From positions 186,001 to 250,000 of the forward strand of contig JAXLNO010001275.1 in assembly GCA_038087875.1 (NCBI GenBank): a stretch of 64,000 nucleotides of DNA, read 5' to 3'. The translations under genes were made by a program, and so were the position numbers. Under the pieces are notes generated by a model, which saw only the letters and a program-made list of their open reading frames with translations, had not been told where the DNA came from and did not search any database. How positions within the stretch are numbered: the first letter of the stretch is position 1; every line of letters begins with the position of its first letter. Source of the stretch: Malacoraja senta. Taxonomy: Eukaryota. Positions 1 through 64,000 of this stretch are shown here, piece after piece.

Positions 1-410
1 CACCACTCTCTGTGTGAAAACGTTTTTCCTCATCTCGGTCTTAAAGGATTTCCCCCTTATCCTTAAGCTGTGACCCCTTGTCCTGGACTTCCCCAACATC
101 GGGAACAATCTTCCTGCATCTAGCCTGTCCAACCCCATAAGAATTTTGTACGTTTCTATAAGATCCCCTCTCAATCTCCTAAATTCTAGCGAGTATAAGC
201 CAAGTCTATCCAGTCTTTCTTCATATGATAGTCCTGACATCCCAGGAATCAGTCTGGTGAACCTTCTCTGCACTCCCTCTATGGCTATAATGTCCTTCCT
301 CAGATTTGGAGACCAAAACTGTACGCAATACTCCAGGTGTGGTCTCACCAAGACCCTGTACAACTGCAGTAGAACCTCCCTGCTCCTATACTCAAATCCT
401 TTTGCTATGA
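1..410 (-). mobile_element. CR1 LINE 3' fragment (RT C-terminal region)
   Basis: Reverse complement matches the LYRVLVRPHLEYCVQFWSP...LGLYSLEFRRLRGDL region of the + strand CR1 copies at 20936-21571 and 29234-30250. Confidence 0.9.
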
Positions 411-419
411 TGGACCAAC

Positions 420-1060
420 CACATTGAAGGAACAGCCAAGAAGGCACACCAATGCCTCCATTTCCTCAGACGACTGAGGAAATTTGGTATGTGTCCAATG
501 ACTCTTACCAACTTCCATAGATGCACCATAGAAAGCATATTATCAGGTTACGTCACAGCTTATTTTCAGAATAGCTTTTCCCAAGACCACAAGGTATTGC
601 AGAGAGGTGTGGATGTAGCACAGTCCATCACACAGACCAGACTGCCCATCATTGTCTCCATTTACACTTCCTGCCTCTTCAGGAAGACAGCCAACATAGT
701 CAAAGACCTTTCTCACACTAGTGATTCCTTTTTTCTCCACTTCCATCAGGCAGAAGATGCAGAGCTTAAAGGTGTAGAGCACCAGACACAGGAACAGCTT
801 CTTCTCCTCTGTTATCAGGCTTTTGAATGTTCCATGTGCTAGGACCCATTCCCAATTCCCCTTTACCTCAATATGGCCATTGGATTTTGTCTCTGGAACT
901 GTTGTACAATAATGTTGAGAGCTATATTCTTCACTCTGTATCTTATCCTTCAGTCTGCCTATTGTACTGGCGTTTCGCTTGATAGTATTTATGTATACAA
1001 CAGCAAACACAATGCTTTTCACCGTACCTTGATACACATCACAATACCAAACCTAAAGCT
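420..1060 (+). mobile_element. Rex1/Babar-type (L2-group) LINE 3' fragment
   Basis: Degenerate KKAHQxLxFLRRLRKFGM...LTNFxRCTIESILSG motifs followed by the family 3' tail (cttttcaccgtacc...acaata). The same family occurs at 17940-18590 and 45330-45830. Confidence 0.75.
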
Positions 1061-1089
1061 AAACCTTAAATGGTGGATTATTGTCTAAA

Positions 1090-1730
1090 TGGAGAGAGAC
1101 TGTAACTGAGTGAAGTTCAGATGGGATCTTGGTATTCAAGTGCATGCATCAAATTAAGTTAGTAGCAGGCCCAGTAACCAATGGAAAAAATGCAGTCTTT
1201 ACTGCAAAGGGGATGGAATTTAAGAACAGGGAAGTTATATTGGAATTATGCAGGATGATAGTGAGTCAATAACTGGAAAACCGCACACAGTTTAACATTA
1301 AAAAGGGTATAGGAGCATTGGATGCAGACCAGGTGAAATTCACCAAACAAAGCAAGAGATGAAAAGGTTGTCCCATCAAGAGCGGTAAACACTTTAGGTC
1401 TGCATTCCTTGGAGTGTAGAAAGTGATGAGTGACCTTATTCACACATGCAATATCTTAAGGGGCTTTTCATGATAGATGTTGAGATGTTTCACTGGTGGG
1501 AAAGTCTAAAAACAATGGGAAACAACTACAGAATAAGGGACCAGTTGTTTAAAACTGAGGTACATAAAAATTACTTCTTTCAGAAGGGTGTGAATCGCTG
1601 GAATTCTGTGCCCAGAGGTGGTGGTGGCTAAGGCATTAGATATGCTTATGAACAGATAGAGAAAGCTTTGAATGATTCAGGCAATTGAGGGTTTTGGGGT
1701 AATGGAACAGAGGAGGAGTAGTCCACTCCT
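1090..1730 (+). mobile_element. Old degenerate CR1 LINE fragment
   Basis: Decayed homology to the CR1 RT C-terminus and 3' region (e.g. HNYRIRxxxFKTE, FFQKGVNRWNSVP). Confidence 0.7.
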
Positions 1731-1809
1731 GCTATTTTTACTTGTGTTGTTGACGATTACCCTCATGAATAAAGTTAGAACTTGCAACCAACATTTCAAT
1801 CAGAGGGGC

Positions 1810-3790
1810 CTCAGAGTGGCACAGCAGTGGAGTTACTTCCTTGCAGTAACTGTGACTCAGGTTTGATCCTGACTAAGGGTGCTGTCTGTACCAACTTTGT
1901 ATGTTCTCTCTGTGACTGCATGGGTTTTCCCCTGGTGCTTCGGTTTCCTCCCAGTTCCAAAGACCTGCAGGTTTATAGGTTAATTGGTATCTGTAAATTG
2001 TCCCATGTGTATAGGATAGAACTGTGTAGGCAGCACGGTGATGCAAAGGGGTGGCACGGAGTAGCAGCGGTAGAGTTGCTACCTTGCAGTGGCAGAGACC
2101 CAGGTTTGATCCTGACCATGGGTGCTGTATGTATGGATTTTTTAACGTTCTCCCCGTGACCTGTGTGGGTTTTCTCTGGGGGTTCCAGCTTCCTCCCACT
2201 CTCCAAAGACATGCCGGTTTGCAGGTTATTTGGCCCCAGGTGTGTGTAGGATAGTGTTACTGTGGGGGGATCACTGGTCAGCACAGACTCAGTGGGCCTA
2301 AGGGCCTGTTTCAAGGCTGTACCTCTAAACCAAATTAATCTAAGGAGCTGAGGCCAACTGAACAGTGATAATTTTATTGAATGGTGGGACAAGTTTGGTG
2401 ACTATTCTCAGGGGCTGATAGCCAACTACTGTTCTATTTCCTCCTGTTCTTGATAGTTCCCCTCATGGAGGAAACTAGACCTTGGAGGCCTAGGTTTCAA
2501 ACTGAGGAGAAAATCGTTTTATTTTTCTCCCAGATGATAACGAATGGTGGGAATTTTGAACTGCAGATTGTAGATTCATTACGTTACTGAGAAGGATGGA
2601 TTTGTTTCTTTGGGAAGTTGTGGGTTACTGGCTACAGACTCTTCTGGTCATGAGTAGATCAGTCATGACCTAATTGAGCTGCAGAACAGACTTTACTCGT
2701 GGCCAACAAATACTTCATTTTTCTTTGTTCAGCAAATTAGTTCAGCACTATCCGAGCAAAATTAAAAGCATTTTTAAAAATGCAGACTTAAATCTGGTGT
2801 AGTGAGGGAGAAACACAGACATCTTTGGGTTGATTGAAATGATTTTGATTAAGAGCTGAAAATTAAAATGAATAGAAATTAACATTTTGACATTAGACAT
2901 CAGAGGCACATCACGGAAGCAGGCCCTTCGGCCCACCGAGTCCTCGCTAATTCCCCGTACAATAGTACTATACAACGACAGGTGACAATTTACAATTTTA
3001 CCAAAGCAAGTTAACCTAAAAACCTGTACTTCTTTGAGATGTGGGAGGAAACTGGAGCACCCAGAGAAAAACAATGCCATCACGCATGGAGATGCAGGGA
3101 GAATGTACAAACACTGTACAGACAGCACCGTTAGTCAGAATCGACCCGAGTCTCGGCTGCTATAGGCAGCAACTCTACCGTTGCAACACTGAGGATATCT
3201 TGAATTACAAAAGCAATATTTTGGGCTCATCACCAACCATACAAGCACCTGCATTCTTTATATGGTACATTAATATGGAGTTTATTGCATTGAAACAGGC
3301 CCACAAGCCTGCCCTGTTGTTCAATACAATCCCTCAGTCATTTCTGATCTGGTTTGATTAGGATGCAAATAAAAGCTTTTCACTATATCACAATACAAGT
3401 GACAATAATAAACCAATACCAATGCTATTGTGTAAGTTCTCCCCATATATGATAGATAGATCCTTGATAAATTTGTAGACACCATCGCCGTCTATATCCA
3501 CCACCATTTGCTGCACAGTTTCAATGTCCAAACTAGCTTCCAATATAACTGTGTTACAGAATTCCATTTTGAGTTGAAAAATACAACATGGAAACAGGCC
3601 CTTCAGCCCATCATGCTGACCACCGATCACCCCTTCACACTAGTTCAATGTTATCCCACTTTTTTGTCCAATCCCCACACACACTAGGGGAAATTTACAG
3701 ATGTGAATTAACTGACAAACCCACACACCTGTGGAATGTGGGAGAAAACCAGAGCACCCGGGAAGAACCCAGGTGGTCACAGGAAGAAGG
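1810..3790. mobile_element. Cluster of tRNA-derived V-SINE/HE1-like SINEs (+ copies about 1810-1990 and 2052-2340; - copies about 2880-3190 and 3560-3790)
   Basis: tRNA-like head, central ttctccccgtgacc...gggtttcctc...ctccggtttcctcccaca domain and CR1-like tail gggccgaagggcctgtttc...tatctctaaac. Many further copies occur across the window (e.g. 24120-24410, 48470-48740). Confidence 0.85.
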
Positions 3791-3807
3791 AACAAAATCT
3801 ATACAGT

Positions 3808-4010
3808 AGCTAGACAAAAATGCTGGAGAAACTCAGGGGGTGAGGCAGCATCTATGGAGTGAAGGAATAGTTTGGGGTCAAGACCCTTCTTGGAGGGTTT
3901 CGACCGGAAACGTTGCCTATTCCTTTGCTCCATAGATGCTGCCTCACCCGCTGAGTTTCTCCAGCATTTTTGTCTACCTTCGATTTTTCCAGCATCTGCA
4001 GTTTTTTCTT
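3808..4010. repeat. Fold-back (palindromic) Penelope terminal-repeat derivative
   Basis: Left arm agacaaaaatgctggagaaactcagg...aggaatag is the reverse complement of the right arm ctattcct...ctgagtttctccagcatttttgtct. Similar hairpins occur at 4290-4460, 31070-31255 and 47000-47130. Confidence 0.8.
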
Positions 4011-4573
4011 AAAGAAAATCTACACAGACAATACCAGAGGTCAGGATCTAACGCTGGTCTCTGGTGCTGTGAGGCAGCAGCTCTACCAGCTGTGGACAGT
4101 GTTTGGTTTCCTCCTTTTTGTTCTGCATTGTAATGATTCAAGTCAGGATAGGCATTGGATTTATGGGTCTCCTGAATCATAACATAAGGAGCAGTTAGCA
4201 GCATAAGAATGGAGCATTACCTCAAACGCAATTACAGTTCCAGGCAACTACGCCCTGCCTTTCCATTCCATTTGCTATAGAGTGCGATAAAACCAAAGTG
4301 CTGGAGTAACTCAGCAGGTCGGGCAACATCTCTGGAGGACATTGACAGGCGCTGTTTCAGATTGGGACCCTACTTCAGACTGACAATAGTCACCTATCCT
4401 TTTTCTCCAAAGATGCTGCTCGACCCGTTGAGTTACTCCAGCGCTTTGTGTCTATCGTCACCTATCTATGCCCTCCGGAGTTGCCACCTGACCTGTTGAG
4501 TTACACCAGCACTTTGTGTCTTTTGTTGTTGTAAATCAGCATCAGCACCTCCTCATGTCTCCATTGCAGTCAA

Positions 4574-4645
4574 TTGTTTCCTGCTGGTTCAATGACATCG
4601 CTCGACAACTGGTGACGACCCGTGGTATTTTTATTCTGATTGCAT
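4574..4645 (+). promoter_or_regulatory. SXY-like MHC promoter module (X1/X2-like and imperfect Y box)
   Basis: CTCGACAACTGGTG (4601-4614, X1-like CAACnGnTG core), TGACG (4613-4617, X2/CRE half-site) and CTGATTGC (4636-4643, Y-box-like with one mismatch). The X-to-Y spacer is 21 bp and the module ends about 65 bp before the ATG. Confidence 0.45.
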
Positions 4646-4708
4646 GATGAGATCCTGCTTTGATGTTTGGCTCAGTTGCTGCTGTTGATGTGAGAGGTTG
4701 TGCGTGAA

Positions 4709-4760
4709 ATGATTCTGTTCATCTTGTTGAGTTTCTTCCGCGTACAAGGGGCTCAAGCAG
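4709..4760 (+). CDS. MHC class I-like gene, exon 1 (signal peptide MILFILLSFFRVQGAQA + phase-1 G)
   Basis: ATG at 4709, 17 codons with a hydrophobic core and an A-Q-A cleavage-type end, strong donor CAG|GTAAGT at 4761. Phase 1 joins the alpha1 exon in frame (G+GG = Gly). The surrounding sequence is locally CpG-rich. Confidence 0.85.
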
Positions 4761-5120
4761 GTAAGTTAATGATTCTCATTTTATTCGCTACTGGGTAAAA
4801 GCGTCTTGGCTTTATCTCAATCTTGACCGGAGGCGACTGAGTTTAAAAAGCGCGCAATACACATTCAATCTGGTTCATGGTTCATGCGGACGTTAAAAGG
4901 GTTTAATCTTCACTGTTTCAGTACAATCCAGGTGGAATTTCTGCATTGATTTGCACAATGCATCATTTCCTTTGTGGAAGAAGGAACTGCAGATATTGGT
5001 TTAAACTGATTTTAACTTGTGTAAAACAAACAGGAGCGACGCGGTTTGAAACAAAAACATCTTTGATTTCAAGTTGTTATTGTAAGAATGGGAATACAAT
5101 GTGGGAGAGGCGGGAAAGGG

Positions 5121-6500
5121 CTGTGCCTGCCTCTTTGTTGCGTCCGTCGAACAATCACTGTTCCAGACGTACACTGGCCCGATCCCCGAACTCTATCTCC
5201 GCTACATTGACGACTGCATTGATGCTACTTCCTGCTCCCATGCAGAACTCACTGACTTCATCAACTTCACCACCAATTTCCATCCTGCACTCCAATTCAC
5301 TTGGACCATCTCCGACATCTCCCTACCGTTTCTAGATCTCACCATCTCCATAACAGGAAACATACTATTGACCGACATCTACTACAAACCTACTGACTCC
5401 CATAGCTATCTGGACTACACTTCTTCCCACCCTGCTTCCTGTAAAGACTGTATCCCGACTACCACTTCCTCTGTCTACGCAGCATCTGCGCCCAGGATGA
5501 GGTTTTTCTTTTCCAGGGCATCGGAGATGTCCTCATTCTTTAGGAAACTGGGGTTCCCTTCTTCCATTATAGATGAGGCACTCACTAGGGTTTCCTCGAT
5601 GCTCCGCTCTTACTCTCCCAACCCCCCCCCCCCCCATTCGTACCAAGGACAGAGTCCCCCTTGTCTTCACCTTCCACCCCATCAGCCATCGCACAGCATA
5701 TGATCCTCCATCATTTTTGCCACCTCCAAAAGGATCCCAATACTGGCCACATCTTCCCATCTCCACCTCTTTCTGCTTTCCGTGGAGACCGTTCCCTCCG
5801 AAATTCCCTGGTCAACTCGTCCTTTTCCACCCAAACCACCCCCTCCCCAGGTACTTTCCCTTGCAACCGCAGGAGATGCAACACATGTCCCTTTCCCTCC
5901 CCTCTCGACTCCATCCAAGGACCCAAACAGTCTTTCCAGGTGAGGCAGAGGTTCACTTGCACCTCCTCCAACCTCATCTACTGCATCCGCAGTTGCAGGT
6001 GTCAACTTCTCTACATCAGCGAGGCCAAGCACAGGCTCGGCAATCATTTCACTGAACTACTCCGTTCTGTCCATCTTAACCTACCTGATCTCCTGGTTGC
6101 TCAGCACTTCAACTTCCCCTCCCATTCACAATCTGACCTTTCTGTCCTGGGCCTCCTCCATGGTCAGAGTGAGGCCCAGTGCAAATTGGAGGAACAGCAC
6201 CTCATATTTTGCTTGGGTAGTTTACACCCCAGCTGTATGAACATTGACTTCTCTAACTTTAAATATCCCTTGCGTTCCCTCTCTATCCCCTCCCCTTCCC
6301 AGTTCTCCCACTAGTCTTAGTGTCTTCAACTACATTCTATCTTTGTCCCGTCAACTCCCCTGAAATCAGTCTGAAGAAGGGTCTCGACCCGATAGGTCAC
6401 CCATTCCTTCTCTCCAGAGATGCTGCCTGCCTGCTGAGTTACTCCAGCATTTTGTGTCTACCTTTGAGTTAAACCAGCATCTGCAGTTCTTTCTTACACA
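5121..6500 (+). mobile_element. 5'-truncated Penelope-like element (RT C-terminus, GIY-YIG endonuclease, terminal repeat)
   Basis: ORF 5101-5703 has YLRYIDD, LPFLD and YYKPTDSHSYLDYTSSHP. ORF 5661-6314 has a GIY-YIG-like domain (SSNLIYCIR...LLYISE). These are followed by the ctgaagaagggtctcgaccc terminal repeat. Frameshifted. Confidence 0.9.
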
Positions 6501-6656
6501 AAGTGCATTGTTTGACAGGTTCATGTTTATGGTCAAATGTGGGAAGAGAGTGAGGCACTAGTACAATGCGAAATCAATAAACGATTAGCACACACTGTGG
6601 TTTTGTTATTGATTGAGTGACAACTCTTAGCTCCAAACGTGCGGTCGTCACGTTTA

Positions 6657-7850
6657 CATGGTTTATTAATGATTTGGATAAGGGGATTGAATGTTTTGTG
6701 TCCAAGTTTGCAGATGATGCTAAAATAGGTGGAGGGGCAGGCAGTGCAGAGGAAGCAAGGACTTTGCAGAAGGACTTGTTCGGGTTAGGAGAGTGGGCAG
6801 AGAAGTGGCAGATGAAATCCAGTATAGCAAAGTGTGGGAGACATGCATTTGGTAATAAGAATAAAGGTGTAGATTATTTTACAAATGGAGGGAGAATCCA
6901 GAAATCGGAGGCACATAGTGACATGGGAGTGTTGGTGCAGGACTCCCAAAAAGGTTAATTTGCTAATTGAATCGGTAGTCAGGAAGGTGATTTATATCAA
7001 GAGGACTGGAATACAAAAACAGAAATGTCATTCTGAGGCTTCAAAAGCGCTGGTCAGGCCACATTTGGAGTACAGTGTGCAAATTTGGGCCCCCTATCTG
7101 AGGAAGGATGTGCTGGCTCTGGTTCAGAGGTTGTTTACAAGAATAATTCCATGAATGAGTGGGTTAGCATATGATGATAGTTTGACAGCACTGAGCCTCT
7201 ACTCGTTGGAGGTAAGAAGGTTGAAGGGGGAACCTCATTGAAACTTACAGAATAATGAAAGGCAAAGATAGAGTGGATGTGGAAAGGATGTTTCCACTGG
7301 TGGGTGAGTCTAGGACCAGAGGTCATAGCCTCAGAATTAAAGGGTGCTCTTTTAGAAAAGAGGTGAGGAGGAATTTCTTTAGTCAGAGGGTAGTTAATCT
7401 GTGGAACTCATTGCCACAGAGGGCTGTGGAGGCCAAGTTGGTGGATATTTTTAAGGCAGAGATCGACAAATTCTTGATTAGAACGGGTTATCATGGGGAG
7501 AAGGCAGGAAAATGGGATTAGGAGGCACAGATCAGCCATAATGGAATGGTGGTGTAGACTCGATGGGCCGAATGGCCTAATTCTACTCCTGTAATGTGAA
7601 CGTGTACAGGTTAGGAGAGTGGGCAGAGAAGTGGCAGATGAAATCCAGTATAGCAAAGTGTGGAGACGTGCATTTTGGTAATAAGAATAAAGGCGTAGAT
7701 TATCTTACAAATGGAGAGAGAATCCAGAAATCGGAGGCACACAGTGACATGGGAGTGTTGGTGCAGGACTCCCAAAAAGGTTAATTTGCAAATTGAATCG
7801 GTAGTCAGGAAGGTGATTTATATCAAGAGGACTGGAATACAAAAACAGAA
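6657..7850 (+). mobile_element. CR1 LINE 3' fragment with a duplicated segment (7605-7850 repeats about 6775-7025)
   Basis: SKFADDAKIGG and RTRGHSLRIKG...RVVNLWNSLP motifs with the CR1 tail. The second segment shares the same internal deletion as the first. Confidence 0.85.
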
Positions 7851-10800
7851 AATGCCGCCCGATTTGTAAGAGTGTCAAAGGTCACAGGGAGATGACAGGA
7901 GAACGGCACTGAGAGGTAACGATAGGTCAGCCATGATTAAATTGTGGAGTAAACTCGATGGGCTGAACAACCAAATTCTGCATCTTTGACTTATGAAGTG
8001 AGTCAAAGTTCAGAACATGAGGGATGATCTTTTTATTTCTCCCCAGACTGGTGTGTCTGGAACCAAAATTCACAGTTTAAAAATAAGGGTTCAGACATTC
8101 TTATGGCACCAAAACATGGTGACCCTTGTGTATTGTCTAGGTTAGGTCTGCTATATGATTTTACCGTTGTATGCGAAACGAAGCATTTTACTGTAACTAG
8201 GTGCATGTGACAATAAAATATCATTGAATTCAGTGCAGTAATGAGATGAAATCTTTTCACCCAGAGGGTAATTAGTCTTTCAAATTCTCTGTCCAAGAAG
8301 GCTGTGGGCATTCAGTCAATCAGATGCTTGAGGCAGGGATAGGAAGATGCTTGGATACAAAAGGAATCCAGAATTCGGTAAAATGGTGGTCTGCTAGAGG
8401 ATCGGTTATGATCTTATATAATATCAGAGATTGGGAACAAAGGATGAATGGCAACATTTTGCTGATGTTAGGTTTGATCCCACTCCACAAGAGAGTCCAG
8501 AAGGAAAGAGAGTATAGAATGTTCAATTGTCATATGTGCTGACTACAAAACAATGACATTCATGTAGCAGACCTGTAAGACAATACAAATAGATAACATA
8601 CTAAAAATCCAGTTAATTGATAATCCCAATACATGTGCGAATACACCGCAAATGCTTAGTTTAACCAAAGACAGTCCTCCATAGGTCTACAGGGTCCGAC
8701 TCGACACTTTACCTATCCATGCTGCCTGATCTGCTGAGTTACTCCAACACTTTATTTTGTTCATTAATCATAGCTGAGTTTAGTGTAGTTCAGGGTTCAA
8801 TATACGGGAAGATTTTAATGATCACATTCCAACACGCATCTCCAGAGCCAAACAAAACAATGACATTCTCCTTTGATGGTAATAATCTAATTTGGTGAAA
8901 GGGGAAACAGGCTTAGATATAAAGAATAACATTTATAGCAGTTCCAATGTAGGAAAATGCTTCAATGAGATTCGTAAGAATATTATTCTGTAACATTTTA
9001 CTTCAAGCAGTATAATGGCATGACATGACAATTAGCAAAATAAACATTTAAGGTGCATCTTAAAGGAAGGGATATTTAGAGAGCAATTCTATGACTTAGG
9101 CCTGCTCTTCAGATGAAATACTTAAATTTGTGAATAATCAGGAAGTTATACTGCCCGGTTCATCGTGGGTTCTGACCTCACCACCATCTAAGGGATCCAC
9201 ACGAGACGCTGCCTCAAAAAGGAAGGCAACATCATCCCCCTGGCCACGCTTTCATTACCTCCCACCATGGGGAAGAAAGTATAGGTGTTTGAAAACCATG
9301 ACCTCCAGGTTCAAAAATAGCTTCTTCCCAACAACTATCATGCACTTGAACGCTACACAACGCTAACCTCAACTGTGAAATTGTATGGACTGTATGCATG
9401 CCGAGGGAGGAGCTGCGTAGGAAGGAACTGCAGATGCTGGTTTAAACCGAAGATAGACACAAAATGCTGGAGTAACTCAGCGGGTCCGACAGCGACTCTG
9501 GAGAAAAGGAATAGGTAGCGTTTCAGGTCGAGACCATTCTTCAGACTGATAGTCAGGGGAAAGCGAAACGAGAGATACAGGGGGTGATATAGAGATATAT
9601 AAGAACAAATGATTGAAAGATTTGCTTTGAATGAAAGAGCTGTTGGTCTTACATATTTAAATACAATGATCAGAGTTTAAAATCTGAATATTATTCAATC
9701 AGAAAGATGATGGGTGAATGGGATGGAGCAAGTTAGCACAATGATGACAAAGTCTGAAGAAGGGCCTCAATCTGAAACATCACCCATTCCTTCTCTAGAG
9801 ATGCTGCCTGTCCCACTGAGTTATTCCAGCATTTTGTGTCTATTGCTAAGTGCTGGAGTAACTCAGCTGGTCAGGCAGCATCTCCGGAGAACGTGGAGAG
9901 ATGACGTTTAGGGTAAACACCCTTCTACAGAGTGAAGAAGGGGTCTTGACCCGAAACATCTATCCATCATCACATATCCATGTTCTCCAGGGATGCTGCC
10001 GGACCCACTAAGGTGCTCCAGCACTTTGCATCTCTTTGTGAACCAACATTTGTAGTTCCTTGTTTCTACAGTGTAAATTGACTGTCATTTGTAGGTAAGT
10101 GATAGAATCTGGAGAGAGATGATGGGAATTTGCAGAGAATAAGAATGGGTTGGTCAAGAGCAAGAGTTTAATTGTCATCTGTACTGGCAATGGAACAATG
10201 ACATTCTTACACGTATTAAATATGGTATAATTAATTAATATTAGTTATACTAGGTAACCAGACCATAACAGTGGAAAAACAAAACGTCCTTACTGCAACC
10301 AAAATAAAGTCCATCACAGATCAGAGTTGTTGAGGTAAGGTTGTGGTTAGTTTTGTGCAGTGTTTAAATCCCTGCTGCTCATGAGAAAAAAGCTACTCTT
10401 AAACCTGGAGCTAACAGTTCTCAGGCTCTCTAACCTCAGAGGCAGTTGATTGGTTCAACGGTATTTTATATGTGGCAAGTACCGAGGTACAGTGAAATTC
10501 ATTTTTGTATACAGTTTAGTACAAGTATCACTATACATAAGTCCTTAGATACATCTTAGATAAGCATCTCAGATACAGTATAAGTGTATAGCAGTAGTAC
10601 GCTGAGACAGTATACAGTGTCGCCAGTTTTTGGTGCCTTTTTCATGTCCCAGTTGTTGTAAGTGAGGGTTCTTGGCCTGACCATGAGGCCCATTGTCCTG
10701 GTGTTGTTGCAGGGTTGACCTGTCCAATCGAAGCTGTGGTGTCCTCTACTGCTGCAGGGCGCAACTGGTCCATGTGCCCGGCCTCTTGGAGCAGCACCTG

Positions 10801-13800
10801 GAACAGCCAAGCCCCAGGCTGCTGCAGGGCCTCCAGCACCCACTCCACTGTTGAGGCAGTCCATTCCCTTCCGCAGCCTGTCTGCCTATAAGCCATCCAT
10901 CTGACTCCTTCCACTCTGGGTGGGCGAGCTGGGCCTTCCAGGTGGGTCCTCCATCCACGGTCCACAGCGAGCAGGAACTCAGTCCGTGATGGATGGGCCA
11001 GATCTTCCGGGTGAATTCCTGGTCCAGGGTGGCCGGCCCTGAGAGTATGGCCAGGGTGGTGTGGGTCTCTGATGATATTAGCTGTCTTTCTGAGGCAGCA
11101 CCTCCTGTAGATCAATGGTGGGATGGAATGGTATGGAATTAGTGCTTCATGGTCAGTAGACTGTTGGCTGAAGGTTCTATTTGTGTGTCTCTGTGACTAT
11201 ATGTGTGGAGAATGCTTCAAAAGAGTAGGTGAAGGGGCATTCTAAATGATGGGATGCACATATCATTGTAAACTGGGCCCTCAAAGTATTGATCTGTAAA
11301 ATGCTAAATCTGCATTTCATTGCAGGGGACTAGAGTTTAATGGTAGCCAATCCACATAAACACTTGTTCTTGTTTATGGCGAGTTTTGCAGACTGCTCCA
11401 ATTACAATAAATTAATATATAACGAGTGGGATACTAGAAGGTACATTCCTTTTATCCATAGATGCTGCCTGTTCCACTGCGTTACTCCAATATTTTGTCT
11501 CTATCTTTGGTGTAAGCCAGCATCTGCAGTGCCTTCCTACACAGACACAAGAAGGATCCCAACAATGGGTTCTGTTTGTATGGAGTTTATACGTTCTCCC
11601 TGTGACCGCTTGGGTTTCCTCTGGGTGCTCAGAGGGCAGTGGAGGCCGGTTCTCTGGATACTTTCAAGAGAGAGCTAGATGGGCCTCTTAAAGATAGCGG
11701 AGTCAGGGGATATGACAAGAAGGCAGGAACGGGCTACTGATTGGGGATGATCAGCCATGATCACATTGAATGGCGGTGCTGGCTCGAAGGGCCAAATGGC
11801 CTACTCCTGCACCTATTGTCTATTCTCTATTGTCTATTGTTTCGTCCCACGTTCCAAAGACGTGTGGGTTTGTAGGTTTATTGGCCGCTGTAAATTGCCC
11901 TGAGTGTGTTGGATGTGAAACAGGGAAAACATAGAACTAGTGTATGGGTGATTGATGGTCAGTGCAGACTCAGTGGGCAGAAAGGCCTGTTTCCATGCTG
12001 CATCTGCTAAAAAAGATTGGTGAGCATGATACCCGAATTCAAACGTCACAGAGAAACCAACACATTTTAGTTTGTACAGACAAGAACACCCAAGAATGTT
12101 TGTATTCAAAGAGACCAACAAAGTAATAAAGGTTTGCAGGTACAAAGTCCAACAGTGAGCATTGCTTAATCTAATCTTATACTTAGAACATTGTAGACGT
12201 AGGGCATTCAGCACAGGGAGGCTGTCCCATTGGGGGGGGACGAGAACAAAGAGGGAACTGTGGGGAAGGGGGAACTGGTGGGGATGGGGTCTGCTGCCAT
12301 GTGCGGCAACAGGCAGTGGATAGGACTGTTCGGTACTTTGTAACTTTGTCTGCGCCAACACATGACGACATTTTTGTACTGCCCAGGTTCAGTTTAGTTT
12401 ATTGTCACATGTACCGAGGTACAGTGAAAAGCTTTTTGTTGCTTACTAACCAGTCAGTAGAAAGACAATACATGATTACAATCAATGCATTTACCGTGTA
12501 GAGACACATGATAAAGGAATAATGTTTAGTGCAAGGTGAAGCCAGCAAAGTCCGGTCAAGGATAGACTGAGGTTGTATGGAAAACAAAGCATTTCACTAT
12601 ACCCAGGTACCTTGGGTACATGTGACAATAGAGTATCATTCAATCATTCTTTCATTCATCAGTCCTATTCCTCCCAATTTATTTTCCATATAACACAGGC
12701 ACCCATGGCCGCCAATGCTCCTTTGATTTTTTTTTGCCATTTACGTGTGTTGATCTGGCTAATGGGTTTTGTGAAGTACAGCACAGTGGTGCAATGGTAG
12801 AGAGTTGCTGCCTCATAGCGCCAGAGACCCAGGTTCAATCCTGACCAGGTCTGTCTATGTGGAGTTTGCACATTTTCACTGTGACCGAGTGGGTTTCCTC
12901 CAGGTGTTCCGGTTTCCTCCCACAACCCAAAGGCATGCAGCTTTGTAGGTTAATTGTCCTATGTAAATTGCCCCTAGTGTGTAAAGAATGGACGAGAAAG
13001 TGGAATAACTAGAGTGAATGGTAGATCAATGGTCAGCATGGACTCAGTGGGCCGAACGGCCTGTTTCCATGCTGTAACTCTAAACTAACCATAAAAACCA
13101 CTAAAATTACTGATTTATTGCAAGTAGCTAGATTCAAAACTATTTAAACTACTGAAGATGGGTCCTGACTCAAAAATTACCTGTCCATTCCAGCCACAGA
13201 TGCTGCCTGACTCACTGAGTTCCTCCAGTATTTCATTGCTCAAGATTCCAACATGTCTCGATATTAACTACTTGTTTGAATAACACTGTTGTTTGGTATT
13301 TTTATGATATTTTTACGGTAGAATTGCATGCTGAAATGTTCATACCTTGAACATAGTTGAAAAGGATAGTAATTCATTAACGCATGCAGGAATATTATTT
13401 TTTAAATTGACTTTAGTAAAATACCGAACACACTGGCAATATGCAGTAGGTCAGGCCGCATCTGTGGGCAGGAAAGCAGAGCTAATGTTTCAGGCCAGAG
13501 ACCCTTCAGGACTGGGAAGGAGGAGAAAGAAGAAAGGAGGAACTGAAGATGCTGGTTAACAAAATAAGACACAGTTTTGGAATAACTCAGTGGGACGGGC
13601 AGCATTACTGGAGAGCGTGGGATGCTAAGGTTTTGGGTCAGGACCATTCTTCAAACTGATTGTGGGGGTAAATAAAGCTGGAAGAGAGGAGGGGCAGAAC
13701 AAAGTATGGCAGATGATAGGTGATAGATACCAACATGAGAGAGCAGTCCTGAACTACTATCTGCATCATTGGTGACCCTCGGACTTTCTTTGATCGGACT

Positions 13801-14149
13801 TTACTGGCTTTACCTTGCACTAAATGTTATTCCCTCATCATGTATCTCTACACTGTAAATGGTTAGTTTGTAATCATGTATTGTCTTTACGCTGACTGGT
13901 TAACAGGCAACAAAAGCTTTTCACTGTACCTCTGTACACGTGACAATAAACTAAACTAAAATGTTGTAGAGAGGATTTTCCGACAGGCAAATGATTGGAC
14001 AAAGGCCAGAGATGAAAAGACAAAAGGAATTAAAGAATGGTGAATTGTGAAAATAGAGGAATGGATGAAGGGGACGGGGGAGGGCAGAAATAGATGCAAG
14101 TCCAGATGGGGCACAGGGGAGGGGAAGAAATGGGGGGGTAGGTTACCTA

Positions 14150-14600
14150 AAATTCTCATCACTTCCCACACAAACCATCGAATCCCAGGTAATCTCCCCT
14201 GCAACTGCGGATGTAACATCTGTTCCTGTACCTCCTCTGTGGTCTTCCTTGAGGGACCATAGCAGTCCTTCTAGGTGAGACAAGACGTTCATGTACACCT
14301 TCTCTAAACTGTTCTATTGCATCCGGTGTTCCCAATGTGGCCTCCTGTATATCGACGAGACCAAGCATTGACTCCACGACCATTTCGCCGAAAATATGCA
14401 CTGGATCTGCCATGGACTTCTGCACTGGATCTCCTGGTTGCTAACCATTTGAACTTCCTTTCCCATTGCCATATTGACCTTTCTGTCTTGGGTCTCCTCC
14501 ATTGCCAGTGTGAGGTCACATGCAAACAGCCCCTAATATTCTTCTTGGGTAGCTTTCAACCTGATGGTGTGAATATTGAACTCGCCAATTTTAGGAAACC
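14150..14600 (+). mobile_element. Penelope-like GIY-YIG fragment
   Basis: Decayed homolog of 5860-6260 (tgcatccggtgttcccaatgtggcctcctgtatatcgacgagaccaag). Other fragments at 27370-27650 (-), 37470-38270 (+) and 41200-41580 (+). Confidence 0.8.
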
Positions 14601-16759
14601 TAAGCCCTACTCTCCTCCTCCTCCTCCTCCTCCCCTTTCTCCCCCACACCCATATTTCTCCCCACCATTGCCCCCCTCCCCTGCAGCCCATCTGGACTTG
14701 CACCTATTTCCCTCCTCACCCCCTTCCTTCTAAATTTGCCATTTGCAACTTTTCAATTATTTTGTTGCGCACCTTCTGTATTTTTATCTCTGGCCCTTGT
14801 CCAATAATCTCCCTATCAACTTCCCCCCATTACCGCCTCCTCACCTATGTTCACCTATTACCTGCCCCTCCTTTCATCCAGTTTCCTTCATCTCCCCCTC
14901 CTCCTCCGCCTCTACAATGCCGATACCACCCCCCCCCCCAACCTCCCACAATGAGTCTGAAGAAGGATCCTGTTCCACAACACCACATATCCATGTTTTC
15001 CAATGATACTGCCTGACCCGTCGAGTTGTCCCAGCACTTTGTGTCTTTTTCTAGGAGAAAAAAAGAAGCATGTTAAGCTGCAGGAAGTGTGGGGGAGGGA
15101 GAATGTCTTTCAATGATAGACACAGAAAGCTGGAGGAACTCAGTGGGCCGGGCAGCATCTCTGGAGAAAAGGAATGGGTGGCGTTTCAGGTTGAGACCCT
15201 TTTTCAGACTTTCCAAGCCTTATCTGGTAGAATTTAATGAGATGGACATCTGTTTGTGGTCGAATGCATTATCTGAAAGTTGAATGTAAATTGTACTGTT
15301 AAGGCTTTACAATACGTCATTGGTAAAAATGTGCATGGATTGAGCATATGGGCTTAATTGTCCTCCTGCTTTGAAGGAAAGCTCACAGCATGTCTCAATT
15401 GCATGTCAACCTAGTATCATAAAAACAACTGCTGCAGGAACTCAGGTGGTAGAGGGACATCTTTGTAAGAAGGAACTGCAGATGCTGGTTTACACCGAAG
15501 ATAGACACAAAATGCTGGAGTAACTCAGTGGGTCATGCAGCATTTCTGGCAAAAAGAAATAGGTGACATTTCAGGTTGAGACCCTTCCTCACATCTTCAA
15601 GAGTCACGAGTATTTTATTGTCATATGTCCCAGATAGGACAATGAAATTCTTACTTGCTGCACAACAGAAGGGAATGTAATTTGGAGGGAATTAAATTTT
15701 TCACAATGATTTTTAACTGGTATAGTAAGTCACTTCTATTATTCATAAACCATTGTAGTAATATTTTCAAAACAATATTTGAAATGGCATAAGACCAAGA
15801 CTGCATGCGAAGTCATCTTCTGATACAGTTTAGGATTTGGCAGGAAATGCTAAAAATATGGTTCAGCACGGTGGTGCAGCGGCAGAGCTGCAGCCTTACA
15901 GCGTAAGGGACCCGGGTTTGATCCTGACTACGGTTTCTCTCTGCATGGAGTTAGTACGTACTTCCCATGACAGGTGCAGGTTTCCTCCGGGTGCTCCGGA
16001 TTCCTCCCACATTCCAATGACATACCAATTGGCTTAGTAAAATTCTAAATTCTCCCAAGTGTGCATAGAATAGTGATAGTGTGCGGGGATCGCTGGTCGG
16101 CGAGGATTCAGTAGCCTGTTTCTGCACTGTATCTCTAAATTAAACTAAATACCCAGAAAGCAAGGAAAAGTTCAAGCTTAAGGAGAGGAAATCTGAATTC
16201 ACATTTAATTTGGCAACTAAAATGTTGCAACTCTATTTACCTCCACAGATGCTGTTGGATCATTTCCAACATGTTATATTTCTGTGTCAAGTTTATAGCA
16301 CCATGTCATTATTTTACCTTATTTTCCACTGAAAATGGAAAGGTTGTTTGATAGATTTGTAATGTAATCATAGCCTAGAACATGGGTCTTTTGCTGATTA
16401 ATATTGAGAGTCGAGTCCAGCAATACATTCCTCAGGGCTTGAGCAATTGTGCTCTTGACCTGCTGTGAATTTATCAGAGAGAAGAGTAAGGATGTGTAAA
16501 AGTGTAGTTATGCCGGCTGAAGTATGTACATTTTTGAGATGGTAGAGAAAATGGGAAGATGAATCACTTCTGTTCAGAAGACATTTAACAAGGTTACACT
16601 TAAAGTGTTTATAAACATTTGTGAGGTAGGATCAGGTTATTTGACTGGAAGATAATTTTCCCCAAGTGAATGTGGGTGGTGGGAAAATTGAGAGAGGAGA
16701 TTAATTGGAATGTGAGATTTACATGGAAACATAGAAAATACTGTAGGTGCAGGAGTAGG

Positions 16760-17235
16760 CACGTAAGCCAGACCCGTTTAACCCCCTGGAGATGGTCTGT
16801 AGTGATACCTTCTAACGAGGTTTTATGTAACTAACAATATTGCTAGTTCAGAGTCTATAAGGCTCTTAGGGACCTTAACATTCTGGTGTAGATGTGTGAC
16901 CCCACACAACCCAAGGTCCATGGGATATGCAAACATCTAATTTGACCTTTTGCCCCTGGTCTACTCTGCTTGACTAAGTCATAAACATAAAACCTTATTA
17001 TTGCCCGCAGATCTTCTTATCCAGTGTTAACTTATGCAATGACTGGACCCGTTGCGCTGAACTCAGCGCCATGAGCATAATCACGAGTAAGTGAGTTTGA
17101 CCAAGGACAGGGATGTCGCTGGAGCCTACCGGCGAATTGACGTAGCACAATGTTAACAACCCATATCTCCACGTCTCTAGGCCTGAGTTGAAGATACCCT
17201 TCATAATCTAGATGTCAGAGGGTGAAGACCGCGCC
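16760..17235 (-). mobile_element. DIRS-type tyrosine recombinase remnant
   Basis: ORF 16998-17204 reads MKGIFNS...RY...LVIMLMALSSAQRVQSLHKLTLD, typical of the DIRS phage-integrase-like domain. It sits between CR1 tail pieces. Confidence 0.65.
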
Positions 17236-17939
17236 AGCACGCATGCTGATCATCCAAAATCTGTACCCCGTTCCTGCTTTTTACCCATATCCTTGATTCC
17301 ATTAGCCCTAAGAGCTAAATCTAACTCTATCTTGAAAACATCCAGTGAATTGGTCTCCACTGCCTTCTGTGGCAAAGAATACCACAGATATACAACTCTC
17401 TGGGTGAAAACGTTTTTCCTTATCTCATTCCTAAATGGCCTATCCCTTATTTTTAAACTATGACACAAATTTCTGTGTTCGATGACTTTATTCTCCTCAG
17501 TGATTTGGTGCACATGTTAATAGTTTAGTTTAGAGATATAGAGCAGAAACAGGCCCTTTGGCCCACCGAGTCTGCACCGGACAGCGATTCACGCACCTTA
17601 ACGCTACCTTACACACAAACGTGGGACAATTTAATATTTACACCAAGCCCATTAACCTATAAACATGTACGTCTTTGGAGTGTGGGAGAAAATCGATGGT
17701 CTTGGAGAAAACCCATGCAGATCACGGGGAGAAAGTACAACCTCCATACAGACTGCACCTATAGTCAGGATCGAACCCGGGTCTCTGGCACTGTGAGGCA
17801 GTCACTCTACCTCTACTGCACCGTGCCACCCATAATAGTGCTGCCCAAAAGTCAAGAGAGTTTTATTGTCATGTGTCCCAGATAGGACAATGAATTCTTG
17901 CCTGTTGCAGCACAACAGAATATGTAAACATAATACAGA

Positions 17940-18590
17940 GATAAAACAGAGAGATGAGTGTGTGGCCAGGATGGTGTGGGTCTTTGATGATGTTGGCAGC
18001 CATTTTGAGGCAGCGACTGCGATGGATCCCTTCGATGGAAGGGAGGTCAGAGCCGAAGATGGACTGGGCAGTAGTCACAAACTTTCTGGATTCTTTTCCG
18101 CTCCTGGACGTTCAAGTGGCCGAACCAAGCCACGATGCAACCAGTCAGCATGCACTCTACTGTGCACCTGTACAAGTCCGAGAGAGACCTCCTTGACATA
18201 CCAACTCTCCGTAATCTTCTCAGGAAGTAGAGGCGCTGATGTGCCTTCTTTATAATTGCATCAGTGTGCTGGGACCTGGAAAGATCTTCGGAAATATGCA
18301 CGCCCAGGAATTTGAAGTTCTTGACCCTTTCCACCATCGTCCCGGGATATAAACGGGATTGTGGGTTCATATCCTACCTCTTCCAAAGTCCACAATCAGT
18401 TCCTTGGTTTTACTGGTGTTGAGGGCCAGGTTATTGTGCTGGCACCATTTGGTCAATCGGTCGATCTCACTAATATACTCTGACTCATCACCATCAGTGA
18501 TTCGTCCCACAACAGTGGTGTCGTCGGCGAACTTGATGATGGAGTTCGGACTATGTCTGGCTGCGCAGTCATGAGTTTAGAGTGAGTACA
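17940..18590 (-). mobile_element. Rex1/Babar-type LINE RT C-terminal fragment
   Basis: Minus strand encodes IIKFADDTTVVGRITDGDESEY...VERVKNFKFLGVHISEDL...KKAHQRLYFLRRLRR. Confidence 0.85.
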
Positions 18591-20364
18591 GAAGAACGGT
18601 TTTCTTGTTTTTCAGTCATCAATATTCTCACTAGAATGGGCCATAAAAAAGTACTTCCTGTGGAAAAAGTTCAGTGACTTGGGGGAAAAAGATTTAAACT
18701 AATTGGTCAACTAAATTGTAAAAGACAATGTAAAAAGAATACACATGTGATCCATGAACTAGTTCAAAGAGCTGCCTTGCCTCAGGCACCATCCACTGAA
18801 TGCTGCCGAGTGGTGTATTTGTGGGATACTTTGTAGGATTGCATGGAATAAAAATATACATCAATCATAATTAATTTAAATGGTACAGAGGATGCCAAGT
18901 TTTATTTACACTCTATTTGTAAACACAGAACAATGCTGCACAAGGCAGGATGTACAGGAAGGAACTGCTGATGCTGGTTAAAACTCTCCAGTGAGTCCCT
19001 CAGCCCGTACTCCTGCAATCTGGAATGGACAGATGATGTTTTGGGTCAGACGCTTCTTCAGACTGATTGTAATAAAAAGCTGAAAAAGAGATGTGGGGCT
19101 GGGACAAAGCCTGGCAAGTGTTACAGGTGATAAGACACAAAAAGCTGGAGTAACTCAGCGGGACAGGCAACATCTCTGGAGAGAAGGAATGGGTGATGTT
19201 TCGGGTCGAGACCCTTCTTCAGACCCTTTGTCACCTTTTCACCTCTAGCCGTTGCCACTTACTACACCTGTTTATCAAAATCCATTCTCTAGTCGCACCA
19301 GCTTCTCGTTTTCACCCAACAAATAAATAACAATGGCCTGTTTCCTTTATCATCGTTACTTTTTTGCATATCTTTCATTCATTGTTCTTTATCTCTCTAC
19401 ATCATTTTCTATATCTCTTGTTTCCCTAATCCCCAACTAGTCTGAAGAAGAATCTCGACCTGAAAAGTCACCCATTCCTTCTCTCCAGAGATGCTGCCTG
19501 TCCCACTGAGTTACTCCAGCATTTTGTGTCTTATCACCTGTATCACTTGCCAGGCTTTGTCCCAGCCCCACATCTCTTTTTCAGCTTTCTATTACAATCA
19601 GTCTGAAGAAGCGTCTGACCCAAAACATCATCTGTCCATTCCAGACTGCAGGAGTACATGCTATGGGACTCACTGGAGCTTGTTGCAGCCAACACCAAGG
19701 CTCAGTGGAGGTCTACAGTCTAGGGTCCTTCATGGCAATACATTGGGGGGCTGCAACTGGTGAAGACGCCCCTCAAACAAGGGAAGGGCTATTAACCCAG
19801 GAGGGCTATACAAGTGGCAAGGGTGCTTGAGATAAGGATAGTTTGTGAACACAACCAAAAATAACTGTAATTAATCCATGTGTGGACACCGAGAATGGCA
19901 GAAATGTTGTTTGCACTGTTCTTGTTTTGTATATATTTCATTATTCTGAATAATGTTTATTTTTGGCAGGGATAAAATCCCTCCAGATATTACCTGACCT
20001 GCTGAGTCCCTGCAGCCCTTTATGTTTTGCAGTGGATAGTATATATGATGTGGATGTGAATATTGGTGGTTTGATTAGTAGGTTTGCAGATGACATGTAC
20101 ATTGAAGAAGGTTGTCTATGGATCCAGTGGGATACAGATTAGCTAGAGAGCTGGATGGAGCAATAACAGAAGGAATGTAATCCAGACATGTGTGAAGTTG
20201 TGCGTGTCGGCATGTCATGTTCTGGTAGGACATAAACGGTAAGAACCTGAGGGGTGTTAATATACAGAGTGTCCTTGGGTTGCAAGTTCATTGATACCTG
20301 AAAATGCCGACAAGGGTAGACAGGAAAGCAAAGAATGCACTTTGGCATGCTTGTCCACTTAGAC

Positions 20365-21720
20365 ATAGAAACATATAAAATTGGTGCAGGAGTAGGCCAT
20401 TTGGCCCTTCAAGCCAGCACCACCATTCAATCTGGTCATGGCTGATCAACCAGAATCAGTACCCTGTTCCTGCTTTCTCCCCATATCCCTTGATTTCGTT
20501 AACCCTAAGAGCTAACTCTCTCTTGAATACATTCAGTGAATTGGTCTCTGCTGCCTTCTGTGGCAGAGAATTCCACAGATTCACAACACTCTGGGTGAAA
20601 AGGTTTTTCCCCATCTCAATCCTAAATGGCCTACCCCTTATTCGTAAACTGTGACCCCTGGTTCTGGACTCCCCCAACATTGAGAATATTTTTCCTGCAT
20701 CTAGTCTGTCAAATCCCTTATTAGTATTCTGTTTCTATCTGATTCCCTCTCATCCTTCTGAATTCCAGTGAATATAAGCCCAGTCGATTCATTCTTTTAT
20801 TATATGTCAGTCCTGCCATCCTGGGAATTAACCTGGTGAACTTTGCTGCACTCCTTCAATAGCAAGAATGTCCTTCTTCAAACTAGGTGACCAAGACCTT
20901 ATTATCTAAATGGTGGCCGATTAGGAAAAGGGGAGATGCAGCGAGACCTGGGTGTCATGGTACACCAGTCATTGAAAGTAGGCATGCAGGTGCAGCAGGC
21001 AGTGAAGAAAGCGAATGGTATGTTAGCTTTCATAGCAAAAGGATTTGACTATAGGAGCAGGGAGGTTCTACTGCAGTTGTACAGGGTCTTGGTGAGACCA
21101 CACCTGGAGTATTGCGTACAGTTTTGGTCTCCAAATCTGAGGAAGGACATTATAGCCATAGAGGGAGTGCAGAGAAGGTTCACCAGACTGATTCCTGGGA
21201 TGTCAGGACTTTCATATGAAGAAAGACTGGATAGACTTGGCTTATACTCGCTAGAATTTAGGAGATTGAGAGGGGATCTTATAGAAACGTACAAAATTCT
21301 TATGGGGTTGGACAGGCTAGATGCAGGAAGACTGTTCCCGATGTTGGGGAAGTCCAGGACAAGGGGTCACAGCTTAAGGATAAGGAGGAAATCCTTTAAG
21401 ACCGAGATGAGAAAAAACTTTTTCACACAGAGAGTGGTGAATCTCTGGAACTCTCTGCCACAGAGGGTAGTTGAGGCCAGTTCATTGGCTATATTTAAGA
21501 GGGAGTTAGATGTGGCCCTTGCGGCTAAAGGGATCAGGGGGTATGGAGAGAAGGCAGGTACGGGATACTGAGTTGGATGATCAGCCATGATCATATTGAA
21601 TGGCGGTGCAGGCTCGAAGGGCCGAATGGCCTACTCCTGCACCTATTTTCTATGTATCTATGTATCTATGTAAGACTGCACAAAATACTCCAGGTGCAGT
21701 CTCACCAGGGCCCTGTATAA
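20365..21720. mobile_element. Young + strand CR1 (about 20897-21670) inserted into an older - strand CR1
   Basis: ORF 20936-21571 encodes the CR1 RT C-terminus and is followed by a (tatctatg)n tail. The flanking sequence on both sides is reverse-strand CR1 that resumes at about 21672. Confidence 0.85.
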
Positions 21721-24700
21721 CTGAATAGACTCTGGCATCAAGTATATGAGTTGAGAAATCAAACAAAACATTGGTTAGGCTGCACATGGAGTATTGTGTA
21801 GAGTTCTGGTCACTCCACTACTAACGTTACTGTGTGGGGATCACTGGTCAGCGTGGGCCGAAGGGCCTGTTTCTGCAATGTATCTCTAAACTAAAAAGGA
21901 TGTGATGGCATAAAAAATAGTGCAGAAGGGTTTTGCCAGGTTGTTGCCTGGAATAGAGGTCTGGTGTTATGTGAAGAGATTGGATAGGCTGCATTTATTC
22001 TCACTAGAATGCAGGAGTGAAATAATGAGGGCTATAGATTGTGTCGGAAGGATCTGCAGATGCTGGTTTAAACCGAAGAAAGACACAAAAAGCTGGAGTA
22101 ACTCAGTGGGACAGGCAGCATCACTGGAGAGAAGGAATAGGTGATATTTCGGGTCGAGACCTTTTCGGGTTGAGTCCCTTCTTCAGGAAGGATCTACAGA
22201 TGCTGGTTTACACCGAAGACAGATGTAAAAAGCTGGAGTAACTCAGTGGGACAGGCAGCATCACTGGAGAGAAGGAATGGGTGACATTTTGGGTCGACAT
22301 CCTTCTTCAGGAAGGATTAACAGATGTTGGTTTACACCGAAGACCAACATAAAATGCTGGAGTATCTCAGCAGGACAGGCAGCATCTTTGGAGGGAAGGA
22401 ATGAGTGACGTTTCTAAACATCATCCATTCCTTCTCTTCATAAATACTGCCTGCCCTGCAGAGTTACTCCGTCCGGCATTTTGTGTCTATCTTTGGGGTA
22501 TAGATAGTATAGAGAGTAACTGTCTCTTTCCCAGGGCAGTGGAGACTAGAACTGGAGGTTTAAGGTGATGGGAGAGAAATGTCAAGGGGATCTGAGCAGA
22601 CGTTTCTCACCACAGTAGTTATCTGGAATGAGCTGCAGGGGAGATGGTAGAGGCAGACATAATCACAATGTCTATAAAGCATTTGGACTTTTGGTAGGAA
22701 AGTCAGGGAGGGATAAGGGCGTAATTCATGTAATTGTAGATAAACATCTCGGTCAGCATAGACAAGATTGGGCAAAAGGGCCTGTTTATATGCTGCAGGA
22801 TTCAGTTTATTTTAAGATTCTTTCTGTGGTTTTCATGTTGCTATCTCTATTAGCCAGAATAAGCACTTAAAATGGCTCAAGCAGTCTACACCAGAGAGAA
22901 CACTGCGTGAACCAAAGGAAGTGAGATATGTAAAATAGGTTCTTTAGTTTTTTAATTTAGATGCACAGCACGGAAACAGGCCTTTCAGCCCACCAAGTCT
23001 GCACCGACCAGCGACTAACCCGCACACCAACACTATCCTATGCACACGAGGGACAATTTGACACATGCATCAAGCCAATTAACCTACATTCCTGTACGTC
23101 TTTGGAGTGTGGGAAGAAATCGAAGATCTCAGCGAAAATCCACGCAGGTCACGGGGAGAACGTACTAACTCCGTACAGACAACACCCATAGTCAGGATTG
23201 AAACCGGGTCTCTGGCACTGCAAACACTGTAAGGCAGCAACACTACCGCTGTGCCACTGTGCCGCCCTTATTGGTAACTTTGTGTGATCTTATTTTGTTA
23301 GGATGCAAATTCTATGGGAACGCTTTCTCAAAGAGATAGATAATGATGTAGAAACAATGAACTGCAGATGCTGGTTTGTACCAAAGAGAGTCACAAAGTG
23401 CTGGAGTAACTCAACGGGTCAGAGGCGTTCTACAGCATCGCTGTAGATAAAGGATGGGTAATGCTGGGTGAAGCTTCAGGTTGGGATCCTTCTTCAGACT
23501 GATGTATCGGGTTGGGACCCTTCTTCAGACTAATCCTGCTTGAGACTGAAGTAGGGTCCTGACACGAAGTGTCATCCAGCCTTTTTCTCCAGAGATGCTG
23601 CCAGTCTCGCTGAGATACTTTAGCACTCTGTGTCTAAGGTTGATAATGAGTTGTTCAATCCTGATGTTTTGTGATGTTAATTTCTGCATGTTCACAGGGC
23701 AGACTGTGAGAGTAAACAGTTGAAAAACTAGTCTAGCAGGAAATGTGTGGTATTTGAGTAAGTGTGAATGTGGGGCCTCTCCAGTGAGATGATTGGGAAA
23801 CTCCCTGACAAAGGGGGATGTGGTGAACAAGTCACCAGGAGGTCATATCAAAGCAGAAGTTAAATGTTACATTGATATTTTTAGAGTCTGCTCTTGATGT
23901 ACTGGCATGGTGCAATCCGATTTGGACAACTTACTGTATATTGCAGCTCAAGATGATATAGAGATATAGCATTGGAACAGTGTTTAAGAAGGAACTGCAG
24001 ATGCTGGAAAATCGAAGGTACACAAAAATACTGGAGAAACTCAGCGGGTGCAGCAGCATCTATGGAGCGAAGGAAATAGGCAACGTTTCGGGCCGAAACC
24101 CTTCTTGAGACTTCAGTCACGGCACGGTGGGGCAGCGATAGAGTTGCTGCCTTAAAGTGTCAGAGCCCCGGGTCCGATCCTGACTATGGGTGCTGTCTGT
24201 ACGGAGTTTGTACATTCTCCCCATGACCAGTGGGTCTTCGCCAAGATCTTCGGTTTCCTCCCACACTCCAAAGACGTACAGGTTTGTAAGTTAATAGGCT
24301 TGATATAAATGTAAATTGTCCTTCGTGTGTAGGATTGTGTTAATGTGCGGGGATCTGTGCGGACTCGTGCTGAAGGGCCTGTTTCCACACTGTATCTCTA
24401 AACTAAACTAAAATAATCTAAGTAAGCTTGACATCTAGAATCATGTACAGCATAGAAACAGGCCCTTCAGCCCAGCTTATCTATGCCAGCCAAGATGCCC
24501 CATCTACCCTTGACCCACCTATCTATATTTTAGCTTAGTTTAATTTATTATTAATGTCACGTGTACTGTTTTGCAGTGAAAATGTTTCTTGTGTGCTATC
24601 CAGTCAGTGAAAAGACTACATTACAATGAAGCCGTTCACAATCTATAGATACAGGGTAAATGATATCATGTTTAGTGCAATGTAAATCCAATTGGTGTTT

Positions 24701-24781
24701 TGCCGATTTCCCTCCAAACCTTTCCTATCCATAGAAATTTCTATTACTTGACAATAATTGTATTATTTTCTTTGTTTCTAG

Positions 24782-25042
24782 GGCCTCACACACTGATCTA
24801 TTACTACACCCTGAACCACGGGAGTACTCATCTACCAGAATATAGTGTCGTGGGTGTACTGGACGTTTGTGAGATACAGTATTATGACAAAAACATGGTA
24901 ATTACAGTTCCAAGACAGAAATGGATGGCGGCTGCATTTGACAGGAATTACTGGGTAACAAATACGGTCTCTGAAACTGGTTTCCATGGAATCATCAAAG
25001 GGCAAGTCGATGAATGGATGCGGAGGCAGAACGAAACAGCAA
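24782..25042 (+). CDS. MHC class I-like gene, alpha1 domain exon
   Basis: Polypyrimidine acceptor tttgtttctag, 261 nt open, donor GTTAGT. Translation (G)PHTLIYYYTLNHGSTHLPEYSVVGVLDVCEIQYYDKNMVITVPRQKWMAAAFDRNYWVTNTVSETGFHGIIKGQVDEWMRRQNETA has class I alpha1 hallmarks: H3, Y7, D29, PR..WM, YW, R84 and an N86-x-T sequon. Confidence 0.93.
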
Positions 25043-28000
25043 GTTAGTTCATTCATTTCTATACATTTGGAGTGTGATCAATGTTCATAAAAAAACACCT
25101 CAAAGAAATTTCTCGCTGTGCCAGAGACCCAGGTTTGATCCTGACTACACGTTCTCCCTGTGACCACAGATATTTCCTCCAGGTGCTCCGGTTTCGTCCC
25201 ATATCTTGAAAACGTGAGAGTTTGTAGGTTAATTGGGCTCTGTAAATTACTCTTGTGTGCTGAGAATGGGTGAGAAAGTGGGATTACATACATGTGTAGG
25301 AAGGAACTGAAGGTGCTGGTTTACAGCAAAGATAGGCACAATGTGCTGGAGTAACTCAGCGGGACAGGCAGCATCTCTGGATACAAGGAATGGATGACTT
25401 TTCAGGTCAAGACCCTTCCTCAGACAGAGTGTTCCCCCTGACTTACTCCAGCATTTTGTGTCCATTTTGGGATAACATAGAACTAGTGTGAAAGATGATC
25501 GATGGTTGGCATGGAATTGGTGGGCAGAATGGCCCGTTTCCATGCTAAGTCACTAACCTAAGAACTGCAGATGCTGCAAATGTGAAATAAAAACCAAAAA
25601 TGCCATTGTCTGATGGCTTCATTGTCAGTTTATCACCATGGAAACCTGTCATTACCTTATTAGTGATATGTCCAACCATGCCTCCCACTCCTGTCTGTAA
25701 CTTACACATTCTCACAATTCTGAAGCATTAATTTTGTTTCTCTTTCCATAGGTTCTGTTGAACTTGCTGTGTGTTCCAGCATTTTACAAATCATTGAAAT
25801 GTTGGTGGCTTTTTGAATGGTTAAAATCCCTTGCGTACCTCACCAATTGTTTTTACTTTTATTGACAAATTTTGAATGAAAAGTAGTGTGAAATATTTAA
25901 AGGATAACCTAAATGTCATTGTGGTTCAGCCGTAGTGATGGTGCCGTAGTGCCAGAGACCCAGGGTTGATCCTGGCCTCAGGTGCTGTCTGTACAGAGTT
26001 TGTACGTACTCCCCGTGACCTGCGTGGGATTTCCCCGGGTTCCCCGGTTTCCTCCCACACTCCAAGCCTGTATGCCAAAGGGGATCACTGGTCACTGTGG
26101 ACTCTAAGGGCTGTTTTCGTGCTATATCTCTAAATTATCTTGGGCACCAATTGTAAAGTAAGCTGTCCAAATCCATCTGCACCACACTTGTATATCCATA
26201 TAATTTGCAATTGGACATGTTTTATATTGTAAATCAATAAGTCCTATCACCATTACTGTGTTAATTCAATGACATTCGTAGTGTACCATTGAACAAAGCA
26301 GGACCAGGCGTGGGGGAACCATGGTGAGGTGGGGGGGGGGGGGACAAAGGAGGACCTGGTGTGGGAGACTTTATAACTTTGTCGGTGCCCTTTATGTGAA
26401 GAATCTTGACATACGTTGGGTTTACAAAACAAAGACTTTCACTGTGACTTGTCACATGTCACAATAAAGTATCATTCATTCATGATTAATTATTGCTGAA
26501 AACATTGCTTTTTGTTACCTCTTCGGTTACACATTAAACACATTATATTATTAATCTTTAACTGGACTAAAACAGGGTGAGGGTACAAACAGGGAACAAT
26601 ACATCAAAATATTATGCACTGGGCATAATTTCTATCAATTTTCCACATCTTGCAATATTTATTATTATTTTCAAATTATATGTGAATACATGTGAATGAC
26701 GTTTATTACATTATCATCTGATTCATTGAACCATGTTTATTGAATCATATTGCCTTCAAAAATATTTTTTTAATTTGCATTATTTATGGTGCACATATTA
26801 TCTGCAACATTGTTATGTTTATGAGATTTATGAGCATATTGTCGGGGCTCAATGGTGGGAACAAGAGGGAGAGATTGGGCAAGCCAGGGCTTTATTCCAT
26901 GGAGCACAGGAGGCTGAAAGGGTGATCATATAGTGGTGCTTAAAATCATGAGGGGAATTGATAGATGTATGCCCAGAGCCTTTTACCCAGAGAAGGGGAA
27001 TCAAATAACCAGAGGACATGGGTTGAATGTGAGAGGGGGAAGATTTAATTGGAACTTGGGGGCAAACTTTGTGCTCAGAGAGTGGTCAGCATATGGAATG
27101 ACCTGCCAGAGAATGGAGTTGCGGCAGGTACAATAACAATATTTAAAAGACACATGGACAGGGACATGCATAGGTAGATAAAAGTGCTGGAGAAACTCAG
27201 CGGTTGAGGCAGCATCTATGGAGCGAAGGAAATAGGCAACGTTTCGGGCCGAAAACCCTTCTTCAGACTGATGTGAGGGTGGGTGGGAGGGGGGGAGTGG
27301 GGCGCAGGAAGAAGAAAGGAAAAGGTGGAGCCAGTGGGCTGAGGGAGAGCTGAGTAGGGGAGGAGAAAGTAAGGACTACCTGAAATTAAAGAAGTCAATG
27401 TTCATACCGTTGGGGTGCAAACTGCCCAAGCGAAATATGAGGTGCTGCTCCTCCAATTTACGGTGGTCCTCACTCTGGCCATGGAGGAGGCCGAGGGCAG
27501 AAAGGTCGGATTTGGAATGGGAGGGGGGAGTTGAAGTGCTGATCCACCGGGAGATCAGGTTGGTTGTTGCGAACTGAGCGGAGGTGTTGGGCGAGGCGAT
27601 CGCCAAGCCTGCACTTGGTCTCACCGATGTAGAGCAGCTGACATCTAGAGAGAAACGTTTTGAATGATGTCTACCCATTGCAGGGTAAATGGGACTAGCT
27701 TAAATGGGGTATCTTGATTAGCATGGACAAGTTGGGCCAAAGGGCTTGTTTCCCTGCTGTGTGACTCTCTCTATGACTGCTTTATAGCAAAGAGCGCTGC
27801 TGTCTCACAGCTCCAGTGATCGGGTTCAATCATCTCCAGTGCAGTCTGTGTGGAGTATAAGCATTCTCCCTGTGACAATGTTTGTTCTCCAGTTTCCTCC
27901 CACATACCAAAATGTGCTGAATTAGTAGATTAAGCCACCGCTGCAAATAGGTGGATTTGTGGCATTGATAGAAATGAGAAAGATCCGTTTTGGGGAAAAT

Positions 28001-28574
28001 TAGTGTTGGAATAATTTTGTTCTCTGGGCTAGAGTGGGCTCAGGAGGCTGAAAGGCCTCTTTCTCTGTCACATGGATTTATGGGCCGTTATTTATCCTTG
28101 AATTGCCTTCTTTCTCAATTTAGTCAACAATGTAAAATTGAAGTAATTGTCTGGATTGAACTATTTAACAATTGTAGATGAAAGGAAGAGCAGAGGCTGC
28201 TTTCCTCCACACACAAAGTGCTAAGGAACTCAACGGGTCAAGCGGCATCTTTGGAGAACATGGGAAGGCAGATATTTCGGGTGAGGATCCTACTTCAGAC
28301 TGAAGTTGGGACACGTTAGAACATGCTTTGTACTCACACTTGCAGTCCAGTGTTAGTTTTCAAGGATTTTTTGTTATTCACAGCTTGTAGTTGTTACATA
28401 TTCAGCAGACAGAAGATGAGCAAACTAAAGCACCTGCAAAGCACAACTAAAAGACCGCAGAAAGAAGCTTGAAAAGAAGGCTCTTATCTAAACAAAGTAC
28501 TTTCAAGAGAGAGTTAGATTTAGCTCTTAAGGTGAAAGGAATCACGGGATATGGGGGAAAAGATTAGTTAAAAC

Positions 28575-30460
28575 AAATGTAGGTCCCTTGCAGTCAGAAA
28601 CAGGTGAATTGATCATGTGGAACAAGGACATGGCAGACCAATTGAATAACTACATTGGTTCTGTCTTCACTAAGGAAGACTTAATTAACTGCCGGAAAGA
28701 GCAGGGGACCGGGGGTCAAATGAGATGGAGGAATTGAGTGAAATCCAGGTTAGCCGGGAAGTGGTGTTAGGTAAATTGAATGGATTAAAGGCCGATAAAT
28801 CCCCAGGGCCAGATAGAGTGCATCCCAGAGTACTTAAGGAAGTAGCCCCAGAAATAGTGGATGCATTAGTGATAATTTTTCAAAACTCTTTAGATTCTGG
28901 AGTAGTTCCTGAGGATTGGAGGGTAGCTAATGTAACCACACTTTTTGAAAAGGGAGGGAGAGAGAAGTGGGGAACCTGCTAGAGTCAGTTATTAAAGATG
29001 GGATAGCAGCACATTAGGAAAATGGTGAAATCATTGGACAAAGTCAGCATAGATTTATGAAAGGTAAATCATGTCTGACGAATCTTATAGAATTTTTCGA
29101 GGATGTAACTAGTAGAGTGGATAAGGCAGAACCAGTGGATGTGTTATATCTGGACTTTCAGAAGGCTTTCGACAAGATCCAACATAAGTGATTAGTATAC
29201 AAACTTAAAGCACATGGTATTGGGGGTTCAGTATTGATGTGGATAGAGAACTTGCTGGCAGACAGGAAGCAAAGAGTAGGAGTAAACGGGTCCTTTTTAG
29301 AATGGCAGGCAGTGACTAGTGGGGTACCTCAAGGCTCAGTGCTGGGACCCCAGCTATTTACAATATATATTAATGATTTGGACGAGGGAATTGAATGCAA
29401 CATCTCCAAGTTTGCGGATGACACGAAGCTGGGGGGCAGTGTTAGCTGTGAGGAGGGTGCTAGGAGGCTGCAAGGTGACTTGGATAGGCTAGGTGAATGG
29501 GCAAATGCATGGCAGGTGCAGTATCATGTGGATAAATGTGTGGTTATCCACTTTGGTGGCAAAAACAGGAAAGTAGACTATTACCTGAATGGTGGCCGAT
29601 TAGGAAAAGGGGAGATGCAACGAGACCTGGGTGTCATGGTACACCAGTCATTGAAAGTAGGCATGCAGGTGCAGCAGGCAGTGAAGAAAGCGAATGGTAT
29701 GTTAACATTCATAGCAAAAGGATTTGAGTATAGGAGCAGGGAGGTTCTTCTGCAGTTGTTCAGGGTCTTGGTGAGACCACACCTGGAGTATTGCCTACAG
29801 TTTTGGTCTCCTAATCTGAGGAAGGACATTGTTGCCATAGAGGGAGTACAGAGAAGGTTCACCAGACTGATTCCTGGGATGTCAGGACTTTCATATGAAG
29901 AAAGACTGGATACACTCTGCTTGTATTCGCTAGAATTTAGAAGATTGAGGGGGGATCTTATAGAAACTTACAAAATTCTTAAGGGGTTGGACAGGCTAGA
30001 TGCAGGAAGATTGTTCCCGATGTTGGGGAAGTCGAGAACAAGGGGTCACAGTTTAAGGATAAAGGGGAAATCTTTTAGGACTGAGATGAGAAAAACATTT
30101 TTTACACAGAGAGTGCTGAATCTCTGGAATTCTCTGCCACAGAATGTAGTTGAGGCCAGTTCATTGGCTATATTTAAGAGGGAGTTAGATGTGGCCCTTG
30201 TGGCTAAAGGGATCAGGGGGTATGGAGAGAAGGCAGGTACAGGATACTGAGTTGGATGATCAGCCATGATCATATTGAATGGCGGTGCAGGCTCGAAGGG
30301 CCGAATGGCTTGCTCCTGCACCTATTTTCTGTGTTTCTATGTTTCTAAAAGCAGGAATGGGGTACTGATTCTAGATGCAGGCATGATCATATTGAATGGC
30401 GGTGCTGGCTCGAATGGCCGAATGGCCTGCTCCTGTGCCTATTTTTCTATGTTTCTATAA
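28575..30460 (+). mobile_element. CR1 LINE, 5'-truncated, RT domain with duplicated 3' tail
   Basis: KSPGPDRVHPRVLKE (28725-28982), YLDFQKAFD region, and ORF 29234-30250 with GVPQGSVLGP and FADD. The tail is repeated at about 30350-30460. Confidence 0.92.
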
Positions 30461-30940
30461 TTAGTATACATTCGGCTATTGGTGGTGTTTCTTGAAAACA
30501 CGAAGACGAGAGAATGTAAAGGATCTGCAGAACAACTAAAAGACTGCAGAAAGCACCTTGAAAAGGAGGCTCTTCATCTATACAACATAATTATGTTTTA
30601 TTCAGCTATCATTGTTTGTAGAGTTTCTTATTGGTATGAAAACATCATCCAAGTTTTGACCCTTCCATATTACTCCTGGTCCCAGGGGCATGGTTGGCAT
30701 TAGCTCATTACATTCATCCTAATAAAGGGTTGGTGTTCACAGTTGTGCCTAGATTTTTATCAATTACAACCTTGAGTTCACAAACTGTTCTTTGTCTCTG
30801 GGCTAAAGTTCACAGACTCTCCTTTTCAAGGAGTGAGCAGTTTTAAGCAAACTGACTTCAGCAAATCCTTACAAATTCCATCACCCCCCCCCCACTTTGA
30901 TTCATCAATCAATGCCAGAGGGAATGAATCATCTAAGTAA

Positions 30941-31622
30941 AGGGGCCTGTCCCACTTACGTGTCCTTGGAATGCAAATTACGCGTTGAGCCACGATGGTC
31001 CGGCGAAGGTCGGGTGCGATTACATGCGTACGCACAGCCGTCTGGAGCGCGTGACGTTATTTGAAGATGGACACAAAGCTGGAGTAAGCCAATGGGACCG
31101 GCAGCATCTCTGGAGAGAAGCAATGGGTGACGTTTCATGTCGAGACTCTTCTTCAGTCTGAAAAGAAGGGTCTTGACCCGAAACATCACCCATTGCTTCT
31201 CTCCAGAGATGCTGCCGGTCCCGCTGAGTTACTCCTGCATTTCGTGTCTATCTTCAATTTACTTGGCCCCGCTCTGGGAGTAGAAGTGGGGGCGGATCCG
31301 GACTGCAACGGCTGTGAGCCCCAGGCCGAGTTCGGCGATCGTTCGCCTGCTTCTGCTCCTGTTGAAAGTGAGACTTTGCGTCGCGCCAGGGTCTTGGGCC
31401 TGTCCCACTTTGGCCGTCAGTTCCGCGACAGGCCGTTGGCGCGCGAAGATTTCGTTCACTACAAAATTATTGGAGCCCCGCGCGATGTCGCGCACAACTC
31501 CATACCCCTCCGCGCTTCCAAGTGGGACCGGCCCCGCGCGGCCATACGATGCCCGTGCGCCTCAACGCGACCACAAGGTCGCATAATTTGTGTGCCAAGG
31601 ACACGTAAGTGGGACAGGCCCT
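30941..31622. mobile_element. PIF/Harbinger-type MITE
   Basis: TIRs aggg(g)cctgtcccacttacgtgtccttgg and ccaaggacacgtaagtgggacaggccct, TAA target-site duplication (30938-30940 and 31623-31625), CpG-rich interior, no transposase. Confidence 0.85.
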
Positions 31623-32619
31623 TAAGAATACCAAGGAAAGGTAGCGCAGCTACACATCACTGGATATCTTTAACCTGTTCAATGCCACCGCCGAGTACAC
31701 TAGGGGTCATGGCCAATAGTGAAAAATAAACTTGGCAGTGAACAGCTTAATGGTCTCCATATTTTAGAGAAAGCCTTCAATGCCCATGAGGGGTGAGCCT
31801 TATTATATCTATGTTTCTCTAAATATAGGAAGCACTTTTGTGGTAAAAGATGGGGCAGCTCGGGCCTCGAAAAGATCCAACCTTATGTGCAGCTTTATAT
31901 TTGTTTATATGCAATAAGCAAAAAGAACACAATAGAAGATAAAACATGATAATAATTATAAGCAAAGCCAAGAGATCGTGGCCTTACACGAGTTGCTGCC
32001 TTGCAGCACCAGAGACCCTGGTTTGAACCTGACTACGAGTGGTGACTGTACGGAGTTTGCATGTTCTCCCCGTAACCTGTGTGGCTTTTCTCTGAGATGT
32101 AGGTAAATTGGCTTGGTATAAATGTAAATTGTCCCTAGTGTGGGCTGAAGGGCCTGTTTCAGCACTGTATCTCCAAAGCAGTGGTTCTTAACCTGGGGGT
32201 CGTGACCCCCATGGGGGTCGTTTGGGGTTTTTCCGGGGGTCATGAAGGGGTTGTAAAGAACATCAATTTGTTGAGCCTATTTTTAGGAACCTAACAAAGG
32301 TACAGACCACACACAGTATTTTGTTCACGAATGCGCTTACGTATACACAGGGCCTATGAGAGGGGGGTGCAGGGGGTACATCGTATGCGGGCCCAGAGTC
32401 CAAATCGGAGCCCGGGAGCTGAAGGAGGGGGGATGGGAATTTCCTGAAATCTCAGAAAATGTCTGCATATATTTTGTGAAGACTAGCATTTACATTTTGT
32501 GCCTTCGGAGTTTTATATATTGTAATTCGTAGAAATTGTGATCCATAATAAAGCAGGGAATTTTAACTGGCGGGTGTGTGGTCGGGGTAACCTGATTAAA
32601 AGAGGGGGAAGGGGAAGAC

Positions 32620-33040
32620 CTATCACTACTGATGGATCTTCCCTGTAGGAGGAGGGAGAGCACTAGGACCCAACAGAGTCATCACTACTGATGGATCTTC
32701 CCTGCAGGAGGAGGGAGAGCACTAGGACCCAGCTGACCGATGGATCTGCCCTATAGGGGGGGAGCACTAGGACCCAGCAGAGTCATCACTACTGATTGAT
32801 CTTCCCTGCAGGAGGAGGGAGAGCACTAGGACCCAGCTGACCGATGGATCTGCCCTATAGGGGGGAGAGCACTAGGAGCCAGCAGAGTCATCACTACTGA
32901 TGGATCTTCCTGTAGGGGGAGGGGGACTAGGAGCCAGCTGACCGATGGATCTGCCCCATAGGGGGGGGAGCACTAGGGGCCAGCAGAGTCATCACTACTG
33001 ATTGATCTTCCCTGTAGGGGGAGGGGGACTAGGAGCCAGC
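32620..33040. repeat. Higher-order minisatellite with two alternating units (about 57 bp and 45 bp)
   Basis: Repeated atcactactgatggatcttccctg(c/t)aggaggagggagagcactaggaccc alternating with agctgaccgatggatctgccctatagggggg...cactagg. Confidence 0.9.
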
Positions 33041-33299
33041 AGAGTTAGACCACGTGCTGCCTGCATGGTGGAGGTTGTGGGCCTGGTGCTGAACCGGGAA
33101 GGTGACGACTCTGGCCCGCTGGTGGCCGGTGGAGAGGCAAGTGTCGGCGGAGTCGCTGGAGGAGGCCCGTGGGGAGCTGGAGTAGAGATATGGGCTTTCC
33201 AGCGACAGTGGCTGTGGTGTCCCCGCCCGGGGAGGTGGTGAGAGTCGGCAGCCACGGCTGTTTCAGTGGTCCGGGCCTGCGTTTGGGTGGGGGTGGGGG

Positions 33300-33645
33300 T
33301 GTTTGTCTGGGAGAGTGGGCGTGGGTAAGGGGGTGGATTTGTGTGGGTGGGTGTGAGTGGGTGTGGGTCAGTGTGGGTGGGTGGGTGTGAGTGGGTGTGT
33401 GTGTGTGTGTGTGTGGGTGGGGGGGGTGTATGTGAGTAGGTGTGTGTGTGTGTGTGTGTGGATGTGTTTGGGTGTATGTGAGTAGGTGAGTGAAGGTGTG
33501 TGTGTGTGGGGGGGTGTATGTGAGTAGGTGTGGGTGTGTGTGTGTGTGGATGTGTTTGGGTGTATGTGAGTAGGTGAGTGTGTGGGGGTGTATGTGAGTA
33601 GGTGAGTGAGTGTGTGTCTGAGTGTAAGTGTGTGTTAGTGGGAGG
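33300..33645. repeat. (GT)-rich micro/minisatellite
   Basis: gtgt runs interspersed with gtgtatgtgagtaggt units. Confidence 0.9.
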
Positions 33646-36600
33646 GTGAATTTTATAAATGAAGTTAAAACCATTAGATCTGTTGAACTTGTTAACAGAC
33701 TATTGACTTGGTAACCTGTTTCCAAATGTTTGTGTTAGCTTCAGAATACTATTAACAATTCCAGCAACAGTAGCTTCTGCAGAGGTCATTTAGCAAACTC
33801 AAGCTGATTAAGAATTATTTAAGGTCGACAATGTCTCATGAATGTCTTGTGGATTTGGCCAGGCTAAGTATTCAAAGTTAAAGTCAGTTTTATTCATCAC
33901 ATACACCCGAAGGTGCAGTGAAGTGAATTTGCCAGCAGTGATACACGTAAAAAGAACACACAATACACAATAAAATTGAACACAAACATCCACTACAGCA
34001 TTCTTCACTGTGGTGGAAGGCAACAAGTTTCAGCAAGTCCTCCTCCTTTGTTCACCCGTGTTCGGGGCCATAACCCCTCCGTAGTCGCCGCTAGGGACGG
34101 CCCGATGTACAAGGCCCTCTCGTCGGGATGATCCAAACTCCGACGTTGGGACGGACAAACACACTCTGTGGCTTGGAGGTCCCGACTCGGCACTTTCCTA
34201 CTGGAGACCGCAGCTTCAGGATGTTATAGGCATCAGGCCAGCGGTTTTGCGGTTAAATATAAAAGGATGTTTCAATGTGAATTCTTTCTCCTTATCTGTA
34301 TTGTAGCATAAACAAAGATGGTCAAAACAAAGGTAGATAAAATGCTGGAGAAACTCAATGGGTGAGGCAGCATCTATAGAGTGAAGGAAAACAAATGTGC
34401 TTTCTGATCCTTTTATGTTATTTATACTTATTTATATTTATCATGGAGGGTGTATAGGGACATAAGGCCTCAAATGCAGAAAATCAACAGAGCGCCCCAT
34501 TCCACCCCTCTCTCAACTTCCATACCCCTTTTTGCCGTGCAGGCTCCAGCTCATGGCATAAAACTGTAGCATAGTGGATAAAAACAGGATGACTAATGGA
34601 GAAGGGAAGGGGGCCCAAAATAAACTTTGTATCCACTGATAAAATTCCTGTGAGGCCCTGCGTATACACGCACAAACAGTGTATGTTGTGAACCATGTCT
34701 TCCAAGATGCGCATGTATAGTGAAGCATTTCACAAGTTGGGCTTCACAAGCATTGTTCAAAATCCGTGGTCAAGCCGCAATGTGTTCTCTGTGCCAAGGT
34801 TTTGAGTCACGAGAGCATGAAGCCCAGCAAACTGAAGATCCATTTGGAGTCTTGTCACAGTAACCTGGCGGGGAAGAGCGTGGACTCTTTCAAACGAAAA
34901 GAAGCCATAACTCAAGGGATCTCGCATCTATTCAACGGGTAACTGTGCTCATCAAAATGAAGCAGCGTTGGAGGCTTCATACCGGATTGCTTATCGAATC
35001 ACACAGACTAAGAAACCTCACAGCATCGGTGAAGAGCTTATCAAGCCATGCCTTCTCGAAGCAGCAAAGTTGGTGCTGGGGGAACAGCAGTCAAACAAGT
35101 TCAGGCAGATTTCCCTTTTGAATGACACAGTCAAAAGTTGAATCTCGGATATGAGTAATGATATTCTGCTGCAAGTAGTGAGGGCTGTGACGAGCAGTCC
35201 AGTGTATTCACTGCAACTGGGTGAGTCAACAGATGTTGCCTCATGTTCCCAACTGCTAGTCTACATTCGTTACCTCAATGGAGGAGTACCTGTTCTCGGA
35301 GCCATTGGCTACTACCACTCGGGGAGAAGATGTGTTCAGAATGCTGGAAGCCTTCCTCATCAAACATGAGCTAGGCTGGGAATGCCTTGTCGGGATGTGT
35401 ACAGTTGGGGCACCTTCCATGGTCGGTTGCAGATCCGGTTTCCAAGCCTTCGTGAAGGATGTCGCTCCCCATGTCTCCTTTACCCACTGCATGATACATC
35501 GCCATGCTTTAGCGATGAAGACTCTCCCTCTTGGTCTTCTAGAAGTGCTTTCAGATGTGGTGAAGATTGTGAACCACATCCGAGAGAGTGCAACAAACTC
35601 AAGAATCTTCAAAGCGATGTGAAGAAATGGGCGCCGATTTCACTATTCTGTTATTCCACACAGAAGTGCGCTGGCTTTCGCACTGGTAAAGTTCTCAATC
35701 ATGTGATTCAACGTTGAGAGGAAATAGTGTTGTTCTTGGAGAGAAGGGGTACTGTGAAGGAGAATCAGCTTCATGAAAAGATGCAGGTTGAACTGTTCGT
35801 GATGAAGGTTGCTTACTTGGCTGACTTCTTCGCTGAGGTGAATTCCTTGAACCTGTCACTTCAAGGAAACCTCCCAATGGCAAAGTGGCAGCATTCAGGA
35901 GGAACCTTTACCAGAGAAGAGTCCAGGACGGTGACTCGACTATCTTCCCTGAGATGATAACTCTCCTGGATGCTATGCCTGATGCTGAATGCCACTTCCA
36001 CGAGGAGATCTCAACCCACCTTCTGGCAATTAGTGAAGCCATCGAACGTTATTTCCCCGGACGGGACGACCGCTCTCGTGATCAGTGGATCATCCGACCC
36101 TTTTCCGTTGAAGACGGTGGCATCAGTGATACTGACGTGACTGCGAAGGTTGAATTTTACTGAATTCGTGAAGATGCGCAACTCAAGAGTGACTTCATGG
36201 AACAAGAGCTCGCCACGTTTTGGCTGAAAGTGAAGGACTGTCCTGCTCTTTCGAAGAGGGCCCTGACCCTATTGGTCCAGTCCCCCTCAACCTCTCACTG
36301 TGAGGGTGGATTCTCAACTATGGTAACTCTGAAAACGAAGGTACGCAATAGGCTTGTGATCGACACTGACATGAGATGCTGCCTGTCGAGCATTCGTCCA
36401 TGTTTTGATTGCCGGATGACTGGGAAGCAATTTCAGCCATCCCATTGACTGAGCATTGGCAGACATGTTTTAATAAATCGGGCTGTTTTTTTTCAAATTT
36501 TGTTTTAGAGGTCACGGTACTGATCAAGAATGCCTGATGGGGTCGTGGGGCCAAAAAGATTAAGAACCACTGCTCTAAAGCTTAAAACTAAAGGGGCTAA

Positions 36601-36654
36601 TAAAGGCCACAAAGTGGCTTTAGTGAGTCGGATTACAGAAAATCCCACATCTTT

Positions 36655-37372
36655 TTCAAGGTTTCATGGTTAGTTTATTGTCACATATACCAATTAAGGT
36701 ACATTGAAATGCAGACTACCATACACCATACAAAAAGAAAGCAACAAGACACACAATAACGTAAAAGTTAACATAAACATCCACAACAGAGGAGACCGCA
36801 CGTTCCTTACTGTGATGGAAGGCAATAAAGTCTAATCTCCTTCCTCTTTATCTCCCGCAGTCGGGGCAATCAAACAATCTGCAGTCGGTGGTCGAAACCC
36901 CCCGTTGGGGAATTGAAACTCCCACGTCGGAGCGGTCGGAGCGGTCGAAACTCCTGCGGCTTGGAGGTCCCAGATGTCGGTCTCGATCGGGGACCGCGGG
37001 CTCCGCGATGTTAAAGTCTTGCAGGCTCTCACAGTTGGAGCCCTAAAGTCGATCCCTGACAGGGATTGCGAGCTCCATGATGGTAAGTCCACAGGCTCCT
37101 GCAATGGATCTCCCGGTCGATCTCTAGCAAAGGCCGCCATTCATCAATGTTAGGCCGCATTGTGGACGGAGATACGATACAGAAAATATCACATCAACGT
37201 CGAGGTAAGAGATTAGGAAAAGTTTCCCACAACTCCCCCAACCCCCACCCCCAAAACAAGCTAAAGAACACTAAAGAATATACATTTAACACGTACAAAA
37301 CAGACACAAGGAAGGAAGGGACAGACATACTGTTGGCGAGGCAACCATTGCAGCAAAAGGTGGATTGCTTAA
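36655..37372 (-). mobile_element. CpG-rich non-autonomous retroelement with a Rex/L2-type 3' tail
   Basis: Shares its tail (gtgacaataaa plus short repeats) and the aacatcc...cactgtg(a/g)tggaaggc block with copies at 33865-34220, 38783-39628 and 41620-42125. Confidence 0.6.
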
Positions 37373-38424
37373 GGATATAGAAGGGAATATGTGCTTGGAG
37401 TTTGTGGATATAGGCGAGGTTTGGTTTCACCAAGGAAGACATGTAGAATAGTAAGGACCATTAATAGTAAGTACATCATAAAATCCTCCAACATTTTTGC
37501 CACCTCCAACGGGATCCCACTACTGGTCACATCTTCCCATCTCCACCCCTTTCTGCTTTCCGCAGAGACCGTTCCCTCCGAAACTCCCTGGTCAACTCGT
37601 CCCTTCACACCCAAACCACCTGCTCTCCGGATACTTTCCCCTGCAACCGCAGGAGATGCAACACCTGTCCCTTTACGTCCCCCCTCGACTCCGTCCAAGG
37701 ACCTAAAGTCTTTCCAGGTGAGGCAGAAGTTCACTTGCACCTCTTCCAACCTCATCTACTGTATCCGCTGTTTCAGTTGTCAACTTCTCTACATCAGTGA
37801 GACCAAGCGCAGGCTCGGCGATCGTTTTGCTGAACACTTCCCCTCAGTCCGTCTTACCCTACCCGATCTCCCGGTGGCTCAGCACTTCAACTCCCCCTCC
37901 CATTCCCAATCTGACCTTTCTGTCCTGGGCCTCCTCCATTGTCAGAGTGAGGCCCAGCCCAAATTGGAGGAACAGCACCCCATATTTCGCTTGGGTAGTC
38001 TATACTCCAGCGGTATGAACATTGACTTCTATAACTTTCGATAGCCCTTGATTTCTCTCTCCATCCCCTCCCCCTTCCCAATTCTGCCACCAGTCTTACT
38101 GTCTCCGCCGACATTCTATCTTTGTCCCTCCCCTGACATCAGTCTGAAGAAGGGTCTCGACCCAAAACAATGCCCATTCCATCTCTCCAGGGAAGCTGCC
38201 TGACCCGCTGAGTTACCCCAGCATTTTGTGTCTCTCTACGATTTTAACATCTGCAGCATCTGCAGTTCTTTCTTACACATGGAGAATCAATGTGGAGAAT
38301 GCTAACATGCAGGGACACTTTGAAGTTAAGTAAGAAGGAGATGTTGGATCACTTGAAGAGAAATGTGGATAAATCCCCAGGACAGAGGGGGTGTAGTGGA
38401 TGATAATAATAATCGTTGAAAACA

Positions 38425-38630
38425 TTAGTGCCGTGCTGGTTTCCAACGGGCACGGTGACGGACGCACCACACATCTCTGTCCTCCATGCAGCTGGCAAGC
38501 TCCTCTTTTGTCTCTACACATGCGTCTTCCATCAACGTCTTCAACATCGTCTTGAATGGCCATCCTGGGTCAAGTCTTCCATGGGTGGAAGACGCATGCC
38601 AGCAAACAGGCATGTCTGGCATTTAACGAG
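38425..38630 (-). mobile_element. RTE-like LINE C-terminal remnant
   Basis: GRL.PG.P.KT..KTL.ED...EL..CMEDRDVW resembles the C-terminus of RTE-group ORFs. Confidence 0.5.
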
Positions 38631-38634
38631 CATT

Positions 38635-40000
38635 GATGTATATATTGTAGACTTTCGTCCCAAATATCTTTCGTTATGGGTTGGCCTAATTCATTTTCCC
38701 ATGTGTGTCTATATAAATCCGTCGGCGGGACCTCACTATCTAAGAGGGTATTATAAATATGAGATATTAATTTTTCTGTATTAAGATTCAAGATTCAAGA
38801 TTCAAGAAGTTTATTGCCATGTCAACTGAGTTGATAGGAATTTGACTTGCCATGCAGCACACAAATAAAGATTACAACAAAGAATTTAACAGTAAACATA
38901 AAAACATCCCCCCACAATGGTTCCCACTGTGGGGGAAGGCAGCAAAGTCCAGTCCCATCCCCAGTTCACCCATAGTCGGGGCCTATTGAGGCCTCTGCAG
39001 TCGCCGCTACGGCAGCCCGATGCCTCAGGCCCTCTCGCCGGATGATGATGCTCCGGCGTCGGGTGAACACTCTCAGCGGCCCGGAGTGTCTGGAGCGGCT
39101 GCCTCCTCCCAGTAGACCGCGGCTCCCGAAGTCCACGAGCCGCGCTGGTCGATGCCCCGACTCTGTCGACCTCGTCGTCAGATCCCAGGCTCCGCGGTGT
39201 TCCAAGCTCAGCGCCGCTGGAAGCTCCACTGACCGCAGACCGCAGCTCTGCGATGTTAGTGCCGGCCGTCACAGCACTCCGGAGCTTACTGCACGGCGAC
39301 CCGGGTTAGGCATCGCCCGCTCCGCGATGGTGCTTCAGCGCTGTGCCGCCGCCGAAGCTGAAGTCCTGGCTGGTCCCGGCAGGAAAACGCCGCTCCAGCC
39401 TGCCCGTAGGCCGCGAGGAAGGGGCGAAGATACGGCTCGGAGAAAAGCCGCATCTCCGACCAGGTAGGGACTGAGAAGAATAGTTTCCCCCTTCCCCCTA
39501 CCCCCCCCCCCCACATAAAAAGACTAAAAGATCTCCAACCAACACTCTCAACTAACTAAAAATAAAAAAAAAGAGTGAAAAAACTAACAGCTGCTGGCGG
39601 GGCAGCCATATTCGACGGCACCCCCTGTTGATGTTATTACGATGTTTATTCAAACATTCATCAAGGATTTCTGGTTCCCTAGTTCTGTAATCTTGTGTAT
39701 TTGATTTAATGTAATCTCTAATTTGTAAATATCTGAAAAAGTTATTTGAGTGTGGTCCGTAAATCTGTTGTAACCCCTGAAATTAAAGAAAAGTGCCTTT
39801 CCTATAAAGATGTCCCATCTTTTTAATTCCTTAATTTTTCCATTGTGTAAAGCCTTTATCCAACATGGAGGGTTTGAATAAAGGGTTGTTTATAATGGGG
39901 AGACAGAGTGATAAATTATCCAATTTTAAAGTCTTTTTTAATTGTTTCCAAATTCGTATACCACTATATATTATAGAATTTTCACTATAGGTTTTTTAAT
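38635..40000 (-). mobile_element. L1/Tx1 ORF2 3' remnant, split by the insertion at 38783-39628
   Basis: NTEKLISHIYNTLLDSEVPPTDLYRHTWENEL...HQCSLNARH is closely similar to the C-terminus of the full-length L1 ORF2 at 58869-59795. Confidence 0.8.
38783..39628 (-). mobile_element. CpG-rich non-autonomous retroelement (same family) inserted in an L1 remnant
   Basis: (ttgaatc)n tail on the - strand. Its 5' end atggctgccccgccagcag resembles atggttgcctcgccaacag of the 36655-37372 copy. It interrupts L1 ORF2 homology. Confidence 0.6.
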
Positions 40001-42940
40001 GCAATTTTGTGGGAGCAAACATAATCGAACCAATTTCAAAAGGCAAACAGTCTTTCACTATTTTGTATGACTCAATGAGGTCCCCCCTTATTCTTCTAAA
40101 CTCCAGCGAGTACAGGCCCACTGCCATCAAATGGTCATCATATGTTAACCCATTCATTCCTGGGATCATTCTTGTACACCTCCTCTGGACACTCTCCAGA
40201 GCCAGCACATCCTTCCTCAGATATGGTGCCCAAAATTGCTCACAATGCTCCAAATGTGGCCTGACCGGCGCCTTATAGAACCTCAGCATTACATCCCTGT
40301 TTGACAGGGAGAAAGTATAATTGATGTATTTCATATTAGTTAACCATGGATTTTCTTGACCACAGTTGACAGCCCCTAATGGGATTGCATGTCTATCATA
40401 CATCTCAAAAGAGCACAGCATTAAGCTTCGAAGGGCAAAATTTACACGAGTTGTGCAGGTCAAGTGTTTTTTTGCACAGAGAGAGCTTGATACCTAGAAT
40501 GCGCTACCAGGAATGGTGGTAGAGGAAGACATGATAATGGTGCTTAAGAAGGTTTTGGACAGGCTTGTGAATGTGCAGCGAATACAAGGATATGGATCAC
40601 ATGCAGGCAGTGGAAATCAGTTTTGGTTTAGTTTAGAGATAGAGTATGGAAACAGGATCTTTGGGCCACTGAGTCTGCACTGACCAGCAATTGCCCATTC
40701 ACTATTTTTGTCCTACAAGCTAGGGACAATTTACAGAAGCCAATTAACCTACAAACCTGCACGTCTTTTGTATTTGGGAGGAAACCGTAGCCCCCAGAGA
40801 AAACCCACAGGGTGACAGAGAGAACGTACAAACTCCGTCCAGACAGCACTCTAGTCAGGATCGAACCCGGGTCTCTAATGCTGTAAGACAGCCATTCTAT
40901 CACTGTGCCACTGTGTTGCCTTAGTTTAACTTGGTATCCTGTTCGACATGGACATTGCAGGCTGAAAGTCCTGTTCTTGTACTGTTCTATGTTCTATATA
41001 TTCTCATTGGACAGGGCAGAGTTTTTCACTCCTCCAGCCTCCATGTTGAATACTTAATCCCAGTTTAAATCTGATTCAATTAGTCAATCCATTTCTCCCC
41101 CCCCCCCTCCTGCCCTGATCCCCATTCTATATCTTGAAGTAGTCATTCCCTTTTTCGCTCCCTGGTCTGTCTACTATCCCCACAACTTTCCTCTACTTTC
41201 CTGTCTTGGTGCATGCAACATCTATCCATTTACCTCTTCCCTTCCTACTGTCCATAGACCCAGGTAGTTCTTCAAAGTGAAACAGCGTGAAACACTTGCA
41301 CTTCCAGTCAAATCTACTGCATTTGGTTTTCATGCGTAATCTTCCACATCGCATCAATGAAACAAATTGAGTGGCTGCGTTCTGGAGAACCCGCATTCAA
41401 TCCATGGGACTTTCTAAGATTCCTAATTCCTGCCACTTTAATTCTCCATTCAACACCCACCATGATCCATCCATCTGTACCTCTTACACTAGGATAACAA
41501 GGGTGAAAGTAACCTTGAGGACCAACAACTCAGCTTCTACCTTGACATGTTGCAGCCTTTCACACTCAATTCCACGTTCAACAAGTTGTATTCCCTGTCG
41601 ATAAAAGAACTGGTCATTTCATAAGTTCATGTTCATTTATTGTCACATACACCAATTGGTGTAGTAAAATTCACTGGCCAGGTCAGTCATACAATTTAAA
41701 AAAGCAACAGACTCAAAAACACATTTTGACATAAACATCCATCATAGTGACTCCTACACATTCCTCACTGTGATGGAAGGCGAAAATAAAGTTCCAAGTC
41801 CTTCCCTTGTTGTTCTTCCTTGGTCGGGGGCCTCGAGCCCCCCGTTGAACGGACGGTCTTGAGTCCCGTAGCCGGCGGCGTTCGGGCCCTCCGCGTCGAG
41901 GTGATCAGCTCCCGCATCGGGGGGATTGTCAGCTCCCCTGCGCCGGGCGATCGAACCTCGCGTCGGGGCTGTACGAACCTTCTGTGGCGTTGGAGCTCCC
42001 GACTAGCCTCTCCCGAGACTGGGAGCCCTTGATGGTAAGTTCGCAGGCCGCGTTGGGAGCGATCCCAGGCAAGGGATCCGCTCCGATGGTAAGTCCACGC
42101 CCCGTGGTGGGGCTCACGACGGTCCTTTTCAACTGTTAAGTTGAAGTCAGAAAGAACAGATGCAAGAAGTATGAAGGACACCAAGCTGAAACATTACGTA
42201 ACCATGTCTTCCAGATGCTGCCTGAGCCACTGAGTTACACCTGCACGTTTTTGTGTTTTTTTTAAATTACAGTAAAGTTATCCACCTGCAAAATCAGGAC
42301 AGCCTGACCTACTTGAGTACTGCAGTATGTGCTGCATTTTATATAACTCTGTTTAGTTTCATGCATGCAGAGATGCAGTGAAATGGTTTGGATGGAACAG
42401 CAGATGCTGGACACCCCGTCCCTTCTCTCCAGAGATGCTGCCTGTCCCGCTGAGTTACTCCAGCTTTTTGTGTCTGTCTGCAGTGAAATGGTTGTTCTGC
42501 ATTCTCCCCAGTCAAGTCATACTGTACATAAGTACAATTCGTCCTCTTCTGGAACAGCACGCAGAGATCCACCACATTCCAGAACTATCTTGCAGCTTCC
42601 AAGTCTCTGAGAAGTCTGATTTTGCCCTAAGGAAATACCCAATTTCACATTTTCTCATGTTAAGGCCCAGTGTCATAACAGCACTGGATTGATGAAGTAG
42701 AGGCGCCTGCCTCAGTTTAAGTTTTTCTGTTTCAAGATTGTGATCAAACCCTCGTCACTGGAACTGTGTCGCAGTGCCACCCATTACGTATCAGTCCCAA
42801 TTATCTTTCAACATGCTGGAATCACTTGTTTTTTATCCTTTTTAGACTTTTTTCATGAATTGTTCAGCTTAAACAGTTATGCTACAGCAGTTAAGCGCAG
42901 CTACCACTTAGTTCCAGAGACGTAACAACACAAGAGATAG

Positions 42941-43122
42941 TGTTGGAAGAATGATCAAACTCACACATAGTGGTTAGAATCCATAGTCTTTTATTAGTAA
43001 CTCTGCAGAGGAAACACAAGGTGCTTTCTTCTCAGCATGCTTACTACCAGTCTACCAGAGAGAGAGAGAGCTGTCTAATAAGCCTGTGGGCGGAGCCACA
43101 GTATGAGCGACACTAATCTACA
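42941..43122 (-). mobile_element. Solo LTR (182 bp)
   Basis: TGT...ACA termini, perfect 5-bp TSD gatag (42936-42940 and 43123-43127), AATAAA on the - strand. Confidence 0.75.
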
Positions 43123-44756
43123 GATAGGCACAGGGATAAGTTTCGGTTTATTATTGTCACGTTTAGATTCGAGGTACAGCATGAAAATAGGCCTTTTGGC
43201 CCACTGAACATGTGCTGACTAACGACCACCCAAATATTAGTTCTATCCTACACACTAGCGACAATTTACAGAAGCCAAAAACTTACAAACCTGCACGTCT
43301 TTGAATGTGACGGAACTGTAGCACCCGGAGATAACTCACATGGTCACAGAGAGGATATATGAACTCTATATAGACAGCACCCATTGTCAGGATTGAACTT
43401 TGGTCTGTGGTACTGTAAGGCAGCAACTTTCCCTCTGCGCCACTGTGCTGCCCATGTACTGAGGTAGTGTGTAAAGCTTTGATTTGCATGCTATCCAATT
43501 GGATGAGGTAACAAAATACATATATATGATCATCAAACTCAAGAACTGTAGGTAGAGCAAAGGGGAAGGTACAGAGTGTGGCATGTAGTTCTCAGCAATG
43601 TAGCACACCAGTTCCATTAGATAAGTGTTTCGACACGAAACGTAACACATTCCTTCTCTCCAGAGATGCTGCCTGACCCGTTGAGTTACTCTAGCATTTT
43701 GTGTCTATCTGCGGTTTAAACCAGCATCTACAGTTCCTCCCTACATAGTTCTATAAACAAAGTCCACTGTCTTTAATGGGGTAGTGGTCAATTGGACAGT
43801 ACCGTAGCTTATGGAACGATCATTCAGAAGCCTGATTTTCTCCTCGGTTATCAAGTTTCCGAGTAAGCCATTTGGTCCTCTAACCTGCCCACCATTCAAT
43901 ATGACCATGGCTGACGTTCCTCAGGCATCAACTCCTGTTCGATGTCAGTTCCTCATTGCACTCAGTTCTCCAATTTAAGTTTAATTAAGTTAACTACCGC
44001 CACATTAAATGCTTCCAATGATTTTGTCTTCACAAATCTCTGGCGCCAGAGAATGACCACACTCTGCAAAAAGAGATTTTGTAAACAAATGACTGGTCTC
44101 TTTTATCTCTTATTGAAGAGGAGTGAAAATACTGCCAATTTTAAGCTTGTCCCCTCCCCAATTGACCCTCATTTCATAACTTGTCAATTATTTATTATTG
44201 TCAATAATATGCCCTAGTGAAAAGATTTGCCGTTGGTATTAGTTTATTATTGTCACGTGAACTGTGATATAGTCAAAAGTTTGTCTGTGTGTTATCCAAT
44301 CAGATCATACTACACATGTGCAATCAAGCCATCCACAAGTAGAACAGTGCAAAGAGAAAAATTCTCAGAGTGCAGAATATCGGGTTACAATATCATAGCA
44401 TTACAGTTACAGAGAAAGTGCAGATCAAAAAGAGTTGCAAGGATCACAATGAGATTGGTTGGAAGATCAGGGCAACATCTTATCTTACATGAGAACCATT
44501 CAGTAGTCCAATAACAGTGGGGAAGAAGCTGTTCCTGAATTTAATGGTACGTACTTTCAAACTTCCTTGTGTACTGTCTTAACAGGGAGCGTGCAATCCC
44601 TTTTAAACCACGTGGTTGGTTGATGGTGACGAAAGAGGCAAAATGGGGCAGATGTGGACAGTAACTTGGTTGTTGTAGTAGACTGAAGAATATTTTGTGG
44701 TGGGTGACTGTGCAAGTTTTACTGAAGATGAAAATAACCATCTTACTGTCTTGTAG

Positions 44757-45023
44757 TTTCCCCTGAGGTCACTCTCGCTGCCCGCCCTGATGATCATTCA
44801 GTCCTGTACTGCACTGTGTTTGGATTTTACCCACCGGCCATCAATGTCAGCTGGTTGCAGAATGGTCAACATGTCTCTGAGACCAAATCTTCTGGGGTCA
44901 TACCCAACAACGATGGAACATATCATCTAAAGTCTGTCCTTGAGTATGATCCGTATGATGGGAAACAGTATTCCTGTCATGTCGATCACAGCAGCCTGCC
45001 CGGTGGGAAGACCATCATCTGGG
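44757..45023 (+). CDS. MHC class I-like gene, alpha3-type Ig C1 domain exon
   Basis: Acceptor ctgtcttgtag, 267 nt open, donor G|GTAAG. Translation SPEVTLAARPDDHSVLYCTVFGFYPPAINVSWLQNGQHVSETKSSGVIPNNDGTYHLKSVLEYDPYDGKQYSCHVDHSSLPGGKTIIW has the C1-set CxxxGFYP, W and YSCxVxHxSL motifs and the class I alpha3 PNxDGTY motif. Confidence 0.93.
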
Positions 45024-47712
45024 GTAAGAACGTTAAATATTCTTTCATAGATAATCATTATCTTCTGTTGTTTCCATTTTAATCATCATGAATACATCCC
45101 ATATTCCAAGATGCTTCAACTTTCTTTGTTTAGTGGTGTTGCTCTAAGTAATCACGTAATCAGCACCCACTCTCCACATGAGCAGAAGACTTTGTCAACA
45201 GAACATTTATCAAAAGTAAATAAATAACTAATATATAAGGAAGGAGTATTTGAGATTCTCAGTGGTGGAACTGAAATCTATGAAAGGTATGTTTAAATAA
45301 AAAATGAATCTTTCCTCATGATGTGATTAACAACAAGGCACTGGGGGAGTACATGCCCCAATCTGAATCAATGGTCCGAAGTGGAAATGATTGAGAGCTT
45401 CATGTTCCTTGGCATGAATTTATCCAATATTCTGTAAAGGACTGACCACACAGCCAAGGAGGCACACCGACACCTCTACTTCCTCAGGAGACTGAGAATA
45501 GTCATCATGTCTCTGGTGACTCTAGCAAACATCTATAGATGCCGCTAGAGAAAGCATGTTGTTGGGTTGCATCACATCTTGATTTGGGAACTGCACTGCC
45601 CAAGACTGCAAGAATATACAAAGAGTTAAAGATCATCACACAGGCCAGACTTCCCACTATTGGCTCAATCTACACTAGGTTGCCTTGGAAAACGAGACTT
45701 ATCCCAACCTTCCTCCTTCTTGCTCCCATCAGGCATTAGGTACAGAAAGTTGAAAATATGCACTGCCAGACTCAGGAACACCCCCTTTCCACCTGTTAAC
45801 AGGCTTCGGAAGGGTCCTTCCATAATGTAGGTTTAATGCCCGATTCACCTCAACCTCATTGAACATTGAACATTGTCCATGGAACTGATGTGTTACAATG
45901 CTGAGAACTATATTCTGTACTCTGTATCCTCCTCTTTGCTCTATCTATTGTTTTTGAGTTTGTATTTATGTATAGTTTTATAATTTGTTTGGATAGCATA
46001 CAAAACAAACTTTGCTGATATTTTGAAACATCTGGCGTTAATAAAACTAAACCTAATGAAGTAAGTTCCATGACGCAAGTTACAGATTCAGCAACGAAAA
46101 ATATAACTGCCTGACAAACAGCGATTGTAGAAGTTTGATTCCAAGTATGCTGCACTAACCTACACAAATGCTCACTTTTGAAGATTCCCTCGAACAATGC
46201 ACAACTAAGGAATCTGATGTTTCACTCTGAAGACTGTTGACATACCCCAGAACTTAATTTCCAACCTATCTATGTATCATCAGCAATCTAGGCTACAGCG
46301 CCACCAGTCCCTTCATCTGCTCTTAATACCAACGATAAGTAGTTCACTTTCTTGCATTGATTCCCAACCTGCAGTTGCAGTTTCCCAACCAGAACACTCC
46401 TTTAAGACAACTCTCTGCTTGCTCTTAATTGTTTTTCCATTCATGCTAATTATTACCCCCAATGTCATAAGCCATGTGCCTTTGCATCACTTGATCAGAT
46501 ATCTTATGAAAATCCAGATATTGTGGCGACATCTGGTGGTCAGGCCACTTATTGCTAGAACCCTCGTCAGGGGAGCTGGGACTATCACGTGAGTGACAGG
46601 GTTTTGGTGGGAGTTGGTGATGAGTTAATCGCCAGTCAACTGGTGTGCCCGATAACAACGGCAGGAACTTTGCTCAAGTCCTTACTAAACGCGAGTGGGC
46701 CAAAACTGTATTTCTTTAAAAAAACATTGATTTGTTCACGACGTTTGGATCTCTACAATATATTGTATTTCTTTTGTTTCTCATTCCAATTTTGTTACCT
46801 ATTCTGCTTTTCCATCATTTTGTTTATGAATTTTAGGCTTTTCACACCTGCTGCTCGAATATACATTGTCTACGGGTTCCTGTTGCATTTTCAAAGAGTT
46901 CTAATCAATTTCTCAAACAAAGTTTGAAGAAGGGTCCCAAAACGAAACGTCACCTGTCCATGTGTAAGAAGAAACTGCAAATGCTGGTTTACACCAAAGA
47001 TGGACACAAATTGCTGGAATAACTCAGCTGGTCAGCCAGCATCTCTGGAGAAAAGGAATAGGTGATGAATCCATGTTCGCCAGAGATGCTGCCTGTTCCG
47101 CTGAGTTACTCCAGCATTTTGTGTCTATTATGTATATTCTTTCCACTGACTGGTTAGCATGAAACAAAAGCTTTTCACTGTACCTCAATACATGTGACAA
47201 TAAACTAAACTAAAGCTTTTGTGTAAATCAGTATCTGCATCTCTTTCTTTCTACAATTTTCCTGATAATGCCCTGATAATGCACTTTATTGTTTTGTTAT
47301 TACTTAAATGTTCTGCCATTATTGAAAGGAATCCAGCATTTTCCCCAAAACAAATGTTAGTTTATATAGGGTTAAAGCTTTCTGCTTTCAATTCACCTTC
47401 TTTCATGAATTAAGTTGTGGCTGTGATGGTGCCATATATCATAGAGTTGTACAGAACATATATTGTCCCTTTGCCATGCTGCAGAACTCCGTGATTCAAA
47501 ACACCATATCATCTTATATACCTTGAAAAGCCCCAAATATAGACACAAAATGCTGGAGTAACTCAGCGGTCAGGTAACATCTCTGGAGAAAAGGAATAGG
47601 TGGCATTTCGGGTCGAGACCCTTCTTCACCCTGAAGTCTTCAGACAGTGCCCATCTATTTAGCTGCACAGCTTAACAATTGATTTGTAAAATTATGCATT
47701 CTTATTTTTCAG

Positions 47713-47820
47713 AAGGAAATAGGAAGAAAGACAGGCACATAGGCCTTATTGCCGTGTGTGTGCTGATATTGCTGGCTATTGTCTTGGCAGTAATTGTTTT
47801 GTGGAGAAAAAAGAGGAGAG
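47713..47820 (+). CDS. MHC class I-like gene, connecting peptide/transmembrane exon
   Basis: Acceptor ttatttttcag, 108 nt, donor G|GTAAG, phase 1-1. Translation (E)GNRKKDRHIGLIAVCVLILLAIVLAVIVLWRKKRR: a hydrophobic span of about 22 residues followed by a basic stop-transfer signal. Confidence 0.88.
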
Positions 47821-50800
47821 GTAAGATGGAAAAATTGTGATGCACTGTTGCTAGTAAAGGTATTGGGCTTGAAGAAATGATTGATCTCAAGTAGGATAAG
47901 GCAGCAGCTACACCTGAAATGCCTCGACAGTCACCACTGTCAACTAGCCTTTGTGCTGTTGTTAAATGTTTCTGATAATCAGATATTTAAAAATTGTGAA
48001 TTCAGTGTAAAAAAAAGTTAAACATTATGGATTCACTGCCCCAAATCCTAGAAATATCAATGAGTCATTAAAAAGTACAGCATGGAAGCAGTCCTTTTGG
48101 CCCACCGTGTCCATGCCAACCACCAACCACCTGTTCTCATGAATTCTATCTCATTGCACCTTCTCATCCAGTCACCCACCCACTAGGGGCAATTTACAGT
48201 GGCCAATTAAACTATAAACTGACACATCTTAGGATGTGTGAGGAAACCGGAGCCCCTGGAGGGATCCAATGCGGTTACACGGAGAACATGCAAACTCCAC
48301 ATAGATGGCACTCAAGGTCAAAATTGAACCCGGGTCTGTGTCGCTGTGAGGCAGCAGCTCTACGAGTTGTGACACTGTGCTGCTCTGTTGGGGGCTCGCA
48401 CTGTTCATGATCCAAGTCAGCTACGAGGCAGATTGGTTGCAGTTTAACATTTACTAGTTTTGTTTAGTTTAATTTAGAGATACAGTAACGAAACAGGCCC
48501 TTCGGCCCACCGAGTCTGCGCTGACCAGCGATCCCCGCACATTAACACTATCCTATACACGCACACCAAGCCAATTAACCTACATACCTGTACATCTTTG
48601 GAGTGTGGGAGGAAACCTTAGATCTCGGAGAAAACACACGCGGTCATGGGGAGAACGTACAAACTCTGTACAGACAGCATCAGTAGTCGGGATCGAACCC
48701 GGGTCTCCGGTGCTGCAAGCGCTGTAAGGCAGCAACTCTACTGCTGCACTCAGTAGCTGCCACCAAGGCCGCTGTTGCTGGAAGACTCTATGTTTCTATG
48801 ACTCAAAATTAAGTGGGAATGTGAGTAGTGGGAGAAATGGTTCAATGTGGAAAGTCGAATGAATGAGCAACAACATGACAGGTGGACTACAATGTGAAAC
48901 AGGGCAGCACAGAGCCAGAGACCTGAATTAAATACCGACATCGGCTGTTGTATCTGTAGAGTTTGCATGTTGTTCCTGTGACCATGTGGGTTTCCCCAGG
49001 TGCTCTGGTTTCCTCCCACATCCCCAAAACATGGTTTGGTAGGTTAGTTGTCCCCTAGATTGTGCATGATACAATGTGGGGAGAGCTGATGAGAATGTGG
49101 GACAAATATAGGATTAGTGTACATGAATGGTTGGTGCAGGTCAGTGGGACAAAGGCCATGTTTGTATGCTGCATATTTCCATGACTCTATATGATGTAGA
49201 AAGATGTTGACTATTTTTGATTTATAAGATTGGGAAAGACTGTGAGGGACAGTGCTAGAGTAACTCAGCAGGTCAGGCAACATCCCTGGAGACCATGGAT
49301 AGGTGACAATCTGGTTCGAGACTCTTCAGGCAAATTACAATGGGTATTCCTCCGCTTAAGTCTGATAGTAGTGTACAGATGCACCTCAACCACTGACTTG
49401 CTCAACAAGTGCTTAAATTAGTTGAATTAAAGTATGTTTGGAGTAACATGCAGCAGTCCTTAAAATCTACCATTTCCCAAATCCCAAGAGAGCTGGATGA
49501 TCAGGGTTTTAGTGTAAATTCAAAGTCATCTATATCACTGATTTCTTGCATGTGATCACACTGTTGTAAGATATATTCTGGTGATGAATTGCAGTTCACT
49601 TTCCTCCTGTGTAAAGGAGTTATTGTGTTGAATATAACAAGTGGAGGGAAAGTCAGTGTAGGATTTAGAGTTTGTACGTAATGCAGCATGGTAGTGCAGC
49701 TGGTAGAACTGCTGCCTCACAACGCCAGAGACCCAGGTTCAATCTGGACCTCGGGTACTGTCTACGTGGAGTTTGCATGTTCTCCTTGTGACTATGTGGG
49801 CTTCCTCAGGGAGCTCCGGTTTCCTCCCATATCCCAAAGATGAGCACGTGTGCAGGTAATCATCCTCGGTAAGTCACCCTGATAGTGTAGGGGGTGGATG
49901 GGAAATCTATTATGAATGGGTGATTGCTGGTTAGTATGGATTTGGTGGCACAAATGGCCTGTTTACACACTGTATCACTGTTTTCAAGAGAGAGTTAGAT
50001 TTAGCTCTTAGGGCTAAGGGATTCAAGGGATATGGGGAAACAGCCAGATCGGAGTATTAATTTTGGATGATCAGCCATGATTGTATTGAATGGCGGTGCT
50101 GGCTCAAAGGGCCGAATAGCCTATTCCTGCACCTATTTTTTTATGTTTCTATCTTTCTATTAAATAAACTAAATTGGAAGACAGAAGGTATTTACTGATG
50201 CATCTTCACACCAGCTGTAAATGTCATAAACTGTGAGAATTGATTGCAAATGTTATACAATATTATAAACTAAACTGGGTGATCAAAATGACAAGATGGA
50301 TGAAGAGCAGAGTTTTCATTGAAATAACAGACGTGCAGCTTTCTCGAGCACTTGGCCTTGGTTGTGTAATATTTCCTCTTCAAAATACAATGTTCCCTGG
50401 CATTTCTGGTCTGAGGCACCATTCAGCAAGTATATTTCCTGAAACGGAGGTTCTGCTTTCATGGTATCAAGATGTCCAACAGCTCCAGCACCCAGATCAG
50501 AACCTTGCCAAAACTAAGAATGCAGCAACAATTTAGTCATTGAACATCAACGACATGCATATTTGAACTGAGGCAATGGTTAGCTTATTATCACTGTAAA
50601 CCAGTCGTGGTCATGGGTCTGCCATTGTGGTCACTATTAGTGAGGGTGATTAACTATCATGTAGCAGTGAAACGGAAAAGAATTGGCTTTTCAAGCCCAC
50701 GGAGCCATAGAGTCATACGGCATGGAAATGGCCACCTCAACTTGGCCATGTCAACCAAGATGCCATGTTTAAACTACAATTTACCTGCAATTGACCCATA

Positions 50801-51381
50801 TCTCACTGAACCTTTCCTATCTACAGTATGTACCTGTCCAAGTGTGTTCTAAATGTTTTTTAATACCTGCCTCAACTCCTTCCGCTGGAATGTTCTTCCA
50901 TATTTCCACTTCCTCTGGTTCCGAGTAACTCGTTTCCTTCTCACCTTAAACCTAAGTCCTCTGGTTCTTGATTACACAAGGCTGGTTAAAAGATTCCGTG
51001 CATTCAATCTATCTATGCTCCTTGATTTTATAAACTTCTATAAGATCACCCCTCAGCCTCTTGCGTGCCAAGGACTAAAGTCCAAGCATTCTCATCCTCT
51101 CCCTGAATCACAGGCCCTGTTAATGACATCCTTCCGATAGAGGAGTGACCAAAACTTAACACATTACTCCAAATGTGACCTCACCAACATCTTGTACAAC
51201 TGTAGCAGAACATCCCAACTTTTTTATTCAGTACCTTTCTTTTAAAATCTTTTTATTGTTTTTTTTCAAAAAAACAAAAACAAAAATAAAACATAAAAAA
51301 CAGAGCAAAAAGAATAATGATAAACATAACAATGGTATTGATACATAGGGATCATGATTACATTAATAACAGGTATAAACT

Positions 51382-52757
51382 AATAGTAAGATTAAACGAG
51401 AACTTACCTAAGTTTGAAGTTTGATCTTTATTTTATGAGGAGTTACGTAGGTGATTACGTGAAGAACCCCGCCAGTGCGCCAATCTTCAAAGCAGCGGTG
51501 TGAAATCACAAAAAACAACAACCGAAGTAATATAGGCTCATAATAAAACGAGTAATACAAGAACTTCAATCTGACCTTTATGATAGAGGGTAGGGTCATG
51601 GCGGGCACGTAATCACCTACGTAACTCCTCATAAAATAAAGATCAAACTTCAAACTTAGGTAAGTTCTCGTTTAATCTTACTATTTTACTTCGGAGTCAC
51701 GTGAGTTACTACGTGAAGATTTTAAAGCTTTGTGATTTCATGCCGTAGATCAATCCCGGCTTCTCACTGATCTCGAAGTGGGTGCTGCATAGCAACCCCA
51801 GTGCTTTCTGATGCAACTCCGTCATCTCTTGGCTTTTATCCGCTATTCTGGCAAAGCAGTTATTCCAGCAGCTTTAATATTCTCTGCCATTTCAATTCTT
51901 GAGTTCTCATAATCATACTCAACTCATATTTTCTTGCATTCTCATTCATTTCCTGCTGTTCCAGCTGATGGGAAACCAAGTAATTTATTAGGGAGGCCAA
52001 TTCTCTTCTAATGGCTCTCCTGACTCTGACGGGGCAGCGAATCATTCTGCCAGGGGTGGAACATCTGTACATCACGTACATCACGGCTACTGTGACAAAT
52101 CACATAGAGCCTCACCGTCAGAATCAGGGTCTGAAATCTCATGACCCGTGGCACGCTCCTCATCCCTGAGGGTGCATTCTATCAGCCCTGAACCAGGAGC
52201 TGTTGAGCTGCTTCCAGCAGCTTGGTTTTCAGTACACTCTTACCTGAGTGTGCTTTGCTCCAACAGCCTATGTAGCAGGCTTTCCATTTGGGCAATACGC
52301 TTTAAAAGCAGTATCTAGCCCTGGAGCTTCCATTTCCTGGGACTCCTCCTCCGTGGCCCGTTTCAATTCGGACTTGGCCTTGCGCCCGACAGGCGTTGAC
52401 TGCCCCAGGTCCACAGTCGCTATGCTCACCGCTGACGACTGTACCGGGGTTAGAGGCGGTTGGTCGCTACCCGCAGACTCCCGACTTTCCCGACTTTCTG
52501 TCGGCTGTGTCGCTCGCCTCTTCCCCCTGCCCGTTTTTTCCCATGGCATCTGTGGAAGAAATCCCCACAGACCCACAGTAAACGGACATGAAAAAATACT
52601 AAAAAAGTTTTTACTTACCTTGTAGTTAAAAAACTACAAATCCACTGAGGAGCTCTGCTCCTCACGTCCGTTTGCGACAAGGCGTATGACGTAATGACGC
52701 GCAGGCGCACTGGCGGGGTTCTTCACATAGTCACTCACGTGATTCCGAAGTAAAATA
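51382..52757 (-). mobile_element. Non-autonomous DIRS-type element with ITRs and an internal complementary region
   Basis: 51606-51685 is the reverse complement of 51382-51461 and 51686-51718 is the reverse complement of 52721-52753. ITR core 51456-51481 vs 52704-52729. AATA is present at both ends. Confidence 0.85.
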
Positions 52758-53675
52758 TGAGACCAGTGTCAAAATACACAATGAATATAGACCTCTCCAT
52801 CTCTATGTAAATATAGTTAAATCTTTAAAAGGAAACATAAATGTAAAAAAAAAGCAAAGATAAAAAGACAAAAAGAAAAAGAAAAAACAAAACCCCCCTA
52901 AACTAAAAAAAAATTTAAAAAAATTGGATAATAATAAAATAAGAATAAAAATAAAATAAATAAATAAAACAAAACAGAGCAAAACCGAATCTGAACTGAG
53001 AAATTCAACAATTTACGACTGTTTGTCGTCAAGTCCGTTCCACCCTATGAAGGTAAAATAATTTTTATAAAGGTTAAAGAGGGAACAATTTATGTTGTAT
53101 GAAAGTGTTCAATAAATTTTCCCCAAGTCTTATCAAATTGAACCAAGGGTTCAACAATGTCACTTCTGATTTTTTCTAAATTTAAACATGATATCGTTTC
53201 AGAATACCACTGGAGTGTGGTCGGAGGGTTGGAATCTTTCCATTTAATGAAAATAAATCTTCTGGCAATTAATGTGGTAAAAGCAATCAACCGATGGGCG
53301 GAGTGGGACAAATGAATAGAATCTAACATTGGTAACCCAAAAATTGCAGTAATAGGATGAGGTTGTAAATCTATACCTAAGACTACCGAAATAGTATCAA
53401 AAATTTATTTCCAATATTTTTCCAAAAGAGGGCAGGACCAAAACATATGGGTCAGTGATGCCACTTCAGAGTTACATCTGTCACAGGTAGGATTTATATG
53501 ACCATAAAAACGAGCTAACTTGACTTCCGGTGGCGCTATGGAGGCTTGAGTCCAGTACCAACTAGCTCCGTGCCGAAGAATCTGAAAACGGGAGAAAATC
53601 GGGTCTTACCTGCAGCGATCGCGATCTGAACGGCTGCCTGCCGCGTGACGTCATCAGGCGCGCGACTTTGACGGT

Positions 53676-54734
53676 ATGTCGACGCAACATACCCCCCCCC
53701 CCCGTGTGCCAAAAAAACCCGTTAAAGGGAAACCACCGATGGAAGAGGTAGGCCTAACTGAGGCCTCGGCCTCAGGTACAATGACGGCCCAGGAAGACCC
53801 AACGAAGAAATCAAAGCAGAAAAAGTCTGAAATTGAAGATCTTAAAACTTTTCTCGCTGTTGAAATTAAACAGATTCAACTACAGTTGAAAACCTTTGAA
53901 GGAAAATTGAATTTTAAAGAGGAACTTAACTCTTTTAAGGTAGATTTTAAAGCAGAAATGCTTTCTACCGTTCAAGAAATACTGGAAGTCTGGAAGAGGT
54001 CGAGGGACGATGAGGTCAAGGAACAGATGGAAGTGCTGGAAGCCAGGTTCGTTTCGGTGGAATCGAACGCTAATATGGAGGTGGTCCCCATTCATCAAGC
54101 ACTTGATCAACATAGAACTGCGATAACCGAACTTGAGAAATGGGCGGCGACAAGTGAGGAAACTGTAAATCGACTCCTTATTGAAAACCAACGCCTCTCC
54201 GGTATGGTGATCAAATTAAGTGATAAGTGTACCGATTTGGAGGGGCGTCAAAGACGCAAGAATTTAAGAATTGTAGGGGTGAAAGAAGGAAGTGAGAGGG
54301 AAATGGGCCCTCGGGATTTTGTGGCAGACCTACTACAAAAAGCCTTAAAATTGGATCAAAAACCTTCACTCGGTCGAGCACATAGAGCGCAGGGGCGTCG
54401 TACACAAGATAATGCCCATCCAAGACAAATTATAGTAAAGGTGCAACTTGATCATGAATTTGACGAGATAATGAAGAAAATCGTCCGAAGCGGACAGCTC
54501 TATTTTGAAGGTGCGAGGTTCAGTATTTACCGAGATTATCCGGCAGAGGTCTTCAAGAAAAGAGCACTGTTCACTGAGACAAAAAGAATACTGAAGAAGG
54601 TACCTGATTTGAGATACGGCTTGCTTTACCCCGCAAGACTAAGAGTCACCTACAAGCAGAAGGAGCAATTTTTTACAGACCATGAAAAAGCACTGGAATA
54701 TGCCAAAGAAATCGGGAACGTGACCACAGACTGA
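53676..54734 (+). CDS. L1 ORF1p (coiled coil, RRM-like and C-terminal domains), intact 352 aa
   Basis: Contains DLEGRQRRKNLRIVGVKEG, RAHRA, PRQIIVK and YGLLYPARLRVT motifs. Confidence 0.9.
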   Translation: MSTQHTPPPRVPKKPVKGKPPMEEVGLTEASASGTMTAQEDPTKKSKQKKSEIEDLKTFLAVEIKQIQLQLKTFEGKLNFKEELNSFKVDFKAEMLSTVQEILEVWKRSRDDEVKEQMEVLEARFVSVESNANMEVVPIHQALDQHRTAITELEKWAATSEETVNRLLIENQRLSGMVIKLSDKCTDLEGRQRRKNLRIVGVKEGSEREMGPRDFVADLLQKALKLDQKPSLGRAHRAQGRRTQDNAHPRQIIVKVQLDHEFDEIMKKIVRSGQLYFEGARFSIYRDYPAEVFKKRALFTETKRILKKVPDLRYGLLYPARLRVTYKQKEQFFTDHEKALEYAKEIGNVTTD

Positions 54735-55331
54735 AGAATTTACATTACTCCTCAGGAGTCAAGGATTAACGGGACTTCACCAGATTTAAAAGGACCTTTA
54801 AAGTTATTTTAAGAGCTTTAAGGACATTCGAAAACCGAAATGGACGGTGGACATTGGAGAAAACCGTGGTTTTTTTTTTTTTTTTTTTTAAATCTTTTTT
54901 TATTTTTAGTATAAACTTTAAGAACAATAATATCATAGTTGTGACCAATTGTTATTAATCACTATTACTATTTAGTATATTCATATCTAACTATATATGT
55001 AACTGCTAATACTTATTAAATATCTATATTACTACTAAAATTATTAACATTTATATTACTCATAAAAATTTAATACTGGGTATGATCGATAACAATGATT
55101 AATAACTAACAATCTCTGGTTAACGTAGAAATGAGTTACATACTTATATTCTACAGGAAGATGTGCAAGAGGTAATTCAGCCTACGTCATAATAAGGTTT
55201 GACGGTTTTTCTCTTTATTTTTCAATTAAAAATTAAATTTATAGATTTAGCGAAGATATTAATATGGTATGTAGAGAATAATAACGTTGTGAATTTATGT
55301 TGTTTTCGGACTTTTCTGCAGGGATATGTGC

Positions 55332-55604
55332 NNNNNNNNNNNNNNNNNNNNNNNNNNNNNNNNNNNNNNNNNNNNNNNNNNNNNNNNNNNNNNNNNNNNN
55401 NNNNNNNNNNNNNNNNNNNNNNNNNNNNNNNNNNNNNNNNNNNNNNNNNNNNNNNNNNNNNNNNNNNNNNNNNNNNNNNNNNNNNNNNNNNNNNNNNNNN
55501 NNNNNNNNNNNNNNNNNNNNNNNNNNNNNNNNNNNNNNNNNNNNNNNNNNNNNNNNNNNNNNNNNNNNNNNNNNNNNNNNNNNNNNNNNNNNNNNNNNNN
55601 NNNN
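55332..55604. other. Assembly gap (273 N)
   Basis: Run of N inside the L1 inter-ORF spacer. Confidence 1.
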
Positions 55605-55980
55605 TTTGCTACTCCCAAAGAAGTTAATTGATTGTCAGAAATATTCTTTCTTTTTTTTTTCGGGCACGGAGCTGGGAATTTTTTTTTACAAAGGCTACGG
55701 AAGTCTTTAGAATTCTAGCCACGTTAGTGTGGCTATCACTAACTACACTAATTGTAGATGTAGTTTTTTTTCTTTCACCCTATACTAACCAATTCTATCA
55801 TTTTTTCACTTTAAATATTTTTATAACTTAATGTTTGAATGGAACAACAAGACTAATTCAAGGAGATGTGTTCGGAAGAGCGATGTATATGATTTTAAAT
55901 TCATCTATTCGAGGTTCGGGAGCAGGGTCAGGTTTTATGTGTTGCACCTTCTGCTCGGTTATAGACCACCTTAGAAACAA

Positions 55981-58900
55981 TATGCAAGATGTTTATATGA
56001 CAAGAGGGGGTCAGGGAATAACATTTTGTAGTTGGAATGTTAAGGGAATCAATGAACCAATTAAGAGAGGTAAAGTTTTGGCACATCTAAATTCAATCAA
56101 AACAGATATAATATTCCTTCAAGAAACACACCTTAAAAAGGAATCTCAACATAGACTTAAAGCTAAGTGGATCGCTGAATCATATCATTCCTATTTTTCC
56201 CATAAGTCCAGAGGATTTGCAATATTAATTCGTAAAGGAATACCTTTTACGAATTCATCAACAATAGCGGATATTGATGGTAGATATATTATATTAGTTG
56301 GAGAGTTAAATGGAGAGAAAGTGATTCTTCTTAATGTATATGGGCCTAATTTTGATAACCCTATGTTTTTTAATAAAACATTTAATATAATTCCTGAATT
56401 TACACAATATAAATTAATAATTGGAGGAGACTTCAATTGCACATTAGATTCATACTTAGATAGATCATCAAGGCAAAAAAAAGTAAAATCTCAATCAAGT
56501 GTATTTTTAAATTCATTTATTAATACCACTAATATTAAGGATGTCTGGAGAATTGAAAATCCAACTGGACGGGAATATTCATTTTACTCACCAGTACATA
56601 AAACATACTCAAGAATAGATTATTTTTTAGTTGACTCCACGTTTATCCCATTTACTTACAACTCAAAACACCATAATATTATAATCTCAGATCACGCACC
56701 TGTAACATTCATGATTAAATTAAATGGAATGTCCGAGAAACAAACATATTGGAGATTTAACCCACAAATTTTGAACGAAAGATCATGCGAAGAATATCTT
56801 ACTAAACAGATTCAAATATTTTTTGTGGTATATGACAACCCTGACACACCTACTTCTCTTATGTGGGAAACGTTTAAAGCGTTTGTTCGAGGTGCATTAA
56901 TTTCTGCTCAAGTATTTTATAATAAAGAGAACAGGATTAAACAACAAACATTGGAAAGGGAAATCAAGCAACAAGATATAGAAAATGCGAGAATGCCATC
57001 TATTTTAAAACATAATAAAATTGCTGTATTGAAATATAAATTAAACAAAATGTATTCAGAACAAGTAATAAAACTTTATCAAAAAACAAACAATTACATT
57101 TTGAGTTTGGAGACAAACCACAAAAACTATTAGCACGTCAGTTACGAAAAATGGAAGGGGAAAAAATAATTCATAAAATTAGAACAGAGACAGGAGAATT
57201 ATTAAAAATGCCCAAGGATATAAACGAAAGATTTCTCCAATACTATCATAATCTTTATTCAACTAAAACTGTAGTACAAGCAGAAGGAATAGCAGATTTT
57301 TTACTAAAATGTAATTTAAAAGGTTTAGATTCAAACGATAGAGAATTATTAGAAAGGGAGATTACGATAAAGGATATTGAGGAGTCTATTGGCTCTTGAA
57401 AAAATGGTAAAGCAGTAGGACCAGATGGTTTAGGCTCTGAATTCTATAAAAAAAATTATGACTTGCTCTCCCCACGTTTACAAAGGCTGTATGAGCATAT
57501 CTATACTCAACAGAAACTTCCAGATACTTTAAATGAATCTATAATAACACTTATTCCTAAAGTTGATAAAGATCCGGAAGATCCGGGATCATATAGAGCA
57601 ATTGCACTTTTAAATACAGATCAGAAAATATTAACTAAAATACTAGCGCATAGATTAAGTACAGTGATGAATAAATTAATACACCCTGACCAAACAGGCT
57701 TTACTCAGAAACGGTACTCATATTATAATCTAAGAAGATTATTTAATATTATTTATTCTAAGAGAATTATTAATGAAGATCTAGCAATAATCTCACTTGA
57801 CGCTGAAAAAGCATTTGATCAGGTTGAATGGTCTTATTTATTTTCGGTGATGGAAAATATGCAGCTAGGGGAGAAATTCTGCACATGGATAAAACTGTTA
57901 TATACAAACCCTACGGCTAGAATATTAACAAACCAAAGGTTGTCATCTAAATTCAGCCTATCTAGAGGTTGTAGACAAGGATGCCCGTTATCTCCATTAT
58001 TATTTGCGCTTGCTATTGAGCCACTCGCAGAAAGAGTTAGGGGTCATCCGGAAATACATGGGTATAACACAAAGGACACAGTGAATAAAATTTCTCTATA
58101 CGCAGATGATGTACTAATTTACATTACAAAACCAGAAATTAATATTCCAAACTTATTAAAGCTAATAACCCAATTTGGTTCACTCTCAGGATACAGAATA
58201 AATTGGAATAAAAGTGAAATTATGCCAATAAGGGAACACAACAAACAGATAATACAACAATTTCCATTTAAAATAGTAAACGAAAAATTTAAATACCTAG
58301 GCATTTACGTAACTAAGATATATACATCATTATTTAAAGCAAATTTCCCCCCATTACTGAACAAACTACATAAGAATATTCAATATTGGAAAACACTTCC
58401 TATCTCAATGGTTGGCAAAATTAATGCCATAAAAATGATTTTTTTACCGCAAATATTATACCTTTTTCAGACAATTCCGATATATTTGTCAAAAAACGTT
58501 TAAAAAAAATTGGATTCCATTGTTAATGATTTTATCTGGGATTATAAGAATCATAGGATAAATAAAAGACATTTGTGTAAATCAAAAATAAATGGAGGCT
58601 TGGTTTTACCCAACTTTCTGTTTTATTTTTGGGCAGTTAATATTAAAAATATGAATTTCTGGTTGGAAGAAATAGATCAACAACTAGATTGGTTAAAAAT
58701 GGAAAAGGAAGATTGTTTACCTTTTGATATCGGCTCGATATTATTTGCTACGTCTAAATTAAACAAAAAAAATTGTAGGAAAACCCTATAATATTTAGTG
58801 CTATACGAATTTGGAAACAATTAAAAAAGACATTATAATTAGATAATTTATCACTTTTTCTTCCAATTGTGAATAACCCTTTGTTTAAGCCCTCATGGTT

Positions 58901-59795
58901 GGACAGGGGTTTTACACAATGGAAGAATTATGGAATTAAAAATATGGGACAACTTTACAAGGAAGGCACCTTTCTGACATTTCAGGAGTTGCAACAGACT
59001 TATGGACTTCAAGGAAATGATTTTTTCAGATATCTTCAACTCAGAGATTATGTAAAATCGAATACTCAAAATTTTCGAATTAGAAATTCAGAAATTCTTG
59101 ACGAATGTTGGAATAAACATCCTAATACAGAAAAATTAATATCTTATATATATAATATTTTATTAGACAGTGACATTCCATCGACGGACTTACACAGACA
59201 AACATGGGAAAAAGAATTAAATCAAATAATAACGAAAGATACTTGGGAAGAAAGTTTACAACACATACATCAATGTTCATTAAATGCCAGACATTCATTA
59301 ATACAATTTAAAGTAATACATAGGTTACATTATTCAAAAACAAAATTACATAAAATCTTTCAACATATCTCACCTATATGTGATAAATGTCAACATTTAG
59401 AAGCTAACTTATCTCATATGTTTGCAAACTGTATAAAAATAAAAAAATTCTGGGTAAATATTTTCAGTATAATATCTAAAGTGACCAGCACACAATTGGA
59501 CCCGGATCCAAAATTAATAATACTCGGAACATTAGAATTAAATCAAACATTTAAAACAACACAAAGAAACTTTATTGATTATAGTATAATAACGGGAAAA
59601 AAATTAATTCTAAAATTTTGGAAAGGCCCTATAACCCCCACAATCAAAATGTGGATTATAGAAATGACGGAGACCTTAAACGTGGAAATAATCAGATTTT
59701 CCCTGTTGGACAAACAGGAATTATTCGTTGGAACATTGTCTCCCTTTATTGATTATTTAAAGGGTCAGAATGGTTCAGCACAGGAACCTGACTAG
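55981..59795 (+). pseudogene. L1 ORF2p (APE endonuclease, RT, C-terminal domain) broken by about 4 frameshifts
   Basis: SWNVKG, LQETH, GGDFN, SDHAP; SLDAEKAFD, GCRQGCPLSP, LYADD, KYLG; CDKC...HMFANC. Split across ORFs 55835-57133, 57151-57399, 57463-58503, 58510-58791 and 58869-59795. Confidence 0.9.
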
Positions 59796-62700
59796 CACTC
59801 GGGCTAAAGAATGGATGAAATGCTATACTCTGAAATGTACGAATATATCTCGAATGAAGTTTTTTATTTTAATAAATTTTTCCATTCTTCTTTAACTATT
59901 TTTTTCTTTTCTGTTTTTTTTTTTTTTTTTTTTTTTCTTTCTCTCTCTTTTCTTCTCTCCCTTTTCTTTCTTTACTTCATCTATCTTTTTAGTTCTATCT
60001 AGTTTAAAAAAAACAAAAAAAGGCAAAAGGTATTGGAGACAATGTAATAATAATTGACAATATTATCAATTCAAAAATGTAAGACTGGTAATGATGTTAA
60101 TAGGTTGTGTACTTATCTCCAATAAAAAATATTTTCAAAAAAAAAAAAAACGAGCTAACTTATCTTTTGACATATGAGCTCTGTGAACCACCTTGAATTG
60201 TATCAAAGCGTGTCTGCACACATTGAAGAGGTATTAACTAATTGAAGGATCCTCTCCCATTTCTCTATAGATAAAGACATTTGGAGTTCTCTTTCCCAGT
60301 CATTATTAATTTTATCAAATGTATCTATTTGTAATTTTAAAATCAACTCATGAATAGTCGTTATTAATTCTTTCTGATAAGGGTTCAACTGTAAAAAAAA
60401 ATCAGAAATTTCGGGTTGTGGTAGCGGAAAAAGGGGTAGTTCCTTTTGTCTAATTTGTAAATATCTAAAAAAGTGTGAATTAGGTAAGTTATTGGAGAGT
60501 TGTTCGAAAGACATAAAACAACACTCCAAAAACAAATCACAAAAAGCTACTAATCCCTTCCTCTTCCATAACAAAAAAAATTGATCAGTACTAGATGGTT
60601 GGAAGAGAAATTTGGATAACATCAGATAGTCCAAAAAACTTATGAAATTGAAACCGTATTCGGAACGTATGTCTTATTATTGGGTTCGTCATATATTTAT
60701 TCAATCTCGTAATTGTAAAAGGTAACGAGGTCCCTAGAATAGAAGCCAATTATAGCCCTTGTAAGGAATCACGTTCTAGGTTTATCCATCCAGGGCATTG
60801 GGTATCTTCTAAATCTTTTGTCCAAAATGTTAAATAACGAACATTGACTGCCCAATAGTAGAGTCTAAGGTTCGGCATTGCCAAACCACCAACTTTTTTT
60901 GATTTCTGTAGGTATTTTTTACCTAGTCTGGCATTTTTATTCTGCCATATATATGAAGAAATTTTAGAGTCTATAATATCAAAGAAAGATTTGGCAATAC
61001 AAATTGGTATCGTCTGAAATAAATACAGAAATTTAGGTAAAATGAGCATTTTAATAGCATTGATTCGGCCAATTAAGGATAAGGACATTGGTGACCATTT
61101 AGTGAACTGATGTTTAATATGGTCAATTAAAGGAATAAAATTAGCTTTAAATAAATCCTTGTGTTTCTTGGTGATCTTAATACCTAAATAAGTAAAACTT
61201 TCGGTAGTCAATCTAAATGGAAACTGTCCATAACTCGAAACAAAAGTATATAATGGGAAAGCTCACTCTTACTAAGATTTAGTTTATAACCAGAAAAACT
61301 ACTGAATTGATTAAGTAATGCTACTATTGCCGGAATAGATTTCTCAGGGTTAGAAATAAATAATAACAGATCATCTGCATAAAGAGATAGCTTATGTGTC
61401 TTATTCCCACGGACAATACCAAAAATATTAGGGGATTCCCTAATAGCAGTGGCTAAAGTTTCCAAAGCAATATGAAATAGTAAAGGACTTAAGGGACAGC
61501 CCTGTCTAGTACCTCGAAAGAGCCTGAAAAAAGGGGATCTCTGATTATTAGTAAATACAGAAGCCTGAGGTATAAGATATATCAGTTTGATCCAAGAGAT
61601 AAATTTTGGACCAATCTTAACTTTTTCAAGTATATTGAATAAGTATTCCATTCTACTCTATCAATAGCCTTCTCGGCATCAAGTGAGATGACACATTCTG
61701 GGGTTTTATTAGATGCTGTATATACAATAGTTATTAATCTCCTAACATTAAAGAATGAGTAACGATTTTTAATAAAACCTGTCTGATCTTCAGAGATAAT
61801 TTGCGGTAAAATCTTTTCCAATCTCATAGCTAATATTTTGGAAAGAATTTTAAAATCTACATTTAACATTGATATAGGTCTATATGATGTCACTTCAGTA
61901 GGGTCTTTATCTTTTTTTTAAATTAAAGAAATAGAAGCTTCATAAAAAGATTGTGGTAATCTATTCCTTTAAAAAAGCTTCTTTAAATACCTTGCATAGC
62001 CATGGAGACAATAAATTTGAGAAATACTTTACAAATTCTACTGTAAACCCATCTAAACCGGGTGTTTTACCAGAATTCATTGAAAAAATTGCTCTCTGTA
62101 TTTCTTCTTCCGTGATGGGTTCATCTAACAACAGAGACTCATTGTATGGTAAATTTGGTAAGTTCAGTTTCTTTAAAAACTCATGCATTATATTGGAATC
62201 AGTAGGAAAATCTGATTGGTATAGGGAGGTATAAAATTCCTGAAAGGATTTATTAATTTCGTCATGGTCTACAGTTACTGTACCATCCCGTTTACTCACT
62301 TTAGTAATCTGACTCTTGGCCGACACTGCTTTCAATTGATTAGTAAGTAATTTACCAGATTTTTGCCATTTATATAAAATTTACTTTAGGTTTTAAGTAA
62401 CTGGTTCTCAATCGGTGATACTAATAACAAATCATATCTCAATTGAAGTTCAACTATTCTTATAGAGCTCTAAACTAGGAACTTTTGAATATTTTTTATC
62501 AATTTCTTTAATCTCGTCAGCCAATGTGCGTATTTCTTTTTGTGTTTGTTTTTTTAATCCCGCGGAGTATGAAATAATTTGTCCATGAATATATGCCTTA
62601 AAAGCATCCCAAACTATATCATTCGATATCTCTTCATTAGAGTTTGTCAAGAAGTAAAAAGCAATCTGATCTTTCATAAACTTAATAAAGTTTAAGTCTT

Positions 62701-64000
62701 GAAGCAAAGTAGCATTAAATCGCCATTGTTTAGCACTAAACTTGGAATCAGGTAGTTTGATCAATAGTTTCACTGGTGCATGATCAGAAATAGCAATTGC
62801 ATCATACTCACATGCAATGACGAATGGAATTAGCCGAGAATCTAGTATAAAATAGTCGATCCTAGAATAATTATGATATACATGAGAGAAAAATGAAAAT
62901 TCTTTGTCATTTGCGTGTAAGAATCTCCAAATTTCTAACATTCCCGAGTCAAGTAAAAAAGAATTAATAAAATTAGCTGATTTATTTGGAAGCACATGAT
63001 CAGATGTAGACGTATCAATCGAGGGATTCAAACAGCAATTGAAGTCTCCACCCATTATTAAAAAGTGTTCATTTAAGTTAGGAAAGGATGCAATTAACTG
63101 TTTAAAAAACTCAGGGTGATCAATATTTGGTGCATAGACATTCACCATAGTGACTTTTTGCCTATAAAGGACACCGGTAATCACCAAGAATCTGCTATAT
63201 GGATCAGAAATTGTTTCATGGTGAACAAACGGAATTGAGGGGTCGATAAAAATAGAGACTCCTTTCCCCTTAGCCTGTGAATTTGAATGAAACTGCTGTC
63301 CTCTCCAAAACTTGAAAAATCGTGACTTGTCATCTTGCCTTACATGAGTTTCCTGAACAAAGATAATCTGAGCATTTAGTCTGTGAAGAACTTTAAAAAA
63401 AAATCCTCTTAATGGGATGGTTCAAGCCATTCACATTCCATGAAAGGAACTTTATCCATATTGCTTGTAAAAATCATGTGGGATGTAATGGGTTAATTTC
63501 TTGAAGCCTAAAAGTTCATAATACTGGAAGAAGAAAAATCTAGGGCGGAGCCAGGTGACGACATTTCAGCCAATTTTGTAGTTCAGAATTTGCACAAATG
63601 GAGATCACTAAATAGGGAACAAAAGACCCCTCCCCCCTCCCCCCTCCCCCCTCCCACCCCTGTAGAACCCCAAACTGACCAAAAGACAGTCAGCAAACTA
63701 CCTAATCCCCTCCCCGATCCCATCTCTCCCAGTAACAGCGCTCAGCATAAAATGAATAATATTTAACCACTACGTCATAACACATTCGTTATTATCTCTT
63801 TGAGAGAGAAGAAAAAAAATACAGACTGGCATGGAATGCTGCTTATTATTATCCAAGGTCAAAATATGAAAAACAAGAACTGCGTTCTCTTAGTTTGTCT
63901 AACGACAGGGGAACACGAATTAACAAAGAAATTCTTAAAAGAATATATATAAAAGAAAAACAACTCGTCCAGTTAAATTCTTAATCATTACCAAACGAAA

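What the first reader, a model, noticed from the sequence alone, without database searches (positions are those of the whole stretch)
4709..47840. MHC class I-like gene that appears to lack the alpha2 exon: an in-frame alpha1+alpha3 two-domain chain
Seen: four intact, GT-AG, phase-1 exons (leader, alpha1, alpha3-type C1, TM) splice into an open 229-codon frame MILFILLSFFRVQGAQA-GPHTLIYYY...NETA-ISPEVTL...KTIIW-EGNRKK...WRKKRR. In the 19.7-kb gap-free interval 25043-44756 I found no alpha2-like open exon (no LQxMxGC start, no C101-C164 pair, no EWLxxYL end). The interval is almost all recognisable repeats and no ORF in the track resembles alpha2. Known: class I heavy chains need alpha1+alpha2 for the groove, and alpha2 supplies major beta2m contacts. 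HLA-G2, a splice isoform with alpha1+alpha3, forms class II-like homodimers. Inference: this may be a genomically fixed alpha1+alpha3 molecule that dimerises with itself or a partner chain. That is the crossed domain combination relative to class II and W-category chains. Alternatives are a recent exon-loss pseudogene, an assembly deletion, or an alpha2 too diverged for me to spot.
Basis: partly seen in the sequence, partly recalled or inferred. Interest (0 to 1): 0.9.

Follow-up and report, generated by a model that had tools for sequence, protein, structure and literature searches.

The report
Skate class I gene missing alpha2 exon
A copy of a multi-copy skate immune (MHC class I-like) gene has lost the exon for its second domain through a small deletion patched by a piece of a jumping gene, so it is most likely a recently crippled copy and not a new kind of two-domain molecule.

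Summary
Leader, alpha1, alpha3 and TM exons are intact, GT-AG, phase 1, and splice into 229 open codons. No alpha2 exon exists anywhere in the 64-kb window by tblastn, a family alpha2 HMM or blastn.

The cause is now mapped. The window is collinear with the intact orthologous genes of Amblyraja radiata (~90% DNA identity) and Rhinoraja longicauda (~85%), and both carry a 276-nt alpha2 exon at the matching intron position. In the window, orthology stops at 38588 and resumes at 40050. Between lie 23 nt of filler and a 582-bp internal L1 ORF2 fragment truncated at both ends, later split by an 847-bp insertion. This is a lineage-specific deletion of about 1.4 kb, not an ancestral two-domain design.

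The family is multicopy in skates (at least 10 paralogs in Rhinoraja), and all 18 relatives examined keep alpha2. The in-frame result follows automatically from phase 1-1 exons.

The retained exons changed at about 0.4 of the non-exon rate on the window's branch (7 changes against 18.6 expected, P=0.002). So the loss is recent, or constraint persists.

Best reading: a recent exon-deletion relic (~0.75). A functional alpha1-alpha3 chain (~0.12) and an assembly artefact (~0.08) are not excluded. The scan holds at least 7 unverified notes of alpha2-less genes elsewhere in this genome.

The parts
4709..4760 (+). Leader exon (ATG at 4709; donor G|GTAAGT). An upstream in-frame ATG-TGA lies at 4688-4693.
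   Evidence: Aligns to the leader exons of L001 (Rhinoraja) and L002 (Amblyraja) at 90-92%.
24782..25042 (+). Alpha1 exon, 261 nt, phase 1-1.
   Evidence: phmmer to PDB 9ch4_A residues 3-86 gave E=1.7e-36, and to shark and other class I chains E about 1e-8. It is 93-95% identical in DNA to the orthologs.
36573..38588 (+). Remnants of the orthologous intron just upstream of where alpha2 should be: 36573-36657, 37357-37451, 38279-38400 and 38400-38588, interrupted by insertions.
   Evidence: blastn to L001 29119-29465 and L002 52558-52963.
38589..38611 (.). Left deletion junction. It holds 23 nt of filler, including an inverted copy of 38520-38531.
   Evidence: Orthology with L002 ends at 38588 (=L002 52963), and L002 continues with unrelated sequence.
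38612..40049 (-). Patch that replaced the alpha2 exon. It is an internal L1 ORF2 fragment (38612-38787 plus 39635-40049, about 80% identical to the L1 at 58714-59294) lacking both the L1 5' and 3' ends. A nested 847-bp insertion (38788-39634) splits it.
40050..40745 (+). Orthologous intron resumes (=L001 30569-31250, about L002 60340 onward). The right junction has a GTCT microhomology.
44757..45023 (+). Alpha3 exon (C1-set Ig domain), 267 nt, phase 1-1.
   Evidence: Pfam C1-set E=3.2e-20. 9ch4_A residues 182-268 matched at E=3.3e-35. It is 97% identical in DNA to the orthologs.
47713..47820 (+). Connecting peptide/TM exon, ending on a GT donor.
51237..64000 (.). End of collinearity with both orthologs, followed by L1-type elements and an N gap. 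The last coding exon (DYQxIxPNQNxxC* in relatives) is not in the window.

Best explanation
This is the syntenic ortholog of an ordinary three-domain nonclassical MHC class I gene of a skate-expanded family whose closest solved structure is PDB 9ch4. In the window's lineage, about 1.4 kb of ancestral intron and exon sequence, including the whole 276-nt alpha2 exon, was lost. The break was sealed with 23 nt of filler and a 582-bp L1 fragment truncated at both ends. That pattern looks like double-strand-break repair or an endonuclease-independent L1 capture. The deletion itself is shown; the repair mechanism is inferred. All class I exons are phase 1-1 and the alpha1 donor and alpha3 acceptor are untouched, so any transcript would by default splice alpha1 to alpha3 in frame. 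That would give a leader-alpha1-alpha3-TM chain that cannot build the alpha1/alpha2 groove on its own. The most likely status is a recently disabled member of a birth-and-death multigene family. The retained exons are still clean because the loss is recent.
For: The window is collinear with L001 (Rhinoraja longicauda) and L002 (Amblyraja radiata) from upstream of the leader to 51237. The alpha2 exon is present in both at the matching position, L001 29629-29904 and L002 53464-53739. It matches 9ch4_A residues 89-179 at E=1.4e-36. Window orthology breaks at 38588 and resumes at 40050, with the L1 patch between. There is no alpha2 remnant anywhere in the window. The family is multicopy: 10 Rhinoraja paralogs sit on one chromosome, and there are several Leucoraja copies. 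All aligned relatives keep alpha2, with long invariant blocks. The window carries a unique G46V change at a position that is G in 15 and D in 2 of the 17 aligned relatives that cover this position. No alpha2-less relative appeared among the proteins searched. Sense-strand L1 insertions have displaced the 3' exon out of the window.
Against: All four retained exons are open and have splice sites identical to the intact orthologs. On the window's own branch the exons carry 7 changes (4 nonsynonymous, 3 synonymous). If they had drifted at the rate of 17,379 aligned non-exon sites, 18.6 would be expected (Poisson P=0.002). There is therefore no sign of a long neutral period. That fits a very recent loss, but equally fits continuing selection or gene conversion from intact paralogs. 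No expression data could be consulted.
Confidence: 0.75

Rival explanations
1. The truncated gene is functional. It would be expressed as a leader-alpha1-alpha3-TM chain maintained by selection, perhaps forming beta2m-free homodimers like the HLA-G2 splice isoform, or pairing with another chain.
For: The exons and splice sites are intact and the junction is in frame. The exon substitution rate on the window branch is 0.38 of the non-exon rate, no higher than in the intact orthologs at 0.53 and 0.74. There is a precedent for an alpha2-deleted class I isoform that acts as a homodimer (HLA-G2; PMC11756389 and bioRxiv 10.1101/2023.10.14.562373). First-reader notes list at least 7 more 'alpha2-less' class I-like genes on other pieces of this genome, but these are unverified.
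Against: The deletion is lineage-specific and looks accidental, given the filler and the L1 scrap. The in-frame result needs no selection. 4N:3S on 7 changes has no power. G46V hits a conserved turn residue. No alpha2-less protein or transcript-derived fragment was found among relatives.
Confidence: 0.12
2. The alpha2 exon exists in the animal but was dropped by the assembly through mis-join or collapse in a repeat-rich intron.
For: The intron is full of LINE copies, and the family sits on many scaffolds in related assemblies. No reads could be examined.
Against: The interval has no gap. The left junction joins unique orthologous sequence to an internal L1 position through 23 nt of filler. The right junction shows 4-nt microhomology. 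A later element is nested inside the patch. Collapse between two repeats would not produce these features.
Confidence: 0.08
3. An alpha2 exon is present in the intron but too diverged for the reader to recognise.
For: None found.
Against: Relatives 86-93% identical in alpha1/alpha3 give no alpha2 hit. The family HMM gave a best E of 1.2. The orthologous exon DNA gives no blastn hit. The syntenic position is occupied by an L1 patch.
Confidence: 0.01

Closest known systems
Elasmobranch nonclassical MHC class I family represented by PDB 9ch4_A and by NCBI models 'class I histocompatibility antigen, F10 alpha chain-like' of Rhinoraja longicauda (XP_078272153.1), Amblyraja radiata (XP_032898133.1) and Leucoraja erinacea (XP_055521885.1)
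   Same: Alpha1 is 93% and alpha3 93% identical to the Rhinoraja protein. The exon order, phases, splice sites and flanking introns are the same. The lineage-typical LDxCE cysteine in alpha1 is kept.
   Different: The alpha2 exon is deleted, the G46V change is unique, and the 3' exon is not within the window. I could not tell which published shark lineage name applies (UDA, UEA, UFA or UGA, as listed in PMC10751288 and PMC12562908), because no named sequences were available.
HLA-G2 (alpha2-deleted splice isoform of HLA-G)
   Same: The same alpha1-alpha3-TM domain composition, arising because class I exons are phase-compatible.
   Different: HLA-G2 is made by exon skipping from a gene that still encodes alpha2, and its receptor binding is documented. 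Here the exon is gone from the DNA and no expression or binding is known.
Truncated or fragmentary class I pseudogenes of birth-and-death MHC families (e.g. human HLA class I gene fragments; from general knowledge)
   Same: A member of a tandemly expanded class I family that has lost part of its coding sequence through a TE-associated rearrangement.
   Different: The remaining exons show no stop codons or frameshifts, so the lesion is young.
MHC class II and W-category chains (one membrane-distal domain + one Ig domain + TM)
   Same: Only the domain count.
   Different: Both domains are class I alpha1 and alpha3 by sequence. The two-domain state is a secondary loss that post-dates the split from the Amblyraja lineage, so it says nothing about the class I/class II origin.

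Membership tests
MHC class I heavy chain | Alpha1 domain of class I type | tested here: met
   phmmer gave 9ch4_A E=1.7e-36, shark class I 6lup_A E=4.9e-9, and many other class I chains. Pfam MHC_I did not score on the 86-aa exon alone.
MHC class I heavy chain | Alpha2 domain with the C101-C164 disulfide, completing the groove | tested here: not met
   No alpha2 in the window. It is present in the orthologs.
MHC class I heavy chain | Membrane-proximal C1-set Ig domain (alpha3), then TM | tested here: met
   C1-set E=3.2e-20. 9ch4_A residues 182-268 matched at E=3.3e-35. The TM exon aligns to relatives.
MHC class I heavy chain | Complete reading frame through to a stop in the cytoplasmic exon | tested here: inconclusive
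   The last exon was not found in the window. Collinearity ends at 51237, followed by L1 elements and an N gap.
Unprocessed exon-deletion pseudogene | Loss of an essential coding exon relative to syntenic orthologs | tested here: met
   Deletion mapped between 38588 and 40050 against two orthologs.
Unprocessed exon-deletion pseudogene | Relaxed constraint (neutral substitution rate, stops, frameshifts) in the remaining exons | tested here: not met
   No stops or frameshifts. There were 7 changes against 18.6 expected if neutral, P=0.002. This is compatible with a recent loss.
Unprocessed exon-deletion pseudogene | No expression or no protein | not testable with these tools
   No transcript data for this genome. 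No alpha2-less relative in the protein collections.
HLA-G2-like functional alpha1-alpha3 chain | Alpha1 joined directly to alpha3, in frame | tested here: met
HLA-G2-like functional alpha1-alpha3 chain | Expressed, beta2m-free homodimer with receptor binding | not testable with these tools
   Needs RNA and protein work.
MHC class II / W-category chain | Ancestral two-domain gene structure with class II- or W-type domains | tested here: not met
   The domains are class I alpha1/alpha3. The two-domain state is a derived deletion.

The most novel reading that the evidence does not exclude
The alpha2-less gene is expressed and kept by selection as a two-domain class I chain. It may be one of several alpha2-less copies in this skate genome that descend from the same L1-patched deletion. 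That would make a genome-encoded analogue of the HLA-G2 homodimer.
Probability: 0.1. Interest if true: 0.75.

Novelty: new member of a known kind. Interest (0 to 1): 0.25.

Why it matters
If this is only a young exon-deletion relic, it is an ordinary product of birth-and-death evolution in an expanded nonclassical class I family. It is useful mainly as an annotation caveat, because gene predictors may call an in-frame 'two-domain class I protein' here. It is also a clean example of an L1-patched deletion removing an exon. It would matter more if the truncated chain were expressed and conserved. That would be the first genome-encoded alpha1-alpha3 class I molecule, and a natural test of whether such chains can work without alpha2.

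Tried and rejected
1. Hidden or diverged alpha2: rejected by tblastn, the family HMM and blastn.
2. Alpha1 and alpha3 belonging to different genes: rejected, because the whole span is collinear with single genes in two other skates.
3. A W-category, class II-like or 'crossed' ancestral design: rejected, because the loss is lineage-specific.
4. Looking for the last cytoplasmic exon by regex, blastn-short and synteny: not in the window.
5. Fetching Leucoraja erinacea loci for P0001, P0152 and P0170, and identifying the window's record through its L1 ORF1: not on record.
6. Searching for short alpha1-containing fragments that might show an alpha1-alpha3 junction: no candidates.
7. Naming the shark lineage (UDA, UEA, UFA or UGA): the relevant papers were not held, and PDB codes 9CH4 and 8GM8 appear in no held paper.
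8. Pfam on intron ORFs: only one RVT_1 hit.
9. Using W223L as a sign of decay: dropped, because that site is variable in the family.
Full report
**Observation**

Each has an AG acceptor (where one is needed) and a GT donor, and all junctions are phase 1. The spliced 688 nt read as the 229 codons quoted. The TM exon ends on a donor, so the gene should continue. The alpha1-alpha3 interval has no N; the only N run in the window is 55332-55604.

**What the domains are**

- The alpha1 exon matches class I alpha1 domains in the PDB. The best match is 9ch4_A residues 3-86 (E=1.7e-36), followed by shark and other class I chains at about 1e-8.
- The alpha3 exon is a C1-set domain (Pfam E=3.2e-20). It matches 9ch4_A residues 182-268 (E=3.3e-35).
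- The closest solved relative therefore has a normal alpha2 between the two parts that the window keeps.

**The family**

A full HMMER search with alpha1, a word-index search and a cluster look-up recover an elasmobranch nonclassical class I family.

- Members are Leucoraja erinacea (XP_055521884/5, XP_055486429), Amblyraja radiata (XP_032898133) and ten paralogs on one Rhinoraja longicauda chromosome. More distant members come from sawfish, rays and sharks.
- All aligned members carry a highly conserved alpha2, NYHYVQGQFGC...DCVDLWKTYYAIGKTYLTRK.
- That alpha2 matches 9ch4_A residues 89-179 at E=1.4e-36, and class I, MR1 and ZAG alpha2 domains at about 1e-13.

**Is alpha2 hidden in the window?**

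No.

- tblastn (word size 2, E<=10) with four full-length relatives hits only leader, alpha1, alpha3 and TM.
- An HMM of 18 family alpha2 domains was run with filters off against all 3134 six-frame segments of at least 12 aa. The best hit had E=1.2.
- blastn of the Rhinoraja alpha2 exon and its flanks finds nothing.

**Where it went**

I fetched the Rhinoraja gene (L001) and the Amblyraja gene (L002). The window is collinear with both, from upstream of the leader to 51237. DNA identity is about 85% with Rhinoraja and about 90% with Amblyraja. So this is the same gene with the same long introns.

- In both orthologs a 276-nt, phase 1-1 alpha2 exon lies between alpha1 and alpha3, at L001 29629-29904 and L002 53464-53739.
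- The intron just upstream of that exon is still present in the window, at 36573-36657, 37357-37451, 38279-38400 and 38400-38588.
- Orthology ends at 38588 (=L002 52963). It resumes at 40050 (=L001 30569, about L002 60340).
- The 1461 nt between are 23 nt of filler (38589-38611, containing an inverted copy of 38520-38531) and an internal L1 ORF2 fragment on the minus strand.
- The L1 fragment spans 38612-38787 plus 39635-40049. It is about 80% identical to the L1 at 58714-59294. It lacks both the L1 3' end with its tail and the 5' part.
- An 847-bp insertion (38788-39634) is nested in the fragment. The right junction shows a GTCT microhomology.
- The ancestral sequence missing from the window is the alpha2 exon with its flanks, L001 29466-30568, plus about 340 bp shared only with Amblyraja.

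This is a real-looking mutational scar: a deletion sealed by filler and a captured L1 scrap. That it reflects double-strand-break repair or an endonuclease-independent L1 insertion is my inference from what is generally known of such junctions.

**Consequence**

The alpha1 donor and alpha3 acceptor are identical to those of the intact orthologs, and every exon is phase 1-1. A transcript would therefore splice alpha1 to alpha3 in frame without any selection for that outcome. The open 229-codon frame is not in itself evidence of function.

**Functional or dead?**

I counted changes private to each of the three lineages.

| Lineage | Non-exon sites (17,379 three-way aligned) | Exons (688 nt) |
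|---|---|---|
| Window | 2.70% | 7 changes (1.02%; 4 nonsynonymous, 3 synonymous) |
| Amblyraja | 4.33% | 22 changes |
| Rhinoraja | 7.96% | 29 changes |

If the window's exons had drifted at the non-exon rate, 18.6 changes would be expected (Poisson P=0.002).

- The retained exons have not spent a large part of this branch as neutral sequence. Either the deletion is recent, or selection or gene conversion from intact paralogs continues. The data cannot separate these.
- Of the four private amino-acid changes, G46V replaces a residue that is G in 15 and D in 2 of the 17 aligned relatives that cover this position. S73N and W223L are at variable sites. L16Q is in the signal peptide.
- No alpha2-less relative appeared among the proteins searched.
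- The last coding exon (DYQxIxPNQNxxC* in relatives) is not in the window. Collinearity with both orthologs stops at 51237 and is followed by L1-type elements: one on the sense strand with an intact 352-aa ORF1, one on the antisense strand, and an N gap. Whether the 3' end survives further downstream cannot be told.

**Verdict**

Its headline interpretation, a fixed two-domain design 'crossed' relative to class II and W-category chains, is not supported, because the two-domain state is a secondary, lineage-specific accident in an otherwise ordinary three-domain gene of a multicopy family.

- A young exon-deletion relic is the best reading (about 0.75).
- A still-functional HLA-G2-like chain remains possible (about 0.12). 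The precedent is in PMC11756389 and bioRxiv 10.1101/2023.10.14.562373.
- An assembly artefact is unlikely but untested (about 0.08).

**Other notes from this scan**

The scan's notebook lists at least seven further first-reader notes of 'alpha2-less' class I-like genes on other pieces of this genome. I could not read those windows.

In the intact orthologs the mechanical ORF listing shows alpha2 only from 'MNDHSPNVG...'. That is downstream of the Cys101 motif and has an atypical C-terminal helix. An unaided reader could therefore miss it, and those notes need the HMM test used here before they count. If some are real and share the 38588/40050 junction, the functional reading would gain weight.

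**Lineage name**

Reviews list the shark nonclassical lineages UBA, UDA, UEA, UFA and UGA (PMC10751288, PMC12562908). I could not tie this family or 9ch4 to one of them.

Noticed in passing
window 53676-59800 (+) and 60203-63187 (-): Two L1-type retrotransposons lie downstream of the TM exon. The sense-strand one has an intact 352-aa ORF1 and long ORF2 pieces (432, 346, 93 and 308 aa) and contains the N gap 55332-55604. It looks young.
   Followed up: partly
window 4688-4693: An upstream in-frame ATG is immediately followed by TGA. Amblyraja has ATG CGA at this spot, giving the annotated N-terminal extension MREAVRE, while Rhinoraja has no upstream ATG. This is probably a harmless mini-uORF created by a CpG transition.
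   Followed up: partly
window 24782-25042 (alpha1, codon 47 of the spliced model): The 'extra unpaired cysteine' in alpha1 (LDxCE) is a family trait. It is present in 15 of 18 aligned relatives from sharks and rays, and in PDB 9ch4_A. It is not a peculiarity of this copy.
   Followed up: partly
window 38788-39634: An 847-bp element is nested in the L1 patch. It starts with (GATTCAA)3-like repeats, ends in an A-rich stretch, and has a CpG-rich core (39001-39400: about 68% GC, 47 CpG). Its identity is unknown, and there is one weak relative at 34006-34150.
   Followed up: no
window 28558-30347, 20900-21670 and 1-410: These are copies of a young LINE family with an RVT_1 reverse transcriptase. 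They are 91-96% identical to copies in the Amblyraja locus at non-orthologous places, so the family was recently active in both lineages.
   Followed up: no
window 35151-36448 (+): A run of ORFs (72-114 aa) in neighbouring frames looks like one decayed transposase-type gene. Pfam gave no hit.
   Followed up: partly
L002 (Amblyraja radiata CM021389.1 425600-523347): The intact Amblyraja ortholog spans 77.7 kb. Its introns are 32, 11, 20, 6 and 7 kb and have been inflated by LINE insertions.
   Followed up: partly
Leucoraja erinacea models XP_055521880-2 (P0166, P0167, P0169, P0152): NCBI isoforms fuse this class I family's exons with a GPR139-like 7TM gene on a 249,698-bp scaffold. These are probably read-through or mis-joined models.
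   Followed up: no
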